Assembly: GCA_021797775.1 (NCBI GenBank) | Contig: JAJZZC010000005.1 | Coordinates: forward strand, 5,719-69,718 | Reading direction: 5' to 3' | DNA length: 64,000 nt | From: Bacillota bacterium | Lineage (GTDB): Bacteria > Bacillota > Sulfobacillia > RBS10-35 > JAJYVN01 | Part shown: in pieces, positions 1-64,000 of the stretch | Position numbering within the stretch: the first letter of the stretch is position 1 | How the letters are laid out: each line of letters starts with the position of its first letter | Translations under genes and position numbers: made by a program | The notes under the pieces: model-generated | What the model saw: the letters and a program-made list of their open reading frames with translations, nothing else | Database searches by the model: none | What the model was told of the DNA's origin: nothing

Positions 1-533
1 CGGACCGGGTTGTGGCCGCAGGCGACCTGGCTGCATTACCTGCGAGCCACGCGGGCCGCCGACCGCTAGATGCGGCGGGATCCCGCGGCCGCGCTCTGTG
101 GCGAGGGGGATTCCGGCCAAGGCGTGCCCCTCCTGCTCCCGCCGGTCTCAGGACAGGGTGGCGTCGTTCCGCCAGGGGGCTTGGGGGTACGAACGATGGC
201 GCACACAGCCGTGCGGTGGTGGGCCGGGGCACCCGCTGCCCGCCCCGGTGCCTGCCACCGCAACGGCCGCACGATTCCGGCCAGATGCGCCCACGGTAGC
301 GGTGCGCGGAGGGGTTCCCCAGCGCCGCCGTACGCCCCGGGTTGTCGCCAACCGCTGCTCGCCCTTGTCGCTGAGGGCGTCTGCCGAGAACACCGCGGCC
401 CTGGGTCTAAGGAAGGACTGTGGGCGCCGCAAACGGCTGTCCCACGCGCGCACAGGCTTTCGCCGTTAGAATGACGGGTGACCGGGGGGTAGGCCGCCCT
501 GGGACAGCGTCGGCCTGAAGGGGAGGGGTGGCC

Positions 534-1046
534 ATGCGGCCCGTCACGTGGGCGGTGTGGGGCGCGTGTCTCTGCGTCGCGGCGGCACTGGCCGTGGCCA
601 CGGCGCTGCGGCCGCTCGGTTCGGCGCCCACCCTGCAGCAGCGGGTGATGTCCATCGCCGCAGACATCCGTTGCCCGGAATGCCAGGGGGAATCGGCCGC
701 GGAATCCAACGCCGCCGCTTCCCTGGCGATCCGGGGCGAGATCGCGCGCGACCTGGAGGCTGGGGAGGGCCGCGCCCAGATCCTGCGCCAGATTGCTGGC
801 CAGTACGGGGATTGGATCCTGTACCGGCCCCCGGCCCGCGGCGCGTTCTTGCTCCTCTGGGCAACCCCGCTGCTCGCGCTGGCGGCGGTCGGGGGGGTGC
901 TCGGACGCATGGTGGTTCGCTGGCGTGCCGGGGTCCCCGGGTCGCGGCGCGCTGGCTCAGGCGGGGTGGCGGAGGCGGCGCTTGTCGCTGGCGCCGCGGA
1001 GGAGCCATCGCCCGACCTGAACCGCCGGCTCGCCCGCTACCTGTAG
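534..1046 (+). CDS. ccmH: Cytochrome c-type biogenesis protein CcmH/CycL-like (thiol-disulfide, CXXC)
   Basis: Signal/TM segment, then IRCPECQGESAAESNA (CPEC motif plus the conserved downstream block), and a C-terminal TM. ATG at 534 lies 7 nt after GGAGG. Sits directly upstream of ccmF. Confidence 0.75.
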   Translation: MRPVTWAVWGACLCVAAALAVATALRPLGSAPTLQQRVMSIAADIRCPECQGESAAESNAAASLAIRGEIARDLEAGEGRAQILRQIAGQYGDWILYRPPARGAFLLLWATPLLALAAVGGVLGRMVVRWRAGVPGSRRAGSGGVAEAALVAGAAEEPSPDLNRRLARYL

Positions 1047-1186
1047 CGCGTCGCGCTCGCGCGCCCTAGCGGGAGGCGAGCGGGGCATGGGCGAGGCCTC
1101 GCTGCGCCGGCTCTCCGCGGCCCCCTGCGCCAACGCTCTGCCGCCTTTCCGCCGGGGGTCCGGTCCCGTAGGGGGGAGCGAACGCC

Positions 1187-3375
1187 ATGTGGATTGCCTG
1201 GTTCGGACGTGCCGTCCTGGCCGCAGCCACCGCTGGTGGCGCCCTGGCCGCGGCCGCCCTCTACGATGGCGACCGGCGCGGCGATCCCCGTCGTCAGCGG
1301 TGGGGCCGCGTCCTCCTTTGGTCCATGGTGGCCGGGGTGCTGGTCGCCGCGGCGCTGCTGGAGGGCGCGTTGATCGGAAACGACTTCCAGATCGCGTACG
1401 TCGCGCGCCACAGCAGCCTGCAGACGCCGTTGGCTTACCGCGTCGGCGCGCTGTGGGGCGGCAACAGCGGTTCCCTGCTCTTCTGGGCCCTGGTGCTGTC
1501 GCTCTACGTCGCCTATCTGATGCTCCGTCCCCCGCGCGAGGCGGGCCACCTGCAGGCGGGGGCGCTGGCGGTGCTCGCCGGCATCGGCGCCTTCTTCTGC
1601 CTGCTCGTGTCCGTCCCCGCCTCCCCGTTCGCGGTCTTGGCCAAGGCCCCGGCAGACGGCGTCGGGCTCAACCGCCTGCTGCACAACAGCGCCTTCCTGC
1701 TGCACCCCGTCGCGCTCTACCTCGGTTTCGTGGGGTTCAGCGTCCCGTTCGCCTACGCCGTATCCGGCCTGTTGCGCGGAGACACCGGCGACCACTGGAT
1801 CCGTGTCACCCAGCGCTGGGCGCTGGCGGCGTGGGCCCTGCTCTCGGTGGGCATCCTGATGGGGGCCAACTGGTCCTACCATGTGCTGGGGTGGGGTGGG
1901 TACTGGGAGTTCGACCCGGTGGAGAACGCCGCGCTCCTGCCGTGGCTGACCGCCACCGCCTTCATTCACTCCGCGATGGTCCAGGAGCGGCGCGGCATGC
2001 TCAAGGTCTGGAACGCTGCCCTGATTTCCGCCACCTACCTGTTGACGATCTTTGGGACCTTCCTCACGCGTAGCGGACTCGCCACGTCCGTGCATACCTT
2101 TACCGAGTCGTCCATTGGCGGGTGGTTCCTCGTCTTTCTGGGTGTACTGTGCGCCTTTGCCATTTACATGATAGGCAGCCGCCTTGACCTCTTGCGCGAC
2201 GAACGCGAACTTGACGCGCTGGTCAGCAAGGAGGGCGCCTTTCTCCTCAACAACGTGGTCTTCGTCGCCCTCGCCCTCACCATCTTCGTGGGCACCGTGG
2301 TTCCCGTGGTCTCGCCCTTCTTCGGTCAGACCATCAGCGTCGGCCAGCCGTACTTCAACCGCGTCTCGGCACCGCTCTTCACCGTCCTGCTCCTGTTGGC
2401 CGGGGTGGGGCCACTGCTCGCCTGGCGCCGCAGCGGTCGCGCGGAGTTCATGCGGCACCTCCTGGTGCCCCTGCTGGCGGCGGGTGCCTTCGCCTTGGTG
2501 CTCACGGGCACAGGCGTGCGGCCGCTCAGCGCCGACGTCGCCTTTTCCTGCGCCTTCTTCGCGGCCGTCGCCGTCCTCTACGACTTCGGTCTGGGTGTCG
2601 CCGCTCGGCTGCAGATGGAGCCTTCGCGACTCGGTGTGGCCATCTATCGGCTGGTTGGCCGCAACCCGCGGCGGTACGGCGGGTACGCCGTACACCTGGC
2701 CCTGGCCGTCATCGCCTTCGGGGTGGTCGCCAGCCACGCCTTCCAGCAGCAGGGCGAGGTGGATCTGAAGGTCGGACAAACGACGGTCGTCGGCGACTAT
2801 GCCTTCACCTACGAGGGTTTGGGTAGCCAGGCGAGCCCCGCCTCCGCCGTCACCTACGCGCGCGTCGCGGTGACCCGGGGCCCGCGCCTGGTGACGGTAC
2901 TGGCCCCCTCGCAAAGCGTGGGTTCGGACGCGGCGACCGAGGCGGGAATCACCTACGGGGTGGCCATCGACCGGGGGCTCGTGCGCGACCTCTATGTGGT
3001 GCTGGATGGGTATGCCGCCGGGGGCGGCCGAGCCGTCCTGCAGATCTTTGTCAACCCTCTGGTGTCCTGGCTCTGGCTAGGGGGTGCGCTACTCGTCGCC
3101 GGCTGCCTCTTCAGCCTCTGGCCGCGGCGGGCCGTGGTCGTCGCGCCGCGCAGTCACCGTGTCTTCTCCCTGTGGTCCGAGCTGGAGTACGACTTCCGCA
3201 TGGGGAAGGTGACGGAGGCGGATTACCTGGTCCTGCGCGCGCGCTACGCGGCCGAGGCCGACGCCGCTGTGCGCGCCGAGCGCTCGGTCTCCGCCACGGC
3301 GACGCCCCCCGCAGGCGGACCTGCCGAGGTCGGATCGGTCGTTGTCCCGACGGCCGCCCGCGGGGGGCCGTGGCG

Positions 3376-3379
<4 letters not shown>
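1187..3379 (+). CDS. ccmF: Cytochrome c heme lyase / heme-handling protein CcmF, with ~85-aa C-terminal tail
   Basis: Polytopic membrane protein with the WWD-type block WGGYWEFDPVENAALLPWL and other CcmF-typical segments. ATG at 1187 is preceded by a G-rich RBS. Confidence 0.9.
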
Positions 3380-5377
<1,998 letters not shown>

Positions 5378-5852
5378 CCCGTGTTCCGCAAGCCGCGGGC
5401 CGTGTCCCCCTGAGATAGGTCGATGGCCCGAGGTCCCTCCACCCGCCTGCCGCCGGCGCGCCCCCCTTGGGTGCCAGGTCCCGTCCTCCGTTCCCGCGCG
5501 GCGGCGTCCGCCGCCTGCGCTCCCCCCCGTCGCGGTGGGGCGGCTGGCCGCCCGGTCCGGTGGCCGGCCGCCCCACCCGGGTGGCCGCCCCCGGTCCCGT
5601 CGGTTCCCTGGGGGCATCGGTGGAGTGGCGCAGCGACCTTGCCCCGTGCCGCGCGGTGGCTCCCCGCCGCCGCATGAGGGCGCCTTCCGTCGGAGAGGCT
5701 CCCGGTGCCCCCCGGGGGCCGTGAGGCCTGTGCGGGGGCTTGCGGGCCGGTGACGGCATCGAGCGCGCCGCGACCCCCCGCTGCACCTTGCGGGTACGGC
5801 GCGCCGGCGGCCCGGCCCCTCCGGCCCAGACGGTCGTTCTGGAGGTGCGGGC

Positions 5853-7139
5853 ATGGCCACGCAGGAGATCGATCGCCGGCCCCGCCCAGATCGGGCACTC
5901 TCCCTGTATGAGGACGCGTGCCGTCACGTACGCGCTGCCTGCCGCGCGTTGGGCGTCGCCGAGGGGACGGCCCAATACATCTGCCGGCCCCAGCGTTTTC
6001 ACGAGGTCTCCATCCCGGTGCGTGCCGACGACGGGCGCCTGCTGGTGTTCGCCGGCTACCGCAGCCAGCACAGCGACGCGCTGGGCCCGTGCAAGGGCGG
6101 CATCCGCTTTCACCCCGCGGTGGAGGGCGATGAGGTGCGGGCCTTGGCGCTCTGGATGACCGTGAAGTGCGCCCTTCTCGGGCTGCCGCTGGGCGGCGCC
6201 AAGGGCGGGGTGCGCTGCGACCCGGGCGCCCTGTCCGGGCGGGAGTTGGAAGCCCTGAGCCGTGGGTACGTACGCGGGCTCTTCGCTGAACTGGGGCCCG
6301 ACCGCGATGTTCCGGCGCCCGACGTGTACACCGACGCTCGCGTCATGGCCTGGATGCTGGACGAGTACGAGCGCCTAGCCGGAGGGAGCGTCCCCGGCTC
6401 TATCACGGGCAAGCCCCTGGTGCTCGGGGGCAGCGCCCTGCGTGACGAGGCGACGGGGCGAGGTTGCGCGCTCATGGCGCTCTCGGCGATGGATCGCCGG
6501 GGCCGGCCGGCCCGCGCCGTGCGGTTCGCGGTGCAGGGCTTCGGCAACGCCGGAGCGGCGACGGCGCGCATCTTGCACCAGGCGGGTTGGCGGCTCGTGG
6601 CCGCCTCGGACAGCCAGGGCGCGGTGCACGCCGACGGTGGTATCGACCCCGCGGACCTGCTGGCCTTCAAGGCGCGGTATGGAAGTGCCGCCGGGTACCC
6701 CGGGGCGGCGGCGCTGCCGCCGGACGAATGGCTGGCGCTGGATGTGGACGTGCTCGTGCCTGCCGCCCTGGAGGGCGCGATCGACGAGGGGGCTGCGGCG
6801 CGCGTGCGCGCGGCCGTCATCGTGGAAGCGGCTAACGGTCCGGTGACGCCCGATGCCGACGAGCTTCTGTTCGCGCGCGGGGTCGATGTGGTGCCCGACG
6901 TGCTCGCCAACGCTGGCGGGGTGGCCGTCTCTTACTTCGAATGGGTGCAGAACCGCTCGGGCTGGTACTGGGCGCCCGGCGAGGTCGAGGCGCGTCTGCG
7001 CGACCTGATGCTCTCCACCTTCGACCGTGTGGACGCCGAGCAGCGGCGTGCGGGCTGCACGCCGCGCCAGGCCGCCTACCGCCTCGCCCTGGGCCGGCTG
7101 GTCGAGGCCCTGCGCTGGCGCGGGGTAGCTGGAACGTAG
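5853..7139 (+). CDS. gdhA: Glutamate dehydrogenase (Glu/Leu/Phe/Val dehydrogenase family)
   Basis: GPCKGGIRFHP catalytic-Lys block, GGAKGG, and the Rossmann motif VQGFGNAG. ATG at 5853 follows GGAGGTG. Confidence 0.85.
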   Translation: MATQEIDRRPRPDRALSLYEDACRHVRAACRALGVAEGTAQYICRPQRFHEVSIPVRADDGRLLVFAGYRSQHSDALGPCKGGIRFHPAVEGDEVRALALWMTVKCALLGLPLGGAKGGVRCDPGALSGRELEALSRGYVRGLFAELGPDRDVPAPDVYTDARVMAWMLDEYERLAGGSVPGSITGKPLVLGGSALRDEATGRGCALMALSAMDRRGRPARAVRFAVQGFGNAGAATARILHQAGWRLVAASDSQGAVHADGGIDPADLLAFKARYGSAAGYPGAAALPPDEWLALDVDVLVPAALEGAIDEGAAARVRAAVIVEAANGPVTPDADELLFARGVDVVPDVLANAGGVAVSYFEWVQNRSGWYWAPGEVEARLRDLMLSTFDRVDAEQRRAGCTPRQAAYRLALGRLVEALRWRGVAGT

Positions 7140-8041
7140 GGTGGGGAGCGGGCCGCCCGGTCCGGCCGTCGGGAGGTCGGCGGCCTGAGTCCGCCCTCCC
7201 CCGGGGGCCTGTCCGCGGGAGCCTCACGTCCGGCCGGCGGCGGGCCCCGGCCATGCCTCAGGACCTGCAACGCTAAAGAGCATCCGTGGTCTTGGGGTCC
7301 CGCTGCGCTGGCCCTTCCGCACCATGGTGGTGGGGCAGTGGCACCTGGCTTTGGCCACCCGGCTTCGTTCCGGGCCCGTTTGCGCCCACGGTCTAGAGCG
7401 GCAGGGCGCGACGGCGGAGGGGCCCCGGCACGCCCTGCGCAGTCACCTGGCCCCGGGCCGCCGCATCGCGTCATGCCCGCTGTCCCGCCCCGTCTGGTGA
7501 GGCTGGTCGGGTGGCCGGGACCAACCCCCCGCGGCAGCGGTCCCTTCCCGCTCTGCGGGCGGGGGGCGGCGCGCTCCGCCGCGCGGGCAGAGTCCGGCGC
7601 GGGGTCCGAGGCGGCTCCGCGCCCGGCCGCGACCGTGGATGGTCCACCGCGCCTCTCACCACCGCCTGGGGACGAGCCCGGTCCACCAGGCCGAGCCTGG
7701 CGCGATTGCGCGCGACAGGGCGTGCCTGCTATGCTCCGCATGCGGCCGTCTGGCCGCTCTTTCCACTCTGCCCGGCGGGGCCGTGAGAGGAGACGGGCAG
7801 TTTGCCCAAGAGCCCCGGCGCGGGGCCCGTGGCCCCGGGCCGGTCTCGGCGCCAAGCCGGCGAAGACGGCGGCGGCGCGCGAGCCGGCACGGCCAGCGGG
7901 TCCTCCCCCGAACCCTCTGCGGCGCCCGCCGCCGCCGAGGTGCCGAGCGCGGCGGGCGGACAAGGCGCCGGTGCCGGGGCGCGCCGTCCTGGGGGCACCC
8001 TCCCGGGGCGTGACGCCGCCGACGGAGATGCCCTTACGGCG

Positions 8042-9562
8042 TTGCGGGCTCGGCGGGCGGCGGCGCTGGGCGGTGGGGGCCCTGAGCGGCTGGCGCGCCA
8101 GCGGGCCCAGGGCAAGCGCACCGCGCGCGAGCGGCTGGATCTACTCTTCGACCCGGGTACCTTCACCGAACTTGGCCTGCATGTCCTCCATCGGGGCACG
8201 GACTTTGACCTCCCCGGACGCGACATCCCCGGAGATGCCGTCGTTACCGGGTTTGGCCGCGTTGACGGCCGGACAGTCTTCGCCTTCTCGCAGGACTTCA
8301 CGGCCGCTGGTGGCACGCTTGGGGAGATGCACGCGCGCAAGATCGTCTCCCTACAGGAGATGGCGACGCGCAGCGGGGCGCCGTTGGTCGGCATCAACGA
8401 TAGCGGCGGTGCCCGCATCCAGGAGGGGGTCGACGCCCTTGATGGATTTGCGCGCATCTTTCGAGGCAACGTCATGGCGTCGGGGGTCGTGCCGCAGGTC
8501 TCGGTCATTGTCGGTCCATGCGCCGGCGGGGCGGTCTATTCCCCGGCGCTGACCGACTTTGTATTCATGGTGCGCGACATCGGGTACATGTACATTACCG
8601 GGCCGGAGGTCGTGCGGGCCTACCTGGGCCAGCAGGTGGACCACAGTGGGTTGGGCGGCGGCGATGTCCACGCGCAGCGCTCTGGGGTCTGCCATTTCCT
8701 GGAGGCGGACGAGCCCGCGTGCTTCGCTGCGGTGCGCCGCCTGCTCGGCTACCTCCCCGCGAACAACCTGGAGGATCCGCCCGTCGCGCCGGCCCCGCAC
8801 GTGGCGCCCGAGGGCGCAGCGCTGCGCGGTGTGGTGCCGGCGGATCCCGGCAAGGCTTACGATGTCCGAACGGTGATCGCGCGCCTGCTCGACCCCGGCA
8901 GCTTTCTGGAGGCGCACGCGCTTTGGGCGGAGAACGCGGTCGTCGGTTTCGCCCGCCTGGAGGGGCGGCCGCTGGGTGTCGTCGCCAACCAGCCGAAGGT
9001 GAAAGCGGGCTGCTTGGACATCGACTGCTCAGACAAGATCGCGCGCTTCGTCCGCACCTGCGACGCCTTCAACCTGCCCGTGCTGACGCTGGTGGACACC
9101 CCGGGCTACCTACCGGGCACCGACCAGGAGCACCGCGGGATCATTCGCCACGGGGCGAAGGTGCTGTACGCTTACGCCGAAGCGACGGTGCCCAAGGTGA
9201 GCCTGGTGCTGCGCAAGGCATACGGCGGCGCCTACATCGCGATGTGCTCCAGGGGCCTTGGCGCCGACCTCGCGGCCGCCTGGCCCGGTGCGGAGATCGC
9301 AGTGATGGGCGCTGAGGGCGCCTGCAACATCATCTTCCGCGCGGAGATCCAACGGGCCACGGATCCGGAGTCGGTGCGCGCCGCCCGCACCGCGGAGTAC
9401 CGGGCGGCCTTCGCCCACCCGTACGTGGCCGCCGCGCGCCAGTACGTGGACGCCGTGCTGGACCCGGCGGAGAGCCGCGGCTGGCTGCACGCCGTGTTGG
9501 AGGTCCTGCGCTCCAAGCGCCAGGAGGCGCCGGCCCGCAAGCACGGGAACGAACCGGCGTAG
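8042..9562 (+). CDS. Acyl-CoA carboxyltransferase subunit (propionyl-CoA carboxylase beta / methylmalonyl-CoA decarboxylase alpha family)
   Basis: GKRTARERLDLLFDPGTFTELG, GINDSGGARIQEG, PQVSVIVGPCAGGAVYSPALTDF and GIIRHGAKVLYAYAEATVPK. The start is uncertain: TTG 8042 gives a typical ~507 aa, whereas the track ORF from 7802 adds a low-complexity Gly/Ala/Pro leader. Confidence 0.85.
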   Translation: MRARRAAALGGGGPERLARQRAQGKRTARERLDLLFDPGTFTELGLHVLHRGTDFDLPGRDIPGDAVVTGFGRVDGRTVFAFSQDFTAAGGTLGEMHARKIVSLQEMATRSGAPLVGINDSGGARIQEGVDALDGFARIFRGNVMASGVVPQVSVIVGPCAGGAVYSPALTDFVFMVRDIGYMYITGPEVVRAYLGQQVDHSGLGGGDVHAQRSGVCHFLEADEPACFAAVRRLLGYLPANNLEDPPVAPAPHVAPEGAALRGVVPADPGKAYDVRTVIARLLDPGSFLEAHALWAENAVVGFARLEGRPLGVVANQPKVKAGCLDIDCSDKIARFVRTCDAFNLPVLTLVDTPGYLPGTDQEHRGIIRHGAKVLYAYAEATVPKVSLVLRKAYGGAYIAMCSRGLGADLAAAWPGAEIAVMGAEGACNIIFRAEIQRATDPESVRAARTAEYRAAFAHPYVAAARQYVDAVLDPAESRGWLHAVLEVLRSKRQEAPARKHGNEPA

Positions 9563-9613
9563 CGGCGGTGGCCGCCCCGGCGCGGCGGCGAGTCCCCGCA
9601 TGGGGGGTAGCGA

Positions 9614-9820
9614 TTGGGCGCCAAGTCCGAGGAGGAGGCCTTGGCCGCGCTCGTCGCGGCAGCGGTGGCGGCGCATCTCGCGGGGCGCCGCCAGATCGCC
9701 GTGCGGCGCGTGGCCTGGGTCGCCTCCGCGGACGCGGGGCCCTCGCTGTGGGCGATGGCCGGAAGGATGGAGCAGACGGCGGCCGGGCGGTCCTTCCTCG
9801 GCCGCCGCGGTGGCCGGTAA
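9614..9820 (+). CDS. Small OadG-like / decarboxylase gamma-delta-like subunit (tentative)
   Basis: 68 aa. The EEEALAALVAAAVAAHL ... VRRV ... SLWAMAGR pattern recalls small subunits found with biotin-dependent decarboxylases or transcarboxylases. Lies between the carboxyltransferase and the biotin carrier. Confidence 0.45.
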   Translation: MGAKSEEEALAALVAAAVAAHLAGRRQIAVRRVAWVASADAGPSLWAMAGRMEQTAAGRSFLGRRGGR

Positions 9821-9848
9821 GGGCGGTCGCGCCACTGTGAGGAGAGGG

Positions 9849-10280
9849 ATGGTCCATCGCTTGATGCGCCTGCGGATCACCATCAACGGCCATGTCTACG
9901 AGGCTGAGGTGGAGGTGCTGGACGACGCGGCCGCCGTGCCGGCGGCGGCCACGGGTGCCGTCGTTGCGCCCGCCGCTGGCGTCATGCCCACGCCGCCAGC
10001 CCCCTCTCCGGCTGTCCCGGCGAGGGTGCCGGCGACCGCGCTGGGGTCGCCATCCGGCGTCTCCCGTGGCGTGGAGGTGCGTGCCGTGCTCCCCGGGGTC
10101 GTCAGCGAGGTTCGCGCTGTGGCGGGCCAGCGGGTCGCGGTGGGGGATGTCCTGCTGGTCCTGGAGGCGATGAAGATGGACAATGACGTCGCGGCACCCG
10201 TGGCTGGGACGGTGCGCGCCATTATGGTGGCGGCGGGTGAGCAAGTGGCGGCCCAGCAGGTCTTGGCGGTGTTGGAGTGA
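9849..10280 (+). CDS. Biotin carboxyl carrier protein (biotinyl/lipoyl domain)
   Basis: C-terminal VLLVLEAMKMDNDVAAPVAGTV carries the canonical AMKM biotinylation motif, preceded by an Ala/Pro linker. ATG at 9849. Confidence 0.85.
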   Translation: MVHRLMRLRITINGHVYEAEVEVLDDAAAVPAAATGAVVAPAAGVMPTPPAPSPAVPARVPATALGSPSGVSRGVEVRAVLPGVVSEVRAVAGQRVAVGDVLLVLEAMKMDNDVAAPVAGTVRAIMVAAGEQVAAQQVLAVLE

Positions 10281-10284
10281 GCGG

Positions 10285-10899
10285 GTGGGGGCGGTGAGTG
10301 CCGCCGGGGCCAAGGCAAAGATGCGTGCAGCTGTTCAGGCCTGGCGTCGGCAGCTGACACCAGGCGAAGTAGCCCTCCGCAGCGACCTTCTCTGCGCCTT
10401 CTTGCGCGCCTGGCCCCCCCTGCTGGATAGGCGGGAGGTGCTCGTATTCCACCCATTGGCCCGGGAGCCGCGGGTGACGGCCCTCGTGGACTTCCTACGC
10501 GCGCGTGGGGTGCGGCTGTTCCTTCCCCACGTGCGGGGGGACGGGCTCGAAGTCGTCGAATGCGTGCCCTGCGCCAGCAGCAGTGGGACGGCGGCCGTCC
10601 CCGCCGATCCGCTCGCTGCGGGGCCGGTTACCGATCCGCGCCTCGTGGGACTGGCCCTCGTGCCGGGCCTGGCCTTCGATCAGGGGGGCGGCCGGCTGGG
10701 CCGCGGCGGCGGCCACTACGACCGTCTGTTGGCTCGGCTGCGTGCCGATTGCCTGCGGGTGGGCGTCTGCTTTAGTGGGCAGCTGGTCGCGCGCGTGCCG
10801 CGCGACCCGTGGGACCAGTCGGTGGACGTCGTGGCGACGGAGGACGGGGTCCACGAGGGGGGGGGCGGAGGTGGCGGACGCTCAGGCGGCGGCAGGTAG
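10285..10899 (+). CDS. 5-formyltetrahydrofolate cyclo-ligase
   Basis: LALVPGLAFDQGGGRLGRGGGHYDRLL and PRDPWDQSVDVVATEDG are typical of the MTHFS family. GTG start is approximate. Confidence 0.8.
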   Translation: MGAVSAAGAKAKMRAAVQAWRRQLTPGEVALRSDLLCAFLRAWPPLLDRREVLVFHPLAREPRVTALVDFLRARGVRLFLPHVRGDGLEVVECVPCASSSGTAAVPADPLAAGPVTDPRLVGLALVPGLAFDQGGGRLGRGGGHYDRLLARLRADCLRVGVCFSGQLVARVPRDPWDQSVDVVATEDGVHEGGGGGGGRSGGGR

Positions 10900-11125
10900 C
10901 CCGTACGGCCGGATCCGGGGCGAGGCAGCGGACGGCGTGGCCCGTGCCGGTCTGCGGCGCGCGGAGGGACGGCAACGCGGGGCAAGCGGATCCTCCGCCG
11001 GGAAGGCGAGCGGCGACGCACGGGCTTCGGAACCCGAGGGGCTGAGGCCCGGGCCCCGCCGTGGAGGCGGGGCACCGGCTGCGGGGTCGGGGGCCGATCG
11101 CCAGCCCCCCGGGGAGCACCGGCTG

Positions 11126-11944
11126 ATGGGACGGCAGGTGCCCGGCGCAGGGCCGGGCGCCCGACCCACGCTGGGCGAGGCCTTGCAGGCTGTGTTCCAG
11201 GGCGTGGTGCAGGAGGGCTGGCGGAACCTGATGGAGATGGTTCTGCTCAGCGTGCTTTGGTTCGTCTTCATGCTGTCGATCGGTGTGGCCCTCCTAGCGC
11301 CAACGGCGGTGCAGAAGGGCGGCGGCCTGCTGCTCGGCATGCTGATGTTCCTTTTGCCCGTGGCGTTGGTGGGTCCTGCCTGCGTGGGGCTTTTCCATGC
11401 GGTTGACGCCATCTGGGCGGGCGAGTCCACCACGATCTGGGACTCGCTGCGCCACTTCTTCGGCGGCTTCCGCCGCCGCTACCTGCGATCGGTGGGGCTG
11501 TCGGCCCTGTGGTTCCTGGTGGCCCTGGCTACCTTCGCTAACGTGGTGGAGGACCGGCGCCTCGTGCCGACGTTTCTCCTGCTCGGTATCGACATCGTTG
11601 TGCTCTACCTCCTCCTCTTCATGGTGATGGTGAACGTTTATCTCATCAGCATCCTGGCCACGACCGACCTGCCGCTGATGGACGCTGTGCGCCTGGGCGC
11701 CTGGCATGCCGTGGCCAATCCGATCTTCACGCTGGCCATGGTCTTCGCGCCAGGTGTCGTGGTGGCGCTAGCCTTTGCGGTGCGCGCGTTGTTCCCCGTC
11801 CTCGTCGGGGCCGCACTGGCCATGTTTAGCACAGCGGCGTTGCGCCATGCGCCCCTGCGCCACCCCGCCCTGCCCCCGCCGGTCACCCTGGGCCCACCCG
11901 TTGACGAGTGGCCGCCACCACCCCCCGAGCCCCCGGCGTCCTGA
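11126..11944 (+). CDS. Integral membrane protein (DUF624/YesL-like, tentative)
   Basis: ATG at 11126, five to six hydrophobic helices and a Pro-rich tail. The upstream part of track ORF 10505.. overlaps the cyclo-ligase gene in another frame. Confidence 0.6.
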   Translation: MGRQVPGAGPGARPTLGEALQAVFQGVVQEGWRNLMEMVLLSVLWFVFMLSIGVALLAPTAVQKGGGLLLGMLMFLLPVALVGPACVGLFHAVDAIWAGESTTIWDSLRHFFGGFRRRYLRSVGLSALWFLVALATFANVVEDRRLVPTFLLLGIDIVVLYLLLFMVMVNVYLISILATTDLPLMDAVRLGAWHAVANPIFTLAMVFAPGVVVALAFAVRALFPVLVGAALAMFSTAALRHAPLRHPALPPPVTLGPPVDEWPPPPPEPPAS

Positions 11945-12212
11945 GTGCGGGGTGTGATTCGGCATCCCCGGCCCGGGGCGGATTCGCCGCGGGTGCCGGG
12001 ATGCGTCCAGGTAGGCCACCCCGGGCGACGTCGGATCCCGGGGGCCTCTCCGGTGGGTCCCCAGTCCGCGGACCGGGGGAGCAGCCCATGCCCAGCGAGT
12101 CGTGTGCGCGCCTGTGCGACACAGCCGCCGCTGCTGGTGGGCGGCGCCCGCCTCGCGTGGGTTCCCGGGCATGACGGTTGCCAGCATGCGGTGAGGGGGA
12201 CGTGAAAAACCG

Positions 12213-13259
12213 TTGGACTTGGGACTGGTCGGCCTGCCCCTGGCGGGGAAGACCGCCGTGCTGGAGTTGCTGTCCGGTGGGGGTTCGGGGCGAGTCGCCG
12301 TCGCGCGTGTGCCAGACCCGCGCCTTGACGTACTGACGGAGATGTTTCACCCCAAGAAGCGGACGCCGGCGACGATCCGGCTCACCGAGTTGGCGGGCGT
12401 GCCCCCGGGGCGGCTGGAAAAGGGGGAGCGCAATGCCTTTTTTGAAGGCGTTCGCCGCGCGGACGCGTTGTTGCACGTGGTCCGCGCCTTCGCCGACCCT
12501 CTGGTGCCTCACCCGGCGGGCAGCGTGGATCCGCTGCGCGACGCGCGGGCAGTGGAGGAGGAACTGCTGCTGGCGGACCTGGAGCGGGTCGAAACGGTGG
12601 CGGCGCGTCTGGAAAAGAACCGAGCGCGTGGCCGCGAGGAGGACCTGCAACTGGAGGCCCTGCGCCTCTGCGCGCAGGGCCTCGGCGAGGCGCGCCCCGT
12701 GCGCGTTCTCGGCCTGCCGGCCGAGGCGGTACGCGCCTTGTCGGGGTTTGGCCTACTCACCGCCGGGCAGGAACTGCTCGCCCTCAACCTCGACGAGGAG
12801 CAACTCCGCGATGGGGTGGCGTTTCCGGGTCTATCCGCCTGGACCGACTCCCAGGCCGTCGCACTGATCCCGTTCAGCGCCAAAGTCGAAGCGGAGATCG
12901 CTGCCCTGCCGCCAGCGGAGCGCGCCGACTTCCTCGGCGCGTACGGCCTAAGCGAGCCCGGGGCGGACCGGCTGGCGCGGGCCGCCTACGCGACCCTCGG
13001 CCTCATCTCTTTCCTCACCGCCGGCGAGGACGAGGTGCGTGCATGGCCCATTGGGGCGGGCACCACCGCGCGCAAGGCGGCGGGCAGGATCCACTCGGAC
13101 ATCGAGCGTGGGTTCATCCGCGCGGAGGTGGCGGCGTTCGACGACCTGGCGCGGGTCGGCGACTGGAAGGCGTTGCGGGAGCATGGCCTGTTGCGCCTGG
13201 AGGGGCAGGACTACATCGTGCGCGACGGGGACATCGTCAATTTCCGCTTCCACGTATAG
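12213..13259 (+). CDS. ychF: Obg-like ATPase YchF (P-loop slightly divergent)
   Basis: GLVGLPLAGKT, and the C-terminal TGS-like block FLTAGEDEVRAWPIGAGTTARKAAGRIHSDIERGFIRAEV...DGDIVNFRF. TTG start. Confidence 0.85.
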   Translation: MDLGLVGLPLAGKTAVLELLSGGGSGRVAVARVPDPRLDVLTEMFHPKKRTPATIRLTELAGVPPGRLEKGERNAFFEGVRRADALLHVVRAFADPLVPHPAGSVDPLRDARAVEEELLLADLERVETVAARLEKNRARGREEDLQLEALRLCAQGLGEARPVRVLGLPAEAVRALSGFGLLTAGQELLALNLDEEQLRDGVAFPGLSAWTDSQAVALIPFSAKVEAEIAALPPAERADFLGAYGLSEPGADRLARAAYATLGLISFLTAGEDEVRAWPIGAGTTARKAAGRIHSDIERGFIRAEVAAFDDLARVGDWKALREHGLLRLEGQDYIVRDGDIVNFRFHV

Positions 13260-13415
13260 ACTGTCCTTCGCACTGGAAGGGACTGGTGACGGAAAGGGCT
13301 GTGAACAACTGAACACAACCATGGCAAGAGGCGGTTTGGCACGGTGAACGCATGTCAACGGCGCCAAGACGGCAGCGGCGCCTCCCAGGATCAGGAAGTG
13401 CGGAGGGTAGTAATT

Positions 13416-13565
13416 CCTGAATCTCGCAGTGTCAGGCGGACACCGCTGGCGCAGAAGGACCCCGCGACGCGAGCGCGTGAGGTCGTGGCGAGGGGCCGGC
13501 CCCTGGGCACCAAGGCGACCGGTCGTCCCTTTGCGAAGGTCGGGGTAATAGGGACGCCGCCCGTC
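13416..13565 (+). repeat. Copy A of a ~130-150 nt conserved non-coding element (second copy at 60644-60790)
   Basis: Shares blocks with copy B by eye: CCTGAAT.TCGCAGTGTCAGGCGG, CCCGCGACGCGAGCG.GTGAG, CCTGGGC.CCAAG and GTCCCTTTGCGAA. An indel breaks any common reading frame. Confidence 0.5.
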
Positions 13566-13751
13566 CTGCGCACCAACCCTTGGTGACCGGGCGGGGCGAT
13601 GGCTCGACCCTGGGCCGCCGACCACGGCGGCGGGTGCCCCTCCGGGTCACTCTGCGCCGAGGCTGGGCGCTCCGTCCGCTATAATCGCCTATGCGTGCGC
13701 CGCGCGTGGGCCCGCGGTCTTGGCGGCACGCATCGGGTGTGAGCCTGGCGC

Positions 13752-14522
13752 ATGGTCGAGTACCTGCTGTTTCCGGCTGCCCTGCTGCTGCTACTGGCGT
13801 TGCTGGCGGCGCAGTTCCTTATTGGCGGGTTCACGTACGGTCCGCGCACGCGCCACGCGCTCTGGCTTCTGGCGGCGCCGGCCGCCACCGGCTGCGCGGC
13901 GCTCGCGTTCGCGTTGCCTTGGCGGCCGCTGCCCCGCGTCCTGGTCGGGCTGGTGGCCGGCGCACTCCTTTACCTGGCGATGGCGCTGGTCGCCGTCCTC
14001 CGCAGCCGGGAGCGGAAGCTGGCTGCGGTGGTCGGGGATGTCGCCGCCCTGCGGCGCAAGGTGGTGGAGTGCCAGCGCGAGTCCGACCGCTTGTTCTGGC
14101 AATGGCAAGGAGGGGGCCGCGTCGTGGCGTTTCGGCCCGCCGCTGGGCGGACTGCGGACGTACCCGCCCTGCGCGATTGGCAGCGCGCCGGCGGCCCCCG
14201 CGAGGAGCGGCTACGCGCCACCCGGCTTAGCGAGTGGCGCGAGGAGTTCCGCCATACCGCGCCGGAGGATCTGGCGGCGAGGGCCCGGGTTCTGGAGGCG
14301 GCGCGCCTGGACGTGCCCGAGGGAGAGCGCACCTGGCTGGACGCCCGGTTGGCCGTGCTTTGGACTGTCTACCGGGAGCGCAGCACCGGTCAGCGGGAAG
14401 AGGCGGACGTGCGTCACCAGTGGGAGGGCGTCCGGCGCGAGACGGCCCGCTTGCAGGAGCAATTGGCTGACCTCCAGCGTCAGCGCGCCGCGTTGCGCCG
14501 GCAACGGCTGCCGTTGGACTGA
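13752..14522 (+). CDS. Hypothetical membrane protein with a long Arg/Glu-rich coiled-coil tail
   Basis: Three N-terminal hydrophobic helices, then a charged helical region (ARLQEQLADLQRQRAALRRQ). No family recognised. Confidence 0.55.
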   Translation: MVEYLLFPAALLLLLALLAAQFLIGGFTYGPRTRHALWLLAAPAATGCAALAFALPWRPLPRVLVGLVAGALLYLAMALVAVLRSRERKLAAVVGDVAALRRKVVECQRESDRLFWQWQGGGRVVAFRPAAGRTADVPALRDWQRAGGPREERLRATRLSEWREEFRHTAPEDLAARARVLEAARLDVPEGERTWLDARLAVLWTVYRERSTGQREEADVRHQWEGVRRETARLQEQLADLQRQRAALRRQRLPLD

Positions 14523-14846
14523 CCGGCCGCGGGCCAGGGCTGCCTCCTCCCAGGCCCGCGACGCTCTGGACGCCCACCGCCCAGGCCGTGGCGGGATGCC
14601 CCCCCCCACCGACAGGGCCGCGTTCGCCCGTCCACCGGCTGGGGTGGGGCGACGCGCCCATCGCCGGGGGGATGGGCCAGCCCGCCCACCGCCCGGGGTC
14701 ATGCCCACGCGGTCGGGCGCGCTGGGCCACCGCCTTGCCCACGGCCGGGGCTAATGTCACATCCCCACCGCCCCAGAACCTATAGCCAGGCGGACCCGCG
14801 CACAGAGTCCGTGCGTGGCCCGGGGGTCGCCGAGATGGCCGCCGCT

Positions 14847-15065
14847 TCAGCGGCGGCCGTTCGGCCAGAGGGACTGCCCGGGATGCGTACCACGCTCGGC
14901 GAGGAGGCGCTCCGCGTGCTCTACGGCCACGCGCACGACCATTCCGCATTGACGGCTCGGCACGGCCCCCCATCCCTCGCGGGCGACGATGTCCGCCACA
15001 CCCAGGTCCCGGGCGATGGCGTCCATCGAGGCGGGGGACAGGAGCGAGGAACGATGCGCCGCCAT
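14847..15065 (-). CDS. Small hypothetical protein, possibly an excisionase-type HTH
   Basis: ATG at 15065 is preceded by GGGAGGGG. The segment SMDAIARDLGVADIVAREGWGAVPSRQCGMVVRV loosely fits an HTH_17/Xis pattern. Weak call. Confidence 0.3.
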   Translation of the reverse strand: MAAHRSSLLSPASMDAIARDLGVADIVAREGWGAVPSRQCGMVVRVAVEHAERLLAERGTHPGQSLWPNGRR

Positions 15066-15347
15066 GGCGACCCCTCCCGGCACGCTAGTCTACCCATCCC
15101 TCTGCGCGGCTATCTCTCGCGCGATGGCGCGCACGGGGTCGGGGCGAAGCCGTCCAAAGTTCGCGGGCTGTCCCTTTGCATCGGGCCCGGCGCGGTCGGC
15201 CGCCGGCTGGGGGCGGCGCGCACGGTCCCTACGGTACCTGCGAACCAGGGGGCGGGGGTGGGCCGCAGGGCACACGGTGCTCAGAGCCCCAAGGTCCCTG
15301 GCGCGGTTTTGACTCCTTGCCGGGAGGCTGGCTATACTGACCCCTAA

Positions 15348-15422
15348 GGGCGAATAGCTCAGCGGTAGAGCACCTGCTTTACACGCAGGGGGTCGGCGGT
15401 TCGAAACCGTCTTCGCCCACCA
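15348..15422 (+). tRNA. tRNA-Val (anticodon TAC), CCA encoded
   Basis: Cloverleaf read by eye: acceptor GGGCGAA/TTCGCCC, D arm GCTCAGCGGTAGAGC, anticodon loop TTTACAC, T arm GGCGGTTCGAAACCGTC. Confidence 0.9.
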
Positions 15423-15497
15423 GGGAAATCGCAGAACCACAAGTGGCTGCGGCAAGGCCCCAGGAATCACCCTGGGGGCCTCGCGTCGGCATGATCG

Positions 15498-15880
15498 TTG
15501 GCCATCGAGCGGGAGGTAGGGGAGCGGTGGACCGAGAGCGACCGGGGCTTCGCAACTCGCGAGGGCCGGCCTCTGGGTCTGCCGAAAGGTGGTCGGGGAC
15601 TGGCGCACCCTGTTGAAGCGCGTAGGGGGCGCCCGACGTGGCCTGCATGCGGAACGGCGCAGAGCCGCGAGCCGTGCTCTCCAGGACGGGGGGGCGCCCG
15701 CTGAGGTGAGGGATCTGGCAGGGCACGCCAACGTCGCCGTCACCACGGGATCTACGCCCACCTTCTGGGCGCGGAGCGGGCTGCAGCGGCCCGGAAGGAG
15801 GCCGCTGGCCTGGCCGCCGAACCCTCGCCGGATGCGGGAGCGCCCGCCCTTCGGCCCGCGATGGCCGATGGCAGGTGCAG
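15498..15880 (+). pseudogene. Tyrosine recombinase (phage integrase) C-terminal remnant, multiply frameshifted
   Basis: Across three frames: GERWTESDRGFATREGRPL / VVGDWRTLLKRVG / LHAERRRAASRALQDGGAPAEVRDLAGHANVAVTT / IYAHLL. These parallel the intact integrase at 27236 (RWRDHGLVFPTSRGTP ... HCLRHTYAS ... LGHAGPGFTKRVYAKY). The N-terminal half is missing. Confidence 0.6.
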
Positions 15881-16002
15881 GTAACATCTTGCGGCTTTCG
15901 TGCGCGTGGGGTATCCTGTTGCCGGACGCCCTAGCGGTCGTGGGTGTCGGTGTGTTCGGACATGGTCCCTCTGTCGGCGGTGGGCCGTTTCGATGTGGGT
16001 GT

Positions 16003-16078
16003 GGCGCGGTAGCTCAGTCGGTAGAGCAGGGGACTGAAAATCCCCGTGTCGGCGGTTCGATTCCGCCCTGCGCCACCA
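16003..16078 (+). tRNA. tRNA-Phe (anticodon GAA), CCA encoded
   Basis: Acceptor GGCGCGG/CTGCGCC, D arm GCTCAGTCGGTAGAGC, anticodon loop CTGAAAA, T arm GGCGGTTCGATTCCGCC. Confidence 0.9.
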
Positions 16079-16116
16079 CACTCCCGTGGCCATTGTCGAC
16101 GCGGGACGCATTGCTC

Positions 16117-16191
16117 GGCGACGTAGCCAAGTGGTAAGGCAAGGGTCTGCAAAACCCTTATGCGGCGGTTCGAATCCGCCCGTCGCCTCCA
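16117..16191 (+). tRNA. tRNA-Cys (anticodon GCA), CCA encoded; integration target
   Basis: Acceptor GGCGACG/CGTCGCC, anticodon loop CTGCAAA, T arm GGCGGTTCGAATCCGCC. Its 3' 49 nt are duplicated at 28536-28587. Confidence 0.9.
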
Positions 16192-16194
16192 GAG
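16143..16194. repeat. att-type direct repeat, left copy (inside intact tRNA-Cys)
   Basis: The 52 bp GGGTCTGCAAAACCCTTATGCGGCGGTTCGAATCCGCCCGTCGCCTCCAGAG is identical to 28536-28587 (checked base by base). Confidence 0.9.
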
Positions 16195-16206
16195 AGACAA
16201 GAGAAG

Positions 16207-16245
16207 CCCCTTGGGCGAGAAGGCCCAGGGGGTTTCTTCCTTTCT
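16207..16245 (+). terminator. Rho-independent terminator after tRNA-Cys (element-borne side)
   Basis: Stem CCCCTTGGGC / GCCCAGGGG (one bulge), loop GAGAAG, followed by TTTCTTCCTTTCT. Confidence 0.6.
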
Positions 16246-16386
16246 GTCCCAGTCTGCCGGAGTCGGCTGTTTTCGGGCTGATTCTGGCAGGGTTGGGCTA
16301 CAATCCGGCTACATCGGCGGCTACCGGGCGAGGGCGGCGGGAGCGCACGGCCGTTGGCGTGGCGGGCGGTGGGCGAGGGCGGCCGG

Positions 16387-17490
16387 CTACGTGGCGCGCT
16401 TCCGCCCCGGGCGCCCTGGGGTGTACGTGGCGGCCCAGGCGGCGAAGTCGGGCGTCTCCCGGCCGGCCGTGGCATCCCGGAGGCGCTGTCTCTCGTAGGC
16501 GGCGCGCTTGCGGTCGTCGCCTGCGGCGGTGCCAACGGCGGGCGCGTGCTCCCAACAGTACCCCTGCCGCTTGTCAACCGCGATGAAGGCGCGGCGGCAC
16601 GCACCGCAGAAGCCGAGGCGCGCACCTAGCCTCATGGCTTCCAGGAGGTCCAGCCAGCACGCCGCGTAAATGCTGTCTGTAGCGAAGAACTCGCCAGCGG
16701 TCCAGAACCCCGCGAGAGTGGACGGGCGCCCGCTGTCCGCATTCCGCAGGCGCCGCGCGCGGGTGGCCGGCGGAAAGTCGCCACGGCCGGCGAGTGCAGG
16801 CCTGTACCTAACCTGGTCCATCTGGACCCTCATGCACCACGGGTCGAAAAGCATCGCCCGACGGTCCACCGGCTGCATGGCCGCGAAGTTGCCCCTGGTC
16901 ATCCCCGCGTCGCGCACATTATCCAATGCAATGTTGACCAGGCCCTGCGCATAGGGCGGGTCGCCCATGCCCACGTGGAACGGGTCGGGCGCGAGGCACA
17001 GCCATGCCATCGCGGCTAAGTCCAGGAGAGTGACTGCCATCGCGGGCCTAGTGGGGCCCGGCGCACCGGGGGCGGCGCCGAAGTCCCGCCGAAAGGCGTG
17101 CGCGTAGAGGTCGGCGGCGCTGCTGCCGGCGCCGAGCGAGGCCATGGACTCCCGAACCTCGGCTTCGGTCGGTCCGTTGGAATCGTCGTCGGGTTCGAAG
17201 AGCGCGGCCGGCGGCGGGAACGGCGCGCCCCAGGCGCGGTGCCAGGCGGTCACCGCGGCGGGCGCGGGGTCGGCAAGGGCGTCCAGCAGGCCGTCGAGCA
17301 GGGCCGCGTGCGGCTCTTCGCGCTCCGTGTCGAGGTCCGCCACCACATACGACGCCCCGCGCCGTATGTCCCATCTGTAGAGAGACGGTGCGGCGCCGCG
17401 CCACACGATGAGGAAGCAACCATCCCCTACCCGCATCCAGGCGTAGCGACCGAACATGGTCCACCCCAATTGTCCACCCTGGAAGAACAT
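16387..17490 (-). CDS. Orphan island cargo protein (368 aa) with C-terminal Cys/His cluster
   Basis: The first in-frame start not overlapping the Xis/XRE genes is ATG 17490 (MFFQGGQLGW...). The C-terminus has CGACRRAFIAVDKRQGYCWEH. No family recognised. Opposite strand to the rest of the island and adjacent to the left att repeat. Confidence 0.55.
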   Translation of the reverse strand: MFFQGGQLGWTMFGRYAWMRVGDGCFLIVWRGAAPSLYRWDIRRGASYVVADLDTEREEPHAALLDGLLDALADPAPAAVTAWHRAWGAPFPPPAALFEPDDDSNGPTEAEVRESMASLGAGSSAADLYAHAFRRDFGAAPGAPGPTRPAMAVTLLDLAAMAWLCLAPDPFHVGMGDPPYAQGLVNIALDNVRDAGMTRGNFAAMQPVDRRAMLFDPWCMRVQMDQVRYRPALAGRGDFPPATRARRLRNADSGRPSTLAGFWTAGEFFATDSIYAACWLDLLEAMRLGARLGFCGACRRAFIAVDKRQGYCWEHAPAVGTAAGDDRKRAAYERQRLRDATAGRETPDFAAWAATYTPGRPGRKRAT

Positions 17491-17531
17491 GGGCCGCGAC
17501 CGACGCCATGAGCACCAAGGGCCGGCGCCGG

Positions 17532-17566
17532 CATTGTCCGTCTTTTTGCCGTGAGCCCGGACAATG
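17532..17566. promoter_or_regulatory. Perfect 9-bp inverted repeat in the divergent control region (operator or 5'-UTR hairpin)
   Basis: CATTGTCCG-17 nt-CGGACAATG lies between the start of the 16387-17490 gene and the Xis-like gene, in the only locally AT-richer stretch (GATAGCACGTTTTCTATTCT). Confidence 0.4.
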
Positions 17567-17630
17567 ATAGCACGTTTTCTATTCTGGACGCACGGCGCCG
17601 ATGCGACGCGCCGCAGGGAGGGGGCGCCCG

Positions 17631-17822
17631 ATGGATGACGACGCGTTGCTGACCAGGACCGAAGCCCTGCGCTTGCTGCGGGTTGGCAAAGATTGGCTCT
17701 ACACAGACGAGGGCAAGACCCTGCCCATGGTTCGCGTGGGCCGCCGGCTGCTGATCCGCCGTGGCGCGCTGACCGCCTGGGTTCGTGCCCACGAGGCGCC
17801 GAGGGCGGGGCGGGCGGGTTGA
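17631..17822 (+). CDS. Excisionase/AlpA-type helix-turn-helix DNA-binding protein
   Basis: MDDDALLTRTEALRLLRVGKDWLYT...LPMVRVGRRLLIRRGALTAWV fits the HTH_17 (Xis/MerR-like) pattern. Confidence 0.65.
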   Translation: MDDDALLTRTEALRLLRVGKDWLYTDEGKTLPMVRVGRRLLIRRGALTAWVRAHEAPRAGRAG

Positions 17823-17887
17823 CACAAAACGAAGGCCGCCCCCAGGCGGCCCCCGCGAACGCTGCTGCTGGCCACGATTCTACCACG

Positions 17888-18124
17888 CTAGCCGGGCTTT
17901 GGGGGTCCGTCGTCGAGGAGAAGATGCTCCATCGCGACCCCGAGGGCCGCAGCCAGTGCGGCAACGGTCGATACGTTGGGGTCGCGGCGGCGTCCTTCCT
18001 CAATGCCCCACACGGCCGTTTGGCTGATGCCGGCGCGCTTCGCGAGGGCGTTCTGGCTAAGCCCGCGCGCTTCGCGGAGGCGGCGCACGTTGCGGGCGAG
18101 GACCCCAGGGCCGTCCGCGTCCAC
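17888..18124 (-). CDS. XRE-family (Cro/CI-type) HTH transcriptional regulator
   Basis: LARNVRRLREARGLSQNALAKRAGISQTAVWGIEEGRRRDPNVSTVAALAAALGV is a canonical HTH_3 domain. Divergent from the replication genes. Confidence 0.85.
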   Translation of the reverse strand: MDADGPGVLARNVRRLREARGLSQNALAKRAGISQTAVWGIEEGRRRDPNVSTVAALAAALGVAMEHLLLDDGPPKPG

Positions 18125-18138
18125 GGCGCCACCCCCGC

Positions 18139-18167
18139 TTGCTATCCTACGCCAAACGCAGTAGCAT
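18139..18167 (+). promoter_or_regulatory. Candidate sigma-70-like promoter for the island replication operon
   Basis: TTGCTA-17 nt-TAGCAT in the 80-bp XRE/DUF3987 divergent spacer, about 38 nt upstream of ATG 18205 (RBS AAGGGGGG). Confidence 0.35.
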
Positions 18168-18204
18168 CGCTACATACGGCGTTCGCCGTAAGGGGGGCGG
18201 TGCG

Positions 18205-19563
18205 ATGAGCCAGCTAAGAGACCGCATGGCCGGCGACGACTTGGCGGCCCGCCGCGCCGCCCGTGCCGAGGAGACCGGGGGCGCCGAGGAGGTCGCGGCC
18301 GAGGTTTGGCCCGACGCGGTAGACGGCGCCGCCTACCATGGTGTCATCGGCGACCTGGTACGGTGCGTGGCCCCGCACACCGAGGCTGACGCGCACGCCC
18401 TGCTGGTGCAGGCCCTGGTGGCTGCTGGGTCTGCCGTTGGCCGCGCGGCGCACGTCATGGCCGACGGCGCGCGTCACGGCTGCAATCTCTACGCCGGGAT
18501 CGTGGGCACCACGTCCAAGGGGCGCAAAGGCACATCGTGGGCGCGCGTCCGGGCGCCGCTGTGCGCGGCGGACGAATCGTGGGGCGAGCGCATCTCCTCC
18601 GGGCTGTCGAGCGGCGAGGGGCTGATTTGGGCCGTCCGTGACAAGATTGTTAAGCAAGAACCAGTGAAACAAAACGGCCGCGTGGTCGGGTATGACACCG
18701 TAGAGGTGGACCCAGGCATTCCGGACAAGCGCCTGCTGGTGGTCGAATCTGAGCTATCTGGTACGTTGCGTACCATGGCGCGCGACGGAAACTCCCTGTC
18801 GTCCATCATTCGCGATGCCTTCGACCATGGCGACCTGCGGACCCTGACCAAGAACTCCCCCGCCGTGGCGACCGGGGCGCATATCTCCATCATCGGGCAC
18901 ACGACGAAGGACGAACTCCTGCACTACCTGGGCGATACGGAGGCCGCGAATGGCTTCGCGAATCGCTTCCTGTGGGTCTGCGCCAGGCGGTCCAAGGTCC
19001 TGCCGTACGGCGGAAACATATCGGCAGAGGACTTCGCGCCCATCGTCGCGCGGCTGACGCAGGCCCTGCATTATGCCCGCGACGTAGGGGAGATCACACA
19101 CGCCCCGGAGACGCAGGCCCTATGGCGCGCCGTCTATCCCAATCTCAGCGACGGCCGCCCTGGGTTGCTGGGATGCGTTACGAATCGCGCGGAGGCCCTG
19201 GTGCTCAGGCTGTCTGCTATCTATGCCGTGTTGGACTGTACGGACATCGTGAGCCCAGAACATTTGCGCGCGGCGCTGGCTGTTTGGGATTATTGCATGG
19301 CATCGGCACGGTTCGTCTTCGGCGAAACCCTGGGCGACCCGGTGGCGGATGAACTGTTCCGCGCGCTGGAGGCGGCGGGGGAGAAGGGCATGACGCGCAC
19401 CGAGGCGCGGGAGCTATTCCAGCGCAACCAACCAAGCGCCCGCATCGCGGCCGCCCTGGGCGCCCTGTCGGCGGTGGGCAAGGCCGCGTGCCGCATGGAG
19501 CCGCCTTCCAGCGGCAGGGGGCGCAATACGGAGCGGTGGTTCGCTACGCGTTTTACGCGGTAA
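18205..19563 (+). CDS. DUF3987 (YfjI-like) island/phage replication-associated protein
   Basis: HGCNLYAGIVGTTSKGRKGTSW and LLVVESELSGTLRTMARDGNSLSSIIRDAFDHGDL match my recollection of DUF3987 conserved blocks. Sits beside the primase/helicase genes. Confidence 0.65.
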   Translation: MSQLRDRMAGDDLAARRAARAEETGGAEEVAAEVWPDAVDGAAYHGVIGDLVRCVAPHTEADAHALLVQALVAAGSAVGRAAHVMADGARHGCNLYAGIVGTTSKGRKGTSWARVRAPLCAADESWGERISSGLSSGEGLIWAVRDKIVKQEPVKQNGRVVGYDTVEVDPGIPDKRLLVVESELSGTLRTMARDGNSLSSIIRDAFDHGDLRTLTKNSPAVATGAHISIIGHTTKDELLHYLGDTEAANGFANRFLWVCARRSKVLPYGGNISAEDFAPIVARLTQALHYARDVGEITHAPETQALWRAVYPNLSDGRPGLLGCVTNRAEALVLRLSAIYAVLDCTDIVSPEHLRAALAVWDYCMASARFVFGETLGDPVADELFRALEAAGEKGMTRTEARELFQRNQPSARIAAALGALSAVGKAACRMEPPSSGRGRNTERWFATRFTR

Positions 19564-19734
19564 ACGCGGTTGGTTCTGTCCCAAGGCGTTGCGGGCGCGG
19601 AGGGGGTACGCGGTTTGTACGCGGTTTCTGGACCCGGACCCTCGCGCGGGCGAACCGCGTAGAAACCGCGTAGGCGCCGCGCGACGGGAACTCGTAGAGC
19701 CCCAAGGAACCGCGTAAAGGGCGTCAACCGCGTA
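19554..19734. repeat. Iteron array: 4 direct TACGCGGTT-type repeats facing 4 inverted AACCGCGTA repeats (putative island ori)
   Basis: Forward copies at 19554, 19563, 19607 and 19618; inverted copies at 19653, 19663, 19708 and 19726. Symmetric about ~19640. Lies between the DUF3987 gene and the primase module. Confidence 0.7.
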
Positions 19735-19767
19735 ACCGAGACGGGCGCGCAGAGGGGGTCGGACGAC

Positions 19768-20004
19768 GTGACTTTCCTTGAAATGGCAGACAGGGCCCTT
19801 GAGAAGGCGGGCGCCGAGGCCGTGGCCGCCGCGATTGTGGAGGCCGTCAACGCCGGCCGCGACACGTCCGAGGCCGCGGCCCCGCTGGCGACCATGAGTC
19901 GCGAGGGGCGGCTGCGGGTGTTCCGCCTGCTGCAGGAGGCCATGCCCGAGCGGACGGGGCGCGCGCGCGTCTCCCCTACGGGGGGCGTTGCCCGTGCGCG
20001 CTGA
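19768..20004 (+). CDS. Small hypothetical island protein
   Basis: ORF on the island strand directly after the iterons. No family recognised and the start is uncertain. Confidence 0.35.
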   Translation: MTFLEMADRALEKAGAEAVAAAIVEAVNAGRDTSEAAAPLATMSREGRLRVFRLLQEAMPERTGRARVSPTGGVARAR

Positions 20005-20263
20005 CGTGGCTGCCTGGCTAGACGCGCGCTGCGTCCGGTCGCCCCGCGCGTGGGGAGAGGCCGACCGGCTGCACACGGACTTCACTGCCTGCGGCGGCCG
20101 GCTGGAGCGCGAAGCCATGCTGGCCGAACTGACCACACATGGTCGCGCATGGCTCGGGCCGGCCGGCCTGGTGTGCGGCGTGGGGCTGCTGCAGGACTGG
20201 CCGGCCGAGGTCGATGCGGCCCGCCAGGCCCGGGGCACGGGGCGTGGTCACCGTGGCGGGTAG
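19988..20263 (+). CDS. Small hypothetical island protein
   Basis: VAAWLDARCVRSPRAWGEADRLHTDFTACGG... resembles short regions seen near phage/plasmid primases. Overlaps its neighbours by a few codons. Confidence 0.4.
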   Translation: MPVRADVAAWLDARCVRSPRAWGEADRLHTDFTACGGRLEREAMLAELTTHGRAWLGPAGLVCGVGLLQDWPAEVDAARQARGTGRGHRGG

Positions 20264-21284
20264 CCCGTGCCTTCGTGCGGCCCTGGCGTACTTGCGGCGC
20301 GGCTGGTCCGTTGTCCCCTGCGGGTCGGCCAAGCGCCCCCTGCTGCCCTGGGCGCCCTACCAGGCCCACCGCGCCACGGAGGCCGAGGTCCGCCAATGGT
20401 GGACCCGCTGGCCGCAGGCGGCGGTTGCGATAGTCACAGGTGTCGTGTCCGGCATCGTGGTCGTGGACCTGGACCGTGGCCATGCGGACGGCGCGGACGG
20501 GCTGGCGTCCATCCGCGCTGCGGGACTCGACCTGCCGGCGACCCGCTGCGTGCGGACACCGAGCGGCGGCACCCATGCCTACTATCTGCATCCCGGGCGG
20601 ACGGTGCCGAACGCGGCGCGGCTGCGCGGTCTGGCCGGCGTAGACATGCGCGGAGACGGCGGCTACGCGCTGGCGCCACCCTCGCGGACGGCGGATGGCG
20701 GCTACGCGGCGGTGCCGGAGACCCGCGACCTGCCGATAGCGCCCCTGCCGGCGTGGGTCCTGGAGGGCCGCGACCATGGTGGTGCCCCTGCCCGGACGGC
20801 CGACGAGTGGGCGCCCGTGTGGACTGACCCCTGCCCCGAGGGCCGGCGCAACGCCACCTGCGCCCGCCTGGCTGGCCACCTGGCCGCCCACGGCATCGGC
20901 CAGATGGAGGCCGAGGCGCTGCTGCTGCGGTGGGCGGCCGACCGCTGCGACCCGCCGATGGCCCCGGCCGAGGTGTCACGCACCGTGGCGAGCATTTACC
21001 GCGCCCACGGGCGGCACGTGGAGCCCCTGCCCGACCCGGCGCCCATGCCCGAGGCCGAGCAGGTGTGGGACGCCATGGAGCCCCGCCTGCGGGCGCGTCT
21101 GGCGAGCCGCGATGGCCGCGTGCGGGCCGGCGGCCTGGCGGACGCGCTGCGGACGGGAATGGCGCCCGAGGTGGCCCATGCCATTGCCCTTGACCTGTCA
21201 GACGGCGATGCGGAGGAAGCGGGCCGCGCCCTGCGCTGGGCGATGCGCGCGGCCAGGGAGGAGCGTGGGCGCCATGCCGGCTGA
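20244..21284 (+). CDS. Bifunctional DNA primase/polymerase (Prim-Pol) with PriCT-type C-terminal domain
   Basis: LRRGWSVVPC, the IVVVDLD metal motif, TPSGGTHAYY and GDGGYALAPPS. Then RNATCARLAGHLAAHGIGQMEAEALLLRWAADRCDPPM (PriCT-like). GTG start is approximate. Confidence 0.85.
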   Translation: MVTVAGSPCLRAALAYLRRGWSVVPCGSAKRPLLPWAPYQAHRATEAEVRQWWTRWPQAAVAIVTGVVSGIVVVDLDRGHADGADGLASIRAAGLDLPATRCVRTPSGGTHAYYLHPGRTVPNAARLRGLAGVDMRGDGGYALAPPSRTADGGYAAVPETRDLPIAPLPAWVLEGRDHGGAPARTADEWAPVWTDPCPEGRRNATCARLAGHLAAHGIGQMEAEALLLRWAADRCDPPMAPAEVSRTVASIYRAHGRHVEPLPDPAPMPEAEQVWDAMEPRLRARLASRDGRVRAGGLADALRTGMAPEVAHAIALDLSDGDAEEAGRALRWAMRAAREERGRHAG

Positions 21285-22944
21285 CGCTCGCCAAGCCCTG
21301 CGACCCTACCAGGAGGAGGCCCGCGCTGCGGTGGCGTCCCGCATCGCGGCGGGGAGGCGCGCGCTGCTGACCGTGCTCCCCACGGGCACCGGGAAGACCG
21401 TGCTGTTCGCCGCAGAGGTCGTAGATCGCACGCGGGACGGCGGCCGAGCCCTGGTGCTCGCCCACCGCGACGAGTTGATCCGCCAACCCACCGAGGCCCT
21501 GCGGCGCGCGGCCCCCGGGCTGGAAGTCGGCACGGTCAAAGCTGAGCGCAACGAGGTCGGCTGCCGCGTGGTCGTGGCGTCGGTGCCGACCTTGGCCCGC
21601 CCGGAGCGGCTGGACGCCCTGCGGGCCGCCGGCCCCCTGGCCCTGGTCATCACGGACGAAGCCCACCATGCGGTGGCCCCCATGTACGGCCGCATCTATG
21701 CCGCCCTGGCGGCCGGCAAGACCGGCGGCCCGCTGCACCTGGGGTACACCGCGACCCCGCAGCGCGGCGACGGCGCGGGCCTGTCCGACGTGTTCGAGGA
21801 GGTCGCGTTCTCCCGCGACATCCGCCAGATGGTGACGGAAGGGTGGCTGACGGAGCCCCGTGGTCGCATCGTGGCGGCGGGGCTCGCCCTGGACGGCGTG
21901 CGGCGCAACGATTCCGGCGACTACTCGGATACGGGACTGGACGAGGCCATGGGCGCGCCCGCCGTGGAGGCCATCGCCCAAGCCTGGTGGCGGCACGCCC
22001 GGGACCGCGTAACCGTTGCGTTCACCCCATCGGTGCGAACCGCGCAGGCCCTGGCTGATGCCGCGAACCGCGTTGCCGGCGCGCCCGTGGCGGCCGAGGT
22101 GGACGGCGGGACGGACCCGGGCGCGCGCCGCGCGCTGCTGGCCAGCTTCAAGGCCGGCGACGTGCGGCTGCTGGCGAACTGCGGCGTGCTGACCGAGGGA
22201 TTCGACGCGCCGAACATCACCTGCGTTCTGGTGGCCCGTCCCACGCGGTCTGAAGGGCTCTACACGCAGATGGTGGGACGCGGGCTGCGTCTCTGGCCGG
22301 GTAAGACCGATTGCCTAGTGCTGGACGTGACGGGCGAGAGCGCCCACTTTTCGCTCTGCGTTCTGCCCACGCTGTTCGGCCTGCCGGCGCGCGACCTGGC
22401 GGGCCGGTCGGTGTCGGAGGCCATGGAGGAGGCGGCGGCGGAAGCGCGGCGCGGTGGTCTGCACTTGGCGCGCATGGAGGCGGACGTTGGCCTGCTGCAG
22501 AGGCGGTGCCGCTGGGCATGGGTGGAGGTTGAGGCGGGTCGTCTCTACTCGGTGGACCTGGGGCGGGACGCGGCTGGCCTGGCCGTGATGGCCGTTGTCC
22601 GCGCCCTGTACCGTGGCCGCGCAGGACCGTGGACCGCAGAAGTGCGGCGCATCCGCGACGGCAGGACGGAGGCCGCAGAGGTCCTCTGGCAGGGCGAGGG
22701 CGACCGCGCGGCCGAGGACGCCTTCGGCGCGGCGGAGACATGGCTGGCCACGCAACCGGCGGCGGCCCGTCTGGCGAGCGCGGAGCGCGGCTGGCGGTCG
22801 GCGACCGGCGCGGCCCCGGCGACGGCGGCGCAGATCGACGCCCTGCGGAAGTGGCGAATCGTCGCTCCGGACGGCTGCACCAAGGCCCATGCCAGTGACC
22901 TGCTGGCGCGCGCCATCGCGGCGGTGCGGCTGCGGGGTGCGTGA
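21274..22944 (+). CDS. SF2 DEAD/DEAH-box helicase (ResIII-type) with ~170-aa C-terminal extension
   Basis: LRPYQEEA, LPTGTGKT (motif I), VITDEAHH (II), GYTATP (III), QMVGRGLR (VI). ATG 21274 overlaps the primase stop. Confidence 0.85.
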   Translation: MPADARQALRPYQEEARAAVASRIAAGRRALLTVLPTGTGKTVLFAAEVVDRTRDGGRALVLAHRDELIRQPTEALRRAAPGLEVGTVKAERNEVGCRVVVASVPTLARPERLDALRAAGPLALVITDEAHHAVAPMYGRIYAALAAGKTGGPLHLGYTATPQRGDGAGLSDVFEEVAFSRDIRQMVTEGWLTEPRGRIVAAGLALDGVRRNDSGDYSDTGLDEAMGAPAVEAIAQAWWRHARDRVTVAFTPSVRTAQALADAANRVAGAPVAAEVDGGTDPGARRALLASFKAGDVRLLANCGVLTEGFDAPNITCVLVARPTRSEGLYTQMVGRGLRLWPGKTDCLVLDVTGESAHFSLCVLPTLFGLPARDLAGRSVSEAMEEAAAEARRGGLHLARMEADVGLLQRRCRWAWVEVEAGRLYSVDLGRDAAGLAVMAVVRALYRGRAGPWTAEVRRIRDGRTEAAEVLWQGEGDRAAEDAFGAAETWLATQPAAARLASAERGWRSATGAAPATAAQIDALRKWRIVAPDGCTKAHASDLLARAIAAVRLRGA

Positions 22945-23007
22945 CGCCGGCCCATCGCCGGTTGCGCACGGCGCAACCTATTGCGTCCAATACAGGAGGT
23001 GTTGAGG

Positions 23008-23211
23008 ATGGCGAGCACCCAGCCGAGGCCCAGTTTCACCGGAGGGCGTGCCCCGTGCCCCGGCTGCGGCAGGCCCACGGCCCCGTACGTCCGGCTGGCC
23101 GGCGAGTCGCGTTTCCTCTGTCGGTCCTGCGGCCGTGCGTGGCAGAGGTGGGCCACGCCGAGCGGCAAGAAGCCGGCGCGGCGCGGCGGCCGGCGGCGCC
23201 GCAAGGGCTGA
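23008..23211 (+). CDS. Small zinc-ribbon protein with basic tail
   Basis: CPGC...17 aa...CRSC, followed by KKPARRGGRRRRKG. ATG 23008 is preceded by AGGAGG. Confidence 0.5.
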   Translation: MASTQPRPSFTGGRAPCPGCGRPTAPYVRLAGESRFLCRSCGRAWQRWATPSGKKPARRGGRRRRKG

Positions 23212-23627
23212 ATTCCGATGCGAAGGGCCGCCCCAAGGAGGGAACTTGTGTGGACCCCACCCGTTCCATGCCTGCGGCCGTGATCCTGCCCCCGCTGCCC
23301 CCGGTGGCGCTCCCGGCGGACGCCTGCACGGCCCGCCCGTGTGGACGCGCAACACAGTTTGTGGCACAGAAGGGCCGCCGTGCGTGAATAGCGCATCGTC
23401 AAGTGCGGCTGAGGCCGTGGGCGCCATGGTCTGGCGGGGTGTTGACGAAGGCCGCAAACGACGCCGCAAACGTCACAGGGGCACCACAGGAGCCGCGCTG
23501 CGCCGTTTGCGAGAGGCCGGCCCCACGAACCGCGCCCGTGGCCGCTAACACTTAGAGCGGCGCCACAGGGCGGCGTTTGCGAGCACCACAGACCCCCTGC
23601 TGTACGATCGGCGCGGAGGTGGTCCCC

Positions 23628-24269
23628 ATGCCCGTCCGGCGCAAGCGGCGGCGCACCGCAGATGCTGCCTATGCGGAAGAACACCCCACGCTGGCGGCCA
23701 GGCTGACCCCCGAGGAGGCCGAGGCCGTGCGGGCGGCCGGCGGCGCGGCGGCCGTGCTCCGTGCCCACCTGGCCGGCGGGTGCGTGACCCGCGCGCAGGC
23801 CGAGGCCCTGGCGACGAAGGCGGCGGACGCGGCCCGGCTGGCGGCCGAGGAGGAGGCGGTCGGCGAGGCCGACGCCCTCCTGGATAAGGTGATGGCGTGG
23901 GAGTCATGGGGAAAGCAGGCGCGGGTGGCACTCGGCGCGGCGCAGGCGCAGGTTGCTGCGCTGACGCGCGAGGTGGATGCCGCGCGGGCGGCAGGCTACC
24001 AGGCGGGCGCGGCAGACGCGGCGGCGGCGATCAGGGCCGAGGCCGGCCGCAGGCGCGATGCCTTCGCGGAGCAGGCGGCGGCGGCACTGGTGGCGGCCGA
24101 TCCCGCGGCCGTTGACTGGCTGGCGGTGGCGCGGGTGGCACGGGAGCGCGGCGCGGGCGGCGCCCTTCTGGCTGCCCTGCCGGCCGCGCCCCGCGCCAGG
24201 CTGCACGGCGCCCTGCTGGCCGACGCCGGAGCCCAGGCGGGAGGTGGCGGCCGTGGGCGACGCGCTTGA
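23628..24269 (+). CDS. Ala-rich hypothetical island protein (predicted helical)
   Basis: ORF on the island strand with a basic N-terminus (MPVRRKRRRT). No family recognised. Confidence 0.4.
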   Translation: MPVRRKRRRTADAAYAEEHPTLAARLTPEEAEAVRAAGGAAAVLRAHLAGGCVTRAQAEALATKAADAARLAAEEEAVGEADALLDKVMAWESWGKQARVALGAAQAQVAALTREVDAARAAGYQAGAADAAAAIRAEAGRRRDAFAEQAAAALVAADPAAVDWLAVARVARERGAGGALLAALPAAPRARLHGALLADAGAQAGGGGRGRRA

Positions 24270-24609
24270 CCGCGCCATCGCGCGCCACGCGGCCCTGCTG
24301 GCCGACCTGCCTCCCGCCGCGCCCCCGCCCGTCGCTCCCGCGCCCATGCCCGCGACCGACCGAGGCATCGTGGCGGCGGCGCAGGAAGGTCGGCGGCTGG
24401 GCCTGGCCCTGGCGCCGATCATCGCAGAGCGGCGTGCCGAGGAGGCCGCCGACCGCCAGGCGGCTTCTGCCCTGCTGGCTCGTTGGCTGGGCGCGGCGGG
24501 CGCGACCCCTGCCCCGCCGAATCCCCTAGCGGACGCGGCGCATCGGACGGCGGCTGCCGTTGTCCCGCGCTTGGCGCGGAACCTGGTCGGGCGGTTGCTG
24601 CGGCTGTAG
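24253..24609 (+). CDS. Hypothetical island protein
   Basis: GTG 24253 lies 8 nt after GGAGGT and overlaps the previous stop. No family recognised. Confidence 0.35.
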   Translation: MGDALDRAIARHAALLADLPPAAPPPVAPAPMPATDRGIVAAAQEGRRLGLALAPIIAERRAEEAADRQAASALLARWLGAAGATPAPPNPLADAAHRTAAAVVPRLARNLVGRLLRL

Positions 24610-24969
24610 GCATCAGGGCGACTAGTTACCCCGACCACACAACACGACCCCGCAACATGGCAATTCCTGGGAAAATACCCCCTAGACTCTTCCAGGAGTC
24701 TTATGCCTGGCAAAAACACACCTGGCCATTCTGCCACCCGGCCGAACCCCTTGTGCGAGTAGGGCTTGCCGCATCATGGGCCCCCACGATGCGCCGTGTG
24801 GGTGGGGTGTTCGCGCCGGGCCCGGACGGGGCCGGGCGTGCCTTCTTCTCCTACTGCGACAACGCCCTTACCGAGTCAGAGACGAAACACGTCAACCCGG
24901 CTTGACGTGATGCCGTACACACGTTATGCTTCGGTTGTCGCGGCGATGCGGCGCAGGGGGTGCGGGACG

Positions 24970-25659
24970 ATGGCGAAGCGCGGCGGGGCGACGAAGGGCG
25001 CGGCCGGGGGTCGGACGCGGGCGGCTGGGGAGTGCTCCTTCTGCGGGCGGGCCCTGGAGGAGTGCTCCTGCGGCGCGCGGCGGGACGGCACCGGCAAGGC
25101 GTACGACGCGCGCTACCGCCAGGAGGCCCGTGCGGCCGGCGTGGCCCTGGAGGCGGAGCAGGCGGCCACGGTCGCCCACGTCGCCCTGCACTGTGGCCAG
25201 GGGGCGGCCCTGGTGGCGGCGCGTCTCCTGCGGGATGGGCACGCGGAGCGCGACGTGCTCGCCGTCGCGGCGACCATGGCGGCCGGCGCCAGGCCGGCGC
25301 CCGAGCCCCGCCAGGCGCCGCGTGCGGCGGCCCTGCCGACCCGTGCGGCGCGCCGGGATGCGGCCCGGACGCCCTGGACGGCGCGCATCGCGGCCCTGTG
25401 GACCATGGTCGCGGCCCTGGTGCTGTGCGCGGCGGACGATGGCTGGACGATGCTCCTGGGGTACGGCGGCGCGGTGCTCCTCCCCGCCCTGGCGGCCCTG
25501 GCGGTGCGGCGGGATGCGGTGGCGGTTGCGGTGCGGGCGCAGGTGGGCGGTACGGGGCGGCACGGGCGGGTGGCGGCGCGGTCGGTGTACACCGCGCCGG
25601 CCCTGGCCCTGGCCGGGTGGGCGGCGGCGGTTGGGCTGTGGGTTCTCTCGGTGCGGTAG
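24970..25659 (+). CDS. Hypothetical island membrane protein with N-terminal Cys motif
   Basis: CSFCGRALEECSCG near the N-terminus, and two or three C-terminal hydrophobic helices (IAALWTMVAALVLCAA, GGAVLLPALAALAV, ALALAGWAAAVGLWVL). Confidence 0.45.
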   Translation: MAKRGGATKGAAGGRTRAAGECSFCGRALEECSCGARRDGTGKAYDARYRQEARAAGVALEAEQAATVAHVALHCGQGAALVAARLLRDGHAERDVLAVAATMAAGARPAPEPRQAPRAAALPTRAARRDAARTPWTARIAALWTMVAALVLCAADDGWTMLLGYGGAVLLPALAALAVRRDAVAVAVRAQVGGTGRHGRVAARSVYTAPALALAGWAAAVGLWVLSVR

Positions 25660-25692
25660 GCGGGCGCGCGTGGGTCTGATGAACGGCAGGGG

Positions 25693-25962
25693 GTGTGTGG
25701 GATGGCGACGGTGCAGGCGCGGCGGGTGGACCTGTTCGGCGAGGTTGAGCCCCTGACGAAGGCCCAGGCGGAAGCGGAGGCTGTGGCCCACATGACCCGT
25801 TACCGCCAAGCGGTGCAGGAAGCGGTGGCGGCGGGGCGCGGGATCGATGCGGCGCACGGTGAGGCCCTGCCCTGGCTGCAACGGGCGCGGTCGGCCCTTC
25901 GGCGCGAAGGGTGGGCGGAAAGCGCGGTGCGGGCCCTGGTGGCGCGCGAGTGGCACGGGTAG
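25693..25962 (+). CDS. Small hypothetical island protein
   Basis: ORF on the island strand with non-repetitive composition. No family recognised. Confidence 0.4.
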   Translation: MCGMATVQARRVDLFGEVEPLTKAQAEAEAVAHMTRYRQAVQEAVAAGRGIDAAHGEALPWLQRARSALRREGWAESAVRALVAREWHG

Positions 25963-26030
25963 CGCAGGTGCGGCAGGGGGCGGGCGGGCGTCCGCCCCGC
26001 CTTGCCGCTAATGCGGTATAACGTATTAGC

Positions 26031-26471
26031 GTGGGGGTGGTCAGGTTGGCGCGGGCGATGGCGCGGGGTGGGGACGAGAAGGGCCGCGCACGCATGGAGC
26101 TCGTCTTGCCGGCGGCGCTGAAGGCCCGGCTAGCGCGCGAAGCGTTCGAGCGTGGGCGGCCGGCGGCGGGAATCGTTGAGGAAGCGCTGGCGGGGCGGCT
26201 GCCACCGGCCCCGGGCGCGACACCGGAGGAGCGCGCGGCTCTGTGGGTGGCAGCCCTGGCCGGCCACGTGGAGTGCTTCCCACAAGTGGGGCGGTTTGGG
26301 GTGGCGGACGGCGCCGGGCGCGCTGCGGTGGCGGCGGCCGATCCGCAGGCGCGGGCGGCGGCCCTGGCGGCCCTGGCGGCCCTGCGCGCTGCGGTGGATG
26401 GCGCGACGGCCGCCCTGGGCGGTGCGCAGCTTACGGCGGACAGGCCCAAGCGCGGCCGGGCCGCCCCTTGA
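26031..26471 (+). CDS. Ribbon-helix-helix (CopG/Arc-like) protein, tentative
   Basis: MELVLPAALKARLAREAFERGRPAAGIVEEAL fits a beta-strand/helix/helix RHH pattern. The start is uncertain (internal ATGs at about 26058 and 26094). Confidence 0.5.
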   Translation: MGVVRLARAMARGGDEKGRARMELVLPAALKARLAREAFERGRPAAGIVEEALAGRLPPAPGATPEERAALWVAALAGHVECFPQVGRFGVADGAGRAAVAAADPQARAAALAALAALRAAVDGATAALGGAQLTADRPKRGRAAP

Positions 26472-26515
26472 CAAGGGACCGCGTAGGAATTGTCTTGTCA
26501 AGTGCCTTGTCAAGG
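26465..26515. promoter_or_regulatory. Three copies of the palindrome CTTG(A/T)CAAG (operator / arm-site / iteron candidates)
   Basis: CCCTTGACAAGGG (26465-26477), CTTGTCAAG (26494-26502) and CCTTGTCAAGG (26505-26515), overlapping and following the RHH gene stop. Confidence 0.5.
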
Positions 26516-27040
26516 GGGTGTTGAACCAGGCTTGTCCACTAGGGGTTGCGGGGAGCCCTGGCGGCCGTTGACGATGGTCACCATGCCGGCGGCGGGCGGT
26601 TCGGCGGGGAGGTGGTCCTTCCGAGCCCGCCGCAGGGCCGGTTCCACGCCAGGGCCGCCTAGCGCGGCCACAGGCGCACGCTGGCCACGAGGGCGGCTCA
26701 TTGGGCACCTGGCGGCCCTATCGCGTGCCTACGGGCACCCTGCGTGGGGGGGCGATCCTGGCGGGTGGCGAGCGCGGCGCGCGGCAAGGGCCGCCCCCGG
26801 TCGGAGCGGCCCCTGTCGGCGATTCTACACACAATACGCGCGGGGCTACCGGCGCGCGGCGGGCGGCGCTGGCTGACCCGGATATTGAGCCGGCCGACCG
26901 CGCGGACGCCGAGCGCCACCTGCGGGAGGCCGAGCGCCGGGCGGCGGCCCCGGGTTGGGTCGTCGGCACGGACGGCGTGCTGATCCTGCCGGGGGCCGCC
27001 CCGCTGCTGGGGCCCGTCGTGCTGAACGATCCCCCCGGGG

Positions 27041-27232
27041 GTGGCGCCCGTGAGTGAGCCCAGGCCCACGGAGCCCCTGGACCGCACTGAGGCCGCGCTG
27101 CGCCGGGTGCGCGACCAGACCCGTGCCCTGGAGGTGGACCTGGACAAGCTGGCGGCCGTGTGGGTGGGCGGGCTGCAGGGGCTGGTGCGGGAGGCCCGCG
27201 CGGCGCGGCGGGCGATGGAGGAGGGGCGGTAG
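27041..27232 (+). CDS. Small coiled-coil protein immediately upstream of int (possible directionality factor)
   Basis: 63 aa, charged and helical (RALEVDLDKLAAVWVGGLQGLVREARAARRAMEE). Ends 4 nt before the integrase GTG. Confidence 0.4.
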   Translation: MAPVSEPRPTEPLDRTEAALRRVRDQTRALEVDLDKLAAVWVGGLQGLVREARAARRAMEEGR

Positions 27233-27235
27233 CGG

Positions 27236-28408
27236 GTGTACCTGCGCCAGCGTGGCGAGAAGAACGGCAAGCCCGTCTGGTCGCTCCGGTTCGAGAAGCC
27301 GGACCCCGGGACCGGCAAGCGTGCCTACGTCTACGAGACGTTCCACGGCAGCAAGCGCGAGGCCGAACGCCGATGGATCGTGCGGGAAGCGGAGATCAAG
27401 AGGGCTGGCGCCGGCTATGCGGCACCGTCCAAGCAGACGCTCGCGGCCTATCTGCGCGCGTGGCTGCGGGACCAGGAGCCAAACTGGAAGAGAACCACGC
27501 TCGCCAGTTACCGGACGCACGTAGAACTGCACATCATCCCCGCCCTGGGCGCCGTCCCCCTGTCGGGTTTGACCCCGCCGCAGGTGGCCGCGTGGCAGGC
27601 GGACATGCTGCGGAAACCGGGCCGGCGGGGCAACGCCCTCTCGCCGAAGCGCGTCCTGAATGCGTACCGGGCGCTGCACACGGCTATGGAGGAGGCCGTA
27701 CGACTAGAACTCATCCCGTCGAACCCCGTGGGGAAGGTGAGACCCCCACGCCAGGCGCCCGAAGAGGTCGTTGCGCTGGACGCTGACCAGGTGAGCGCCC
27801 TCATGGCTACGGTGGCCGGGCACCGGCTAGAGGCCATGTTCGCCGCGGCGTGGCAGACAGGGTTGCGCATGGGCGAGCTACTTGGGCTGCGATGGGAGGA
27901 CGTGGACCTGGGCGGCGCGACGCTGCGAGTTGCCCAGGGGGTGGCAAGCACAGGCGGCCCAGCATTCGTCCAGGCCCCGAAAAGCAAGCTGTCGGCGCGG
28001 ACCATCGCGCTGCCGGCGGCCGTGACCGCAGCCCTGCAGGCGCGCCGCGAGCGGCAGACAGAGGAGCGGCAGAAGGCGGGCGGGCGGTGGCGCGACCACG
28101 GGTTGGTGTTCCCCACGTCCAGGGGTACGCCCGTCCTGCCGTCCAGCATGGAGCGCACCTGGTACACGGTGCGGGACCGGGCCGGGCTGCCCGCCTATGG
28201 CTTCCATTGCCTCCGTCACACCTACGCGAGTATGGCGCTGTCTGCCGGCGTGCCGCTGGAACTGGTGTCGGAGAACCTGGGGCACGCCGGCCCGGGCTTT
28301 ACCAAGCGCGTCTACGCGAAGTACCTGCTGGACGCGAAGCGGGCGGGCGCGGACATCATGGACGAAGTGGCGCGACGGATGAAGGCCGCGGGCGCGGTCG
28401 ATGAGTGA
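27236..28408 (+). CDS. int: Tyrosine-type site-specific recombinase (phage integrase)
   Basis: N-terminal SAM-like/core-binding region. Catalytic blocks LQTGLRMGELLGLRWEDV, FHCLRHTYASMAL and LGHAGPGFTKRVYAKY (R..HxxR..Y). Lies 128 bp from the right att repeat. Confidence 0.9.
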   Translation: MYLRQRGEKNGKPVWSLRFEKPDPGTGKRAYVYETFHGSKREAERRWIVREAEIKRAGAGYAAPSKQTLAAYLRAWLRDQEPNWKRTTLASYRTHVELHIIPALGAVPLSGLTPPQVAAWQADMLRKPGRRGNALSPKRVLNAYRALHTAMEEAVRLELIPSNPVGKVRPPRQAPEEVVALDADQVSALMATVAGHRLEAMFAAAWQTGLRMGELLGLRWEDVDLGGATLRVAQGVASTGGPAFVQAPKSKLSARTIALPAAVTAALQARRERQTEERQKAGGRWRDHGLVFPTSRGTPVLPSSMERTWYTVRDRAGLPAYGFHCLRHTYASMALSAGVPLELVSENLGHAGPGFTKRVYAKYLLDAKRAGADIMDEVARRMKAAGAVDE

Positions 28409-28535
28409 TGCGGCCACGTTCGTCGGCGGTCGGCACGGATGGCCCGCGAAACCACTCCGGCTACAAACCGGCTACATTTGGGGTCGTCGCGGCCAAGAAG
28501 CCGCGTAACGACGCGCTTTTTTGGCCGCAGTGGTT

Positions 28536-28587
28536 GGGTCTGCAAAACCCTTATGCGGCGGTTCGAATCCGCCCGTCGCCTCCAGAG
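28536..28587. repeat. att-type direct repeat, right copy (partial tRNA-Cys 3' end)
   Basis: Identical 52 bp to 16143-16194. There is no 5' half of a tRNA upstream of it. Confidence 0.9.
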
Positions 28588-28594
28588 GCAGCAG

Positions 28595-28634
28595 GGCCCT
28601 GGTCTACAGCGCGTAGGCCGGGGCCTTTCTTTAT
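28595..28634 (+). terminator. Hairpin plus T-tract after the displaced tRNA-Cys 3' fragment
   Basis: GGCCCTGG-15 nt-CCGGGGCC (one G-U pair), followed by TTTCTTTAT. Confidence 0.45.
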
Positions 28635-29261
28635 CCTGCCTGCCTAGGCCGATGCGGCGGGGCCCTGCGCCGGTGGGAGGAGGGGCGGCGGCCTGCGATG
28701 GGCTGTCCTTCCGAGTCGAGCGGGCGGGGGATCCCGTCTGATCCCGCCGAGGAGCGTCGGGTAGTCGCAGCAACAGGCGAGCGCCGCGCCACCGTGCGGC
28801 GGGCAACCAGGGCCAAGGAGCTCGCCGCCCTGCTCCCGCCACCCCGTCATCTCTCTGGCGGCCTGCGCCGTGCCTCAGCGCGCCCGGTTTCCCTGCCGCG
28901 TATACGCCCGTTGGCTGCATGGGCGCCTCCGGCCTGTCCTCCGCGCGCCGGGCGCCGGCCGGTGCGCGGAGGCTACGGCGGCGCCCCCCCCTTCCCCAGC
29001 GCCGCGCGGCGGTGTGCATCCCTCCCCGTAGCCGCTGGCCAAGGTGGTTTTGGCCCTTGCAGATGGCGGTCCGCTTAGGCGGCAAGAGCCGGCCTTCCCC
29101 GGTGATCCACGGTTGCTGGCCGTCTCCACCCCTTGCTTCCCGGCCGCCCGTCTGGTAGGCTGACGGCGCGGCGTTCTCCTACAGGGCATAGTTTGCGGCA
29201 AGGCGTCGGGGTATCGGGTCGGCCACAAGTTCCGAAGGTGGAAAGGCCCCGCGGGCTGCGC

Positions 29262-29338
29262 GGGCGGTTAGCTCAGTCGGCTAGAGCGCGTGATTGACGT
29301 TCACGAGGTCAGTGGTTCAAGTCCACTACCGCCCACCA
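29262..29338 (+). tRNA. tRNA-Val (anticodon GAC), CCA encoded
   Basis: Acceptor GGGCGGT/ACCGCCC, D arm GCTCAGTCGGCTAGAGC, anticodon loop TTGACGT, T arm CAGTGGTTCAAGTCCACTA. A CCCGCC-GAAA-GGCGGG hairpin follows. Confidence 0.9.
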
Positions 29339-30092
29339 TAGAGCCCATGCCAGGGCCCGCCGAAAGGCGGGTCATTCGCTGTTCGGGCGCTCGGCCGCGT
29401 CCTACACCCGCATACCGTTGATGCCTTGGCACGCCACGGGACGTTGGGGCAGGGTCCGGTCGGCCGTACCAGGCGGCCGTCCACGGGTGCTGTGGACCTT
29501 CATATGCCCTGTTGATCACGCGGCCATCCCGGCTCCGCGATGCCTCCCGCTGCGCTGTGGTGGGGGGATCTGCACCGTATGTTACCCCCTGGCGGGCGAC
29601 GCCCGTTCTCCCACCGCGGCAGCTGCCCCGGGAGAAGTGGCCACGGTGCCGCTGCCCGTCACACCAAACAGGGCCGGCCATCGTGCGGTGGGTGGCGGCG
29701 ACCCGGGTAGAGGCTCCCCCTAGGGGCGCGTAGCGTCTCACACCACCACACGCAGCGATCAGACTGCCGGGCGACGCCGTCTCCGGCGCGCGCGGCAAGG
29801 GTACGGCTGCTGCCGCCACCGCAGAAGACACGGCCTCCCCTCCAAACAGACCTCCTGCGCCCGAACTGCCCTCCCCCGACCCCGCAATGCGCGACGGGCA
29901 AGTCACTGCCGGGCGGGTGTGTTGGGAAGGGGAAGCGACGCGGGCGCGGAATAGCATCCTGCGATTCCCCCAAAGGAGTCGCCCGCGACCCGCCCCCTGG
30001 GCGAGCGTGGCGCCTCTGCCCGGCCGCGGCATGGAGTGCACGAGGGGCGGAAGCCCTGTCGGCAAGTCGGGTCCGAAGGGGGGTGAACCGAT

Positions 30093-30848
30093 ATGCTCCC
30101 TGTCGACCGCCATTCGGAAATCCTTCGCATGCTGGACAGTAGCAACGTGGTCAAGGTGTCGGATCTGAGCGGCCGATTCAAGGTAAGCGAGGAAACCGTG
30201 CGACGGGACCTCGAACGGCTGGAACAGGATGGCGTGGTGCGCCGCATATATGGCGGTGCCGTCCGTGTGAGCGGTCGGGCCATGGAGTTATCGTTTCAAA
30301 AACGCCAGGCCCGGAACCTCGAACAGAAGCGCCGCATCGCGCTCCTCGCCAAGGAACTGGTGAGTGACGGGGAATCGATCCTCATGGATTCCTCGACGAG
30401 CGCCCTCGAACTGGCGCGAGCCTTGCCGCACATGCGGGTCACGGTGCTGACAAACGCGGTGACAACTGTGATCGAACTCGCCAACAAGGGCATCGATGTC
30501 ATGAGTACCGGCGGGGTGCTCCGCCAGAACAACCTGTCATTCGTCGGACCGATCGCGGAGCGCGCGCTGGAGGGCTATTACGTGGATAAGGCGTTCGTGT
30601 CCTGCCGTGGCCTCACCCTGCGAGAGGGCGCCACGGACGCCTCGGATCTGGAGGTCGAGCTGAAGCGACGCATGTTGCGTGCCGCCAAACGGGCCATCCT
30701 GCTCGTGGATAGCACCAAGTTCGGCCAGGTGGGGTTCTGCTCCATCTGCCCCCTGTCCGACTTTCATACCGTCATCACGGATTGCAAGGCTCCCGCGCAC
30801 GTCGTGGACGAGGTGCGGGATGCCGGGGTGACCGTCCTCATCGCATAG
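30093..30848 (+). CDS. DeoR/GlpR-family transcriptional regulator
   Basis: N-terminal HTH (RHSEILRMLDSSNVVKVSDLSGRFKVSEETVRRDLERLEQDGVVRRIYGGAV) plus a DeoR C-terminal sugar-phosphate sensor domain. Confidence 0.9.
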   Translation: MLPVDRHSEILRMLDSSNVVKVSDLSGRFKVSEETVRRDLERLEQDGVVRRIYGGAVRVSGRAMELSFQKRQARNLEQKRRIALLAKELVSDGESILMDSSTSALELARALPHMRVTVLTNAVTTVIELANKGIDVMSTGGVLRQNNLSFVGPIAERALEGYYVDKAFVSCRGLTLREGATDASDLEVELKRRMLRAAKRAILLVDSTKFGQVGFCSICPLSDFHTVITDCKAPAHVVDEVRDAGVTVLIA

Positions 30849-30871
30849 ATCAGGCCGCCAGTGTGTGATCG

Positions 30872-30922
30872 CGGAGGGAGGGGGGGCGCGTTGGGCGCCC
30901 CCCCTCCCTCCGCTTTGCTTCT
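30872..30922. terminator. Strong (18-bp stem) terminator between convergent DeoR and permease genes
   Basis: CGGAGGGAGGGGGGGCGC-GTTGG-GCGCCCCCCCTCCCTCCG is a perfect 18-bp stem, followed by CTTTGCTTCTT. Confidence 0.7.
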
Positions 30923-31255
30923 TGGCGCGCCGTACCCCGCCCTCGCGCGCCGTGCCCGGGCTGTCGGCGGGCGGGGGCGGGAGTGAACGAATCGTGTCCA
31001 CCGACGGCCGAGTGGGCAGGGCGCGGCGTATCCCCGAGTGGGTGCCGGGCCGATGTGCCCTTGGTGCAGCGGGCTCAGGGTAGCGAGCGGCGGAGGGCAC
31101 GGCGCCGGCCCAGCGAGCCGTCCATCACGGTGGACCAACGGGGCGGCGCCGGCGAGACAGGTCGGCATGCGCCCCCAGAAGCAAGGCGCCCCGACCGTCT
31201 GCTGGACGGTCGGGGCGCCTGCATGCGGGTCAGGCTGCCCGTGCCGAGAGGCGGC

Positions 31256-32191
31256 TCAGCCCGTGAGCCCCGCATGGGCCATGGTCTTGATGACACGGCT
31301 CTGGGTCGCCAGGAAGACGATCATGGGTGGGAGCGCCATGACCATCGCCGCGGCCGCCTGCGCACCGGCCATGGCGACACCCGTCTGCCCTGGAACACCG
31401 GCCGCTCCAAGCGTGGCGAACGCCACCGGCAGCGTCTTCAACGAGTCGGTGTGGATGTACAGCTGGGGGGTGACGGCATCATTCCACACCATGTTGAACG
31501 TCAGGAGCACCAACGTCGCCCACGCCGGTTGGGTCGCCGGGTAGATGATCGATTTCAGGATCTGCCACTCGCTGGCGCCGTCGACTCGCGCCGCCTCGAG
31601 GATGTCCGCCGGGATGGAATCGATATACTGCTTCATCAGGAACAAGCCGAAACTGGAAACAACCACCGGCAGGATCAATGCCCAGTAGGTGTTGATCAGG
31701 CCGAGGCCCTGGATGACGAGATAGCGCGGGATCGTGGTCGCCGGACCGGAGTACATGAGGGAGGCGATGATCAAGAACCACATGATGCCATGGCCGGGCA
31801 TGCTCTTGTGCTTGGAAAGCGGATAGGCCGCCACGGTCGAGATGACCACCACCCCGGCCACCACGGAGACAGCGACGAGCAGGCTGTTGAAGAGGTAGCG
31901 GGCAAAGGGCACGGACAGCCCGGACAAGGCCAGGATCAACTGGCTGAAGTTCTCGGTTGTCAGCTGGTACGGGATGATAATCGGCGGGAAGTGGAATAGC
32001 TCGGAATAGGTCATAAAGGCATGACCGAAGAGCACCACGAACGGCAGCGCCATGAAGATCGCAAAAACCACCAGCATGAAGGTTCCGAACAAGGACAACT
32101 CATCGGTCTTAATCTTACCGTGGCGGCGGATTCGCTGCACGGCGGCCGGGCCCGCGCTCCTGGAGGCCGACACTGATGCGCTGGCCAACAC
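31256..32191 (-). CDS. Carbohydrate ABC transporter permease (MalG/LplC-like)
   Basis: EAA-loop block ILEAARVDGASEWQILKSIIYP and six TM helices. GTG 32191 lies 5 nt after GGAGG. Confidence 0.9.
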   Translation of the reverse strand: MLASASVSASRSAGPAAVQRIRRHGKIKTDELSLFGTFMLVVFAIFMALPFVVLFGHAFMTYSELFHFPPIIIPYQLTTENFSQLILALSGLSVPFARYLFNSLLVAVSVVAGVVVISTVAAYPLSKHKSMPGHGIMWFLIIASLMYSGPATTIPRYLVIQGLGLINTYWALILPVVVSSFGLFLMKQYIDSIPADILEAARVDGASEWQILKSIIYPATQPAWATLVLLTFNMVWNDAVTPQLYIHTDSLKTLPVAFATLGAAGVPGQTGVAMAGAQAAAAMVMALPPMIVFLATQSRVIKTMAHAGLTG

Positions 32192-32245
32192 GCTTCCCTC
32201 CTTCAGCCTATACAGCCGTCGCTGCCGGCTGATTGCGTGGGGCGC

Positions 32246-33201
32246 CTAATCCGAAGAAGCCAACCACTTGTATACCGTCATGCCCATGCCGTACGACCAA
32301 GCGAACATGAGCAGGGCGATTGCTGCGGCGTATCCCATCATAAAGCGTGTCGTCGCATAGTCGTTGGCGTAGTCATTGATCGAAAGCGCGGCATAGTCCG
32401 GACTGTTGATGCCGCCCGCGAGGCCGAGCAACCCACTGCCACCGAAGCTGTTGACCACCGCGAAGATCGAGTTGATCAGGAGAAACGGCTTCATCTGGGG
32501 CATGGTGATATACCACAACTCTTGCCATGCGTTCGAGGTGCCGTCGATGCGCGCCGCCTCATAAAGGTCAGGCTTCACAGTCTGCAGCCCGGCGATGAAG
32601 ATGAGAAAGCCGGTTCCCATGCTCATCCAGAGCGTGATGCCAATGAGCACCGGCATGATCAGCTTGGGGTTTGCCAGCCAGGCGATGGGGGCGTGGATGA
32701 AGCCCATTTTGTAGAGCGTGTAGTTGATCAGGCCGTATTGGTCTGTGGAGAAGAAGTACCCTGAAATCAGCCCGACGGTGATGCTGCTCTGCAGGGAGGG
32801 TGCGTAGAGCGCGAGCGTCAGCGGTACGCGCCACGTCAGGCGTACGCGGTTTATAACCCAGGCGAAGAAGAAGGCGAGGAGCAGCCCGACGGGACCAGTC
32901 GCCAGACCGTAGATGAGCGTATTGCGCACCGCGATGATAAACACGTTGTCGTACAGGAACAGGGTGCGAAAGTTCGTCAGGCCGATCCACGTCGGCGGCT
33001 GCAGGATGTCGTAGTAGGTTAGGCTGATGGCGAGGGCAGCCAGAACCGGAAGAATCGTGAACAGGAAAAAGCCGACGAGGAACGGCGAGAGCATGATATA
33101 GGATGCGCGGAATTGCCAAACCTTGCGCAACCAGCGTTGCAAACCAGGGCCGGTACCACTCCGTCGGACAACCCCGGAAACAACCTCGGCCTCTGCCTGC
33201 A
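32246..33201 (-). CDS. Sugar ABC transporter permease (MalF/LplB-like)
   Basis: LYEAARIDGTSNAWQELWYITMPQMKP. ATG 33201 is preceded by AAAGGGGGGA; the longer track ORF start at 33298 is less likely. Confidence 0.9.
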
Positions 33202-33313
33202 TCCGGCGTCCCCCCTTTGACCGCAACGACCGCCACGCATCTGCGAGTTGCGTCTTGTCGCGCCGCGCGGGGGACGGGCACACCGCCCATCCCCCCACGA
33301 CAGCTGGGCGGCG

Positions 33314-36300
33314 CTACGCCCCGGCGATGCCGTAGCGATTCTGTCCGGCGCCCACCCTCGCCAGGCCGAACTGCGCCTCCATGCGATACAGCTCGTCGTT
33401 GATGTTCTGCACCCCCCACAGCAGTTGCTGGCGGGCGTTCTCACCGTTGATCACGACATTGGTCCAGATGTCGTTGATGTAGCGATCCGAGATGTACCCG
33501 CCCGGGACCATTGGCTCAGGGTGCAGGTTCGTGCGGGTCTGCTCCATGACTTTCAGGTCCTGGGATGGCCAGGGTAGATCGGGTAGCGCCTGGATGTTGG
33601 CCGTGTTCCACGCCAACTGTGTGCCGCCGATCGCCTGAATGTCGTGAGCGAATTCCAGCTGGACCGGGGCACTGGTCCACCATTCGACCCATTTCCACGC
33701 GGCGCTGGGGTGCTTGGCGTTGGTGGGGATGATGACCGACGTCGACTCCTGGAGATCGCCGGCCGTATCATTGTACTTGCAGTAGTTGCCCCCCGAAAGC
33801 ACCGGCGGATGGTTGGGGTTGCCAAACGCGCAGGCGCCCTGGGAGACCACCTTGCACGCACCTGCGGCGGTGCACAGATAGGGCGTGGCCGGGATGGGGG
33901 CGACGCTCCAGAGCCCGGCCAACTGCGGCGCGGCGACCGTAATGGTCACGAAGGTCGGATAGTCGGTGATCCCGATCGGCATCTCCCCGGTTTCGAAGCG
34001 CGTGAAGAAGTTCGCGACCAGCGGCACCTGCCACTCGTCGAAGAGGTTCGTCCAGGCCTTGAAGCCGAGGTAGCCGCCCTGGTTGTCGATCGCCGAACGC
34101 AGGCCGTTGGACGTCTTTTCGTAGTAGTGCCCCCCGTTCTGGTACAGGAAGGGGAGGAAGCCCTGGGGGCCAGCCGGGTAATAGAACTCCATCCCGTGGG
34201 CTTGGAGGATCGGCATGAGCTTGTATACTTCGGGCCAGGTGCGTGGCACGCTGACGTGCAGCGACTGGAGGATGTCCTTGCGGTACAGCATCATCATCAT
34301 GCCTTCGGTCTCCGGAACGCCGTACGTTCCCGTCTGTCCGGCGGCGTTGGTGTACGTGTACGGCGTGAGCATACCCGGGGCGAAGCGGGCCGCGACCGTC
34401 GACCAGTTCGGGAACTTGGTGAGGTTATACGCCCCGCCGCGTAAGGCGAAGTCGACTGGGTTGGTGGTCGTCATGCCCGTGGCGACGTCGGGGCCGTGGC
34501 CGGAGGCCTCGGCGAGCAGCACGATGCCGGAGCCGCCGGGAACCACGTTGTAATTGACGTGGACGCCGGTGACCGGCGTGAACTCACTGTTGGACATCTG
34601 GGACATCACCTTGGCCCAGGTCTGGCCCCAACCGACCCAGACGGTGATGCCATTGCTGTATACGCTGCCGATGTCGGTGTAATTGCGGTAGAAGGACAGG
34701 ATGAAGGTACGCCAGGTGGTGACCAGGCTCTGCAGGGGGCTGGCGGAGGCGGACGGCCAGCGGTAGCTGGGAGCGGCGAAGCCGAACCAGTCGATGCTGA
34801 GAGCCTGGTCCTGCATCTGGGTGAGGACGCCCGCCAATGCCGACTCGTCGTTCTGCCATTCGGTCATACCGAGGGGGATGTTACTCGGGTGATCGGCGAA
34901 ACGGGTGAGGTCCTGGGCGGTGATGCGCATCGTGTTCGCCGCGTCTGGTACAACACCACCCGTAATGTAGGTGAGGAAAGCGGCCTGTTGGTTGAGAACA
35001 CGCACCGCGGACCGCATGTCAGGGATGAGGAACGGTAGGGAACTGCCAAGGTCGTAGGTAACGTTGGGATTCGGGTTCGGACCAGTGATCAAGAGGATCT
35101 GGCGCTGCAGCTCCCCCAGAAACTGGGTGGTGCGTTGAAGCGTCGACAGTGCCTGGCCGAGGAGCCCCATCGTCGTTTCGAAGCGGATGGTGTGGGGGCC
35201 TTTCGTTAGGCCGACCAGGGCTGGCTGACCGTTCGGTTGCGAGAGGGTCAGGATCTGCCAATTGTTATTAAAGGGAAACGTAACCCACTGGGCGCCGTTG
35301 AATGGCACCCTGCCGTCGATGAGGATACGCCTGGTCACCGGCGTGCCGACCAATCCCCCGCCCTGTCCCGCTTGGAGCACCCGGAATCCAAGCTTGTATA
35401 GGCCGGTGGTTGGTACCGTGAATTTGTATTGTACCCATTGTGCCGGATACTGGAAGGTGCGGCCGCTGAGTTCGTTGAGAATGAAGTAGCCGTTGGCCGG
35501 AGGCGTCATGCTGGGATACGAGGAGGATCCCGGCTCGATGGTGGGGTCGGACATCATCGAGATGTTCTCACCCTGGACCTCGGTGCAAAGGCCGCAATGG
35601 ACCGGCTTCATGCCGGAGGCCTTCCACTGCGCGAGGGCGGCTTGGTAGCTGGGCGGATTGCTGAGGCCGTGGAAGGTGAAGCTGGTGATCGCCATGGGCG
35701 AGCTGATCTGCGTGACTTCGAGCACGTGCGAGCCGGCCGTCAAGCAGAACAGCAGGGGAGTCTCATACGCCCCCAGGGCATCGCGGGCATTGACGGTCTG
35801 CCACGCCTCGGCCTCTACGGGCACGGGATAGAGGTTGTTGCCCTGGTTGTCCTTGGGGAATTGAACCAGGCCGTTGGGCAGTACCTTCTTGCCGGTGAGT
35901 TTCCAACGCTCGGGGAACGGTGATTGCGCGGTCTCCTGGTACTGGGTTCCGTTATAGCTCTGGGTGCCGGTCGGGCTGGTGAGGTCCAGGGCACACGGCT
36001 GGCTTTCGGGGTTCTTTGTAGAGGGGACGGCCCAAGCGGGTGCCGTAGCGGTGGGGGATGCCGAGGCCGATGGATTGATCCAGGCGGGCAGTTGGGTCGG
36101 GTTGAGCCCGGCTCGCTTGATGGCGGCGAGGACCTGCGGAGAAGTTTGCGCCGCGCCCGAGCCGATGGTCACGACGGGGCCCGTGCCGGGAGGATCGATG
36201 AGGAAGCCACGTTCGCCCGCGGTGTCCTTGCCGCACCACACTGGGTTGACGTTGAGGGTTTGGTTGGTCAGGAAGCTGCTGGCGGAGCGTTCGCCAGGCT

Positions 36301-36895
36301 TGAAGCAGCCGGGGTAGTCATAGTAGTTGAGAGACAGCGCATAGAGACCGGTCTGCGGCACCTTGAAATGATAGTAAAGGTCGTTGACGCTGGTCGGCCA
36401 GCCCAGGGCGGCCTGCTTGTTGCCGGCCAACTCGCCCGCAGGGATCTTCTTGACCCCGGGACTGCCACCGCTGGTCTTGTAGTAGTCGACGGCGGGGATG
36501 GTCACGTGCACGCCAGGCGCGACCACCTTCGCGCCCTGAGCCTCCCACTGAGCGAGGGTGGAGAAGAAATTGCGCTGGCTCAGCACGCCGACAGGCAGTA
36601 CGCTCTGGTCGACGCTCGCCGAGTTGAGGGGACTGACGTTGTATCCGTTAACAGGCAGTGTGTAAGACGCGGTGTGCGTGTTGTCATTCAGTCCCACCGG
36701 GGGATTCGGGAGCCCGTATCCCAGGCCCGAGGCGGGCTGGGGTGTGCCTTTCCGTCCCGAGGTGGGCTGGGATGTCGGCTTGTGGCCCGGGGGCTGAGCG
36801 GCCATGACGGGCGCGCCGGCGGCGATCAACAGAGAGGTCCCCAAGCCCAGCGCGACTACGGCCCGCTCCCACGTGCGGCGCTGCCGCTTCGACAT
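33314..36895 (-). CDS. Giant (~1190 aa) extracellular solute-binding protein: signal peptide, Pro/Thr linker, ~600-aa N-terminal region with two similar modules, C-terminal family-1 (LplA-like) SBP domain
   Basis: MSKRQRRTWERAVVALGLGTSLLIAAGAPVMAAQPP signal. Two similar segments (WEAQGAKVVAPGVHVTIPA...YHFKVPQTGLYALSLNYY and WKASGMKPVHCGLCTEVQG...YKFTVPTTGLYKLGFRVLQ). The C-terminal ~550 aa has an SBP-like composition (ITVWVGWGQTW...). ATG 36895 lies 8 nt after GAGGAG. Confidence 0.85.
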   Translation of the reverse strand: MSKRQRRTWERAVVALGLGTSLLIAAGAPVMAAQPPGHKPTSQPTSGRKGTPQPASGLGYGLPNPPVGLNDNTHTASYTLPVNGYNVSPLNSASVDQSVLPVGVLSQRNFFSTLAQWEAQGAKVVAPGVHVTIPAVDYYKTSGGSPGVKKIPAGELAGNKQAALGWPTSVNDLYYHFKVPQTGLYALSLNYYDYPGCFKPGERSASSFLTNQTLNVNPVWCGKDTAGERGFLIDPPGTGPVVTIGSGAAQTSPQVLAAIKRAGLNPTQLPAWINPSASASPTATAPAWAVPSTKNPESQPCALDLTSPTGTQSYNGTQYQETAQSPFPERWKLTGKKVLPNGLVQFPKDNQGNNLYPVPVEAEAWQTVNARDALGAYETPLLFCLTAGSHVLEVTQISSPMAITSFTFHGLSNPPSYQAALAQWKASGMKPVHCGLCTEVQGENISMMSDPTIEPGSSSYPSMTPPANGYFILNELSGRTFQYPAQWVQYKFTVPTTGLYKLGFRVLQAGQGGGLVGTPVTRRILIDGRVPFNGAQWVTFPFNNNWQILTLSQPNGQPALVGLTKGPHTIRFETTMGLLGQALSTLQRTTQFLGELQRQILLITGPNPNPNVTYDLGSSLPFLIPDMRSAVRVLNQQAAFLTYITGGVVPDAANTMRITAQDLTRFADHPSNIPLGMTEWQNDESALAGVLTQMQDQALSIDWFGFAAPSYRWPSASASPLQSLVTTWRTFILSFYRNYTDIGSVYSNGITVWVGWGQTWAKVMSQMSNSEFTPVTGVHVNYNVVPGGSGIVLLAEASGHGPDVATGMTTTNPVDFALRGGAYNLTKFPNWSTVAARFAPGMLTPYTYTNAAGQTGTYGVPETEGMMMMLYRKDILQSLHVSVPRTWPEVYKLMPILQAHGMEFYYPAGPQGFLPFLYQNGGHYYEKTSNGLRSAIDNQGGYLGFKAWTNLFDEWQVPLVANFFTRFETGEMPIGITDYPTFVTITVAAPQLAGLWSVAPIPATPYLCTAAGACKVVSQGACAFGNPNHPPVLSGGNYCKYNDTAGDLQESTSVIIPTNAKHPSAAWKWVEWWTSAPVQLEFAHDIQAIGGTQLAWNTANIQALPDLPWPSQDLKVMEQTRTNLHPEPMVPGGYISDRYINDIWTNVVINGENARQQLLWGVQNINDELYRMEAQFGLARVGAGQNRYGIAGA

Positions 36896-37846
36896 GCTCG
36901 TCACTCCTCGCTTTGGCGCGCACGGCTGCTGCGCAACTGCCGGCCATGAGGTCGCCGGCGGACCCGATATCCGGTCTCTGAATTCTGCGGCCTGTCGTCA
37001 TTCCCCTGCATCGGGCAACGGGGTACCCACATCTGGCACGCCGTAGGATGGCGCGGTGCCGCCGGCGGCACACCTGCTGGAACGCTTCCTTTAATACGGC
37101 CTCCGGTTGCAACGCGGGTGCGGTGCCGCGGCGGCGGTCCATATGTGAAGTCCGGGACGGTGATATGCCCCGTGAGCGCGCGGACGCCGGCGTCCGCGCT
37201 GGCCGCTTGGGGAGGGGGTGGACCGCGGCCGCGCCGTGGGCGATTGGGTGGTCCGCCTGCTGCCTGCCCGGCACCCTGCCGGCCCACGGGCGCTCGGGCC
37301 ACGGCCTCCAGGCAGGGTTCGCCGCCACGGGCGCATCGGCGCTCGCGTGGGCGGCTGGCGGCATCAGGGATCGACACGGGGCACGGACCGGGTGGCGGCC
37401 GGAGCCGAGCGAGCCGCCGGGTACGGGGTACGGGGTCAGCGGATACGTAGGGCGTTGCGGCGGCACGGCGCAGAAGAGTCGGCACTGCGCGGATGCGGCC
37501 AACGGGGCGCCGAGACGCGGGCGGACACGGCCTCGGGCACGCCAGGCGAGCAGGCCCCGCCCGGGCGGGCGCGCCCGGGCCGGACGGGGGGGGATACGCC
37601 AGAGCGTTCGGATCGGGGTTGCTCAGAAGGCACCAGAGGTGTGAAGGACGGAAGGAGATCGCTGGCGAACGGCCAATGGGGAACTCCACGTGTGGGGTGT
37701 CGAGGATCCCACTCGGGCCGGCGACCGCTTTGCAGTGCGTCATGGGATTAGTCCGTTCGGCACAGGCGGCGTACGGCCTTGTCGATCCGTGAGCCCTTGG
37801 CCTGTGGCGGCGGGGGCGGCGCGAAGAGGGGCGGGGTGCGCTGGCC

Positions 37847-38569
37847 GTGGGGCAAGCAGTGGCGTGGCAGGACAGTGAGGCGGTTGTCGCCGCCCAGGAC
37901 GTGGTGCGGACGTACCGGCGCGGCGCAACTGCGGTCGAGGCGCTCAAGGGGATCACGCTGGTGATTCCGCGGGGACGGATGACGCTGCTGAAGGGCCGGT
38001 CCGGTTCGGGTAAGACGACGATGCTCAACCTCATCGCAGGGCTCGACCGGCCGACCTCCGGTCGCATCCAGTTTCAGGGACGCGAAATCAGCGGACTCGC
38101 GGACGCTGAGTTGACTCGCATGCGGCGCCAAAACATTGGACTGGTGTTCCAGACGTTTGCTCTGCTTCCGACATACTCCGCGTATGAGAACGTGGACTTG
38201 GTCTTACGGATCGCCGGCGTGTCCCTGCGTCAGCGGGACCGCCGCGTGCGGGAGGTTCTGGCGCTGGTCGGTCTGGCGAAGCGTATGTCCCACCGGCCCT
38301 TCGAGCTGTCGGGCGGGGAGCAGCAGCGTGTTTCCATCGCGCGCGCGTTGGCCCCGCACCCGAGCCTCATCCTGGCTGACGAGCCAACTGGGGAACTGGA
38401 CAGCGGGACGGGCTTGGCCATCGTCCGGTTGTTTCGGCGGCTGATGGAAGAAGAGGGCGTGACGGTCTGCCTGACGACGCACGACGCTGCGGTCATGGCG
38501 CTCGCCGACCTGACCTATGAGATCGTCGACGGGCGCATCGTCGGCGAGGTGGGCGCGGGCCATGCGTGA
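37847..38569 (+). CDS. ABC transporter ATP-binding protein (MacB/LolD/YknY type)
   Basis: Walker A GRSGSGKTT, Q-loop, signature LSGGEQQRVSIARAL, Walker B ILADEPTGELD, H-loop TTHD. The start is approximate. Confidence 0.9.
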   Translation: MGQAVAWQDSEAVVAAQDVVRTYRRGATAVEALKGITLVIPRGRMTLLKGRSGSGKTTMLNLIAGLDRPTSGRIQFQGREISGLADAELTRMRRQNIGLVFQTFALLPTYSAYENVDLVLRIAGVSLRQRDRRVREVLALVGLAKRMSHRPFELSGGEQQRVSIARALAPHPSLILADEPTGELDSGTGLAIVRLFRRLMEEEGVTVCLTTHDAAVMALADLTYEIVDGRIVGEVGAGHA

Positions 38570-39665
38570 GACGTGCGGTTGCGCTATGCGACGGGGCAGA
38601 CCGGGACAGCGATGGACTCCGCGCGTGGGCGTCGTCGTCGGCCTGCTGACGTGTCTCGCGCTTCTCCCAGCCTGTGGAACCCGGACGGTGAGCGCGACTG
38701 TCGCCCAGTCCCTGGTGGTGCCGCAGACGCCGCCGCTAGCGCTCACGAAGGCATTCCGTGGGACAGTCAAGTCGACGGTGCAGGTCAGTGGTCAGGTCGT
38801 ATCGCTGCGGACGGCCCGGCTGTACTTCCACAACGGCGGCACCGTGGCGAGCGTCAGCGTTCTCGACGGTGAAGCGGTGGGCAAGGGTCAAGTGCTGGCG
38901 TCCTTGGATACGGGGAATCTGCCCTATCAGATCCTAGCTGCCCGGCTCAACGTCCAGCGAGACCGCCTCAACCTCCAGAACATGCAGTTGTCGCAAGCCC
39001 CGCTGTCCAGCGCGGCGGCGGCCGCGGCCGCCGCGATCCAAGAGCGGCAGGCGATGCTGACCCTGGCCCAGGATGAGGTTGCATGGAAAGCCGATCGGCT
39101 GGCCTTGGCGGAGGACGAGGTGGTGGCACCCTTTGCCGGCCAGGTCAACGACGTCTCGGTTGCGCCCGGAGACCAGGTCAATGGCTTCCAGACGGTCATG
39201 GTGCTCAGCGACCCGTCTCAGGAATCCTTCGTCGCGAACATCAATCAGACCACCGCTCAAGAGCTGGCAGCCGGCCAGCACGCGGTTTTCACTTACAATG
39301 CCAGCAGCGGGTCAGCCCACCAGGCGGCTGTCCGGAGTGTCTTCATCCCGACGGCGGCGCAGATCGCGCAGGCGGAGACAAACGGGTTGACCCCGCCCCT
39401 GCCCAGCGTCACCTTGGCGGTACAGGGGTTGCGACGGCGACCCCCGCTTGGCGCCGCCTTCACCGCCACGATTACGTTGGCCCAAGCCGCGAACGTCGTC
39501 TACGTCCCCAGCGACGCCATCCGGCAGTTTAACGGGTTCACCTACGTAGACGTCTTGCACCATGGCACGATCGCAGAGGTTCCCGTGCAGGTGGGGTTAC
39601 AGGGCGACACGACCACTGTGGTGACCAAGGGCCTTGTCGCTGGAGAGCGGGTGGTGGAGCCATGA
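38562..39665 (+). CDS. Efflux adaptor lipoprotein (HlyD/MacA/YknX-like membrane fusion protein)
   Basis: Lipobox LLPACG after a basic N-terminus, coiled-coil hairpin region (QILAARLNVQRDRLNLQNMQL...), and beta-barrel/lipoyl-like segments (APFAGQVNDVSVAPGDQV). ATG overlaps the upstream stop. Confidence 0.8.
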   Translation: MRETCGCAMRRGRPGQRWTPRVGVVVGLLTCLALLPACGTRTVSATVAQSLVVPQTPPLALTKAFRGTVKSTVQVSGQVVSLRTARLYFHNGGTVASVSVLDGEAVGKGQVLASLDTGNLPYQILAARLNVQRDRLNLQNMQLSQAPLSSAAAAAAAAIQERQAMLTLAQDEVAWKADRLALAEDEVVAPFAGQVNDVSVAPGDQVNGFQTVMVLSDPSQESFVANINQTTAQELAAGQHAVFTYNASSGSAHQAAVRSVFIPTAAQIAQAETNGLTPPLPSVTLAVQGLRRRPPLGAAFTATITLAQAANVVYVPSDAIRQFNGFTYVDVLHHGTIAEVPVQVGLQGDTTTVVTKGLVAGERVVEP

Positions 39666-42600
39666 CGCCGTATGTACCCGGGGGCCCCGCGCCCAGATCG
39701 CGGAACCGGCCTCAAGGGCCGATACAGAATGCGCTCACCGAACTCGGCGGCGAGATGCGCCGGGCGCCCGGGCAGATTGTCGACCTGTTCCGGTTCGCCG
39801 CGGTTCGGCTTTGGGCGAAGCGCCGGATGGTGCTGGGACTGCAGGTGGGCCTGATCGTCGCAGCGACGGTGGCGGCGACCGTGCCCCTATACAGTAACGG
39901 AGCATTGACAAGGCTGTTGGCCGCGGCCTTGCAGCCGCAAAACGAGAGGCCCGCCGGGGCGGTGTTGCTCAGGTACCTGGCCGGTCAGACGGACGTGTTC
40001 ACACCCGCCAAGGAGCAGCAGTTAGGGCATTTGGCGGCGTCGCTGGGCCGGCTGACCGGATTGGGAGCGACCCCGGCCGCCTTTTACTCGCAGACCGGGT
40101 CGAGCAGCTTCCTACCTGATTCAGGCTCTCCAGTTCCAGAGGATCCTTCTTACCAGCGTTCGGGATCGCTGAACATGGAGGTCGGTCTGAGTAAACACAT
40201 CCAGTTGCTCGCAGGCCATCTCTATACGCAGGGATCCAGCGGCGGTGTGATCGACGGCCTGATCTCGGCCAGCACGCAGCAGAATCTGCACATGGTGCTG
40301 GGCCAGATCTGGGATTTCCCATCGCCGGTGACCCTGGGCAGTCAGGTCCGGGTGCGCATCGTAGGCGTCTATAAGCGCCTCGATGCCGGTGGACCCTTTT
40401 GGCCCTACCAGTATCAGAATTCCAACGTCTTCATCCCGCCGCACCTGTTCATCAGCCAATTCATGTTTAATCCGAACTATCCGCTGGAAGAGGCGTCCTG
40501 GTATAGTGTGCTGCACTTGGGCCACTTGTCGCCCAGCGCGGCGGGCAACTTGGTCAATGAACTGAACCGGATAAACACGCAGGCCGGGCAGATTATGACC
40601 AATACACAGCTCGCGGTGTCGCCGACCACGCAGTTGGATGCGTTCATCAGCCAGCTCCAGGTCATGGAGACCGAGTTGCTGCTTATCAGCCTTCCGATTC
40701 TGGCTTTGACGCTGTATTACGTCGTGATGATGTCCGGTCTTGCTGTGCAACAAGACCGCAATGAAATCGCGGTGCTCGTGAGCCGTGGATCCCGCACATG
40801 GCAGATTGTTTCCCTCTATTTGGCGCAGTGGTTGATCATGGGGGCGGTCGCCTTCGTCGTGGCGCCCTTCCCGGCGGCCCTGCTTACGGAACTGGTCGGA
40901 GCGAGTTCGGGCTTCCTGCAGTTCGTAAACCGAGCCGCGTTGCCCATCCTACCCAGCGCCGCCATGTACGGTTACGATGCCGCGGCTTCCCTGGTGGCCA
41001 TCCTCGCGGCCCTGCTTCCGGTCGTGATCGCCGCACGGCAAAGCATCGTCAACTACCGTTCCGAGAGTGCCCGGTCGCTGCGCGCACCCTTCTGGCGCCG
41101 GGCATATGTCGACCTGGTTCTGCTGGCGATTTCGGCCTACGCCTGGCGACAGTTCCACTCCGGCGCCGCCGCGGCGGGCAGCTCGGGCGGTTCGCTCGCG
41201 GGGAATCCCCTGCTCTTCCTTGTGCCGGCAATCTTCATGGCCGGTGCGGGGTTGCTCCTGGTGCGTATACTGCCGTGGATCATTCGCGGGCTAGACGCCG
41301 TCGTCGGCCGGTATGCGCCGGTGACGTTGGTGTTAACCGCGCGGCAGTTGGCGCGCATGCCCGCGCAGTTCAGCCCACTCATCTTCCTGTTGGTGTTCAC
41401 CGTGGCGCTGGGCTACTACAGCGCTTCGGCGGCACGCACGCTCAACCGCAACCTGGCTGATGGCATATCCTACCAGGTTGGCAGCGATGTGTCGATGTAT
41501 GAGGTCTGGGCTCCTCCCGGGGCGGCGGGCTTGGGCGCGACAGCGGCCTCCGCAGGTTTGGAGGCCTCAGGCTCGGCTTCCACCTCATCCACGTCGGCGG
41601 GAGCCTCCTCCTCGTCCACATCCGCGTCGCCATCCTCGACGAGTTCGGGAATCCAGCAATTCGGCGGGGTGACGCAAGCCCAGGGTACGGGTCCTGGCCA
41701 GACGGCCGCCCCGGTCGGTCAGCAGGTCGAGGAACCTCCATTCTCTCCGAACCGGCATCTACCCGGCGTCCTGGCGGCTGCGCGCGTGTTTCTGGCACAG
41801 GCGCAGGTGGTGGTCGGTGGACAAACGTGGCCGACTAACGGCCAGTTGATGGGCATCGACCCGGTCGACTTCTACCACACGGCCTGGTGGCGGTCGGATC
41901 TCTCGCCCTTCAGCTTCGTCTCGTACATGAATGCGCTCCTTGGCACGTATGACGGGGTTTTGGTTGAGCAGAGCTTCATGCAAGCCGCGTCGCTGCAGCC
42001 GGGGGATACAATTCAGATCCAGATGAACGGGGCCAGCGGTGAATTCGAGGTACTGGGCCCGATCCAGTACTGGCCGGGTATGTACCCCTCGGGCGGTCCG
42101 ATGCTGGTCGCCAACTGGCCGTATATCGTGAACACCTTTGGTGTGCTTCCATATTACGTTTGGTTTCGCACACACCCTGGCGCCTCAGACCAGCAGATGG
42201 TTAACGCGCTGCAACAAAAAAAGCTGTTTCCGACGCAGGTCGTAGACCGACGGGTCCTGCTCGGACAGGCGCACGCCAGCCCGTCGTGGACGGGCAGCAA
42301 CGGGTTGCTGACCATCAGCTTCCTGGTCGCGGCATTGCTTACTTTCCTGGGATATCTGCTTTATGCGGTGCTCGCGTTGCGCAATCGCATGTTGCAGTTC
42401 GGCTTGCTGCGGGCCATGGGACTGGCACGCGCTGCCCTGAGCACCTCGGTCGCCGTGGAGCAGGCGTTTCTCCTGTTGGCGGGGATCGCTGGCGGGCTGT
42501 ACGTGGGGGCTTGGACCGCGTTCCTCTTCCTACCGTTCTTCCAAAGCGCGAGCAGCACGACAGTGCCGTCCTTCATCATTGTCGGTGCGGGGTCCGCCCT

Positions 42601-42712
42601 GTGGCGCATGGGCGTGCTCATGGCCGTCCTCTTGGCGCTGGCGGTGTTGGGCTTGTTGCAGGTGCTGCGTGGTCTGCGCATCGGCGAGGCCGTCAAGCTG
42701 GGGGAGGAGTGA
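39662..42712 (+). CDS. Large (1016 aa) FtsX-family ABC permease with two FtsX halves and big extracytoplasmic domains
   Basis: Two clusters of four TM helices, each ending in an FtsX-like segment. Ser/Ala-rich linker ASGSASTSSTSAGASSSSTSASPSSTSSG at about 41545-41650. Start overlaps the adaptor stop (ATGA). Confidence 0.85.
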   Translation: MTPYVPGGPAPRSRNRPQGPIQNALTELGGEMRRAPGQIVDLFRFAAVRLWAKRRMVLGLQVGLIVAATVAATVPLYSNGALTRLLAAALQPQNERPAGAVLLRYLAGQTDVFTPAKEQQLGHLAASLGRLTGLGATPAAFYSQTGSSSFLPDSGSPVPEDPSYQRSGSLNMEVGLSKHIQLLAGHLYTQGSSGGVIDGLISASTQQNLHMVLGQIWDFPSPVTLGSQVRVRIVGVYKRLDAGGPFWPYQYQNSNVFIPPHLFISQFMFNPNYPLEEASWYSVLHLGHLSPSAAGNLVNELNRINTQAGQIMTNTQLAVSPTTQLDAFISQLQVMETELLLISLPILALTLYYVVMMSGLAVQQDRNEIAVLVSRGSRTWQIVSLYLAQWLIMGAVAFVVAPFPAALLTELVGASSGFLQFVNRAALPILPSAAMYGYDAAASLVAILAALLPVVIAARQSIVNYRSESARSLRAPFWRRAYVDLVLLAISAYAWRQFHSGAAAAGSSGGSLAGNPLLFLVPAIFMAGAGLLLVRILPWIIRGLDAVVGRYAPVTLVLTARQLARMPAQFSPLIFLLVFTVALGYYSASAARTLNRNLADGISYQVGSDVSMYEVWAPPGAAGLGATAASAGLEASGSASTSSTSAGASSSSTSASPSSTSSGIQQFGGVTQAQGTGPGQTAAPVGQQVEEPPFSPNRHLPGVLAAARVFLAQAQVVVGGQTWPTNGQLMGIDPVDFYHTAWWRSDLSPFSFVSYMNALLGTYDGVLVEQSFMQAASLQPGDTIQIQMNGASGEFEVLGPIQYWPGMYPSGGPMLVANWPYIVNTFGVLPYYVWFRTHPGASDQQMVNALQQKKLFPTQVVDRRVLLGQAHASPSWTGSNGLLTISFLVAALLTFLGYLLYAVLALRNRMLQFGLLRAMGLARAALSTSVAVEQAFLLLAGIAGGLYVGAWTAFLFLPFFQSASSTTVPSFIIVGAGSALWRMGVLMAVLLALAVLGLLQVLRGLRIGEAVKLGEE

Positions 42713-42717
42713 GCACG

Positions 42718-43689
42718 GTGGCCACGAGTGAGCCGGAGCCGACCGAGCAGGTGTCCAGCTCGGTCCCGTTCGTGAACTGCGAGGATCTGGTGCGGATTTA
42801 TAAGGTGGCGGACCTCGAGGTCTTCGCGCTGCAGGGGCTGGACCTGCAGATCGAACGGGGCGAGATGATGGCGCTTATCGGCAATAGCGGAAGCGGCAAG
42901 TCGACGCTGTTGAACATCCTGGGCGGCATCGACCGGCCGACGGCGGGCCGCGTGTCGGTGAACGGGCGCGACCTGCTCAAGATGTCGCGTTCGCAGATGT
43001 TGCGCTATCGCCGAGACGACGTGGGCTTCGTGTGGCAGAACCCCGCCCGTAACCTGGTGCCCTATTTGAGTGTACTGCAGAACGTCGAATTGCCGATGTT
43101 GTTGGCGGGGTCGTCTGGAGCGTCCAGCCGGCGCTGGGCGACCGAACTGGTGGAGGCTGTCGGACTGGGACATCGGCGGCATCACCACATGGTAGAGCTG
43201 TCCATGGGGGAGCAACAGCGGGTCGCGATCGCCATTGGCCTAGGCAATCGCCCCGCGCTACTGCTGGCGGACGAACCGACCGGATCGGTTGATAACGCGA
43301 ACGCGCAAGCTATCCTGGAGGTCTTCCAGCGGATCAACCGCGAGTACCGGACGAGCATCATCATCGTGACCCATGATGTCCGCGTGTCGTCGTTCGTGGA
43401 CCGCGTGGTGGGTATTCGGGACGGGAAGACGAGCGTCGAGTTCCTGCGTCCGGCCAGTTTGACGGCGGATGACCTGGGTGAATCGGGCACGGACGGTGCC
43501 AAGGCGGCACATCAGGAGTTCGTCATGCTGGACCGAGCGGGGCGGCTGCAGCTTCCCCAAGAATTTGTGGAGGCGCTTGGCCTGAAGAAGCGGGTGCGCC
43601 TAGTGCTGGAGGATGACCGCGTCGTGGTCCTGCCGCAGGCAGTGGGCGAGGGAGCGACCGAAGCGGCGGCAGTTCCCGGTCCGGCGTGA
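42718..43689 (+). CDS. Second ABC ATP-binding protein with ~90-aa C-terminal extension resembling an AbrB/SpoVT-type swapped-hairpin domain
   Basis: GNSGSGKST, LSMGEQQRVAIAIGL, LLADEPTGSVD. The tail is EFVMLDRAGRLQLPQEFVEALGLKKRVRLVLEDDRVVVLP. GTG 42718. Confidence 0.9.
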   Translation: MATSEPEPTEQVSSSVPFVNCEDLVRIYKVADLEVFALQGLDLQIERGEMMALIGNSGSGKSTLLNILGGIDRPTAGRVSVNGRDLLKMSRSQMLRYRRDDVGFVWQNPARNLVPYLSVLQNVELPMLLAGSSGASSRRWATELVEAVGLGHRRHHHMVELSMGEQQRVAIAIGLGNRPALLLADEPTGSVDNANAQAILEVFQRINREYRTSIIIVTHDVRVSSFVDRVVGIRDGKTSVEFLRPASLTADDLGESGTDGAKAAHQEFVMLDRAGRLQLPQEFVEALGLKKRVRLVLEDDRVVVLPQAVGEGATEAAAVPGPA

Positions 43690-44969
43690 CGGCGGCGGGC
43701 TTGGGGAGGGGCGGCTCGCCCAGACTGGGCACAGCCGGAGGGCCGGCCCGCGCGGTGGATGCGGTTCTGGTGAAAGGACCAAGACGTGAGCGAGGTTGGA
43801 GAGCGCGCAGGTCGCGTCGGTGAGAGGGCGAGTCTGTGCCATAGTCGGTCCGCGGTCCGGCGTCGCGGCGGGGCGCGGGGGAGGGGCGGCCGCGGCAGCC
43901 AGGCCCTGGCAAAGGTCGGGCCCGCGCGGGGAACCGCCCCCGATCCGGGGCGCAGGACTGCGATGGCGCGAGGCTGGAGGGCGCACAGGTCGCGTGGTGG
44001 AGGGCGAGCCTGCGAAACGGGCGGACGAGACGTCGACAGGCGTCACGTCCGCGCGAACCCTTATCGACGATGCTGTTGTGCGCCGCCCGCGCCGCCCGCG
44101 CCGCCCCACGGGATGACGGCCCACGACGCCTGCCGGCATGCCGTGTGGAATGTGGCCCCCGTCGCCCGCGCGCCTGCTACGGAGCCTTCGTGCGCTGGGG
44201 GAGGGGCCGCGGAGCGCTGCTCCGGCTCGGCGGCAGAGCGCACGGGTCGTCCGGGGCCAGTGTTACCCGCCATCTGCGTCTGCGGCGGCCGGCGCCGCGC
44301 CGAGGGTAGCCCGCGCGGGGTTCGCCGAGGGCGATCGTGCCAGTGCCCCGCGCCGGTGCGTACGCGACCGTGCCATCGGGGCCAGCGGCGTGGAAGGGGC
44401 AGTAACGCCACCCGTGGCACGTGGGTGCCCGGGCCAGAGCCGCGGCCAAGCACAACTGAGGTGCCTTTGGCGTGACAGGGCGTGCCGCCCGCGAGGGCAG
44501 GCGCCGGCCACGCCTCGCTGACCTCACGCCCGGCGCGTGCCTCCGCGGAAAGGCGGGGGCGCGCCGTCGGGCTGGCGTGCGAGAGCGGCACCCCGTCGTG
44601 GAGGGAGGCGCCGCAGGATATCGCTGGGTTTGCCGGCAAGCCGACCGCCCTCGGAAGGGGTCCCTCGGCAGCGGCGCGTTGGACTGCCCATGCCTCCCGT
44701 CCTGCGCCAGGGGTCGGCGCGCAACGGTCGTTCTATGCCGCCGGCGCCGAGGACATCACCCGGACCGACCAACCCTCCTTCGCGGATGAGCGATTTTTGG
44801 CGACCGGACAGAGGAGTCCCGCGTCCGCAAGACGAACTCCCGAGCACCAGCACTTCCTTGCCGCATGAGGGATGGGGATGAGCTTGGCGGAGCTTTCCGG
44901 CGGCCAATCGGCGCGCGTCCCGTGGGTCCACAACATCGCTGCCGCCGAGGGCGGCCGGTCGGCCGGGGG

Positions 44970-47216
44970 GTGGATTGGGTGAGACGTGTGCGTGCGTGGT
45001 GCGTAGCGCTTCTCACGTGCCTGACGGCGGTCGCGGGCGCGGTGCTGTTGCCCGCAACCGCGGCGGCCGCTATCCCCACGAACTACTTCACGTTGGGAAC
45101 GGACCTCCTGCCCGTGCCGGCCCCTGCCCCGTACCGACCGGTCAAGGCCGTCTATGCGGAGACCTACACGTGGCACGGGAAGCCGCTCGGGCCGTTCTCG
45201 AACATACAGGACATGCGCACCGACTCGCACGGCGACGTGTGGGTCGTGGATACCGGGAACAACCGCGTCATCGAGTTCAATCCGACGCTCACCAAGGTGC
45301 TCCTGGTGATCGGCGGGCCCAACGCAACGGGCCCGGCCGCCCTCAACGGTCCGCAGGGCATCGCGATCCGGGGCGGGCTGGTCTACGTGGCCGACACCGG
45401 CAACAGCCGGCTCGCCGTGTTCGCGGCGAGCAACGGTGCCTACATTGACCAGCTGCAGCCGCTGAACCAGTCCCTGACCCTGCGGACGTTGAAGGTGAAG
45501 TTCGTCCCCAATAAGGTGGCAGTGGGGCCGGACGGCACGATCTACGTCTCGATCGCCGGTCAGGCGTACGGCTTGGCGAAGTTCAGCCCCAACGGCCAAT
45601 TCGACGGTTTCTTCGCCCCCAACGGCGTGGGGTACAATTTGGGATATCATATCGCCAAGCTGCTCGAATCGCCTCAGCAGCGGGCGCAAAACGCGGCGAT
45701 CTTGCCCCCCGAGGTCAATAACGTGCTCGTCGGTCCCAACGGTTACATCTACACGACGTCGGTGGATACGACGACGGACCAGATCCGTCGCCTGAACGCC
45801 GTGGGGACAGACACCCTCAATCTGCCCGGGACACATCTCTTATATGGCCTGCCTGTCAGTAGCCTCCCCCAATATGTGTTCCAGAACCTCAACACGCAGG
45901 TGACTTCGTCGAGTGGGCCGATCGCGGCGAACGCCCTGCAGCCGTTGCTCGTGTCCATAGCGGTGAACAACCAGGGCATCATCACCGTGATCGACCAGTT
46001 GACGGATTACGTGATGCAGTACAGCCCGGATGGCAGGCTGCTCTATACGTGGGGCGGCCTGGACAACGGCAACGGCATTCTGGGGCTGTTCGAACAACCG
46101 ACGGCCGTCGTGGCCCTCCCCAATGGTGAGATCGTTGTCGCTGACGGCCTCGAGAACAACCTGACGGTCTTCAAGCCGACGCAGTTCGCGCTCGACGTGC
46201 AGAAGGGCGCCGTGGACTACCACGCCGGTCTCTACCAGCAGGCGATCAAGCCCTGGACCGCGGCACTGCACTACGACAGCAACTATGACCTGGCTCACGA
46301 TGAGATCGGTCAGGGTTTGCTCTCCGAGGGTGAAGGGCTGGGCAGTACGCCGGCTGTGTATACCGCGCAGCTTGCGATGTTTTCACGCGCCATCCGCCAG
46401 TTCTACCTCGCGGGAGACAAGGTCGGGTTTGGCCAAGCCTTCTCCTGGTATCGGCACATCTGGATGCGCCTGAACTTCACGTGGGTGTTCCTGACCGTCC
46501 TTGGCGCGTGGCTGGTGCTCTGGCTGTTGAATAAGTACCTGCGGGCCTACCTGCGGGAACATCCCATCGAGTTTTACGGCGCGTGGGTGCGCAACCAGTT
46601 CGTGCGCATGTGGCCAATGGCCTGGCGCGTGTTGCGCCATCCGGCGGAGGCCTTCTTCCAGTTGAAGTACGAGAACCAGGGCACCCTTTACCAGGGCTTG
46701 GTGCTGATCGCCCTGGCGTTCATCCTGCAAGTGCTGCGCTTGACCTGGACGAACTTCGACTTTAGCCCCTTGGTACCAGGCCGCACGAACCTCGTTGTGA
46801 ACGCCGGTCAGTTCTTGCTCCCGCTCGCGACGTGGATCGCTGCCAACTTCATGGTGGGCGACATGTACGATGGTGAGGCGGATCTTTCGGAGATCATCTA
46901 TGGCAGCGCGTACGCACTGCTGCCGTTCATTACCATGGCCATGCCGCTCACGATCCTCTCGCACACCTTCGTGCCGAGCGACGGATTCTACCCCGCCTTC
47001 GTGCTGATGCAGAAGCTCTGGGTGCTCTATATGTTCTTCACGCAGGTCCGCATCTTCCATAACCTGGAGTGGAACCAGGCCTTCAAGGCGAGCTTGGTGA
47101 CGGTGGTCGGCATCGGCGTGTTGTGGACGATGATGGCCATCGGTATCGGCCTCGGGGAGCAGGTGTACTCGTTCGTGACCCAGATCATCCAGGAGATCAT
47201 TCTGCTGCGCAGTTAG
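44970..47216 (+). CDS. Fusion protein: signal peptide, NHL-repeat beta-propeller, C-terminal Yip1-type multi-TM domain
   Basis: NHL-like blades (DSHGDVWVVDTGNNRVIEF, PQGIAIRGGLVYVADTGNSRLAVF, VGPDGTIYVS, VNNQGIITVIDQLTDYVMQY, LPNGEIVVADGLENNLTVF). The last ~270 aa has five to six TM helices of Yip1 type. GTG start candidates at 44970, 44979 and 44988. Confidence 0.8.
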   Translation: MDWVRRVRAWCVALLTCLTAVAGAVLLPATAAAAIPTNYFTLGTDLLPVPAPAPYRPVKAVYAETYTWHGKPLGPFSNIQDMRTDSHGDVWVVDTGNNRVIEFNPTLTKVLLVIGGPNATGPAALNGPQGIAIRGGLVYVADTGNSRLAVFAASNGAYIDQLQPLNQSLTLRTLKVKFVPNKVAVGPDGTIYVSIAGQAYGLAKFSPNGQFDGFFAPNGVGYNLGYHIAKLLESPQQRAQNAAILPPEVNNVLVGPNGYIYTTSVDTTTDQIRRLNAVGTDTLNLPGTHLLYGLPVSSLPQYVFQNLNTQVTSSSGPIAANALQPLLVSIAVNNQGIITVIDQLTDYVMQYSPDGRLLYTWGGLDNGNGILGLFEQPTAVVALPNGEIVVADGLENNLTVFKPTQFALDVQKGAVDYHAGLYQQAIKPWTAALHYDSNYDLAHDEIGQGLLSEGEGLGSTPAVYTAQLAMFSRAIRQFYLAGDKVGFGQAFSWYRHIWMRLNFTWVFLTVLGAWLVLWLLNKYLRAYLREHPIEFYGAWVRNQFVRMWPMAWRVLRHPAEAFFQLKYENQGTLYQGLVLIALAFILQVLRLTWTNFDFSPLVPGRTNLVVNAGQFLLPLATWIAANFMVGDMYDGEADLSEIIYGSAYALLPFITMAMPLTILSHTFVPSDGFYPAFVLMQKLWVLYMFFTQVRIFHNLEWNQAFKASLVTVVGIGVLWTMMAIGIGLGEQVYSFVTQIIQEIILLRS

Positions 47217-47241
47217 CAGGCGAGGCCACGCTGCGGCGGCG

Positions 47242-49653
47242 TTGACTCTGGCAGCAAGGGGTGTGGGGGCCTTGGTGGGTGGTCGCACGCTGAAGTCCAT
47301 CACGTTCTGGGTCGGGGCGGCTAGCGTGGTGGCATGCACGGCACCGTTGGGAGTGGCTGCCGCCGCTCCTTCCGGGGGGGCAGCGGCCCGGGCGGCTGCC
47401 AGCAGGACTGCGACGGTCGCCTCCGCCGGCCCGTCGTCACCGAGAATCTCAGCCGGATCATCGCGGGTGACCTTGCCCCCGGTACCCAAGGGCACGGTTG
47501 TCGTGGCGAACGATGGGACCCTGCGCATGGCGGTCAACATGAAGACGGGATGGTTCCAGTTGGTGGATGAGCGGAATGGGGCGGCATGGTACAGTGGCCC
47601 GCCCGATCCGAGCCAGTACGCGCAGAACACCCATTGGCAGAACATTCTGCAAAGTGACTTCACTATGGGACGGACGACTACCGAGCGCACCAATGTCCAG
47701 GAGGACATGAGCGCGGTCGGCGTGCCGGACGATGGCGGTCAGCTCGCCGTGCATCGCATCGCTAACGGGGTTGCCCTGGATTACAACTACACCCTGGATA
47801 AGATCTCGTTCCAGGGCGATCTCACGATTCACGGGGCCCATCTGGTCGCGACCGTTCCGTGGTCGAGCGTGAAGGAGCAGAGCTGCCCTCGCTTCACGCC
47901 CCCCCCACCACACATGGCGCTCATCCTCTTCTACTTCCCGCCGGAATGCTACGAGCTGGTCGACATTCACTTCCTGCCCGCCCTCGGCTACGGTGCCCCG
48001 GGTCAGCCGGGTTATGCCGTGATCCCTGACGGCTCCGGGGCGATCGTGAATTACGCGAAGGATCACCCCGTCTACACGGTCGATTACAACATGCCTGTGT
48101 ACGGGGACCCGACCACACCGCCCGGGCTGGACCAGTGGTATCCCGAGGCGAGCATGCCGATCTTCGGGCAGGTCCACCTGAACCCGAAGAACGCCGCGGG
48201 GAACGCCGCGATGCTGGGCGTCATTCAGAACGGCGCGTCGCAATCCAACGTGGTCATGATCCCTGCGGGACGCCAGGCGAATCTGTACTTGACGTCGGCG
48301 GACTTTGTGTACCGGCCGCTGTTCGAGCAGTTTCTGTCGGGCAGCCTGAACAGCAGCGGTCGCTACGCCTGGCATCCGTTGCCAGGCAATCGGCAGGTGA
48401 CCTACTACTTCTTGGCCGGTCCACACGCGACCTACAGCGGCTTGGCCCTACGCTATCGGCAGTACCTGATACAGACCCAACACGTCAAGCCCTTGACCCC
48501 GAAGCCTACGGCGCCCTTCCTGCTGGAGGTGCTGAACGGCGCCCGGGAGAGCGGCGTGCTCTTTGATCCCCTGCAGGTGGCGACGAGCTTCAGCCAGACG
48601 CAGCAGATGATCCAGTCGCTTGAGGCCAAGGGTGTGAAGTCCCTGCGCGTGACGTTGGAGGGATGGATGCTGAACGGGATCAACTGGCGGTCGCTGCCGT
48701 TCATTTGGCCTCCCGACAGCGCCCTGGGTGGTACGGGTGGGCTGCAGCGGCTGGCGACCTGGGGCAGGGGGCATCACGCTTCGATCGTCCTTGCGTTGAA
48801 CCTCTATCTCGGCTACAAGAACGGCCTTGGCTTCTCGACGCGCTACGGGTCGATTCATTTCGAGGACCAACTTCCCATGCAGGACCCGACGCTCCTGAAC
48901 AAGATTGGATACCTGATTTCGCCCAACATCGCCAACCAGCGCCTCTTTCCGCCTCTGTTAGCGGACGCCCAGCGCGTCGGGGCCGCTGGCATGGACTTTC
49001 AGTATCTGGCCCGGGACGTGTATCCCAATTACCAGATCGGCAACGTGCTGTCCCGTTCGCAGTCCGCGGCGCAGTGGATGCATATGGTGAGTTCAGCGAA
49101 GTCGACGTTGGGAACGTCAGGGGTGCAGGGCGGCAATCTCTACGCCATCGGACATGCGAGCTACTTCTACCAAGCCCCGACCACCGACAGCGGCTTTGAC
49201 TACGAAACACGGGCTGTGCCGTTATGGGAGATGGTGGTTCACGGCTTGGCGCTGTACTCGGGTACGGCGTCGAACCTCCGCAGTAATCCGACGCGCCAGC
49301 AGTTGCAAATGATCGAGGACGGCGCCCTGCCGGTGTGGGAGTTGACGTGGCGGTCGGCGGACGTGCTGCGCTATTCGCCTCAGTACAACTTCCTCTACTC
49401 TTCGCAGTTCAGCCAGTGGGAATCGCAGGCCGTGGCCAACTACCGCCACGAGGTCGCGAACGGGTACTCGAGCTTGGCGTATGTGGCCATCACGAACAAC
49501 GTGCAGTTGCAGTCGGGCGTCTTCGAGACCGACTATGCGAACGGCGCGCGGGTCATCGTGAACTTCAACCGGCACCCGGTCACCCTGCCGCAGTACCACG
49601 GCGCGGTCGTGCGGGCGCAGAACTACATCGTGCTCGGAACGGGGGCGTCCTAA
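47242..49653 (+). CDS. Large secreted protein, DUF5696-like / possible glycoside-hydrolase-like fold (family assignment tentative)
   Basis: Signal-like N-terminus (ITFWVGAASVVACTAPLGVAAAAPSGG). 803 aa, Trp/Tyr-rich, non-repetitive. I recall DUF5696 proteins occurring next to sugar ABC permeases and Yip1 proteins, but cannot verify this here. Confidence 0.75.
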   Translation: MTLAARGVGALVGGRTLKSITFWVGAASVVACTAPLGVAAAAPSGGAAARAAASRTATVASAGPSSPRISAGSSRVTLPPVPKGTVVVANDGTLRMAVNMKTGWFQLVDERNGAAWYSGPPDPSQYAQNTHWQNILQSDFTMGRTTTERTNVQEDMSAVGVPDDGGQLAVHRIANGVALDYNYTLDKISFQGDLTIHGAHLVATVPWSSVKEQSCPRFTPPPPHMALILFYFPPECYELVDIHFLPALGYGAPGQPGYAVIPDGSGAIVNYAKDHPVYTVDYNMPVYGDPTTPPGLDQWYPEASMPIFGQVHLNPKNAAGNAAMLGVIQNGASQSNVVMIPAGRQANLYLTSADFVYRPLFEQFLSGSLNSSGRYAWHPLPGNRQVTYYFLAGPHATYSGLALRYRQYLIQTQHVKPLTPKPTAPFLLEVLNGARESGVLFDPLQVATSFSQTQQMIQSLEAKGVKSLRVTLEGWMLNGINWRSLPFIWPPDSALGGTGGLQRLATWGRGHHASIVLALNLYLGYKNGLGFSTRYGSIHFEDQLPMQDPTLLNKIGYLISPNIANQRLFPPLLADAQRVGAAGMDFQYLARDVYPNYQIGNVLSRSQSAAQWMHMVSSAKSTLGTSGVQGGNLYAIGHASYFYQAPTTDSGFDYETRAVPLWEMVVHGLALYSGTASNLRSNPTRQQLQMIEDGALPVWELTWRSADVLRYSPQYNFLYSSQFSQWESQAVANYRHEVANGYSSLAYVAITNNVQLQSGVFETDYANGARVIVNFNRHPVTLPQYHGAVVRAQNYIVLGTGAS

Positions 49654-50559
49654 ATGAGGGAAAGCGGCGCGGTGCGGATTCAGCAGCGCAGCAAGGGCCG
49701 GGGCCGTCTGCATCGGCGGCGTTTGGTGGAGTTCGTCGGTTTCATTGCCCTTTGGCTCATAGGGTTCGTCGCCTTTCAGGCGTATCCGTTGGTCCAGTCG
49801 CTGTACATCAGTTTCGCGACCCTGAATTTTCAGGCTTCCGGGGTGCAGTGGGTCTGGGTAGGACTGCTGAATTACCAGAATGCACTGACCGTCGATGTGA
49901 ACTTTGTGCCTTACCTCGTGCAGGCAATTCTCTCGACGGTCGTCGAGATGCCGTTGATCATCTTCTTTGCGCTGGTGGCCGCAACCCTGCTCAAGCAGGG
50001 CCTGTTCGGGACAACGTTGTTCCGTGGCCTATTTTTCCTGCCGGTCGTCATCGGCTCGTCCGCCGTCATGTCGAATCTCTTGGGTGGCGGTGGCGTGCCT
50101 GTCCTCGTCCACGGCCGTTTTCTAGGCGTTATCATTCGAGTTGTCGGACCGACCATCGGGCAGGACCTGTTGACCGTTTTCAGCCAGATGGCGCTGGTAT
50201 TGTGGAGATCCGGTGTGCAGGTGCTGCTGTTCCTCGCCGGGCTGTACGGGGTGAACCCGACCTATTACGAGGTCGCGCGCATCGACGGCGCGAACGCCTG
50301 GCAGACCTTTCTCAAGGTGACGCTGCCTGCCATTTCACCCATGATGGTGCTCATCTGGATCTACACCCTCGTGGATACCTTCACGGATCCGGTGTTGGAC
50401 CCCGTGTTGCGTTACATCGAGACGGTTGGATTGCAGGGTGACTTGCAACTGGGGCTGGCTGGCGCGATGGGCTGGCTGTCTCTGGTGGTTGTATTTGTGA
50501 TGCTGTTGATCATCTTCCGTTACGCGTCGCGGCACACTTACTACGCGGGGGAGAGGTAG
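49654..50559 (+). CDS. Sugar ABC transporter permease (MalF-like), second set
   Basis: YYEVARIDGANAWQTFLKVTLPAISP EAA loop and six TM helices. ATG abuts the upstream stop (TAAATG). Confidence 0.9.
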   Translation: MRESGAVRIQQRSKGRGRLHRRRLVEFVGFIALWLIGFVAFQAYPLVQSLYISFATLNFQASGVQWVWVGLLNYQNALTVDVNFVPYLVQAILSTVVEMPLIIFFALVAATLLKQGLFGTTLFRGLFFLPVVIGSSAVMSNLLGGGGVPVLVHGRFLGVIIRVVGPTIGQDLLTVFSQMALVLWRSGVQVLLFLAGLYGVNPTYYEVARIDGANAWQTFLKVTLPAISPMMVLIWIYTLVDTFTDPVLDPVLRYIETVGLQGDLQLGLAGAMGWLSLVVVFVMLLIIFRYASRHTYYAGER

Positions 50560-50560
50560 T

Positions 50561-51562
50561 ATGGCCAGAGAGCTCGCATCGGTCGAATTCGTTGCGAATC
50601 CCTTTCAGCGCGCGCTCGACAAGGCGCGAAGCATTGGCCCCCGCTGGGTGCTCAACCTCGTGCTGTACGCTGTACTCATCGACATGGGCTTCGTGTATTT
50701 CCTCCCGCTGGCTTTCATGGTCCTGACGTCGTTCAAGTCGCCGCTCGACCTGGAGAACCCGACGGTGGTGTGGCTGCCTACGCAGCTGTTCGTACAGAAC
50801 TACACGTTCTCATGGGAACAGCTGAGCTACATCCCCGCTGTGGAACGTACGTTGATCTGGGTTGCGGTCGCGACACTGGGGCAGATCTTTTCGACGGCGC
50901 TGGTCGGCTACGGATTCGCGCGTTACAGCCGGCGTTTTAAAATTGCGGACGTACTCTTCCTGTTGGCCGTGTTCACGTTCTTGGTGCCGCCACAGACCAT
51001 TGTCGTTTCACTGTTTTTAAACTTCAAGTTGCTGGGCTGGTTGAACACATACTACCCGCTTACGGTGCCGGAGTGGTTCGCTCAGGGCTTGCGCGGCGCG
51101 TTCTTTATCTTCATCTTCCGACAGGCGTTCAAGGCGTTGCCATATGAACTGGAGGAAGCGGCGCGGGTAGACGGCGCCGGTCCGCTGTCGATATTCTTTC
51201 GTGTGATGTTGCCCCTAGTCAAGCCGTCCCTGTCCGTGGCATTGGTGTTCTCCGTCGTCTGGCATTGGAATACCACGTTTGGGCCGTCGAACTTCCTGCA
51301 GGAGAACTACAAGGCTTGGCCGTTGTCGATGGAGCTGCAGGAGTTCCAGAATGCGGTGCTGACCCAGAACAACCAGATGGCGCAGGCGTCCCAGATGATG
51401 ACGCAGAGCGGCGCCACTTCTTCTCCGAATACCGTGACATCGGCGGATCAGGGGGCGATCATGGCGGCGGTGGTGCTGGTGATCCTACCGCCGGTCCTAT
51501 TCTATCTGTTGATTCAACGAACGTTCGTGCAGGGCATTGAGCGTACCGGCTTGATCGAATAG
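50561..51562 (+). CDS. Carbohydrate ABC transporter permease (MalG-like), second set
   Basis: LEEAARVDGAGPLSIFFRVMLPLVKPS and six TM helices. ATG lies 1 nt after the upstream stop. Confidence 0.9.
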   Translation: MARELASVEFVANPFQRALDKARSIGPRWVLNLVLYAVLIDMGFVYFLPLAFMVLTSFKSPLDLENPTVVWLPTQLFVQNYTFSWEQLSYIPAVERTLIWVAVATLGQIFSTALVGYGFARYSRRFKIADVLFLLAVFTFLVPPQTIVVSLFLNFKLLGWLNTYYPLTVPEWFAQGLRGAFFIFIFRQAFKALPYELEEAARVDGAGPLSIFFRVMLPLVKPSLSVALVFSVVWHWNTTFGPSNFLQENYKAWPLSMELQEFQNAVLTQNNQMAQASQMMTQSGATSSPNTVTSADQGAIMAAVVLVILPPVLFYLLIQRTFVQGIERTGLIE

Positions 51563-51589
51563 CGAGCGGCGCCGGCGAGGGGGGGAAGG

Positions 51590-51638
51590 GCGGTAGCGGG
51601 GGGTGGCCGCTCGGTGAGCGGTTGCCCCCCGCTACCGC
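51590..51638 (+). terminator. Long GC hairpin after the permease operon (terminator/REP-like; no T-tract)
   Basis: GCGGTAGCGGGGGG ... CCCCCCGCTACCGC is a perfect 14-bp stem, with an inner GCCGCTC/GAGCGGT stem. Confidence 0.5.
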
Positions 51639-52296
51639 GTCCGCAGGCGATGGGCCACGGGTGCGTGGCTGCGAGGGTGGCGTGCGGGGTGGGTCTGGGG
51701 TGCGTGGCGGTTTCGGGCGGCGCCTCGGACCAGGGGCGGGAGGGGCGCACGGCTCGTAAGCGTTCAGCCCGGGGGTGGAAGCGCTCAGGACGCGCGAAGC
51801 CGTGCGCCCCAGGGGGCTTCCCCGACGGCCGGTCGTCATGCGCGGGGGTACCGATCGCGCGACCGGCTCGTCTGGGCTCGTCTGCTAAGACAGAGTGTCC
51901 GCCAGTAGTATGCCAATATCCTTCGCAGCAGTACCTGTAGGGCCAGAGGCGGGTGCTCCCCCCCCCTGAACGCTTACCACGGCTCGGGCGCGCGGGGCTC
52001 GGCCGGTGGGCCGCGAGCCAAGAGCGGGGCGCACGGGACGGGGGGCGTGCGCGTGGCGGAGCGCCCGCAGGTAGCGGAGGGGAGTTGGGCGGGTGGGGAG
52101 CGGCCACGGGAGCAGGGTGGTGGCTTCGCGCTCGCGAACTGTATGGAGTGGAGAGGGGGCGGGCGCTGGCGGCCCAGGGCAAGGCCGCCGCGCGGAGGGG
52201 GCGCGGCGGCTGGGGTGCGCTGTCTGTGTCTTAGGGGGTTCCGGTGCTCGCGCTGGCGGGGCGTCGTGGCTGTCGGGTCTCTGGAGGGGGGCGTGG

Positions 52297-52740
52297 GTGT
52301 TGCCCGTGGATGGCCAGTCGTTCTTTTCGCGGATCCGGCCGGTGCCGCGTCCGGAGCATTTCGCCATGGTGGCCGTCAGGCCGTCGGAGCGGGAGATGGC
52401 CTTCCGGATCGCCGGCAGCGCCCCGGGATTCTGCGCCGTCCTGGATGTGGGCGCGGAGATCACGCTTCTGCTGCCCCAGGAGCGTTGGGCTCAGGTCGCG
52501 CCAGTCTTTCTGGATCCGGCCGTGCAGGTCGACTTCCGGGTGGTGACGCTGGACTCGGACGTGGAGTTGGAGGCGGTTGGGTACATTTCGACGGTGACCG
52601 GCGCGTTGGCGCGTGCCGGGCTGGCGGTGGCGGTGATGTCGGGGTTTTCCTGTGACCATCTGCTGGTGCGGGAGCGGGACCTGCATCAGTGTTTGGACAT
52701 CCTGCAAAAGGCGGGTGCGGCGGCCCCGGGCCGAGCCTGA
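52297..52740 (+). CDS. ACT-domain-containing protein (small-molecule-binding regulatory domain)
   Basis: VVTLDSDVELEAVGYISTVTGALARAGLAVAVMSGFSCDHLLVRERDL fits an ACT_7-type beta-alpha-beta-beta-alpha-beta pattern. GTG 52297 follows GGAGG. Confidence 0.6.
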   Translation: MLPVDGQSFFSRIRPVPRPEHFAMVAVRPSEREMAFRIAGSAPGFCAVLDVGAEITLLLPQERWAQVAPVFLDPAVQVDFRVVTLDSDVELEAVGYISTVTGALARAGLAVAVMSGFSCDHLLVRERDLHQCLDILQKAGAAAPGRA

Positions 52741-52863
52741 GTGGCGCCGCGGCGTGGTGGCGGGCGCAGGGGGAACTCCGCGCTGGACCTGTCGGCGCGG
52801 AGTGGCGGGGGCGGTCGGGGCGTGGGCCGGCGCGTCTGAGGTGCGGGCTGGGAGGGCGAGGCG

Positions 52864-53454
52864 GTGGGCGACGCGCTGCGTGAGGTGGCGGGCGCGGGTG
52901 GCGGTGCTGTCGCGCTCGCCAAGGGGGCCGGCCGCGTGCGGGCGGAGTTGCGCGTGAACGGGATTGCGCGCGAACTCTGGGTGGAGCCCCGCAGGACGCT
53001 GCTCGACGTGTTGCGGTCCGACCTCGGGCTCACGGGGGCCAAGCCGGGATGCGAGCACGGGGAGTGTGGCGCCTGCACCGTGCATCTGGCGGGGCGGGCC
53101 GTGTACGCCTGCCTGCTGTTGGCGGTGGCCTGCGCGGACCGCGAGGTCACGACGATTGAAGGGCTGGGCCGTCCCGGGGCCCTGGATTCGGTACAGCAGG
53201 CGTTCGTGGAGCACGACGCGCTGCAATGCGGGTTCTGCACGCCGGGCCAGATCATGGCGGCGAAGGCCCTGCTCGCCGAAAACCCGTCGCCGGACGCCCG
53301 GGAGATCCGCGAGGCCTTGGCCGGCAACCTCTGCCGTTGCGGGGCCTACCAGCGGATCGTCGAAGCGACGCTGGCGGCCGCGCGTGGCGTCGGCGCCGGG
53401 GAAGGCGCTGGAGGCGGACGGGCCGGGGGCGGAGAGGGGGATCTCCGTGCCTAG
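52864..53454 (+). CDS. Molybdenum hydroxylase small subunit, [2Fe-2S]x2 (CoxS/XdhC-gamma/PaoA-like)
   Basis: GCEHGECGACTV plus CGFCTPG...CRCGAY cysteine signatures. Confidence 0.9.
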   Translation: MGDALREVAGAGGGAVALAKGAGRVRAELRVNGIARELWVEPRRTLLDVLRSDLGLTGAKPGCEHGECGACTVHLAGRAVYACLLLAVACADREVTTIEGLGRPGALDSVQQAFVEHDALQCGFCTPGQIMAAKALLAENPSPDAREIREALAGNLCRCGAYQRIVEATLAAARGVGAGEGAGGGRAGGGEGDLRA

Positions 53455-55735
53455 GATCGTGCGGACGACGTACGAGTACGAGGGTCGGACCCGAGAGAGC
53501 ATCGCGGTCGTCGAGGACGACGCGCTGACCGCTTGGGGCGCCGAGGCGCGCCTATCGGTGGTGGGACGTCCCCACGCGCGCGTGGACGCCGTGGAGCGGG
53601 TGACCGGAGCGGCCCGCTTCACGGCGGACGTACAGCTGCCCGGCATGCTGCATGCGCGGATCGCCCGCAGCCCCCATGCGCGCGCGCGCGTTCGCTCGGT
53701 CGACGCCGCGCGCGCGCGGGCGCTGCCGGGCGTGCACCTCGTGCTCACCCCCGATGGGATCCCCGACGACTTGCCGCAGCCGCTGCAGACGGAGTTGCGG
53801 TTCGAGGGCGAAGAGGTCGCGGCCGTCGTCGCCGAAACGCCCGAGCAGGCCGAGGACGCGCTGTGGGCCATCGCCGTGGACTACGAGGTCCTGCCCGCCG
53901 TGGCGACCGCGGCACAGGCCCTGGTGGCGGGGGCGCCGGAGGCGGTGGAGGGCGGCAACCTGGGACGCGGTGGCAGAGCGGACGTGTGGGAGCACGGGGA
54001 CGTGGGCGCTGCGCTGGGGCGGAGCGACATGGTATTGGAGGAAACATACACCACCGCCACCCAGTTGCACACGGCCCTCGAACCGCACGGCTCGGTGGCT
54101 TGGTGGCAGCCCGACCGTCTGACGGTGTGGGCCTCGACGCAGGATATCGGCGGCCTGCGCAACGGACTGTGTGAAGCCTACGGGCTGCCGCGCGACAGGG
54201 TGCGGGTCGTCGCGGAGTTCATCGGCGGCGGGTTTGGCGCGAAGTGGGGCCCGGACCGCCACCACCACGTGGCCGTCATCGCCAGCCGCCTGACCGGCCG
54301 TCCGGTGCGCCTGATGCTGACGCGTCGGGAGGAGAACCTCTGCACGGGCAACCGCCCGGGCACGATGCAACAAGTGCGCCTCGGCGCCAGCCGTGACGGC
54401 CGTCTGCTGGCCGTGTCCGTGCGGGCGTACTCGCTGGACGGGGCCCGGGGCGGCGGAGGCACGGTCGGCGGTCCCGCGCGCGACATGTACGCCGCGGAGG
54501 CGGTGCGTACCGAGGAATACAGCGTCTACACCAACACCGGGCCGGCGTGCGCCTTCCGCGCCCCCGGGTACCCTGAGGGCGCCTTTGCCCTGGAGTCTGC
54601 CCTCGACGAGTTGGCGGAGCGTCTCGACCTTGACCCGCTCGACCTTCGCCGGCGCAACCATGCGGAGAGCCGCTGGGGAAAGCCGTTTTCCAGCAACGCC
54701 CTGCTGGAGATGTACGATGTCGGCGCGCGGGCGATCGGTTGGGATCGGCGTAGCGCGATGCGGGTGGAGAACCGTGGCCGGAGGATGGCCCGTGGCCTGG
54801 GGGTGGCGGCTGGCTGCTGGGGGTCGGCGGGTTGGCCGCCCGCGCACGCCTGGGTCCAAGTCAACGGGGATGGCACGATCACCGTGAGCTCGGCTACACA
54901 GGACATCGGCACGGGCAGCAAGACAGCGCTCGCCGTATGCGCAGCCGAGGAGATGGGCCTGCCGCTGGATGCCGTCACCATGCGGATCGGCGACACGGAT
55001 GGCGCGCCCTACGGCACCGGATCTGGAGGCAGCGGCACGGTGTCCTCGATGGCGCCCGCTGTGCGCGGCGCAGCGGCGGACGCGCGCCGGCAATTGCTGG
55101 AGATCGCTGGCGCTTACCTGGACATGCCGCCGGATGCCTTGCGCATCGAAGCCGGGGTGGTCCGTTCCCCGGAGCGACCCGACCTGGAACTGCCGCTGCG
55201 CGACCTGTTGCGCGATCTCGGTCCCCTGAACATCGTCGGCCGCGGCGGGCGCGCCCCCAACCCGTCGGACCTGGCGGTCCTGGCGGCCGCCGTGCACTTT
55301 GCCGAGGTCGAGGTGGACACATGGACCGGGGAGGTGCGCGTGGCCCGCTTCGTGGCCGTCCACGAGTCGGGGCGAGTCATTAATCCCCTCACCATGTCGG
55401 CCCAGGTGGAAGGCGGCGTCGCCTTCGGCATCGGCTACGCCCTGACCGAGGAACGCGTGGTCGATCCGTGCAGCGGCAGGGCCCTCAACGCCAACCTCGA
55501 GGACTACAGAGTGCCCACGGTGATGGACGTGCCGGTGGTGCAGGCGATCCTCCTGGACCGGCCGGATGAACGGCTGAACAACGCCGGGGTGAAAGGCATC
55601 GGCGAGCCCCCCGTGATTCCGCCCGCCCCGGCCATCTGCAACGCCATCCATCATGCCTGCGGGGTGCGCCTGCGCCACCTGCCCGTCACTCGGGCGCGCA
55701 TGCTGGCGGGGCTCGGTGCGCGGGCTGTCCCTTGA
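53447..55735 (+). CDS. Molybdopterin-binding large subunit of a xanthine dehydrogenase/aldehyde oxidoreductase-family enzyme
   Basis: RVDAVERVTGAARFTADV, GGGFGAKWG, ACAFRAPGYPEG, GGSGTVSS and GIGEPPVIPPAPAICNAI. No AYxCSFR CODH signature seen. GTG overlaps the small-subunit stop. Confidence 0.9.
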   Translation: MPRIVRTTYEYEGRTRESIAVVEDDALTAWGAEARLSVVGRPHARVDAVERVTGAARFTADVQLPGMLHARIARSPHARARVRSVDAARARALPGVHLVLTPDGIPDDLPQPLQTELRFEGEEVAAVVAETPEQAEDALWAIAVDYEVLPAVATAAQALVAGAPEAVEGGNLGRGGRADVWEHGDVGAALGRSDMVLEETYTTATQLHTALEPHGSVAWWQPDRLTVWASTQDIGGLRNGLCEAYGLPRDRVRVVAEFIGGGFGAKWGPDRHHHVAVIASRLTGRPVRLMLTRREENLCTGNRPGTMQQVRLGASRDGRLLAVSVRAYSLDGARGGGGTVGGPARDMYAAEAVRTEEYSVYTNTGPACAFRAPGYPEGAFALESALDELAERLDLDPLDLRRRNHAESRWGKPFSSNALLEMYDVGARAIGWDRRSAMRVENRGRRMARGLGVAAGCWGSAGWPPAHAWVQVNGDGTITVSSATQDIGTGSKTALAVCAAEEMGLPLDAVTMRIGDTDGAPYGTGSGGSGTVSSMAPAVRGAAADARRQLLEIAGAYLDMPPDALRIEAGVVRSPERPDLELPLRDLLRDLGPLNIVGRGGRAPNPSDLAVLAAAVHFAEVEVDTWTGEVRVARFVAVHESGRVINPLTMSAQVEGGVAFGIGYALTEERVVDPCSGRALNANLEDYRVPTVMDVPVVQAILLDRPDERLNNAGVKGIGEPPVIPPAPAICNAIHHACGVRLRHLPVTRARMLAGLGARAVP

Positions 55736-55814
55736 CCCGTCCGCCGCCGCGGCCGCTGTTCGGACTTGCGCCGGGGGGCGTGCGACGGCCCCTGCGGCGC
55801 CGGGGGTGGGCCAG

Positions 55815-56795
55815 GTGAAGCCGTTCGCCTACGAGCGCGCGCTGAGCATCCAGGAGAGCATGGGATCGCTGGCCGCCGGAGCCCGCGTCCTCGCGGGTGG
55901 AACCGACATGGTTCCACTGATGCGGCAGCGGTTGGTCGACCCAGACCGGCTCGTCGACCTGACCGCCGTGGGCGGCGCGCCGCGCGAGGTGTCCCCGCAC
56001 GCGGGGGGGGGACTGCGGCTCGGCGCCCTGCTCACCCTTGCGGCCCTGGCCGGCGACGACACGCTGCGGCGGGACTACTCGGCCCTGGCCCAGGCCGTGG
56101 CCGGTGCGGCGAGCGCGCAGATCCGCAACGTCGCCACACTGGGTGGAAGCCTGTGCCAGTGGAACCGCTGTTGGTATTTCCGCGCTGGCATCCCCTGTCT
56201 CCTTCATGGGGGAGACGCCTGCCCAGCGGTGCCAGGCGACCACCGTTTCCACGCGATCTTCCGCGACGGGCCCTGCATCGCCGTGCATCCCTCCGATCCG
56301 GCCGTGGCGCTGCTGGCGCTGGGCGCCCGGGTGGAGGTCACCGGGCCCGACGGAGCACGCAGCCTCGACCTCGGCGCCTTCCTCCTGCCCCCAGGGCCGG
56401 GCCGCCCTGAACAGACTGTGCTGGAGCCCAGTGAGGTTGTGACCGCCGTGCTGCTGCCGGCGCCGGCCGGCCCCAGCGTGTTCCGCAAGGCGATGGACCG
56501 GGCCGCCTGGGCCTTCGCGCTGGTGAGCGTGGCGGTTTCCGTCACCGTGGAGGGTGGTCGTGTGGTCCGGGCGGCCATTGCCCTCGGCGGCGTGGCCGGC
56601 GTACCGCGCGCGGCGACGGCCGCGGCCGAGTCGCTGCGCGGGCGCGCGCTCGACGTGGACGCAGCCGCGCGTGCCGCCGACCTGGCGGTGGAGGGGGCCG
56701 ATCCCCTCCACGGCACCGCGTACAAGGTCGATCTCACCCGCCGTCTCGTGCGCACGGCGTTGCTGGAGATCGCTGGCGCGCCATCAGGGGCCTGA
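55815..56795 (+). CDS. FAD-binding medium subunit (CoxM/PaoB/HcrB-like) with a Cys-rich insert
   Basis: VLAGGTDMVPLMRQ, ATLGGSLCQWNRCWYFRAGIPCLLHGGDACPAV...CIAVHPSD and the C-terminal CO_deh_flav_C-like region. Confidence 0.85.
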   Translation: MKPFAYERALSIQESMGSLAAGARVLAGGTDMVPLMRQRLVDPDRLVDLTAVGGAPREVSPHAGGGLRLGALLTLAALAGDDTLRRDYSALAQAVAGAASAQIRNVATLGGSLCQWNRCWYFRAGIPCLLHGGDACPAVPGDHRFHAIFRDGPCIAVHPSDPAVALLALGARVEVTGPDGARSLDLGAFLLPPGPGRPEQTVLEPSEVVTAVLLPAPAGPSVFRKAMDRAAWAFALVSVAVSVTVEGGRVVRAAIALGGVAGVPRAATAAAESLRGRALDVDAAARAADLAVEGADPLHGTAYKVDLTRRLVRTALLEIAGAPSGA

Positions 56796-57050
56796 AGCGG
56801 GCAGGAGGCCTGGGTCCAGCTCCAGAGTCACCCAGCGGATGGTCGCGTGGACCCACCCCAGCCGCGGCGGGGCGGCGCGGGGAGCGAGAGGCCCTCGCGC
56901 CGGGGCTCAGGGTGTGCGTCGGCCCCGGCTCGCGGTGACGGGCGGCCGCACCCGTGCCGCACGCCGGAGTGCGCGCGGAAGCCGCGCCCGCCTCGGATCA
57001 GCGGGACGCCAGCGCGGGATGCCAGCCGGATGCCAGCAGGAGGACAGCCG

Positions 57051-58460
57051 TTGCTCGCGCAGGAGCCTTCCCCCAGCAGAGAGACCGCAGCGGCGCGCCG
57101 CCCGTTACCGCCCGGGACGGATGTCGACGGTCGCGGCCACCTCATCGACGGTGGATGCGATGTGACGGATCTGGCGCGGCGATACGGCACGCCGCTGTAC
57201 GTGTTCAACGAGACGGTGCTGCGCGCCAACTGTCGCGCCTACCGCGACGCCTTCGCCGCCTACGCGCCTGGCGCGATGGTCGCATACGCCGCCAAGGCCT
57301 GCCTGACGCGGGCCATCGCCGCCGTGGTGGCCGCCGAGGGCCTGCACATCGACGTCGTCTCCGGCGGCGAACTGCACGTCGCGCTTTCCGCCGGTTTCCC
57401 GGCGGAGCGTGTCGTCTTTCACGGCAACAACAAGACCGCCGCAGAGATCACCCAGGCGCTGGACGCCGGCATCGGACGCTTTGTGGTCGACAACCTCGAC
57501 GAGATGGATCGGCTGGCGGAGGCCGCGACACGGCGCGGTCTCCGCCAGCGGGTCCTGCTGCGTGTGGCCCCGGGGATTGAGGCCCACACCCACGAGTACA
57601 TCCAGACCGGTAGTCAGGACAGCAAGTTCGGCTTCGACCTGGAGAGCGGGCAGGCCCTGCGGGCGGCACAACGGTGCGCCGCCACGGGGGGCCTGCGCCT
57701 CGTGGGCCTGCACGCGCACATCGGATCGCAATTGCTCGACACGCGGGCGGTGCCACCCCTGGTGGAGCGCATGCTCGACCTCGCGCGCGCGGTGGAGTCC
57801 GCGTGCGGCGTCCGCCTGGGAGAACTCAACCTGGGGGGCGGCGCCGGCATCCGGTACGTGGACGAAGAGGCGTTGGCCCCGCGCACGCTGGCAGCGGCGC
57901 TGACGGCCGCGGTCGCCGCGGGCTGCGCCCGGCGGGGCATGGAGCCGCCTGTGCTGGCCGTGGAGCCGGGCCGCTCCGTCGTCGGCGAGGCGGGTATCGC
58001 CCTCTACACCGTGGGGAGCCGCAAGCGTGTGCCGGGGCTCGTGCCGTACGTCGCCGTGGACGGTGGTATGGGCGACAACATCCGCCCGGCGCTCTACGGC
58101 GCGGCGTACACCGTCGTGGCGGCGGGGCGCATGCACGAGCCCTGCGCCCAGCAGGTGCACGTGGTGGGCCGCTACTGCGAATCCGGGGACTTTCTGGCCC
58201 GGGACGCCATGCTGCCGGCCCCGGAGGTTGGCGACCTCCTGGCCTTCTATGCCGCTGGTGCCTACCAGGTTCCCATGGCGAGCAACTATAACCTCGTCCC
58301 GCGTCCCTGCCTGCTCTTGGTCGCCAACGGCCGAGCCGACGTGATGGTGGAGCGAGAGACCTACGCCGATCTCTGCGCGCGCGACCGGCTGCCTGAACGA
58401 CTGCTTGCCCGTCCAGCGGCCGCCGCGGCGGGCATGGGCTCGCTGGGCTCGGCCGGCTGA
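57051..58460 (+). CDS. lysA: Diaminopimelate decarboxylase
   Basis: YGTPLYVFNE, YAAKAC (PLP Lys), VVSGGEL, FHGNNK, NLGGGAGI and CESGD. TTG 57051 lies 7 nt after AGGAGG (ATG 57030 is an alternative). Confidence 0.9.
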   Translation: MLAQEPSPSRETAAARRPLPPGTDVDGRGHLIDGGCDVTDLARRYGTPLYVFNETVLRANCRAYRDAFAAYAPGAMVAYAAKACLTRAIAAVVAAEGLHIDVVSGGELHVALSAGFPAERVVFHGNNKTAAEITQALDAGIGRFVVDNLDEMDRLAEAATRRGLRQRVLLRVAPGIEAHTHEYIQTGSQDSKFGFDLESGQALRAAQRCAATGGLRLVGLHAHIGSQLLDTRAVPPLVERMLDLARAVESACGVRLGELNLGGGAGIRYVDEEALAPRTLAAALTAAVAAGCARRGMEPPVLAVEPGRSVVGEAGIALYTVGSRKRVPGLVPYVAVDGGMGDNIRPALYGAAYTVVAAGRMHEPCAQQVHVVGRYCESGDFLARDAMLPAPEVGDLLAFYAAGAYQVPMASNYNLVPRPCLLLVANGRADVMVERETYADLCARDRLPERLLARPAAAAAGMGSLGSAG

Positions 58461-58521
58461 ACCCGCAAGCGGGGCGCCGCCGCCTGTCTCGCCGGCCGGT
58501 CAGGCGCCGCGCGACCTGCTG

Positions 58522-59221
58522 TCAGGTGATGTCGGGGGGCAAGGGCCACCCCTCTTGGCTGGGAACCACTCCGGCGCCCGGCTCTTGACCAGGCCCGTGC
58601 GCCGCGGTGGGGGAGGGGATCGCCCCGGCCCCGTACCGCGTGAGCCAGGTCAAGCCGTCCTCTGGCTGCGCGAGCGCGCGCCACAAATGGGCGAAGTGTA
58701 GCGTGGGCACGGCCGGCGGCTCCTGGCCCCCCGCCACCGCGTCGAGGGTGGCCAGGGCGTTGCCCCACGCCGTGGCCGCGTCGAGGCCCGCCGGCGGAGT
58801 GTCGATGCTCCAGAGGAAGGCGTTCCAAGCCGCCAGGAACCGGCCCGTGGCGGCGCGTTCCTGCAGGTGCCTGCAGGCGTAGCGCTCCACAGGATCCAAC
58901 CGTAGAGCGGCGGGGTCGTGCGCGCCAGACCCGTGCTCGTCCCAGGTGGCCAGCACCGTGCCCCAGGCCTGTGCCTTCGTCCGGTAGAAGGCGTGCTGCC
59001 CGCTCCGCTGCAGGATGTTGCAGGCGCTGGCCGCAGCACCGTAGTCCCGACGCCACCGACAGGCGTCAATCAAGCCCCAGAGCGCCACGTCGCGACCCGG
59101 TGCCCGTGGTGGCAGCCGGTCAACGGCCCGGACGAAATGCCGGGCCGCATCCCGGGCGTCGCCGGCGCGCAGGGCGTTGCGGGCGTCGCGCAGGTGCTGG
59201 GCCGCAGGGGTGATGCGCATG
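58522..59221 (-). CDS. Hypothetical protein (helical-repeat-like)
   Basis: Trusted from ATG 59221 (MRITPAAQHLRDARNALRAGDARDAARHF...). The upstream part of track ORF ..59748 is low-complexity. No family recognised. Confidence 0.45.
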
Positions 59222-59475
59222 CCCCTCCGGGTTCGCGCCAGCGCGAGTGCTTCCTCCTGGGGCCCAGGTTGGCGTCCTGGTGGCGGGGGGCCTTCGGCCA
59301 CAACCGGCGGCGAGCCGACGTGCCCCGGGCCGGACCCGCTCCACGGGCCACACCTCGCTGGAGCTTCGGCGCTGCGGGGCACCGCGCGCGTCGGCGGGCC
59401 CACGGCTGGACAGGACAGCCAGCGCGCCCCATACTGACCGAACGTCGCGACAGGTGAGCGAATGGTGGTGGATGG

Positions 59476-60318
59476 GTGGACGAGTGGGAGCGCTGGCTGG
59501 CGGTGGACCGCTTCAGGGGCTCGACCACCGAGGAGGTGCACGCGGGGATCGCCTTCATTGCCGCGGTGCGCGAGCGCCTGGTTCAGGAGGCGGCGGTGGG
59601 ACCAGGCGACATCGTGCTGGAAATTGGTTGTGGGGCCGGGGAGTTCCTGCCGCGTTTGCTGGCCGTCGTGGGTGCAACCGGCCAGGTCCTGGCCCTGGAC
59701 CACTCGCCTGGCCTCTGTGCGCAGGCCGAGGCCGCGCTGTCCGGCCACCCGGCGCGCGCCCGCTTGCGCGTCGACCAGGGCGACATGCGCCGGCTGCCCT
59801 ACCCGGACGCCTCGGTAGACGTGGTCCTCTGCCGGTCTGTGCTGCAGTACGCCGAGGACGGGCTACCGGCCGTGGCGGAGGAGATCGCCCGCGTCCTGCG
59901 ACCCGGTGGGCGGATGGCCGCCTTCGAGGTGCTGCCGGGGGACGGCACGCCGCTTCTGCCCGTGCCGCGGGGGGAGGGGCAGCGCCGGGCCCACGCGGAG
60001 GCCATGGCCCGTTGGGCCGGCCTCCCTTATGCGCTCTCTCGCGCCGCCCTGGCCGCGGCGTTCGGCCCGCCGCTCTTCCGCCCAACCACCATCTTCGCTT
60101 CGGTCACGGAGTGGCAGCAGCCATACGCCCGCGAGGTGTTCGCGACCATCCTCGATCAGGTGCCCCGTCCGGGCTGTCCGTCGCTCGCCGACCTGTACAC
60201 GCGCGGGCTGTCTCCGGAGTTGCGCCAGGGGTGGGAGGCACTGCTCGCCGACGCCACCGACCAGGCGCAGCGGGGGGCCTGGGCGTACCTCTCCGCCCGC
60301 CGCTCCGTAGCGGGCTGA
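59476..60318 (+). CDS. Class I SAM-dependent methyltransferase
   Basis: Motif I VLEIGCGAGEF, post-I LALDHS, and motif II/III PYPDASVDVVLCRSVLQY. Confidence 0.8.
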   Translation: MDEWERWLAVDRFRGSTTEEVHAGIAFIAAVRERLVQEAAVGPGDIVLEIGCGAGEFLPRLLAVVGATGQVLALDHSPGLCAQAEAALSGHPARARLRVDQGDMRRLPYPDASVDVVLCRSVLQYAEDGLPAVAEEIARVLRPGGRMAAFEVLPGDGTPLLPVPRGEGQRRAHAEAMARWAGLPYALSRAALAAAFGPPLFRPTTIFASVTEWQQPYAREVFATILDQVPRPGCPSLADLYTRGLSPELRQGWEALLADATDQAQRGAWAYLSARRSVAG

Positions 60319-60643
60319 CCCCGTCCCCCGACCTGCAGGCGCCTGTCCCGTCACCCCGCGGCACGGGCCCGTGCGGGCGGACACTGTGGACCACGCCGTC
60401 CAACGCCGTGCCTCCCCCCCGGCCGCCGGGGTGGATGGTGGGGGTGTGCGCGAGAGGCCCAAACTCGGGGCCGCTGCGCAGGCGCATGGCTGACCTTCCG
60501 ACGGCTGATCGCCGCGCGGCCCTCTGGGAGGCGCGGCAGCCATGGCAACCACGCCGGTGCTAGGCAAGGCAGGTTGCCTAGCTGCCAGATGGCGTGGCCT
60601 CGCCGGCAGGGTCCGCCCAAAGTCCGCCGCGGCCGGGGCGTCA

Positions 60644-60790
60644 ACCTGAATTTCGCAGTGTCAGGCGGGCGCCGTCGGCGCTGAAGAACCCGCGACGCGA
60701 GCGGGTGAGACCCTGGCAAGGGTGCGAGTCCTGGGCGCCAAGCCGACGGACCGTCCCTTTGCGAAAACCAGGTTCAATCGCCGCCGCCCG
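60644..60790 (+). repeat. Copy B of the conserved non-coding element (see 13416-13565)
   Basis: Same ordered blocks as copy A, roughly three-quarters identical by eye, with one indel. Lies between convergent genes and overlaps the 3' end of a gene remnant on the minus strand. Confidence 0.5.
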
Positions 60791-61010
60791 CGGTGGCGAG
60801 CCGCTCCGGCGCGCCGCTCGCGCGGCTCCGGTTGGCCGCTTCCAGGAACGCCACGATTTCCAGCGTCTCTCTCAGGTCCACGGGGGATGTGCGCGTCCGG
60901 CAGCACGCCAGGATGACGGGCAGCATGCAGGCGTAGTCGGGTGGGCCTCCGCGGTTGCTCGTCTGCGCCGCGCCCCCCGCGGTGAAGACGGTGCAGCCGA
61001 AGTCCCCGCA
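60774..61010 (-). pseudogene. Start-less C-terminal gene remnant (oxidoreductase-like tail, family uncertain)
   Basis: Open frame of 78 codons bounded by stops, with a protein-like sequence (PDYACMLPVILACCRTRTSPVDLRETLEIVAFLEAANRSRASG) but no plausible start. Absent from the ORF track for that reason. Confidence 0.3.
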
Positions 61011-61113
61011 TCAGAACGGACCCGGGCTGTTGGGTCGGGCTGGCGACCCAGGCCGGCAGCGCCGCCGCCCGAAGCCCGTGCTTGATCTGTGGGGATCAGT
61101 CGGTCCGTCGCCT

Positions 61114-62097
61114 TCAGGCGCGGGTACCGCCTACTGGCGCGGCGCCCTTCCCCGTGGTCAGGTCGGCGACCACGAACCCGCCGCTGGTGCTGGCGGGGGG
61201 TGCCACGGGGCCTTGCTGGGTGAGGTGGGGTCCGGGCTCGCGGAGCACGGGGCGCCAATCCACCCGGTTCAGCGGGGAGAGCGGGCCGCCGTCGAGGGCG
61301 GCTTGGGCGGAAACGAATCTCACCTGCCCAGGATCGGCGAACGGGGTGTAGCCAGAGCCGCTGGACGGGTCTTCCATGAGCCAGCCGGCGCTCTGGCGCG
61401 CGCTGGCGCAGCCGTAGCACCAGGCGTCGGCGCTCTGCGCCGTAGACGCGTCCGTCACGCTGAGTACCCAGGTGTTCGTGCGGGGGTCCGCCAGTTGCAC
61501 GGAGACCTCGATGCGGTCGCCGGGGTGCAGCGCCAGGGGCAGTGGGTGTGGCGGCGTCGGTTGCTGGGGCTCGTTGATCCACCACGGCGCGACCACATCC
61601 CAGGTCGAGCCGTCCGAGTGCATCGATACGCCCGCCTGGAGCAACTCGCTACCGCCCTTGGCTTGCAGGCCGATGCCCGCCCAGATCGCGACCCAGGCCC
61701 CCGCGGGGGCCGCGCCGGGTGCAAGCGCCGCCGGCGACGCGGGAAGGACGAACTCCGCCGCCACCGCCGTAAAGCCGTGTCCGGGAGGGGCGTAGGCCAC
61801 GTACCCGGCGGCCCACGCGCCGAAAGTGAGGGGCGATGCCGCCGTGCCGCGCCCCCCCATCGACCTCGCGGGCATGCACGCCGTGTTTCGGGTGCCGCTG
61901 CGCGGGGATGCGCGCACGGTCCAAAGGCGAGGTGCCAGGCGGGCGACAGACGGACCCACGGCGGCGAGTACGGAGGCCGTGGCCAGCGCCAAACAGGCCC
62001 GAAGCCTGGTGGCCCGGCGTGGGCGGCCCCCGGTGTGGCCGGAGACGAGGGATCGGGTGGGGGGGCATGCCCCGGGAACGCGCCATCCATGGCGCAT
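61114..62097 (-). CDS. Secreted G1-family (eqolisin / Peptidase_A4-like) glutamic peptidase, tentative
   Basis: Signal-like RLRACLALATASVLAAVG. WVAIWAGIG...ELLQAG (catalytic Gln context) and SAGWLMEDPSS (catalytic Glu context), then FADPGQVRFVSA. Confidence 0.6.
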   Translation of the reverse strand: MRHGWRVPGACPPTRSLVSGHTGGRPRRATRLRACLALATASVLAAVGPSVARLAPRLWTVRASPRSGTRNTACMPARSMGGRGTAASPLTFGAWAAGYVAYAPPGHGFTAVAAEFVLPASPAALAPGAAPAGAWVAIWAGIGLQAKGGSELLQAGVSMHSDGSTWDVVAPWWINEPQQPTPPHPLPLALHPGDRIEVSVQLADPRTNTWVLSVTDASTAQSADAWCYGCASARQSAGWLMEDPSSGSGYTPFADPGQVRFVSAQAALDGGPLSPLNRVDWRPVLREPGPHLTQQGPVAPPASTSGGFVVADLTTGKGAAPVGGTRA

Positions 62098-62323
62098 CGA
62101 CGGAGACCCCTTCTGCTCTTTGCTTTGGTGCGGAGCCCTGGGGGCGTCCGGCATCCATGCCGAGGCGCCCCCGCCCTATATCGGTGCCTCGGGTCCCTTC
62201 GTTGAGGCGCCACCTGCAGCGATGGCCCGGCACCGGCGCCCGCACGCTGCGGGGCGCGGCGACCGTCGACGAGCGGCTGCCCTGCCTCGGCACGCAGGGT
62301 CGCGTCGTTCTCGGCAAACGGCC

Positions 62324-62653
62324 TCAGCGACAAAGGCTGGCACGGTACACCCCAGACGGATCCGGCGGCACCGGTTGATACGTGCCGTCGGTATCGAGCA
62401 GCCAGAAGTCCGCCCGTTGGCATCCGGGTCGCGGGTCGACCACCCAGTACTCCCGTGCGCCACCTTCCTGGTATTCGTAGAACTTGTCCGCCCGATCGCG
62501 CGCCACACTGTCCGGGGAAACGATCTCCACCACGAGGTCCGCTGGTCCGTCGAGCCGGTCGGGCAGAGCCCTACGGCCAACGGCCGAAACGGGGGTGGAC
62601 GTGCGTTTGCGAGCGGCCGGGCGCATCGCCGCCGTGGCCGCCACCCGAGGCAA
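62324..62653 (-). pseudogene. Uma2-family (DUF820) endonuclease C-terminal fragment
   Basis: ADLVVEIVSPDSVARDRADKFYEYQEGGAREYWVVDPRPG is the conserved C-terminal half. The N-terminal half is replaced by unrelated Arg/Ala-rich sequence. Confidence 0.55.
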
Positions 62654-62868
62654 ACGCGCTGGGACTCAGTGCCACCCGCGCGCTGCGGCAGCTCCGCCCC
62701 ACGCCATCGGTCTCCGCTCCCCTGCCAATGCCGCCAGGTGTGCACGGCCTCCGAGCCGAAGCAGGCCTCCGAGGCCGCCGAGCCATACGGGTCCGCGCGG
62801 CCGAGGGTGCAGCCGCCGGGAACGGGCCCTGGGGTGCCACCTCGCGCGGGTGCGAGGAGGGGAGCCGC

Positions 62869-63495
62869 GTGCGCGCGGTCGTGGTGGAGCGACCCGGCGT
62901 GTACCATGTGGGCGAGGTGGACGCGCCGCGCCCGGGGCCGGGCGAGGTGGCGGTTGAGGTCCGGGCCTGCGGGCTCTGCGGCACGGACGTGCACATCGCG
63001 CACGGGCAGTTCCCACCGGCCCCCTACCCGCTGATCCCGGGCCACGAATTCGCGGGCGTGGTCGTGGCGCACGGCGAGGGCGTGGCCTCGCCCGCCGTCG
63101 GCGCGCGGGTCGCGGTGGACCCCACGCTCGCCTGCGGCGGCTGCGAGCCCTGCCGGGAGGGCCACCCCAACCTCTGTGCCCATTGGGCGGCCATCGGCGA
63201 CACCACTGCCGGGGGCCTCGCCGAGCGCGTGGCCGTCCCGGCGGCGAACTGCTGTCGTTCCCCCCAGGGTCGCGTCGTTCTGGGCGATTCGCTTGCGCCA
63301 CAGGCGATTGCGGGCGCAGGCCGAATTCGCGGCGTACGGCCGTCAGTGGCCCCCGTGACCCCACGGGCGCCGCGGCCGCATCGTGGCGCCAAACCTGTGC
63401 GCAGCAAGCGGTGGCCCCGCGAGCGGACCGGCATGCCGGTCCGAAGTCACCCCCGCTCGTGGCGCCGTCTGGGCGAAGGCCCCCCGCCGGAATGA
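62869..63495 (+). pseudogene. Zinc-dependent alcohol/threonine dehydrogenase, N-terminal ~130 aa intact then disrupted
   Basis: VEVRACGLCGTDVHIAHG, GHEFAGVV and the structural-zinc motif CGGCEPCREGHPNLC. After ...VAVPAANC (about 63255) the frame continues as non-homologous sequence, and no Rossmann domain follows. Confidence 0.6.
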
Positions 63496-63599
63496 AGCCA
63501 CCCTGTCGTTCCCCCGTGCCCGGCAGGTGCCCCGGCGCCTCCGGCGAACGGCGGCCTTCGGTCCCCACTCCACCCACGGTCCGACGAGGAGACAAAACC

Positions 63600-64000
63600 A
63601 TGCGCCTGGCCGTGAGTTCCTATTCCTTCTGGCACTTCCGCGGGGAGCCCTACCCGATGGAGCAGGTGCTGGACGCCGCCGCGCGCCTCGACCTGGCGGG
63701 CGTCGAGGTCCTGGAGCGGCAGTTGGGTGCGGAGCCCGAACGGTCGCGCCTCCTGCGCCTGCGCCGCCAGGCCCTCACCCTGGGCCTCGACCTCTACGGC
63801 CTCTCCACGCACCAGGATTTCGTCTCACCGGACGCCGAGGTGCGGGCCGAGCAGGTGCGCCGCACGGTGCGTTCCCTGGAGCTGGCGGCCGATCTGGGCA
63901 TCGCCTGCATCCGGCTGAATTCGGGCCGTTGGAAGACGATCACCAGCTTCGACGATCTGATGGCCGCCGGGGGCATCGAGCCACCCTTGCCCGGTTACAG
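63600..64000 (+). CDS. Sugar phosphate isomerase/epimerase (xylose-isomerase-like TIM barrel), 5' part only; runs off the window
   Basis: MRLAVSSYSFWHF...LDLAGVEVLERQL...LYGLSTHQDF...LELAADLGIACIRLNSG. The frame is open to the window end. Confidence 0.7.
   Translation, partial: MRLAVSSYSFWHFRGEPYPMEQVLDAAARLDLAGVEVLERQLGAEPERSRLLRLRRQALTLGLDLYGLSTHQDFVSPDAEVRAEQVRRTVRSLELAADLGIACIRLNSGRWKTITSFDDLMAAGGIEPPLPGY

Follow-up and report, generated by a model that had tools for sequence, protein, structure and literature searches.

A likely satellite-like replicative integrative element in tRNA-Cys of an uncultured bacterium with high GC content

We identified a 12.4-kb mobile island in the tRNA-Cys gene of an uncultured bacterium of approximately 70% GC, bracketed by direct repeats, within the 64-kb stretch of DNA analyzed here (the window). 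We consider it, with moderate confidence, to be a replicative integrative element, integrated and by all appearances intact, of the satellite-like kind that combines an integrase (int), an AlpA/HTH_17 protein and a DUF3987 helicase/primase. The element is real and probably active, and adds a fresh example to a known class of hitch-hiking elements and not a new kind of system.

Integration in the tRNA-Cys gene

The ends of the island carry the following features:

16117..16191 (+), tRNA-Cys(gca), complete gene with its 3′ part supplied by attL (ARAGORN; Rfam tRNA, 71 bits)
16143..16194 (+), attL core, 52-nt direct repeat
16201..16238 (+), terminator-like hairpin 3′ of tRNA-Cys, internal to the island, with a 16-bp stem and a T-rich tail
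16296..16314 (+), putative integrase arm-type site of the P′ arm, GGCTACAATCCGGCTACAT, with an extra CGGCTAC at 16318 (19-nt motif count; layout mirrored in the related metagenomic contig L004)
28459..28477 (+), putative integrase arm-type site of the P arm, GGCTACAAACCGGCTACAT (19-nt motif count)
28536..28587 (+), attR core, partial tRNA-Cys copy and other copy of the 52-nt repeat
28593..28627 (+), terminator-like hairpin 3′ of attR

Integration of 12.4 kb in tRNA-Cys with a perfect 52-bp repeat, as claimed in a preliminary description of this DNA, was borne out: the two copies are 100% identical. The repeat extends from the anticodon stem to 3 nt beyond the CCA end of tRNA-Cys, and its sole further family member is the adjacent tRNA-Phe (73%). 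Each att copy is also followed, as described, by a terminator-like hairpin. The two hairpins differ in sequence, and the one behind attR is presumably the original tRNA-Cys terminator. The 19-nt tandem motif GGCTACAANCCGGCTACAT occurs twice in the window (16296 and 28459), against a chance expectation of 0. Both copies lie just inside the island ends in the same orientation, which fits a role as integrase arm sites. The base composition is host-like, in agreement with the earlier description, with a GC fraction of 0.730 in the island, 0.727 in the left flank and 0.677 in the right flank.

Comparison with related genomes (flanking genes of approximately 78–80% nucleotide identity, tRNA-Phe and tRNA-Cys present) revealed that the island is absent from the homologous locus, where a different 1.8-kb insert (HEPN/MNT) is found. 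The distance from tRNA-Cys to tRNA-Val(gac)/DeoR is approximately 1.8 kb in these genomes versus 13.1 kb here. They are too diverged to provide a clean attB, and for this exact element we saw neither an excision junction nor an empty site. In L004, int is followed contiguously by two copies of TGTGACCA, a partial tRNA 3′ fragment, two more copies of TGTGACCA and homologues of the left-end genes. This layout is the one expected of an attP or excised circle, though L004 could instead represent a tandem or composite arrangement.

Recombination and regulation genes

Gene order along the island was checked by GC3 frame analysis and Pfam searches. The recombination and regulation genes, with a nearby repeat, are:

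17533..17566, 9-bp inverted repeat CATTGTCCG/CGGACAATG in the divergent gap between the gene for a 367-aa protein and the HTH_17 gene (read off the sequence)
17601..17822 (+), HTH_17 (AlpA/excisionase-type) protein (Pfam HTH_17, 27.3 bits versus a cut-off of 27; phrog_66 excisionase/regulator)
17888..18124 (−), XRE/Cro-CI-type repressor, divergent to the replication operon (HTH_31, 4e-15; HTH_3, 7e-15; many PHROG repressor families)
27041..27232 (+), 63-aa ORF directly 5′ of int (GC3 0.95)
27236..28408 (+), tyrosine integrase (Pfam Phage_integrase, 7e-21; SAM_3; phrog_1, 2e-65)

The integrase translation contains the full catalytic set (R, K, HxxR, H and Y). The HTH_17 gene, whose protein also matches the NCBIfam model TIGR01764 below its cut-off, likelier starts at 17631, giving 63 aa. 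It lies upstream of the divergent pair formed by the XRE gene and the replication operon, and the inverted repeat at 17533–17566 is a possible operator.

Replication module

The replication module comprises the following features:

18205..19563 (+), DUF3987 helicase with Walker A (KGRKGTS) and Walker B (DKRLLVVESE) motifs (Pfam DUF3987, 1.6e-12)
19545..19734, iteron origin of TACGCGGTT repeats, five forward and four reverse copies (repeat count)
19768..20004 (+), 78-aa ORF, 78% identical to its L004 counterpart
19988..20263 (+), 91-aa ORF, 68–69% identical to its L004 counterpart
20214..21284 (+), Prim-Pol and PriCT_1 primase-polymerase (Pfam, 3e-37 and 3e-12)
21274..22944 (+), SF2 helicase with PTGTGKT, DEAH, TATP and QMVGRGLR motifs (Pfam ResIII, 6e-22, and Helicase_C; phrog_16, 1e-74)

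Both Walker columns of the DUF3987 helicase are invariant (alignment A4), as are the DxD, H and D motifs of the primase (D85, D87, H121, D144 and D148; alignment A2). The recombination, regulation and replication modules named in the earlier view all appear intact. Many close DUF3987 homologues carry fused Prim-Pol, PriCT or Toprim domains. DUF3987 has been shown to act as a 5′–3′ helicase and to bind its PrimPol, forming the machinery by which tRNA-integrated elements with an integrase replicate (PMC11724360). The SF2 helicase is approximately 42–43% identical to actinophage DNA helicases, and its C-terminal extension of approximately 200 aa matches no family.

The iterons noted in the preliminary description are likewise present: six of the TACGCGGTT copies are perfect and three have one mismatch, and together they build an 82-nt imperfect inverted repeat in the gap between the helicase and primase genes. 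Only a single further perfect copy was found elsewhere in the window. A second relative, L013, has its own iterons, unrelated in sequence to TACGCGGTT, in the same gap.

Orphan ORFs and the search for virion, transfer and defence genes

The remainder of the island consists of the following features:

16387..17490 (−), 367-aa protein with a C-terminal CxxC...C..H zinc-ribbon-like motif
22981..23211 (+), 76-aa zinc-ribbon-like ORF (CPGC...CRSC), with weak Zn-ribbon matches only and a 47% homologue in L013
23577..24269 (+), 230-aa Ala-rich orphan ORF (213 aa according to gene callers; GC3 frame; no family)
24253..24609 (+), 118-aa orphan ORF (called in L235; no family)
24610..24969, lower-GC intergenic region inside the island with a promoter-like site at 24902–24930
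24970..25659 (+), 229-aa orphan with a duplicated N-terminal CxxC and three predicted transmembrane segments (no family)
25693..25962 (+), 89-aa orphan ORF
26031..26471 (+), 146-aa protein with a weak ribbon-helix-helix (RHH) N-terminus (RHH_5, 19.5 bits versus a cut-off of 26; Arc-like PHROG, E = 0.05)
26464..26517, palindrome pair CCCCTTGACAAGGG / CCTTGTCAAGGGG
26701..27057 (+), 118-aa orphan ORF (from gene callers; no family)

Genes are tightly packed along the island and there is no pseudogene debris. An assembly-graph branch (contig ends) lies within the island at 24738/24739. The palindromes at 26464–26517 may serve as a terminator or as an operator bound by the RHH protein.

The 367-aa protein had been described as orphan cargo. 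It has no Pfam, PHROG, PADLOC or NCBIfam match, its AlphaFold2 model (pLDDT 59) matches no fold, and only three homologues were found among 1.84 billion representatives. It is not random cargo, however: homologues occupy the matching position in two related elements, L004 and L181, and the protein belongs to a small lineage-specific family that accompanies the element lineage.

As the preliminary description had stated for virion and transfer genes, searches of all called ORFs with four HMM libraries (Pfam, PHROGs, PADLOC and NCBIfam) and tblastn gave no match to capsid, terminase, portal, FtsK/TraB, relaxase or defence genes. A six-frame search of the island yielded no P-loop beyond those of the known genes. 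The orphan ORFs had no tblastn match in 50,697 phage records, and no element-specific small ORFs were found in IMG/VR contigs. Nor did profile searches recognize any small ORF as a structural gene, which would have made the island a small prophage. We also identified no helper phage, no pac or cos site and neither terS nor any gene that redirects capsids, and there is no prophage within the window. Such a gene inventory is less surprising because PICMIs (phage-inducible chromosomal minimalist islands), tycheposons and the AgaPP/AgaPH elements likewise lack packaging or transfer genes. The core genes alone do not mark a satellite, since the DUF3987 clade also occurs in bona fide phages; L197, for example, encodes a member of the clade alongside a tail gene and a large terminase.

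Likeness to known elements

The earlier placement of the island among phage satellites or integrative plasmid-like elements proved to be the right neighborhood. The detection model for PICMIs comprises int, AlpA (PF12728), a DUF3987 primase and fis (PMC10803314), and the island has three of these four (int, HTH_17 and DUF3987), the mandatory core of the model. PICMIs lack capsid-remodelling and packaging genes and depend on the particles of helper phages (PMC10803314); in both cases direct repeats flank the element, such genes are missing and the remainder is small orphan ORFs. However, PICMIs have approximately six genes, were described in marine Vibrionaceae, where they integrate adjoining fis, and have helper phages demonstrated by experiment (PMC10803314), whereas the island spans 12.4 kb at a tRNA-Cys site, adds the Prim-Pol/PriCT protein, SF2 helicase and XRE repressor, and is not known to have a helper.

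PICI, SaPI and P4-like satellites are close in size and share with the island a module order of int, a divergent regulatory pair and a replication module with an iteron origin, followed by small ORFs. In the island, as in the pri-rep-ori layout of SaPIs, the iteron origin is directly 3′ of the replication gene. The island differs in having no detectable terS, cpm, sid, ppi, psu/delta or capsid genes and in carrying its integrase at the end opposite the regulatory region. The AgaPP/AgaPH elements of Bacteroidota are also tRNA-integrated and integrase-bearing, with an AEP primase-polymerase near a DUF3987 5′–3′ helicase (PMC11724360) and no reported transfer genes (PMC11724360). In those elements PriCT is fused to DUF3987, the PrimPol is BT4734-like and the cargo includes a long-B Argonaute and defence genes (PMC11724360); in the island it is the PrimPol that carries PriCT, the helicase gene precedes the primase gene, and defence genes are not recognizable.

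Alternative explanations

An integrative plasmid of the AICE (actinomycete integrative and conjugative element) or IME (integrative mobilizable element) type would excise and replicate likewise and move by conjugation. AICEs such as pSAM2, SLP1 and pMEA300 share tRNA sites, int/xis, autonomous replication (in some with a Prim-Pol), small and poorly conserved ORFs, a size of 10–17 kb and high-GC hosts with the island (PMC2440964, PMC3218068); Int, an Xis-like protein and a Prim-Pol replication module at a tRNA, in 10–17 kb, make up the AICE blueprint (PMC3218068). Unrecognized translocase or spread functions might then lie among the orphan ORFs, as in the 229-aa membrane protein, since spread in AICEs relies on small membrane proteins of poor conservation and the island has an orphan with three transmembrane segments. 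Alternatively, a co-resident conjugative element might mobilize the island in trans, with the RHH protein and the adjoining palindromes as accessory factor and oriT, although the RHH match is under the Pfam threshold. Yet among the three core modules by which AICEs are detected is a Tra protein, single and of the FtsK/SpoIIIE type (PMC3218068). FtsK/SpoIIIE (PF01580), relaxase and coupling protein are absent from all called ORFs, and the six frames contain no extra P-loop. Furthermore, the host is not known to be an actinomycete. We regard conjugative transfer of this type as unlikely. A shuttle resembling the tycheposons of Prochlorococcus, which would target tRNAs, replicate itself and spread passively after excision via vesicles or natural transformation, is rather improbable. 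The island has their hallmark set (xis, primase/helicase genes and a tRNA-sited tyrosine recombinase) and, like them, no dedicated transfer genes; enrichment of tycheposons in both vesicles and phage particles has also been found (bioRxiv 10.1101/2020.12.28.424599), and a 2026 paper reports Streptococcus thermophilus phage satellites mobilized by natural competence (PMC13376191). However, tycheposons are marine cyanobacterial elements defined by particular integrase clades, often with nutrient-acquisition cargo, whereas the island is likened to them by gene content and has no ecologically obvious cargo.

The XRE/HTH regulators, phrog_1 integrase and phrog_16 SF2 helicase are typical of prophage early regions, and some IMG/VR contigs with large terminase and tail genes encode helicases of the DUF3987 clade. 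The island could be an immobile prophage remnant: an internal deletion in a temperate prophage would have removed the late (structural and lysis) genes and spared integration, immunity and replication, and the graph branch at 24738/24739 could mark a structural variant. Against such decay, no difference separates the two att copies across their 52 nt, neither arm motif is damaged, the catalytic motifs are retained in every core gene and the tightly packed genes leave no pseudogene debris. In addition, L004 and L013 share the gene-poor layout, L004 closes on itself at attP and shows no space where late genes would fit, and the orphan ORFs match no phage record. These observations make a remnant very doubtful.

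Proposed life cycle

For the satellite-like replicative element that we favor, we infer a cycle in which the tyrosine integrase would recombine attP, a 52-nt tRNA-like core between tandem GGCTACA arm sites, with the 3′ part of tRNA-Cys. Integration would regenerate the tRNA gene, with the element bringing a replacement terminator. In the resting state the XRE repressor may silence the divergent rightward operon. Upon induction, Int would excise the 12.4-kb circle, with help from the HTH_17 protein, the 63-aa ORF 5′ of int, or both. The DUF3987 helicase would load at the iteron inverted repeat directly 3′ of its own gene, the Prim-Pol/PriCT protein would prime and extend DNA, assisted by the phage-type SF2 helicase, and the element could amplify as an episome.

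Because the island has no virion, conjugation or relaxase genes, exit from the cell would need functions supplied in trans. By analogy with PICMI and PICI satellites, helper-phage packaging is the most likely route, with vesicles, transformation or mobilization as conceivable alternatives; the nine ORFs without assigned function could also hide an unrecognized transfer system. The same int–HTH_17–DUF3987 core, a further parallel with the satellites, adjoins tRNA-Asn in L179.

Insertion of the island at tRNA-Cys

The tRNA row at the island consists of tRNA-Val(tac), tRNA-Phe and tRNA-Cys(gca) (16117-16191), with tRNA-Val(gac) further on at 29262 (ARAGORN). Rfam confirmed all four genes and, across 15-30 kb with the island included, returned no further known RNA. 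A repeat finder identified the 52-nt direct repeat that brackets the island, which spans the tRNA-Cys gene from the anticodon stem to three bases beyond the CCA end. The sites flanking the island are as follows:

16143-16194, left core (attL), in a complete tRNA-Cys gene
28536-28587, right core (attR), 100% identical to the left core, in a 3' fragment of the gene

A hairpin and T-tract of different sequence follow each copy, in agreement with the terminators that the preliminary description placed after both att sides. Its reading of the composition as host-like also holds (GC 0.730 in the island and 0.727 in the left flank). Outside the 52-nt identity, positions 28523-28535 still resemble the tRNA D-loop region of 16129-16142 (GCCAAGTGGTAAGGCAA against GCCGCAGTGGTTG), which suggests that the tRNA-like segment of attP reaches, in degenerate form, past the core. 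We also identified a 19-mer, GGCTACAANCCGGCTACAT, composed of two tandem GGCTACA units and present in exactly two copies in the window (none expected from shuffles). One copy lies 101 nt in from the left core, the other 58 nt in from the right core, and both have the same orientation. Excision would place them on either side of the core, like the arm-type sites of an integrase.

Contigs from related organisms, whose flanking genes share ~78-80% DNA identity with the window, carry tRNA-Phe, tRNA-Cys, ~1.8 kb encoding HEPN and nucleotidyltransferase proteins, tRNA-Val(gac) and a DeoR gene. The 12.4-kb block and the second copy of the tRNA-Cys 3' end are both missing from these contigs, which supports the acquisition of the island by insertion. 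As in the tRNA-integrating islands of tyrosine recombinases, a tRNA 3' repeat thus brackets an integrase-bearing block that related genomes lack. The search for empty sites proposed earlier succeeded in part: the relatives are free of the island but offer no clean attB, since the DNA after their tRNA-Cys is unrelated. The HEPN and nucleotidyltransferase genes occupy the position of the island in the relatives, so the region 3' of tRNA-Cys looks like a recombination hotspot. The tRNA-Val(gac) gene (29262-29338) is 100% identical to the copy in three related genomes (L007, L011 and L012) but points the other way with respect to the DeoR gene. Further downstream, a stretch of lower GC (0.59-0.64; 31256-36904) that is conserved in the relatives holds the operon of a sugar ABC transporter whose solute-binding protein, at 1,196 aa, is unusually long.

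Logan and MEGAHIT contigs that end inside the att cores were considered as a signal of excision and rejected, because they end exactly k-1 bases into the repeat. Any repeat ends contigs at this distance in a de Bruijn graph, and these ends are thus effects of the assembly graph. Public contigs of the same element also break at 24598-24739: L235 and L239 both stop at 24738, and two others begin before that point, L001 at 24598 (an overlap of 141 nt, equal to the MEGAHIT k) and L002 at 24709 (an overlap of 30 nt, equal to the Logan k-1). The overlapping starts and ends place a graph branch exactly between 24738 and 24739, in the internal intergenic region of the island. This branch could reflect either a variant in the population or the border between two modules.

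Gene content of the island

At the 70% GC of the window, ORFs are abundant in every frame; genes were therefore called from third-position GC and cross-checked against independent calls on identical public contigs. Third-position GC, Pfam and PHROGs agreed with the gene list of the preliminary description in both content and order.

Table. Genes and intergenic regions of the island, in order.
367-aa ORF; 16387-17490, leftmost, minus strand; no family
HTH_17 protein, 63-73 aa; PF12728 at 27.3 bits, barely passing the cut-off of 27; match to phrog_66 (excisionase/regulator)
XRE repressor; minus strand; HTH_31, 4e-15
DUF3987 protein; start at 18205, good Shine-Dalgarno ahead; PF13148, 47.7 bits
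Non-coding gap, 200 bp, after the DUF3987 gene
Two small ORFs, 78 and 91 aa; 19768-20263
Prim-Pol with PriCT_1; PF09250
SF2 helicase; ResIII/Helicase_C; phrog_16, 1e-74; ~42-43% identity to actinophage DNA helicases
Zn-ribbon ORF, 76 aa
Orphans, 230 and 118 aa
Lower-GC intergenic region, 360 bp; promoter-like site within
229-aa protein; duplicated CxxC motif, three hydrophobic segments
Orphans of 89, 118 and 63 aa and a 146-aa protein with a sub-threshold ribbon-helix-helix match; order 89, 146, 118, 63
Tyrosine integrase; 27236-28408; PF00589, 75.2 bits; every catalytic residue present

Some public calls include a 94-aa plus-strand ORF (17924-18208) that shares 4 nt with the start of the DUF3987 gene. 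Since this ORF is antisense to the XRE gene with its strong Pfam match, the call is probably spurious. In the 229-aa membrane ORF, a 30-nt tandem repeat (25016-25080; 2.2 copies, 80% matches) doubles the Cys-x-x-Cys motif.

The leftmost gene codes for the 367-aa protein that had been labeled orphan cargo. A word-indexed homologue search recovered only the protein itself; exhaustive searching with phmmer added three distant relatives, out of 1.84 billion representatives. Homologues are encoded at the same place, divergent from HTH_17, in two related elements (L004 and L181). All have in common a C-terminal W-L...C-x-x-C-x-R-x-F...C motif followed by a basic helix; a nearby histidine is less conserved. 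AlphaFold2 models of the protein reached a pLDDT of 38 from the single sequence and 59 from a four-sequence alignment. Foldseek matched the model to nothing below E = 0.01 in PDB and BFVD, and no sequence match was found in PDB. The homologues keep the same position in related elements, and the gene fits the description of a lineage-specific gene of the element better than that of cargo. A regulatory role for its product is suggested by where the gene lies and by the zinc-ribbon-like motif.

As the preliminary description had stated, the island carries no recognizable virion or transfer genes: searches of all called ORFs with four HMM libraries (Pfam, PHROGs, PADLOC and NCBIfam) detected no capsid, portal, terminase, tail or lysis domain and no FtsK/SpoIIIE, relaxase, coupling-protein or known defence domain. 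At E < 0.01, none of the ORFs hit a PHROG of the head, packaging or connector classes. Among called genes, P-loop and helicase NTP-binding motifs occur only in those for DUF3987 and the SF2 helicase, and a six-frame scan found no additional P-loop. The concatenated orphan ORFs had no tblastn match in 50,697 phage records. By blastn, the small-ORF region likewise matched no phage and the whole island no plasmid.

Replication proteins and candidate origin

The replication genes retain their key residues. In an alignment of 20 DUF3987 members, the Walker A (KGRKGT) and Walker B (DKRLL..E.E) motifs are invariant, and the island PrimPol aligns with its invariant DxD, H and D residues intact. Thus, the island combines intact AEP motifs I-III, a nearby DUF3987 protein with Walker A/B motifs and an integrase, as do replicative MGEs with PrimPol and DUF3987. 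A 2025 study found a PriCT-DUF3987 protein to be a 5'-3' helicase that binds the adjacent PrimPol; the two were proposed to form the machinery that replicates an element integrated in a tRNA gene and equipped with an integrase (PMC11724360).

The gap 3' of the DUF3987 gene contains six perfect copies of TACGCGGTT and three more with one mismatch. Five are in forward and four in reverse orientation, and jointly they form an 82-nt imperfect inverted repeat; the rest of the 64 kb has one further perfect copy only. In the same DUF3987-PrimPol gap of a related element (contig L013), another 9-mer (ACATGCTCA) occurs at least 11 times, in forward as well as reverse orientation. A conserved position with diverged sequence is the pattern expected for element-specific origins, which makes the gap a candidate origin. 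In SaPIs the origin comes after the replication gene, an arrangement that the island matches. The closest relative, L004, is without this gap, and the iterons are therefore not a universal feature. L013 has further local repeat clusters at 43-139 and 6516-6614 (AGTGGCCCA, five copies, and CCTGTATAC, four to five copies).

A putative excised form of a related element

L004 is a 9.2-kb metagenomic contig with a block of proteins conserved with the island (DUF3987, 67% identity; 78-aa ORF, 78%; 91-aa ORF, 69%) next to diverged ones (PrimPol, 39%; helicase, 30%; Int, 37%; 367-aa protein, 27%). The contig runs from the 3' end of int through a hairpin, two copies of TGTGACCA, a tRNA 3' fragment and two more copies of TGTGACCA to homologues of the left-end genes of the island. 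These four copies are the only ones in the contig (0.15 expected), and ARAGORN and Rfam found no complete tRNA in it. Compared with the integrated island, this order is a circular permutation. The most straightforward explanation of the contig layout is that L004 would be an assembled excised circle carrying attP; a tandem array could also yield such a contig.

The small-ORF pair (19768-20263 in the window, 4938-5433 in L004) has 83% DNA identity between the two elements. Such conservation next to far more diverged PrimPol, helicase and Int genes indicates that the element is mosaic and that the DUF3987 and small-ORF block moves as a unit. Alignments of the 78- and 91-aa ORFs had no match in JGI metagenome contigs, nor did that of the 78-aa ORF in IMG/VR.

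Relationship to known elements and route of transfer

The SatelliteFinder model for PICMIs comprises an integrase (PF00589, PF00239 or PF07508), AlpA (PF05930 or PF12728), a primase with DUF3987 (PF13148; DUF5906 optional) and fis (PMC10803314). The island has three of these four components (integrase, AlpA/HTH_17 and DUF3987), and DUF5906 was not seen in it. However, it is integrated into the 3' part of tRNA-Cys, with tRNA genes rather than fis as neighbours, and it is twice as large as a PICMI, with additional replication and regulatory genes. It shows no gene for packaging or for the hijacking of capsids (terS, cpm/sid, ppi, psu/delta or an own capsid), which separates it from PICI, cf-PICI and P4 satellites. 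The island shares with AICEs an integrase (PF00589) and a Rep function (RepSA, RepAM or Prim-Pol; here PF09250). The AICE detection scheme also requires an FtsK/SpoIIIE Tra protein (PMC3218068), but no called ORF matched one (PF01580) in Pfam or NCBIfam. The likeness to tycheposons is one of logic (bioRxiv 10.1101/2020.12.28.424599), and that to the AgaPP/AgaPH element lies in the replication pair. Thus, the island works like a minimalist satellite or a replicative integrative island and should not be filed under any single named family.

We consider it very probable that the island is a true integrative element, functional in the recent past, which replicates once it is excised. That it is, more specifically, an intact satellite-like replicative integrative element of the int - AlpA/HTH_17 - DUF3987 kind is a reading we favor with some reserve. 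Of the genes that mark a temperate prophage, the searches found none for terminase, portal, major capsid, tail or lysis. A dead prophage remnant could account for an integrase and phage-type helicase without virion genes, but the integrase and replication motifs are intact, and we judge a remnant improbable.

How the element moves is harder to say. Packaging by a helper phage is a tentative proposal, to which we give a little less than an even chance. PICMIs have no capsid-remodelling genes and travel in helper phage particles (PMC10803314); the 64-kb window holds no helper phage, the remainder being housekeeping genes. Conjugative mobilization, or a Tra function that escaped recognition, is unlikely. 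Neither Pfam nor NCBIfam detected a relaxase domain; the protein with the sub-threshold ribbon-helix-helix match adjoins a palindrome pair that may or may not serve as an oriT. Passive spread by vesicles or transformation would fit an island with no recognizable transfer gene, and we regard it as quite unlikely. Most speculative is the idea that the island and the elements on L004, L013 and L181 form an undescribed replicative integrative lineage of uncultured high-GC bacteria, neither satellite nor conjugative, whose lineage-specific genes provide a new helper-sensing switch or a self-encoded exit. The genes in question are those for the 367-aa zinc-ribbon protein, the highly conserved 78/91-aa pair on the origin side and the Cys-rich protein with three TM segments.

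Distribution and significance

A homologue search with the DUF3987 protein returned 5,816 matches at E <= 1e-5, the best 120 of which are 53-67% identical over nearly the full length. The homologues are often fused to Prim-Pol, PriCT, Toprim, DnaB-N or zinc-finger primase domains. The clade is scarce in reference collections (four weak matches in phages and one match in plasmids) and was found in 53 IMG/VR contigs. Some of these are real phages with large terminase or tail genes (L197 and L218), and others are small and int-bearing. The order Int, HTH_17, small ORF and DUF3987 recurs in long contigs, once directly adjoining tRNA-Asn. A clade so large in metagenomes yet nearly missing from reference phage and plasmid sets suggests that many elements of this kind are uncatalogued.

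If our reading is correct, the int - AlpA/HTH_17 - DUF3987 "minimal hitch-hiker" design reaches past marine Vibrionaceae and other cultured hosts to an uncultured lineage of 70% GC, where it is joined to a split PrimPol and a phage-type SF2 helicase. For practical purposes, the island provides a small kit that lends itself to testing: the 52-nt att core with its paired arm sites, the iteron origin, and the helicase with its primase. It opens no new mechanism. The points of interest are modest (the split layout of helicase, origin and primase, in which the position of the iterons is conserved, the comparative evidence for attP and the size of the DUF3987 metagenomic clade) and would not surprise a specialist in mobile elements.

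A profile search of genome contigs with the PrimPol alignment recovered only distant PrimPols (<=49% identity). A 261-aa Prim-Pol/PriCT protein in four contigs (L015-L018, e.g., GCA_035519555.1) is 47% identical to the island PrimPol. Its gene is isolated amid those for universal-stress, HSP20 and hydrogenase-maturation proteins, no integrase lies close by, and the protein appears to be domesticated or stranded.

What the first reader, a model, noticed from the sequence alone, without database searches (positions are those of the whole stretch)
19554..19734. Symmetric 4+4 iteron array, the likely replication origin of the island
Four forward copies of (T/A)ACGCGGTT occur as two tandem pairs, at 19554/19563 and 19607/19618. 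They face four inverted copies of AACCGCGTA at 19653/19663 and 19708/19726, around a GC-rich centre near 19640.

The array starts inside the last codons of the DUF3987 gene and sits just upstream of the Prim-Pol/helicase genes. Satellite and plasmid origins sit in the same place relative to their initiator genes. Such a regular structure is very unlikely by chance.
Basis: seen in the sequence. Interest (0 to 1): 0.6.

Follow-up and report, generated by a model that had tools for sequence, protein, structure and literature searches.

The report
Helicase-matched iteron origin of an island
The repeats are real: a mirror-symmetric set of ten 9-base sites that the neighbouring MCM-like helicase most likely reads with its DNA-binding tail, which makes this the probable replication start site of a 12.4-kb integrated mobile element, a known kind of origin (as in staphylococcal islands) in a helicase family where none has been described.

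Summary
The array spans 19546-19733 and has 5+5 sites, not 4+4. Outer triplets have a 9-bp period and inner pairs an 11-bp period. Everything is symmetric about 19639.5. The 8-mer occurs at the frequency expected from base composition genome-wide, but this is its only cluster.

The array lies in a 12.4-kb island bounded by a 52-bp tRNA-Cys direct repeat. It starts in the last codons of a DUF3987 gene, whose product models as an MCM-like ATPase with a C-terminal winged helix.

Across 78 homologous loci from many phyla, 56 carry 9-bp-phased RCGNNNWAA triplets at the same gene end, against 2 of 390 control windows. The unit sequence covaries with two winged-helix residues:
- Unit base 1 is A with Asn and G with His/Lys/Gln (52/52).
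- Unit base 5 is A with Ser and C/G mostly with Arg.

The base-1 rule held in separately fetched viral contigs. Both rules held in the closest relatives; one of these has the same 3-35-2/2-35-3 layout with a different unit.

Best reading (about 0.7): a SaPI/PICI-type Rep-ori module, that is, a self-loading helicase origin. Unlike SaPIs it has no AT-rich centre. Replication itself is untested. It is a new variant of a known kind, and of moderate interest.

The parts
16143..16194 (+). attL: 52-bp direct repeat, the 3' half of tRNA-Cys (16117-16191) plus 3 bp
   Evidence: Exact 52-bp match to 28536-28587; tRNA-Cys found by ARAGORN.
18139..19563 (+). DUF3987 helicase gene: MCM-like AAA+ core with a C-terminal winged helix. 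The start codon is uncertain, because the first ~56 aa are unconserved and modelled with low confidence.
   Evidence: Pfam DUF3987 E 1.6e-12. Motifs consistent with Walker A (GRKGT) and Walker B (DKRLLVVESE) contain invariant residues (my own motif assignment). AF2 pLDDT 81, and Foldseek top hits are MCM at E 2e-8. DUF3987 is placed in SF6 with a C-terminal wHTH in PMC4889955, and helicase activity was shown for a PriCT-DUF3987 protein in PMC11724360.
19339..19545 (+). Coding region of the winged-helix C-terminal domain (residues 401-469). The covarying residues are R424 (helix 2) and N430 (the turn before helix 3).
   Evidence: AF2 models. Foldseek of the domain alone gives ArsR/MarR/TFE-type winged helices at TM 0.7-0.76. 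Mutual-information scan.
19546..19572 (+). Outer-left iteron triplet with a 9-bp period: ACGCGTTTT ACGCGGTAA ACGCGGTTG. It overlaps the last codons and the stop codon of the helicase gene.
19608..19627 (+). Inner-left iteron pair with an 11-bp period: ACGCGGTTT gt ACGCGGTTT
19628..19651 (.). GC-rich centre of the dyad (about 83% GC). There is no AT-rich unwinding element.
19652..19671 (-). Inner-right iteron pair (inverted) with an 11-bp period
19707..19733 (-). Outer-right iteron triplet (inverted) with a 9-bp period. The middle copy is degenerate (ACGCCCTTT).
19768..20004 (+). Small ORF (78 aa, GTG start) beginning MTFLEMA. The N-terminal motif M-x-x-Y/F-L-E/D-I/M-A is conserved downstream of the array in 47 of 79 relatives (80 loci fetched; one had no stop codon); the rest of the protein varies.
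20139..21284 (+). Prim-Pol + PriCT_1 primase-polymerase gene
   Evidence: Pfam E 3e-37 and 3e-12.
21281..22944 (+). SF2 helicase gene (ResIII + Helicase_C). The start is approximate.
   Evidence: Pfam. L151 has the same gene order.
27236..28408 (+). Tyrosine integrase gene
   Evidence: Pfam Phage_integrase E 7e-21.
28536..28587 (+). attR: second copy of the 52-bp repeat

Best explanation
The array is the set of binding sites (iterons) for the C-terminal winged-helix domain of the DUF3987 helicase encoded immediately upstream. It most likely serves as the replication origin of the 12.4-kb tRNA-Cys integrative element.

Proposed mechanism:
1. After excision, helicase subunits dock through their winged helices onto the two mirror-image half-sites. 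Each half-site is a 9-bp-phased triplet plus an 11-bp-phased pair.
2. One hexamer assembles on each half, facing opposite ways.
3. The duplex is opened, and the element's own Prim-Pol primes synthesis.

What is shown here:
- The sites exist and are unique to this locus.
- Their position and layout are conserved across phyla.
- The unit sequence covaries with two winged-helix residues.

What is inferred:
- Physical binding.
- Hexamer loading and melting.
- Replication.
For: 1. The array is unique and highly non-random.

2. The upstream protein is a helicase with a DNA-binding tail.
- It models as an MCM-like ATPase plus a winged helix.
- This agrees with PMC4889955 (DUF3987 is SF6 with a C-terminal wHTH).
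- PMC11724360 shows that a PriCT-DUF3987 protein is a helicase that binds its PrimPol.

3. Position and layout are conserved.
- A run of at least 3 RCG-phased 9-mers lies within -60..+260 of the helicase stop in 56/78 loci from many phyla, against 2/390 control windows.
- Runs on both strands occur in 28/78 loci against 0/390 (sequences).

4. Residue-base covariation.
- An unbiased scan of every residue against every unit position puts N430 with unit base 1 first (z 40) and R424 with unit base 5 second (z 15). Both residues are in the helix-turn-helix.
- A pairs with Asn in 30/30 loci. G pairs with His/Lys/Gln in 22/22.
- Ser occurs only with units whose bases 4-5 are AA (21/23). Arg accompanies 18 of the 26 units with C or G at base 5 and is never found with A there.
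- Base 1 changes at least 15 times on the helicase-core tree. The Asn/His switch recurs within five different base-4/5 backgrounds: AA, AC, CG, CA and AG.

5. The base-1 rule holds in a separate set of IMG/VR loci.
- Of 18 automatically called arrays, 16 fit it: 6 A units with Asn, and 10 G units with His (9) or Arg (1).
- The 2 exceptions share a unit whose phase is ambiguous.

6. The closest relatives obey the rule.
- L152 (64% identity) has the same 3-35-2 / 2-35-3 layout but the unit ACGAAAGAA, with Ser and Asn in the domain.
- L151 has Ser and His, and its only cluster of the predicted GCGAA units (9- and 11-bp spacing) lies elsewhere on the element.

7. Published precedent. SaPI/PICI Rep helicases (SF3 or MCM-like) bind iterons through a C-terminal winged helix. 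Those iterons begin at the end of the rep gene and form two opposed sets, and that region is the experimentally proven origin (PMC9371898; bioRxiv 10.64898/2026.10.17.759575; PMC6092414).
Against: - No replication, excision or binding data exist for this element.
- There is no AT-rich unwinding region. The dyad centre is 83% GC, and the array is only modestly less GC-rich (66%) than the island (73%). SaPI/PICI origins have an AT-rich centre.
- On well-supported branches only 4 independent pairs could be counted.
- The domain's coding region and the array are physically adjacent, so part of the association could reflect joint inheritance as a cassette.
- One close relative (L151) has no array at this position, only a one-sided half-array elsewhere.
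- Binding sites just upstream of the next gene's ribosome-binding site could also, or instead, be regulatory.
Confidence: 0.72

Rival explanations
1. The array is an operator, not an origin. The helicase's winged helix binds it only to control expression of the downstream small ORF / Prim-Pol / SF2-helicase genes, by roadblock or autoregulation. Replication starts elsewhere, or the element does not replicate.
For: In most relatives the right arm ends 10-20 bp before the ribosome-binding site and ATG of the next gene. Plasmid initiators are known to autoregulate through inverted iteron-like repeats (general knowledge). No AT-rich melting region is present.
Against: - The array follows the helicase gene whatever lies downstream, and many loci lack the conserved small ORF.
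- In L151 the units sit 1.6 kb away, in a different context.
- No sigma-70-like promoter was detected in the region.
- A replicative helicase with ten phased sites in two opposed halves matches proven SaPI origins (PMC9371898).
- The two roles are not exclusive.
Confidence: 0.13
2. The selected feature is a nucleic-acid hairpin. The long imperfect palindrome would act as an RNA element (terminator, processing or stability signal) or as a single-strand DNA priming signal.
For: The arms 19545-19626 and 19653-19734 are 71% complementary. The RNA fold energy is -104 kcal/mol with z -2.2.
Against: - In 23 loci with 3+3 arrays, hairpin-partner units are no more alike (1.84 mismatches) than non-partner units (1.51). 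Complementarity is just a by-product of repeating one unit.
- A hairpin does not explain the 9-bp internal periodicity or the covariation with protein residues.
- No T-tract terminator follows the palindrome as a whole; the scan's one weak terminator-like hit (19547-19568, 1 found against 0.6 expected in shuffles) lies inside the outer-left triplet. There is no Rfam match.
Confidence: 0.05
3. The sites belong to another function or another protein: a partition centromere, a packaging site, or sites bound by the small downstream protein or by Prim-Pol.
For: Phased direct and inverted short repeats also typify centromere-like and pac sites (general knowledge). The adjacent small ORF is conserved only in its N-terminal motif, and its role is unknown.
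Against: - The strongest covariation in the whole helicase maps to its helix-turn-helix.
- The small ORF's body is not conserved.
- No ParA/ParB, terminase or capsid genes were found in the island.
- Prim-Pol lies upstream or is fused in other loci, while the array stays at the helicase 3' end.
Confidence: 0.05

Closest known systems
SaPI / PICI Pri-Rep-ori modules (SaPI1, SaPI2/SaPIbov1 with the MCM-like Rep2, SaPI5 PriRep5; E. coli EcCICFT073)
   Same: - The helicase-initiator has a C-terminal winged helix.
- The iterons begin at the very end of the rep reading frame.
- There are two sets in opposite orientation, about 5-6 per side.
- Iteron specificity resides in the C-terminal domain.
- The module sits on a small integrase-bearing island (PMC9371898; bioRxiv 10.64898/2026.10.17.759575; PMC6092414).
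   Different: - The helicase belongs to a different family (DUF3987), with no detectable sequence relative in the PDB.
- Units are 9-bp-phased RCGNNNWAA triplets rather than scattered 5-7-mers.
- There is no AT-rich centre (83% GC).
- The covarying residues lie in the helix-turn-helix, whereas PriRep5 reads bases with its beta-wing.
- Prim-Pol lies downstream of the origin here.
- The one tested DUF3987 helicase runs 5'-3' (PMC11724360), whereas SaPI Reps run 3'-5'.
AgaPP/AgaPH: PrimPol plus PriCT-DUF3987 helicase of pAgo-bearing integrative elements (PMC11724360)
   Same: It has the same helicase family with a small C-terminal domain. It partners with a PrimPol, sits on a tRNA-integrated element, and was proposed as the element's replication machinery.
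   Different: That paper describes no origin or iterons. Here the helicase lacks the PriCT fusion, and the cis-site is identified.
Phage P4 alpha protein with ori and crr
   Same: A primase-helicase binds short iterons in direct and inverted orientation through a C-terminal DNA-binding domain, on an integrative satellite (general knowledge; contrasted with PICIs in PMC6092414).
   Different: P4 alpha is an SF3 helicase fused to a primase. Its iteron sequence differs and it has two separated cis regions. There is no sequence relationship.
SV40 large T antigen / papillomavirus E1 core origins
   Same: It works alike: short repeats arranged as a palindrome are thought to nucleate two oppositely oriented hexameric helicases without a separate loader (general knowledge).
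   Different: They are eukaryotic viral SF3 helicases with a different origin-binding fold. This is an analogy only.

Membership tests
SaPI/PICI-type Rep-ori (self-loading helicase origin) | Initiator is a hexameric-type helicase (SF3 or SF6) with a C-terminal winged-helix domain | tested here: met
   AF2 model with MCM top hits. The C-terminal domain models as a winged helix.
SaPI/PICI-type Rep-ori (self-loading helicase origin) | Iterons lie immediately 3' of, or overlap the end of, the rep reading frame | tested here: met
   The first unit starts 18 bp before the end of the stop codon. The same holds in 56/78 relatives.
SaPI/PICI-type Rep-ori (self-loading helicase origin) | Two sets of iterons in opposite orientation | tested here: met
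   5 forward and 5 inverted units, symmetric about 19639.5.
SaPI/PICI-type Rep-ori (self-loading helicase origin) | AT-rich region between the two iteron sets (melting site) | tested here: not met
   The centre is 83% GC and the spacers 74% GC. None of the 12 lowest-GC 40-bp windows listed for the island overlaps the array.
SaPI/PICI-type Rep-ori (self-loading helicase origin) | Iteron sequence is specific to the cognate Rep C-terminal domain | tested here: met
   Residue-base covariation, the separately fetched set and the closest relatives. This is computational only.
SaPI/PICI-type Rep-ori (self-loading helicase origin) | The fragment drives Rep-dependent autonomous replication, and Rep binds and melts it | not testable with these tools
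   This needs EMSA and ori cloning.
Phage satellite (PICI/PICMI/P4-like) as the element type | Integrase plus AlpA/regulator plus primase-helicase, together with packaging or capsid-redirection genes or a demonstrated helper phage | tested here: inconclusive
   The integrase and the replication module are present. No hits to packaging or capsid families were found, and the other island ORFs searched (several of the small ORFs between the SF2 helicase and the integrase were not) match nothing in Pfam or PHROGs.
Classical iteron plasmid origin (Rep_3 / RepA-pi-RepE type) | 17-22-bp direct iterons, a Rep_3-type initiator, DnaA boxes and an AT-rich DUE | tested here: not met
   The units have a 9-bp period and are arranged as a dyad. 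No Rep_3 hit was found. There is no DnaA box in the island and no AT-rich DUE.
Genome-wide REP-like repeat | The motif is dispersed in many copies across the genome | tested here: not met
   176 copies against 184 expected from composition, with a single cluster.

The most novel reading that the evidence does not exclude
The window holds one instance of a very widespread origin class that I did not find described in the papers searched. In this reading, stand-alone or primase-fused DUF3987 (MCM-like) helicases across many bacterial phyla carry their own origin written into and just after the gene's 3' end.

The origin is built of 9-bp-phased RCGNNNWAA units. Their sequence can be predicted from two winged-helix residues:
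- Asn gives A and His/Arg/Lys gives G at base 1.
- Ser gives A and Arg gives a C/G pair at base 5.

Such a code would define orthogonal replicon specificities and would let origins be called from protein sequence in thousands of uncultured mobile elements. These origins would fire without a conventional AT-rich unwinding element.
Probability: 0.45. Interest if true: 0.7.

Novelty: new variant of a known kind. Interest (0 to 1): 0.5.

Why it matters
DUF3987 helicases are among the commonest replication proteins of integrated mobile elements, satellites (the PICMI search model uses this Pfam family) and some phages. Yet no origin or DNA-recognition rule turned up for them in my literature searches.

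If the array is their origin, it would allow three things:
- The cis-acting replication site of thousands of uncultured elements could be located from sequence alone.
- The two-residue code offers a directly testable model of how self-loading MCM-like helicases choose their start site.
- The orthogonal helicase/iteron pairs could become compatible replicon parts.

For this genome, it marks the tRNA-Cys island as a probably self-replicating element rather than inert cargo.

Tried and rejected
- Generic repeat: rejected by the whole-genome count.
- RNA family: no Rfam match.
- Promoter or terminator: no sigma-70-like promoter. One weak terminator-like hit lies inside the first triplet and is no better than shuffled sequence.
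- Hairpin selection: tested across 23 loci and not supported.
- DnaA boxes: none in the island.
- Circular relatives: none of 26 whole contigs had terminal overlaps.
- Annotated replicons: the plasmid and phage collections hold only hits of 28% identity or less, so no annotated origin could be borrowed.
- Solved structures: no sequence relative in the PDB.
- Function of the other island ORFs: no Pfam or PHROG hits.
- L151 as a counter-example: at first it appeared to lack any array. A search for the unit predicted from its protein then found a half-array elsewhere on the element.
Full report
**Observation**

- The forward copy at 19554 is TACGCGGTA (one mismatch).
- The second inverted copy starts at 19664, not 19663.
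- Two degenerate copies were missed: TACGCGTTT at 19545, and AAGGGCGTC at 19717 (reverse complement GACGCCCTT).

In the register that fits all relatives (a 9-mer beginning RCG), the layout is as follows.

| Block | Coordinates | Period or length |
|---|---|---|
| Outer-left triplet | 19546-19572 | 9-bp period |
| Gap | | 35 bp |
| Inner-left pair | 19608-19627 | 11-bp period |
| Centre | 19628-19651 | 24 bp |
| Inner-right inverted pair | 19652-19671 | 11-bp period |
| Gap | | 35 bp |
| Outer-right inverted triplet | 19707-19733 | 9-bp period |

- Both the inner and outer sets are centred on 19639.5.
- The 8-mer ACGCGGTT occurs 12 times in the window against 2.7 expected, and seven of those lie here.
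- In the whole 5.55-Mb, 72% GC assembly it occurs 176 times against 184 expected from composition. This is the only place with three or more copies close together.
- It is therefore real, non-random and not a dispersed repeat.

**Setting**

- A perfect 52-bp direct repeat (16143-16194 and 28536-28587) copies the 3' half of tRNA-Cys. It brackets a 12.4-kb element.
- On the + strand the element carries these genes:
  - a DUF3987 gene (18139-19563)
  - the array
  - a 78-aa ORF (19768-20004)
  - Prim-Pol + PriCT_1 (20139-21284)
  - an SF2 helicase (to 22944)
  - a run of ORFs, those searched having no family match
  - a tyrosine integrase (27236-28408)
- Nothing in the island hit capsid, packaging, conjugation or partition families.

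**The upstream protein**

- The AlphaFold model (pLDDT 81) has an ATPase core whose best PDB matches are MCM subunits (E 2e-8). Residues 401-469 form a winged helix.
- Folded alone, that domain gives pLDDT 84 and matches ArsR/MarR/TFE-type winged helices at TM 0.7-0.76.
- This agrees with the literature:
  - DUF3987 proteins are distant MCM relatives (SF6) with a C-terminal wHTH, and are usually linked to AEP or DnaG primases (PMC4889955, PMC5862659).
  - A PriCT-DUF3987 protein is an active 5'-3' helicase that binds its PrimPol (PMC11724360).
  - None of these papers describes an origin or iterons.

**Relatives**

- The protein has thousands of homologues. I fetched 80 loci from one-genome-per-species contigs spanning Acidobacteriota, Planctomycetota, Chloroflexota, Nitrospirota, Bacillota and others.
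- Printing the DNA around each stop codon shows a strikingly constant picture:
  - about three abutting 9-bp units of the form RCG-NNN-WAA, beginning between -35 and +20 of the stop
  - a short spacer
  - about three inverted units
  - in many loci, a ribosome-binding site and the ATG of the next gene
- With one uniform detector, a run of at least three RCG-phased 9-mers occurs within -60..+260 of the stop in 56 of 78 loci, against 2 of 390 control windows from the same loci. Runs on both strands occur in 28 of 78 against 0 of 390 (a cruder test agrees).
- The core of the unit differs between loci. Examples are ACGAA, ACGAC, ACGCG/ACGCC, GCGAA, GCGAC, GCGCG, ACGAG and GCGCA.

**Covariation**

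- For 52 loci with clear two-sided arrays, I aligned the helicases and compared every residue with every unit position. The two strongest signals in the whole 474-aa protein both lie in the helix-turn-helix:
  - window N430 with unit base 1 (z 40, complete mutual information)
  - R424 with unit base 5 (z 15)
- Base 1:
  - A goes with Asn in 30/30 loci.
  - G goes with His (20), Lys (1) or Gln (1) in 22/22.
- Base 5:
  - Ser occurs only with units whose bases 4-5 are AA (21/23).
  - Arg accompanies 18 of the 26 units with C or G at base 5 and is never found with A there.
  - Tyr goes with CA (2/2).
  - A Planctomycete type, ACGAC(T/G)T, goes with His (5/5).
- This is not one clade. On a tree built from the helicase core alone, base 1 changes at least 15 times. 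Strongly supported sister pairs differ concordantly: L050/L055, L040/L072 and L034/L066.
- The Asn/His switch recurs inside five different base-4/5 backgrounds. Inheritance of a few linked cassettes would not produce that pattern.
- The pairings fit amino-acid/base preferences recalled from general knowledge, not tested here: Asn with A, and His, Arg or Lys with G.
- Caveats:
  - On well-supported branches only four independent contrasts could be counted.
  - The domain's coding region lies just 100-130 bp from the array, so linkage contributes to the association.

**Out-of-sample checks**

- A separate scan of IMG/VR contigs gave 67 loci, and I analysed the best 51. Of the 18 arrays called automatically:
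  - 6 A units pair with Asn
  - 9 G units pair with His, and one with Arg
  - 2 break the rule. Both have the unit ACGGATTCG, whose phase is ambiguous.
  - By eye, about eight further loci fit.
- The closest relative with sequence downstream is L152 (64% identity).
  - It has the same extended architecture as the window: a triplet at 9 bp, a 35-bp gap, a pair at 10 bp, a 36-bp centre, an inverted pair, a 35-bp gap and an inverted triplet.
  - After that come GGAGG and ATG-ACG-TTC-CTG (MTFL...).
  - Its unit is ACGAAAGAA, and its domain reads TELS...FSGN, that is Ser and Asn as the rule requires.
  - The 35-bp gaps are conserved in length but not in sequence, which points to a geometric constraint.
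- L151 (63% identity) shares the window's gene order, including Prim-Pol and the SF2 helicase, but has no array at this position. Its helicase stop overlaps the small ORF's start.
  - Its domain has Ser and His, which predicts GCGAA units.
  - The only cluster of such units on the 9.2-kb contig is at 1946-2026: GCGAAAGAA GCGAAGTAG ..., a gap of about 34 bp, then GCGAAAGAAgtGCGAAAGAA.
  - That is a left half-array 1.6 kb upstream of the helicase gene, with no inverted partner.
  - So the sites follow the protein, not the neighbouring gene.

**Rival readings**

- Hairpin.
  - The palindrome can fold (-104 kcal/mol, z -2.2).
  - Across 23 loci with 3+3 arrays, units that would pair in a hairpin are no more alike (1.84 mismatches) than units that would not (1.51). 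Arm complementarity is therefore a by-product of repeating one unit.
  - There is no Rfam hit, and no T-tract terminator follows the palindrome as a whole; the one weak terminator-like hit inside the first triplet is no better than shuffled sequence.
- Operator. A purely regulatory role is not excluded and could coexist with an origin. However, no promoter-like site was found, the array is kept whatever gene follows, and in L151 it sits elsewhere.
- Other proteins or functions. Partition or packaging roles lack any supporting genes.

**Comparison with known systems**

- The closest match is the SaPI/PICI Pri-Rep-ori module.
  - Rep is a self-loading SF3 or MCM-like helicase whose C-terminal winged helix binds 5-7-bp iterons.
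  - The iterons start at the end of the rep frame and form two opposed sets.
  - That region melts and drives autonomous replication (PMC9371898; PMC6092414; bioRxiv 10.64898/2026.10.17.759575).
- Four of five testable defining features are met here.
- The fifth, an AT-rich centre, is not met:
  - The centre is 83% GC.
  - The spacers are 74% GC.
  - The only A/T-enriched parts are the tails of the units themselves.
- Other differences:
  - The helicase family differs (DUF3987, with no sequence relative in the PDB).
  - The units are strictly phased at 9 bp.
  - The covarying residues lie in the helix-turn-helix, whereas PriRep5 reads bases with its wing.
  - Prim-Pol is downstream of the array.
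- Classical Rep_3 iteron origins and REP elements are excluded.

**Verdict**

- That these are the cognate sites of the helicase's winged helix is, on computational evidence, very likely (about 0.9).
- That they constitute the element's replication origin is the best reading (about 0.7), by analogy with proven systems.
- Earlier notes of this scan report similar DUF3987-linked arrays in many other genomes. I treat them as leads, not evidence. They do suggest the class is common.
- I rate it a new variant of a known kind and moderately interesting. The added value here is the explicit two-position residue-base rule and its out-of-sample confirmation.

Noticed in passing
window 16305-16313, 28457-28465, 28468-28476: The only three exact copies of CCGGCTACA in the window lie about 110 bp inside attL and 60-80 bp inside attR. 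They are plausible arm-type integrase or excisionase binding sites.
   Followed up: partly
window 19768-20004 and the ORF after the array in L004-L083: The gene after the array starts with a conserved peptide, M-x-x-Y/F-L-E/D-I/M-A, in 47 of 79 relatives. Synonymous sites vary, so the conservation is at the protein level. The rest of the protein is unrelated in length and sequence, and there are no family hits. It could be a short docking motif for the helicase or primase.
   Followed up: partly
L151:1946-2026: The close relative L151 lacks the array after the helicase gene. It has a one-sided half-array (GCGAAAGAA units, a 9-bp then an 11-bp period) 1.6 kb upstream of that gene, with the sequence predicted from its winged-helix residues. 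It may be a relocated or decaying origin.
   Followed up: partly
window 19573-19607 and 19672-19706; L152:2226-2260 and 2335-2369: The spacers between the outer triplets and the inner pairs are exactly 35 bp in both the window and L152, although their sequences are unrelated. CCCAAGG occurs as a direct repeat in both window spacers. The meaning of this geometry is unexplained.
   Followed up: no
C-terminal tails of helicases in L004-L083: The first units overlap the reading frame, so many helicases end in repetitive tails such as TTKTT, ATKAT or TKETNET. These tails are simply the translated iterons, and some frames read through the whole left arm.
   Followed up: no
23 loci with 3+3 arrays: Units at the same ordinal position along the + strand in the two arms are the most alike (for example the first left unit with the first right unit, 1.13 mismatches), not the hairpin partners. 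This suggests position-specific unit variants, and it is unexplained.
   Followed up: no
window 30000-52000: A block of lower GC (0.61-0.69 against about 0.72-0.75) begins just right of tRNA-Val(GAC) at 29262-29338. It may be a second, larger foreign region.
   Followed up: no
window 18139-18306: The first ~56 residues of the DUF3987 ORF are unconserved and modelled with low confidence. The true start may be the in-frame Met at residue 31 (MSQLRDRM..., near 18229), not TTG 18139.
   Followed up: no

Follow-up and report, generated by a model that had tools for sequence, protein, structure and literature searches.

A probable rearranged copy of a widespread, unstudied eight-gene sugar-polymer cassette beside a MacB-type pump in an uncultured Bacillota clade

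In the window analysed here (the whole 64,000-nucleotide stretch, from an uncultured high-GC Bacillota clade), the locus between positions 31256 and 51562 is best read, with a probability of about 0.6, as a rearrangement, specific to its lineage, of an ancient and tightly conserved cassette for the capture and import of a complex glycan, found in monoderm bacteria and Chloroflexi. The locus would then be a rearranged copy of a widespread, unstudied eight-gene sugar-polymer cassette, into which one small lineage inserted a MacB-type pump.

The gene content was established from the open reading frame (ORF) list with Pfam and NCBIfam profile matches, and every gene named in the preliminary description was recovered at its position. 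The features are as follows (aa, amino acids; SBP, solute-binding protein).

30093..30848, plus strand: DeoR-family regulator, convergent with the minus-strand arm (Pfam DeoRC E 1e-49, HTH_DeoR E 6e-17)
30871..30913: hairpin 3′ of the DeoR gene, 19-bp perfect G+C-rich stem with T-rich tail
31184..31220: hairpin just past the stop codon of the minus-strand arm, 16-bp perfect stem
31256..32191, minus strand: permease p2 of the first pair, MalG/UgpE-like (BPD_transp_1 E 3e-13; best NCBIfam match UgpE; EAA loop ILEAARVDGAS)
32246..33298, minus strand: permease p1 of the first pair, MalF/UgpA-like (BPD_transp_1 E 5e-13; EAA loop LYEAARIDGTS)
33314..36904, minus strand: giant SBP, ORF of 1196 aa (SBP_bac_1 at residues 779-1082, SBP_bac_8 at residues 796-1110)
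36905..37846: divergent intergenic region, 942 bp, G+C-rich
37847..38569, plus strand: ATPase 1 (ABC_tran E 1e-34; best NCBIfam matches FtsE, LolD, MacB)
38586..39665, plus strand: MacA/YknX-like membrane-fusion adaptor, likely start ATG 38586 (ORF opens at 38517)
39662..42712, plus strand: fused double-FtsX permease, 1016 aa, with two Pfam FtsX stretches
42718..43689, plus strand: ATPase 2 (ABC_tran E 4e-31; best NCBIfam match LolD)
43690..44978: spacer between ATPase 2 and NHL-Yip1, 1.29 kb, G+C up to 78%
44979..47216, plus strand: NHL-Yip1 protein (ORF opens at 44865; Pfam NHL 66 bits, Yip1 38.6 bits)
47242..49653, plus strand: DUF5696 protein, 803 aa (Pfam DUF5696 E 1e-117, 394 bits)
49654..50559, plus strand: permease p3 of the second pair, MalF-like but divergent (weak BPD_transp_1, E 0.0065; EAA loop YYEVARIDGAN)
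50561..51562, plus strand: permease p4 of the second pair, MalG-like (BPD_transp_1 E 6e-14; EAA loop LEEAARVDGAG)
51590..51638: hairpin immediately 3′ of the plus-strand arm, 23-nt arms, 87% complementary

The DeoR gene and the strong hairpins at both ends indeed flank the locus as described, and the relatives L070 and L072 carry a DeoR gene at the equivalent position. The divergent region lacks the Cu_amine_oxidN1 gene present at this point in relatives, and the spacer ahead of NHL-Yip1 is without a credible gene (in relatives this junction measures only 184-371 bp).

Using a sample of loci picked solely by a DUF5696 peptide motif, irrespective of gene context, we found the same co-directional order (giant SBP, p1, p2, NHL-TPR protein, Yip1 membrane protein, DUF5696, p3 and p4) complete and collinear in 36 of the 41 non-redundant loci whose flanks were long enough (Clostridia, Paenibacillus, Anaerolineae and Limnochordia); the window clade accounts for two of the five exceptions. 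In this canonical form, the NHL-TPR protein has a C-terminal membrane helix and Yip1 is a separate gene. The giant SBP, two permeases, NHL, Yip1 and DUF5696 followed each other in order in 39/43 loci with enough upstream flank. Furthermore, the nearest neighbour in another locus held the same cassette position for all permeases (186/186), and p1 to p4 are four separate orthogroups, each of which includes the corresponding window permease. The suspicion that Yip1, DUF5696 and sugar permeases form a recurrent, uncharacterised neighbourhood is borne out; no paper on the cassette was found in the literature, and the suggested gene-neighbourhood check returned an eight-gene conserved core. Conversely, the giant SBP and the first permease pair, formerly taken as an unusual add-on, belong to this core. 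Only the window's clade splits the cassette into divergent arms and adds a MacB-type module, so that of the supposedly undescribed coupling of this neighbourhood to a giant SBP and a MacB-type pump, the pump is indeed clade-specific while the giant SBP is an ordinary member. The idea that these genes are chance neighbours forming no system finds nothing in its favour for the cassette, although a stand-alone MacB-type module (locus L073) is compatible with accidental insertion; given that 36/41 loci, from several phyla, hold all eight genes in unchanged order and that there is an orthogroup for each of the four permease positions, its probability is close to nil. Chance adjacency of the cassette genes was ruled out by this recurrence in relatives.

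The giant SBP most likely starts at 36895, giving 1193 aa, the length of an identical database protein (P0027). Its order comprises a signal or anchor segment (a hydrophobic N-terminus in the hydropathy profile), two CBM35/CBM6-like beta-sandwich modules, a helical bundle and a MalE-like SBP domain. The 770 residues before the SBP domain matched no Pfam family in the window protein; the N-terminal module of relatives matched CBM_35, CBM_6 and Golvesin_C, and comparison of the N-terminal module with PDB 5x7g gave a match in the CBM35 region (E 3e-8). The AlphaFold model is poor (pLDDT 55); oligosaccharide SBPs were the sole Foldseek matches of the SBP domain. Hydropathy likewise places N-terminal signal or anchor segments in the NHL and DUF5696 proteins, and because of these segments all three proteins are predicted to face the cell exterior.

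The EAA coupling loop typical of binding-protein-dependent importers is retained in all four window permeases. The observation that the second pair has no SBP of its own holds in the window and in most loci, which display one SBP against two translocators; a normal-sized SBP was the nearest cassette neighbour in only 15/95 flanking ORFs. Regarding the ATPase, a profile search of window positions 20001-62000 matched only the two MacB-type ATPases, whereas the same profile detected, as a control, the MalK-type ATPase of locus L004. Cassette-encoded ATPases, where present, are of MalK type and head the cassette in two Paenibacillus loci (L004 and L027). The absence of a MalK/MsiK-type ATPase is thus real, but it is normal for this transporter class and not the peculiarity it had seemed, since a single ATPase of this type, encoded elsewhere, often serves several transporters; in B. 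subtilis, the ‘multitask’ ATPase MsmX is shared in this way (PMC12632257).

By profile and hydropathy, the NHL-Yip1 protein is a fusion of an NHL propeller with TPR repeats, a membrane helix and the Yip1 membrane domain; in the profile comparison, its NHL part matches the sensor propeller of PknD and the ‘Pizza’ proteins designed from it, and TPR repeats follow. For DUF5696, the AlphaFold2 model (pLDDT 78.8, pTM 0.82) matched GH129 structures in Foldseek (5opq, E 2e-31; 5wzn, E 5e-25), and its profile matched NagBb among PDB sequences (E 9e-7); the predicted fold is a GH129-like glycosidase fold. Two acidic residues are conserved family-wide: E692 and, within the N-terminal domain, D263. Inside the barrel the strongest candidate is D596, but the window clade has Asn at this position, and ~15% of members, spread across lineages, have N, Q, E, H, S or C there. 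A search of the DUF5696 barrel for a family-wide catalytic dyad found none, an Asp/Glu pair not being mappable. With D596 not invariant and no catalytic residues assignable, DUF5696 may bind rather than cut the glycan.

Another reading is that DUF5696 and the propeller act as surface receptors without catalytic activity, taking the place of an SBP for p3/p4; the cassette would then be a binding-protein-independent type of importer, supplied by a protein with a glycosidase fold. The lack of a second SBP in most cassettes, the constant location of DUF5696 and NHL/Yip1 directly 5′ of p3/p4, the missing dyad and a propeller of the sensor rather than the enzyme type all agree with it. However, DUF5696 strongly conserves a polar set (D263, R406, H667, Y672, N678 and E692) of the kind found at active or sugar-binding sites, both translocators could be served by the giant SBP or by an orphan SBP from elsewhere in the genome, and no precedent is known to us; we consider this reading improbable. 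Note that the polar set does not separate binding from catalysis.

The genes around the cassettes are mostly glycoside hydrolases, with GH43 + GH43_C2 in 11/95 nearest flanking ORFs, besides GH3, GH10, GH5, GH26, GH130, GH95, GH88, GH31, GH2 and GDSL esterases, as well as AraC and LacI-type regulators; as an example, GH38, GH42 and CE2 follow the cassette in L007. Together with the EAA loops and the SBP, these neighbours favour the first of the two functions initially proposed, namely capture, processing and import of a glycan. The second, secretion or assembly of a surface polymer, could draw on the MacB-type exporter with its adaptor and on the several large surface proteins, but the four conserved permeases are of importer type, the neighbours are catabolic enzymes and sugar regulators instead of glycosyltransferases or polymerases, and nearly all cassettes are without the exporter. 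It found no support and appears very improbable.

The MacB-type module occurred in 7/70 loci, all from the window clade. Its adaptor scores above the TIGR01730 RND_mfp cut-off (118.6 bits vs 94.9), has MacA as nearest solved structures (E 9e-15) and, with a hydrophobic segment followed by a lipobox-like LLPAC recognised by eye, is a probable lipoprotein. The double-FtsX permease shows by hydropathy 10 hydrophobic segments predicted to span the membrane and two large outside domains; some homologues carry MacB_PCD, and even its best match among solved structures, PsdB, is very distant (E 0.056). ATPase 2 bears a C-terminal extension of ~90 aa, kept in 7/7 module-carrying loci, with a weak AbrB/MraZ likeness (MraZ E 9e-4, below cut-off). 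L002/L070 and L072 are lineages with the same architecture as the window locus, and L005 shares its plus-strand arm.

In B. subtilis and B. amyloliquefaciens, YknW, the only studied bacterial Yip1 protein, is an accessory subunit modulating the assembly of the pump formed by the adaptor YknX, the ATPase YknY and the FtsX permease YknZ (PMC4887032). By analogy, the module and NHL-Yip1 could form in the window clade a multi-component machine, in which Yip1 would join the exporter and its MacA-like adaptor to the sugar translocators in a single complex. Such a complex might, for instance, rid the cell of a toxic by-product, or extract or expose a surface component that glycan capture requires. 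Beyond this precedent, the module lies directly 5′ of NHL-Yip1 in four lineages, with FtsX permeases ~57-61% identical to the window's, and precomputed Pfam annotations give YknX_C in clade adaptors (weak in L001, faint in L002 and L070). Nevertheless, nearly all other sampled loci have the cassette Yip1 without the module, which stands alone as four genes in L073, beside an Opp-type importer and without Yip1, leaving functional coupling to the cassette unproven. In addition, 184-1290 bp separate the module from NHL-Yip1 (canonical cassette genes are 14-25 bp apart), and YknZ is a single-FtsX homodimer served by one ATPase gene as opposed to a double FtsX and two ATPase genes. Finally, unrelated genes (ACT_7, Orn/DAP decarboxylase) are likewise kept as neighbours in the module-carrying lineages, so that the adjacency may reflect shared ancestry only. 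Such a machine is unlikely, and the module is treated as a separate pump, co-located and perhaps co-regulated, rather than as a demonstrated importer subunit. The position of the module exactly beside the Yip1 gene, matching the YknWXYZ precedent, could mean real coupling.

Under the preferred reading of a rearranged glycan-import cassette, the giant SBP would hold a polymer or large oligosaccharide through its two CBM35/CBM6-like modules, and its MalE-like domain would pass the oligosaccharide to p1/p2. The membrane-tethered, GH129-like DUF5696 would trim or bind the surface glycan, while the PknD-like propeller and TPR repeats, anchored through or beside Yip1, would organise the surface proteins and p3/p4, the second translocator, which may import a second product. 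A MalK/MsmX-type ATPase encoded elsewhere would power both translocators, with the DeoR protein as putative local repressor. In the window clade, the giant SBP-p1-p2 segment would have been inverted, and a self-contained four-gene MacB-type exporter (two different ATPases, the MacA-like lipoprotein adaptor and the fused double-FtsX permease) would have landed between the two arms.

Compared with known systems, the module resembles MacAB(-TolC) in its adaptor, whose closest solved relatives are MacA, in its ATPases, which score best against LolD, MacB and FtsE, and in FtsX domains with large outside domains; it differs in a permease fused in tandem and not to an ATPase, and no outer-membrane partner was seen in the window locus. 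As in YknWXYZ, a Yip1-family gene of a single-membrane bacterium adjoins a MacA/YknX-like adaptor, MacB-type ATPases and an FtsX permease. In contrast to YknWXYZ, the window Yip1 is fused to an NHL propeller and TPR repeats, is part of a sugar-import cassette and is parted by a long spacer from the module, whose two ATPase genes differ, one having an extra C-terminal domain; to our knowledge, this module has no link to peptide-toxin protection, unlike YknWXYZ. DUF5696 shares with GH129 (the alpha-N-acetylgalactosaminidase NagBb and the 3,6-anhydro-D-galactosidase ZgGH129) a three-part fold of N-terminal beta-sandwich, (beta/alpha)8 barrel and C-terminal beta-sandwich (TM-score 0.57-0.72), with weak but significant profile similarity (E about 1e-6), GH101, GH31 and GH36 being more distant. 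However, identity is only 12-13%, DUF5696 is a separate Pfam family and, unlike GH129, it is invariably secreted or tethered to the membrane, and its gene invariably lies between genes for ABC permeases. CUT1-type ABC sugar importers are MalEFG-like and energised by MsmX or MsiK. In Gram-positive polysaccharide utilisation loci of this type, as in the cassette, each translocator has two permeases with EAA loops, the SBP domain is MalE-like and the ATPase gene usually lies elsewhere; both also feature a glycosidase-like surface protein, glycoside hydrolases as neighbours and a sugar regulator. The cassette differs from them in having two dedicated translocators for usually a single SBP, which, with its two CBM35/CBM6-like modules and helical bundle, reaches two to three times the usual size, and in the NHL-TPR, Yip1 and DUF5696 genes fixed between the permease pairs.

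The 20-kb locus at 31256-51562 is not a unique composite but a rearranged version of a large conserved gene cassette. Its gene list in the preliminary description was reproduced exactly by our ORF list, translations, and Pfam and NCBIfam scans, and the DeoR gene and strong hairpins reported as its flanks were found at its boundaries.

Features of the locus (positions in the window; +, plus strand; -, minus strand)
30093-30848: DeoR gene, locus boundary
30871-30913, 31184-31220 and 51590-51638: three strong hairpins, locus boundaries
31256-32191, -: MalG-like permease (ORF list, Pfam and NCBIfam scans)
32246-33298, -: MalF-like permease (ORF list, Pfam and NCBIfam scans)
33314-36904, -: giant SBP, 1196 aa (SBP_bac_1 and SBP_bac_8 matches within residues 779-1110)
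37847-38569, +: ATPase 1 (best NCBIfam matches FtsE, LolD, MacB)
38517-39665, +: ORF of the membrane-fusion adaptor, likely start ATG 38586 (TIGR01730 above cut-off)
39662-42712, +: double-FtsX permease, 1016 aa (two Pfam FtsX stretches)
42718-43689, +: ATPase 2 (best NCBIfam matches FtsE, LolD, MacB)
44865-47216, +: ORF of the NHL and Yip1 protein, database gene call from 44979 (Pfam)
47242-49653, +: DUF5696 protein, 803 aa (Pfam DUF5696, E 1e-117)
49654-50559, +: permease p3 (weak BPD_transp_1 match, E 0.0065)
50561-51562, +: permease p4 (BPD_transp_1)

Using a DUF5696 peptide-motif scan with one genome per species, we obtained 61 loci, and the ORFs of these and of the loci collected earlier were classified by profiles grown from the window's own proteins. 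Nearly every locus contains a co-oriented series of genes that starts with the giant SBP (900-1100 aa) and a permease pair, continues with the NHL (~480-570 aa), Yip1 (~200-260 aa) and DUF5696 proteins, and ends with a second permease pair; in some loci, as in the window, NHL and Yip1 are fused into one gene (~700 aa). When only non-redundant loci with sufficient flank are counted, the upstream half of the cassette occurs in 39/43 loci, the downstream permease pair in 49/53 and the whole cassette in 36/41, two of the five exceptions being loci of the window clade. The gene-neighbourhood analysis proposed in the preliminary description defines this eight-gene cassette as the conserved core, and it is carried by rumen and gut Lachnospiraceae, Oscillospiraceae, Christensenellales, several Paenibacillus species, Anaerolineae and Limnochordia. 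Among the Paenibacillus carriers are the culturable P. thermotolerans, P. nasutitermitis, P. harenae and P. cisolokensis (loci L013, L027, L038 and L050). Each of the four permease positions corresponds to an orthogroup of its own: every one of the 186 permeases has its nearest neighbour from another locus at the same cassette position, and scores average 210-312 bits within a position, compared with 62-77 bits when the two MalF-like or the two MalG-like positions are set against each other. Together with the conservation of the cassette, this means that the second pair is not a stray sugar permease pair, and the same conservation makes the giant SBP a core component rather than an unusual addition. 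The combination had been presented as an undescribed composite, but the giant SBP and both permease pairs belong to the cassette, and what sets the window clade apart is only the MacB insertion and the division into two divergent arms. The DUF5696 family itself is large (6366 cluster representatives at 50% identity with E <= 0.001, and 3784 at E <= 1e-30), and our literature searches found no published work on the family or the cassette, and nothing relevant on Yip1 with NHL or ABC transporters, on Yip1 with PULs or on CBM-bearing SBPs.

The DUF5696 protein matches its Pfam family (PF18952) with 394.2 bits against a gathering cut-off of 25.6, residues 172-795 covering positions 6-612 of the 612 in the model. 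The AlphaFold2 model (pLDDT 78.8, pTM 0.82) has a (beta/alpha)8 barrel between an N-terminal and a C-terminal beta-sandwich, and its top PDB matches with Foldseek are both GH129 enzymes, ZgGH129 (5opq, E 2e-31) and NagBb (5wzn, E 5e-25), followed by GH101, a GH36-like galactosaminidase, GH31 and GH36. The protein is thus predicted to have the three-domain fold of GH129. At the sequence level, its similarity to GH129 falls short of membership in that CAZy family: a single-sequence PDB search gave no match, the family profile matches NagBb and ZgGH129 by sequence alone but only locally (E ~1e-6), and identity in the structural alignments is 12-13%. Over 162 diverse members, a PDGSG loop (D263), R406, W475, H667, Y672, N678 and E692 are conserved, D263 and E692 being the conserved acidic residues. 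The best-conserved barrel aspartate, at position 596, is Asp in 137/162 members and Asn in the window clade. We considered whether the window clade has a dead enzyme (N596, L671, Q629), a proposal that is unsupportable since position 596 varies family-wide and positions 671 and 629 are not conserved; as Asp596 is replaced in ~15% of members from scattered lineages, no conclusion of lost activity is justified.

The giant SBP has a binding domain (SBP_bac_1, E 4e-16), and the Pfam scan found no family match in the 770 residues N-terminal to it. Its N-terminal module is homologous throughout the family; in relatives it gives CBM_35, CBM_6, Golvesin_C and GH115_C matches, among the structures matched by its profile are the CBM35 region of cycloisomaltooligosaccharide glucanotransferase (E 3e-8) and others of the CBM6/35 type, and the helical part gives profile matches to coiled-coil bundles. 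Note that these N-terminal modules were assigned from profiles and not from the structure model, the full-length model being poor (pLDDT 55), with Foldseek recovering only oligosaccharide-binding proteins, for the C-terminal domain. In the NHL-Yip1 protein, profiles identify a PknD sensor-type propeller with six blades and then TPR repeats, C-terminal to which hydropathy places a membrane helix and then the Yip1 membrane domain (38.6 bits in Pfam, cut-off 28.6). An N-terminal hydrophobic segment is found family-wide in the DUF5696 protein, the NHL protein and the giant SBP, so all three face outward.

All four permeases match BPD_transp_1, p3 weakly, and keep the EAA-x2-DG coupling loop of binding-protein-dependent importers, giving the two-subunit composition and EAA loop of a CUT1-type importer. 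The first pair has the giant SBP, and the second was correctly described as having none of its own within the window; in a minority of related loci, a normal-sized SBP adjoins the cassette (15 of the 95 nearest flanking ORFs). A profile search of window positions 20001-62000 found no MalK/MsmX/MsiK-type ATPase, as had been reported, and the cassettes of two Paenibacillus loci (L004 and L027) start with a MalK-type ATPase with an OB_MalK domain. This absence is ordinary, since shared ATPases encoded elsewhere are established for this importer class, MsmX being described as a multitask ATPase of the type I importers of B. subtilis (PMC12632257).

The genomic context was surveyed in other genomes, in the 95 nearest flanking ORFs and then in the 60 next-nearest ones. 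The former include GH43 with a C-terminal domain in 11 cases, a single GH26, a single GH130 and three AraC-type regulators; the latter include GH3 (4), GDSL esterases (4), GH10 (2), GH5 (2) and single cases of GH95, GH88, GH31, GH2 and a GH65-related protein. In addition, one locus (L007) has GH38, GH42 and CE2 genes 3' of the cassette. The ORFs nearest the cassette are enriched in carbohydrate-active enzymes, and the context is that of catabolic glycan loci and not of polymer synthesis. This argues against the secretion or assembly of a surface polymer, one of the two roles proposed earlier, and the other, glycan capture and import, is the most likely function of the locus; the part of that interpretation which saw a unique composite does not hold for a cassette so large and conserved. 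Beyond domain content, cell-surface topology and gene order, we infer the steps of this capture and import model.

The window's DUF5696 protein is identical to one on a contig of the MAG GCA_027418175.1; related contigs are labelled 'Bacillota bacterium' and have Spore_YtfJ sporulation genes nearby, which makes the window organism an uncultured Bacillota member of high G+C content (~73%). The plus-strand order of ATPase, adaptor, FtsX, ATPase, NHL-Yip1, DUF5696, two permeases and ACT_7 recurs in three further lineages, namely L002 (DUF5696 57% identical), L005 (54%) and L072, whose contig ends inside the NHL-Yip1 gene. Look-ups of giant-SBP homologues recovered the full divergent architecture, including the DeoR gene, in L070 and L072, and L070 overlaps L002 at 99.9% DNA identity, so that together they represent one complete lineage. 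In these relatives, a Cu_amine_oxidN1 gene encoding a secreted protein heads the MacB-type operon (L070 4027-5172, L072 8080-9174, L002 14-1159, L005 396-1514), with a faint DUF4352 match as well in L002, L070 and L072; tblastn found no remnant of it in the window's divergent intergenic region, and the gene was either lost from the window or never there.

Several observations concern the surroundings of these loci. GCA_027418175.1 carries two versions of the locus (L001 and L003), with DUF5696 proteins 57% identical and ACT_7 after each, which points to a bin mixed from two related organisms or to a duplication of the region. A window-clade DUF5696 gene (L012, 50% identical) lies on a 4.2-kb contig assigned to Streptosporangiaceae, probably by a mistake in binning and not because the gene truly occurs in an actinomycete. 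At 52864-55735, the window has genes for a 2Fe-2S subunit and a molybdopterin-type large subunit (of the xanthine dehydrogenase / CO dehydrogenase kind) between ACT_7 and the Orn/DAP decarboxylase gene (56847-58460), which adjoin directly in L002 and L005; this looks like an insertion particular to the window's lineage. Upstream of the locus, 16200-29340 is a probable integrative element separate from the sugar locus, flanked by tRNAs Val, Phe and Cys (15348-16191) and Val-GAC (29262-29338) and containing genes for a DUF3987 protein (18139-19563), a ResIII/DEAD helicase (20776-22944) and a phage-type integrase (27236-28408). The possibility that the locus is itself a recently acquired island (G+C of 62% vs 73%, with a tRNA nearby) was rejected on GC3, synteny and the separate integrase. 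Indeed, GC3 is close between locus genes (0.78-0.86) and flanks (0.81-0.89), the dip falls in codon positions 1 and 2 and thus reflects protein composition, the locus is syntenic with its relatives through the shared flanking ACT_7 and Orn/DAP decarboxylase genes, and the upstream integrase and tRNA-Val are part of another element.

The MacB-type module occurs in the window clade only (7/70 loci). Its adaptor exceeds the TIGR01730 cut-off (118.6 bits vs 94.9), has MacA as its nearest solved structures (E 9e-15), and carries a hydrophobic segment followed by LLPAC, which suggests a lipoprotein. The best NCBIfam matches of both ATPases are all under the equivalog cut-offs, and ATPase 2 has a clade-conserved C-terminal extension of ~90 aa with a weak AbrB/MraZ likeness. 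The permease is a tandem fusion, with two outside segments of ~260-300 aa lying between the hydrophobic ones. It is only very distantly related to solved structures, and MacB_PCD is annotated on some of its homologues. The module thereby has the components of a MacB-type exporter, namely an FtsX permease with a large extracytoplasmic domain, a MacB/LolD/FtsE-type ATPase and an RND/MFP adaptor. In an unrelated genome, a 31%-identical FtsX homologue (L073) stands in the same order of ATPase, adaptor, FtsX and ATPase with neither Yip1 nor DUF5696, hence the module is a self-contained unit; two more distant FtsX homologues (P0060 and P0068) each stand alone, in unrelated surroundings. At L073 (4477-12752), the module diverges from an adjoining Opp-type ABC importer whose binding protein is oversized (SBP_bac_5, 822 aa), a placement that may be coincidence or a hint linking the pump to large surface binding proteins.

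The stretch between ATPase 2 and NHL-Yip1 (43690-44978) is 1.29 kb long in the window, with a G+C content of up to 78%, and 184-371 bp long in relatives. Within it, 43853-44012 is a degenerate (73%) direct repeat of 43677-43836, and a database-called 229-aa ORF without a family match looks spurious. Apart from the hairpins, the searches for RNA and operator elements were negative: an Rfam scan of 29000-53000 found a single tRNA and no other RNA element, a promoter and terminator scan of 36800-45100 gave nothing exceeding the shuffled expectation, and no convincing operator-like 11-mers are shared among the DeoR upstream region, the divergent region and the spacer.

A less likely alternative to mere adjacency is that the module would be truly coupled to the cassette's Yip1 protein in the manner of YknWXYZ. 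No bacterial Yip1 protein other than YknW has been studied; YknW serves the adaptor/MacB-type pump YknXYZ as an accessory subunit and physically modulates its assembly (PMC4887032), and it is notable that the window's module likewise lies directly upstream of a Yip1 gene. However, a spacer of 184-1290 bp separates the two, nearly all other sampled loci have the Yip1 gene as part of the cassette, and the same lineages also keep unrelated neighbours, so the conserved adjacency may mean common descent only. A much wider reading, which we regard as improbable, would make the cassette an unrecognised class of import supercomplex, in which Yip1 scaffolds two sugar translocators, the PknD-like NHL propeller and the glycosidase-fold DUF5696 protein serve as surface receptors for the second, SBP-less one, and the Yip1 of the window clade also docks the MacA/MacB-type exporter in the way of YknW, so that a single machine of this clade would couple import with export.

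What is new here is that DUF5696 lies nearly always in a fixed eight-gene cassette, with a predicted GH129-like fold and a putatively CBM-bearing giant binding protein alongside. With the conserved cassette, a domain of unknown function becomes part of a testable model for how fibre-degrading bacteria capture glycans, and the mechanistic question of two ABC translocators with one binding protein is raised. The known kind behind it is the Gram-positive glycan utilisation locus with ABC importers. The cassette also provides a second context for bacterial Yip1 proteins besides YknWXYZ, and the window clade, in which the two come together, offers a natural experiment on the role of Yip1. As in YknWXYZ, the window's Yip1 gene comes next after the adaptor, ATPase and FtsX genes, but here the 1.29-kb spacer intervenes and Yip1 forms a fusion with NHL and TPR domains. 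Moreover, YknWXYZ has a single-FtsX, homodimerising permease and one ATPase gene, a composition not found in the window, where a fused double FtsX (1016 aa) is accompanied by two distinct ATPase genes.
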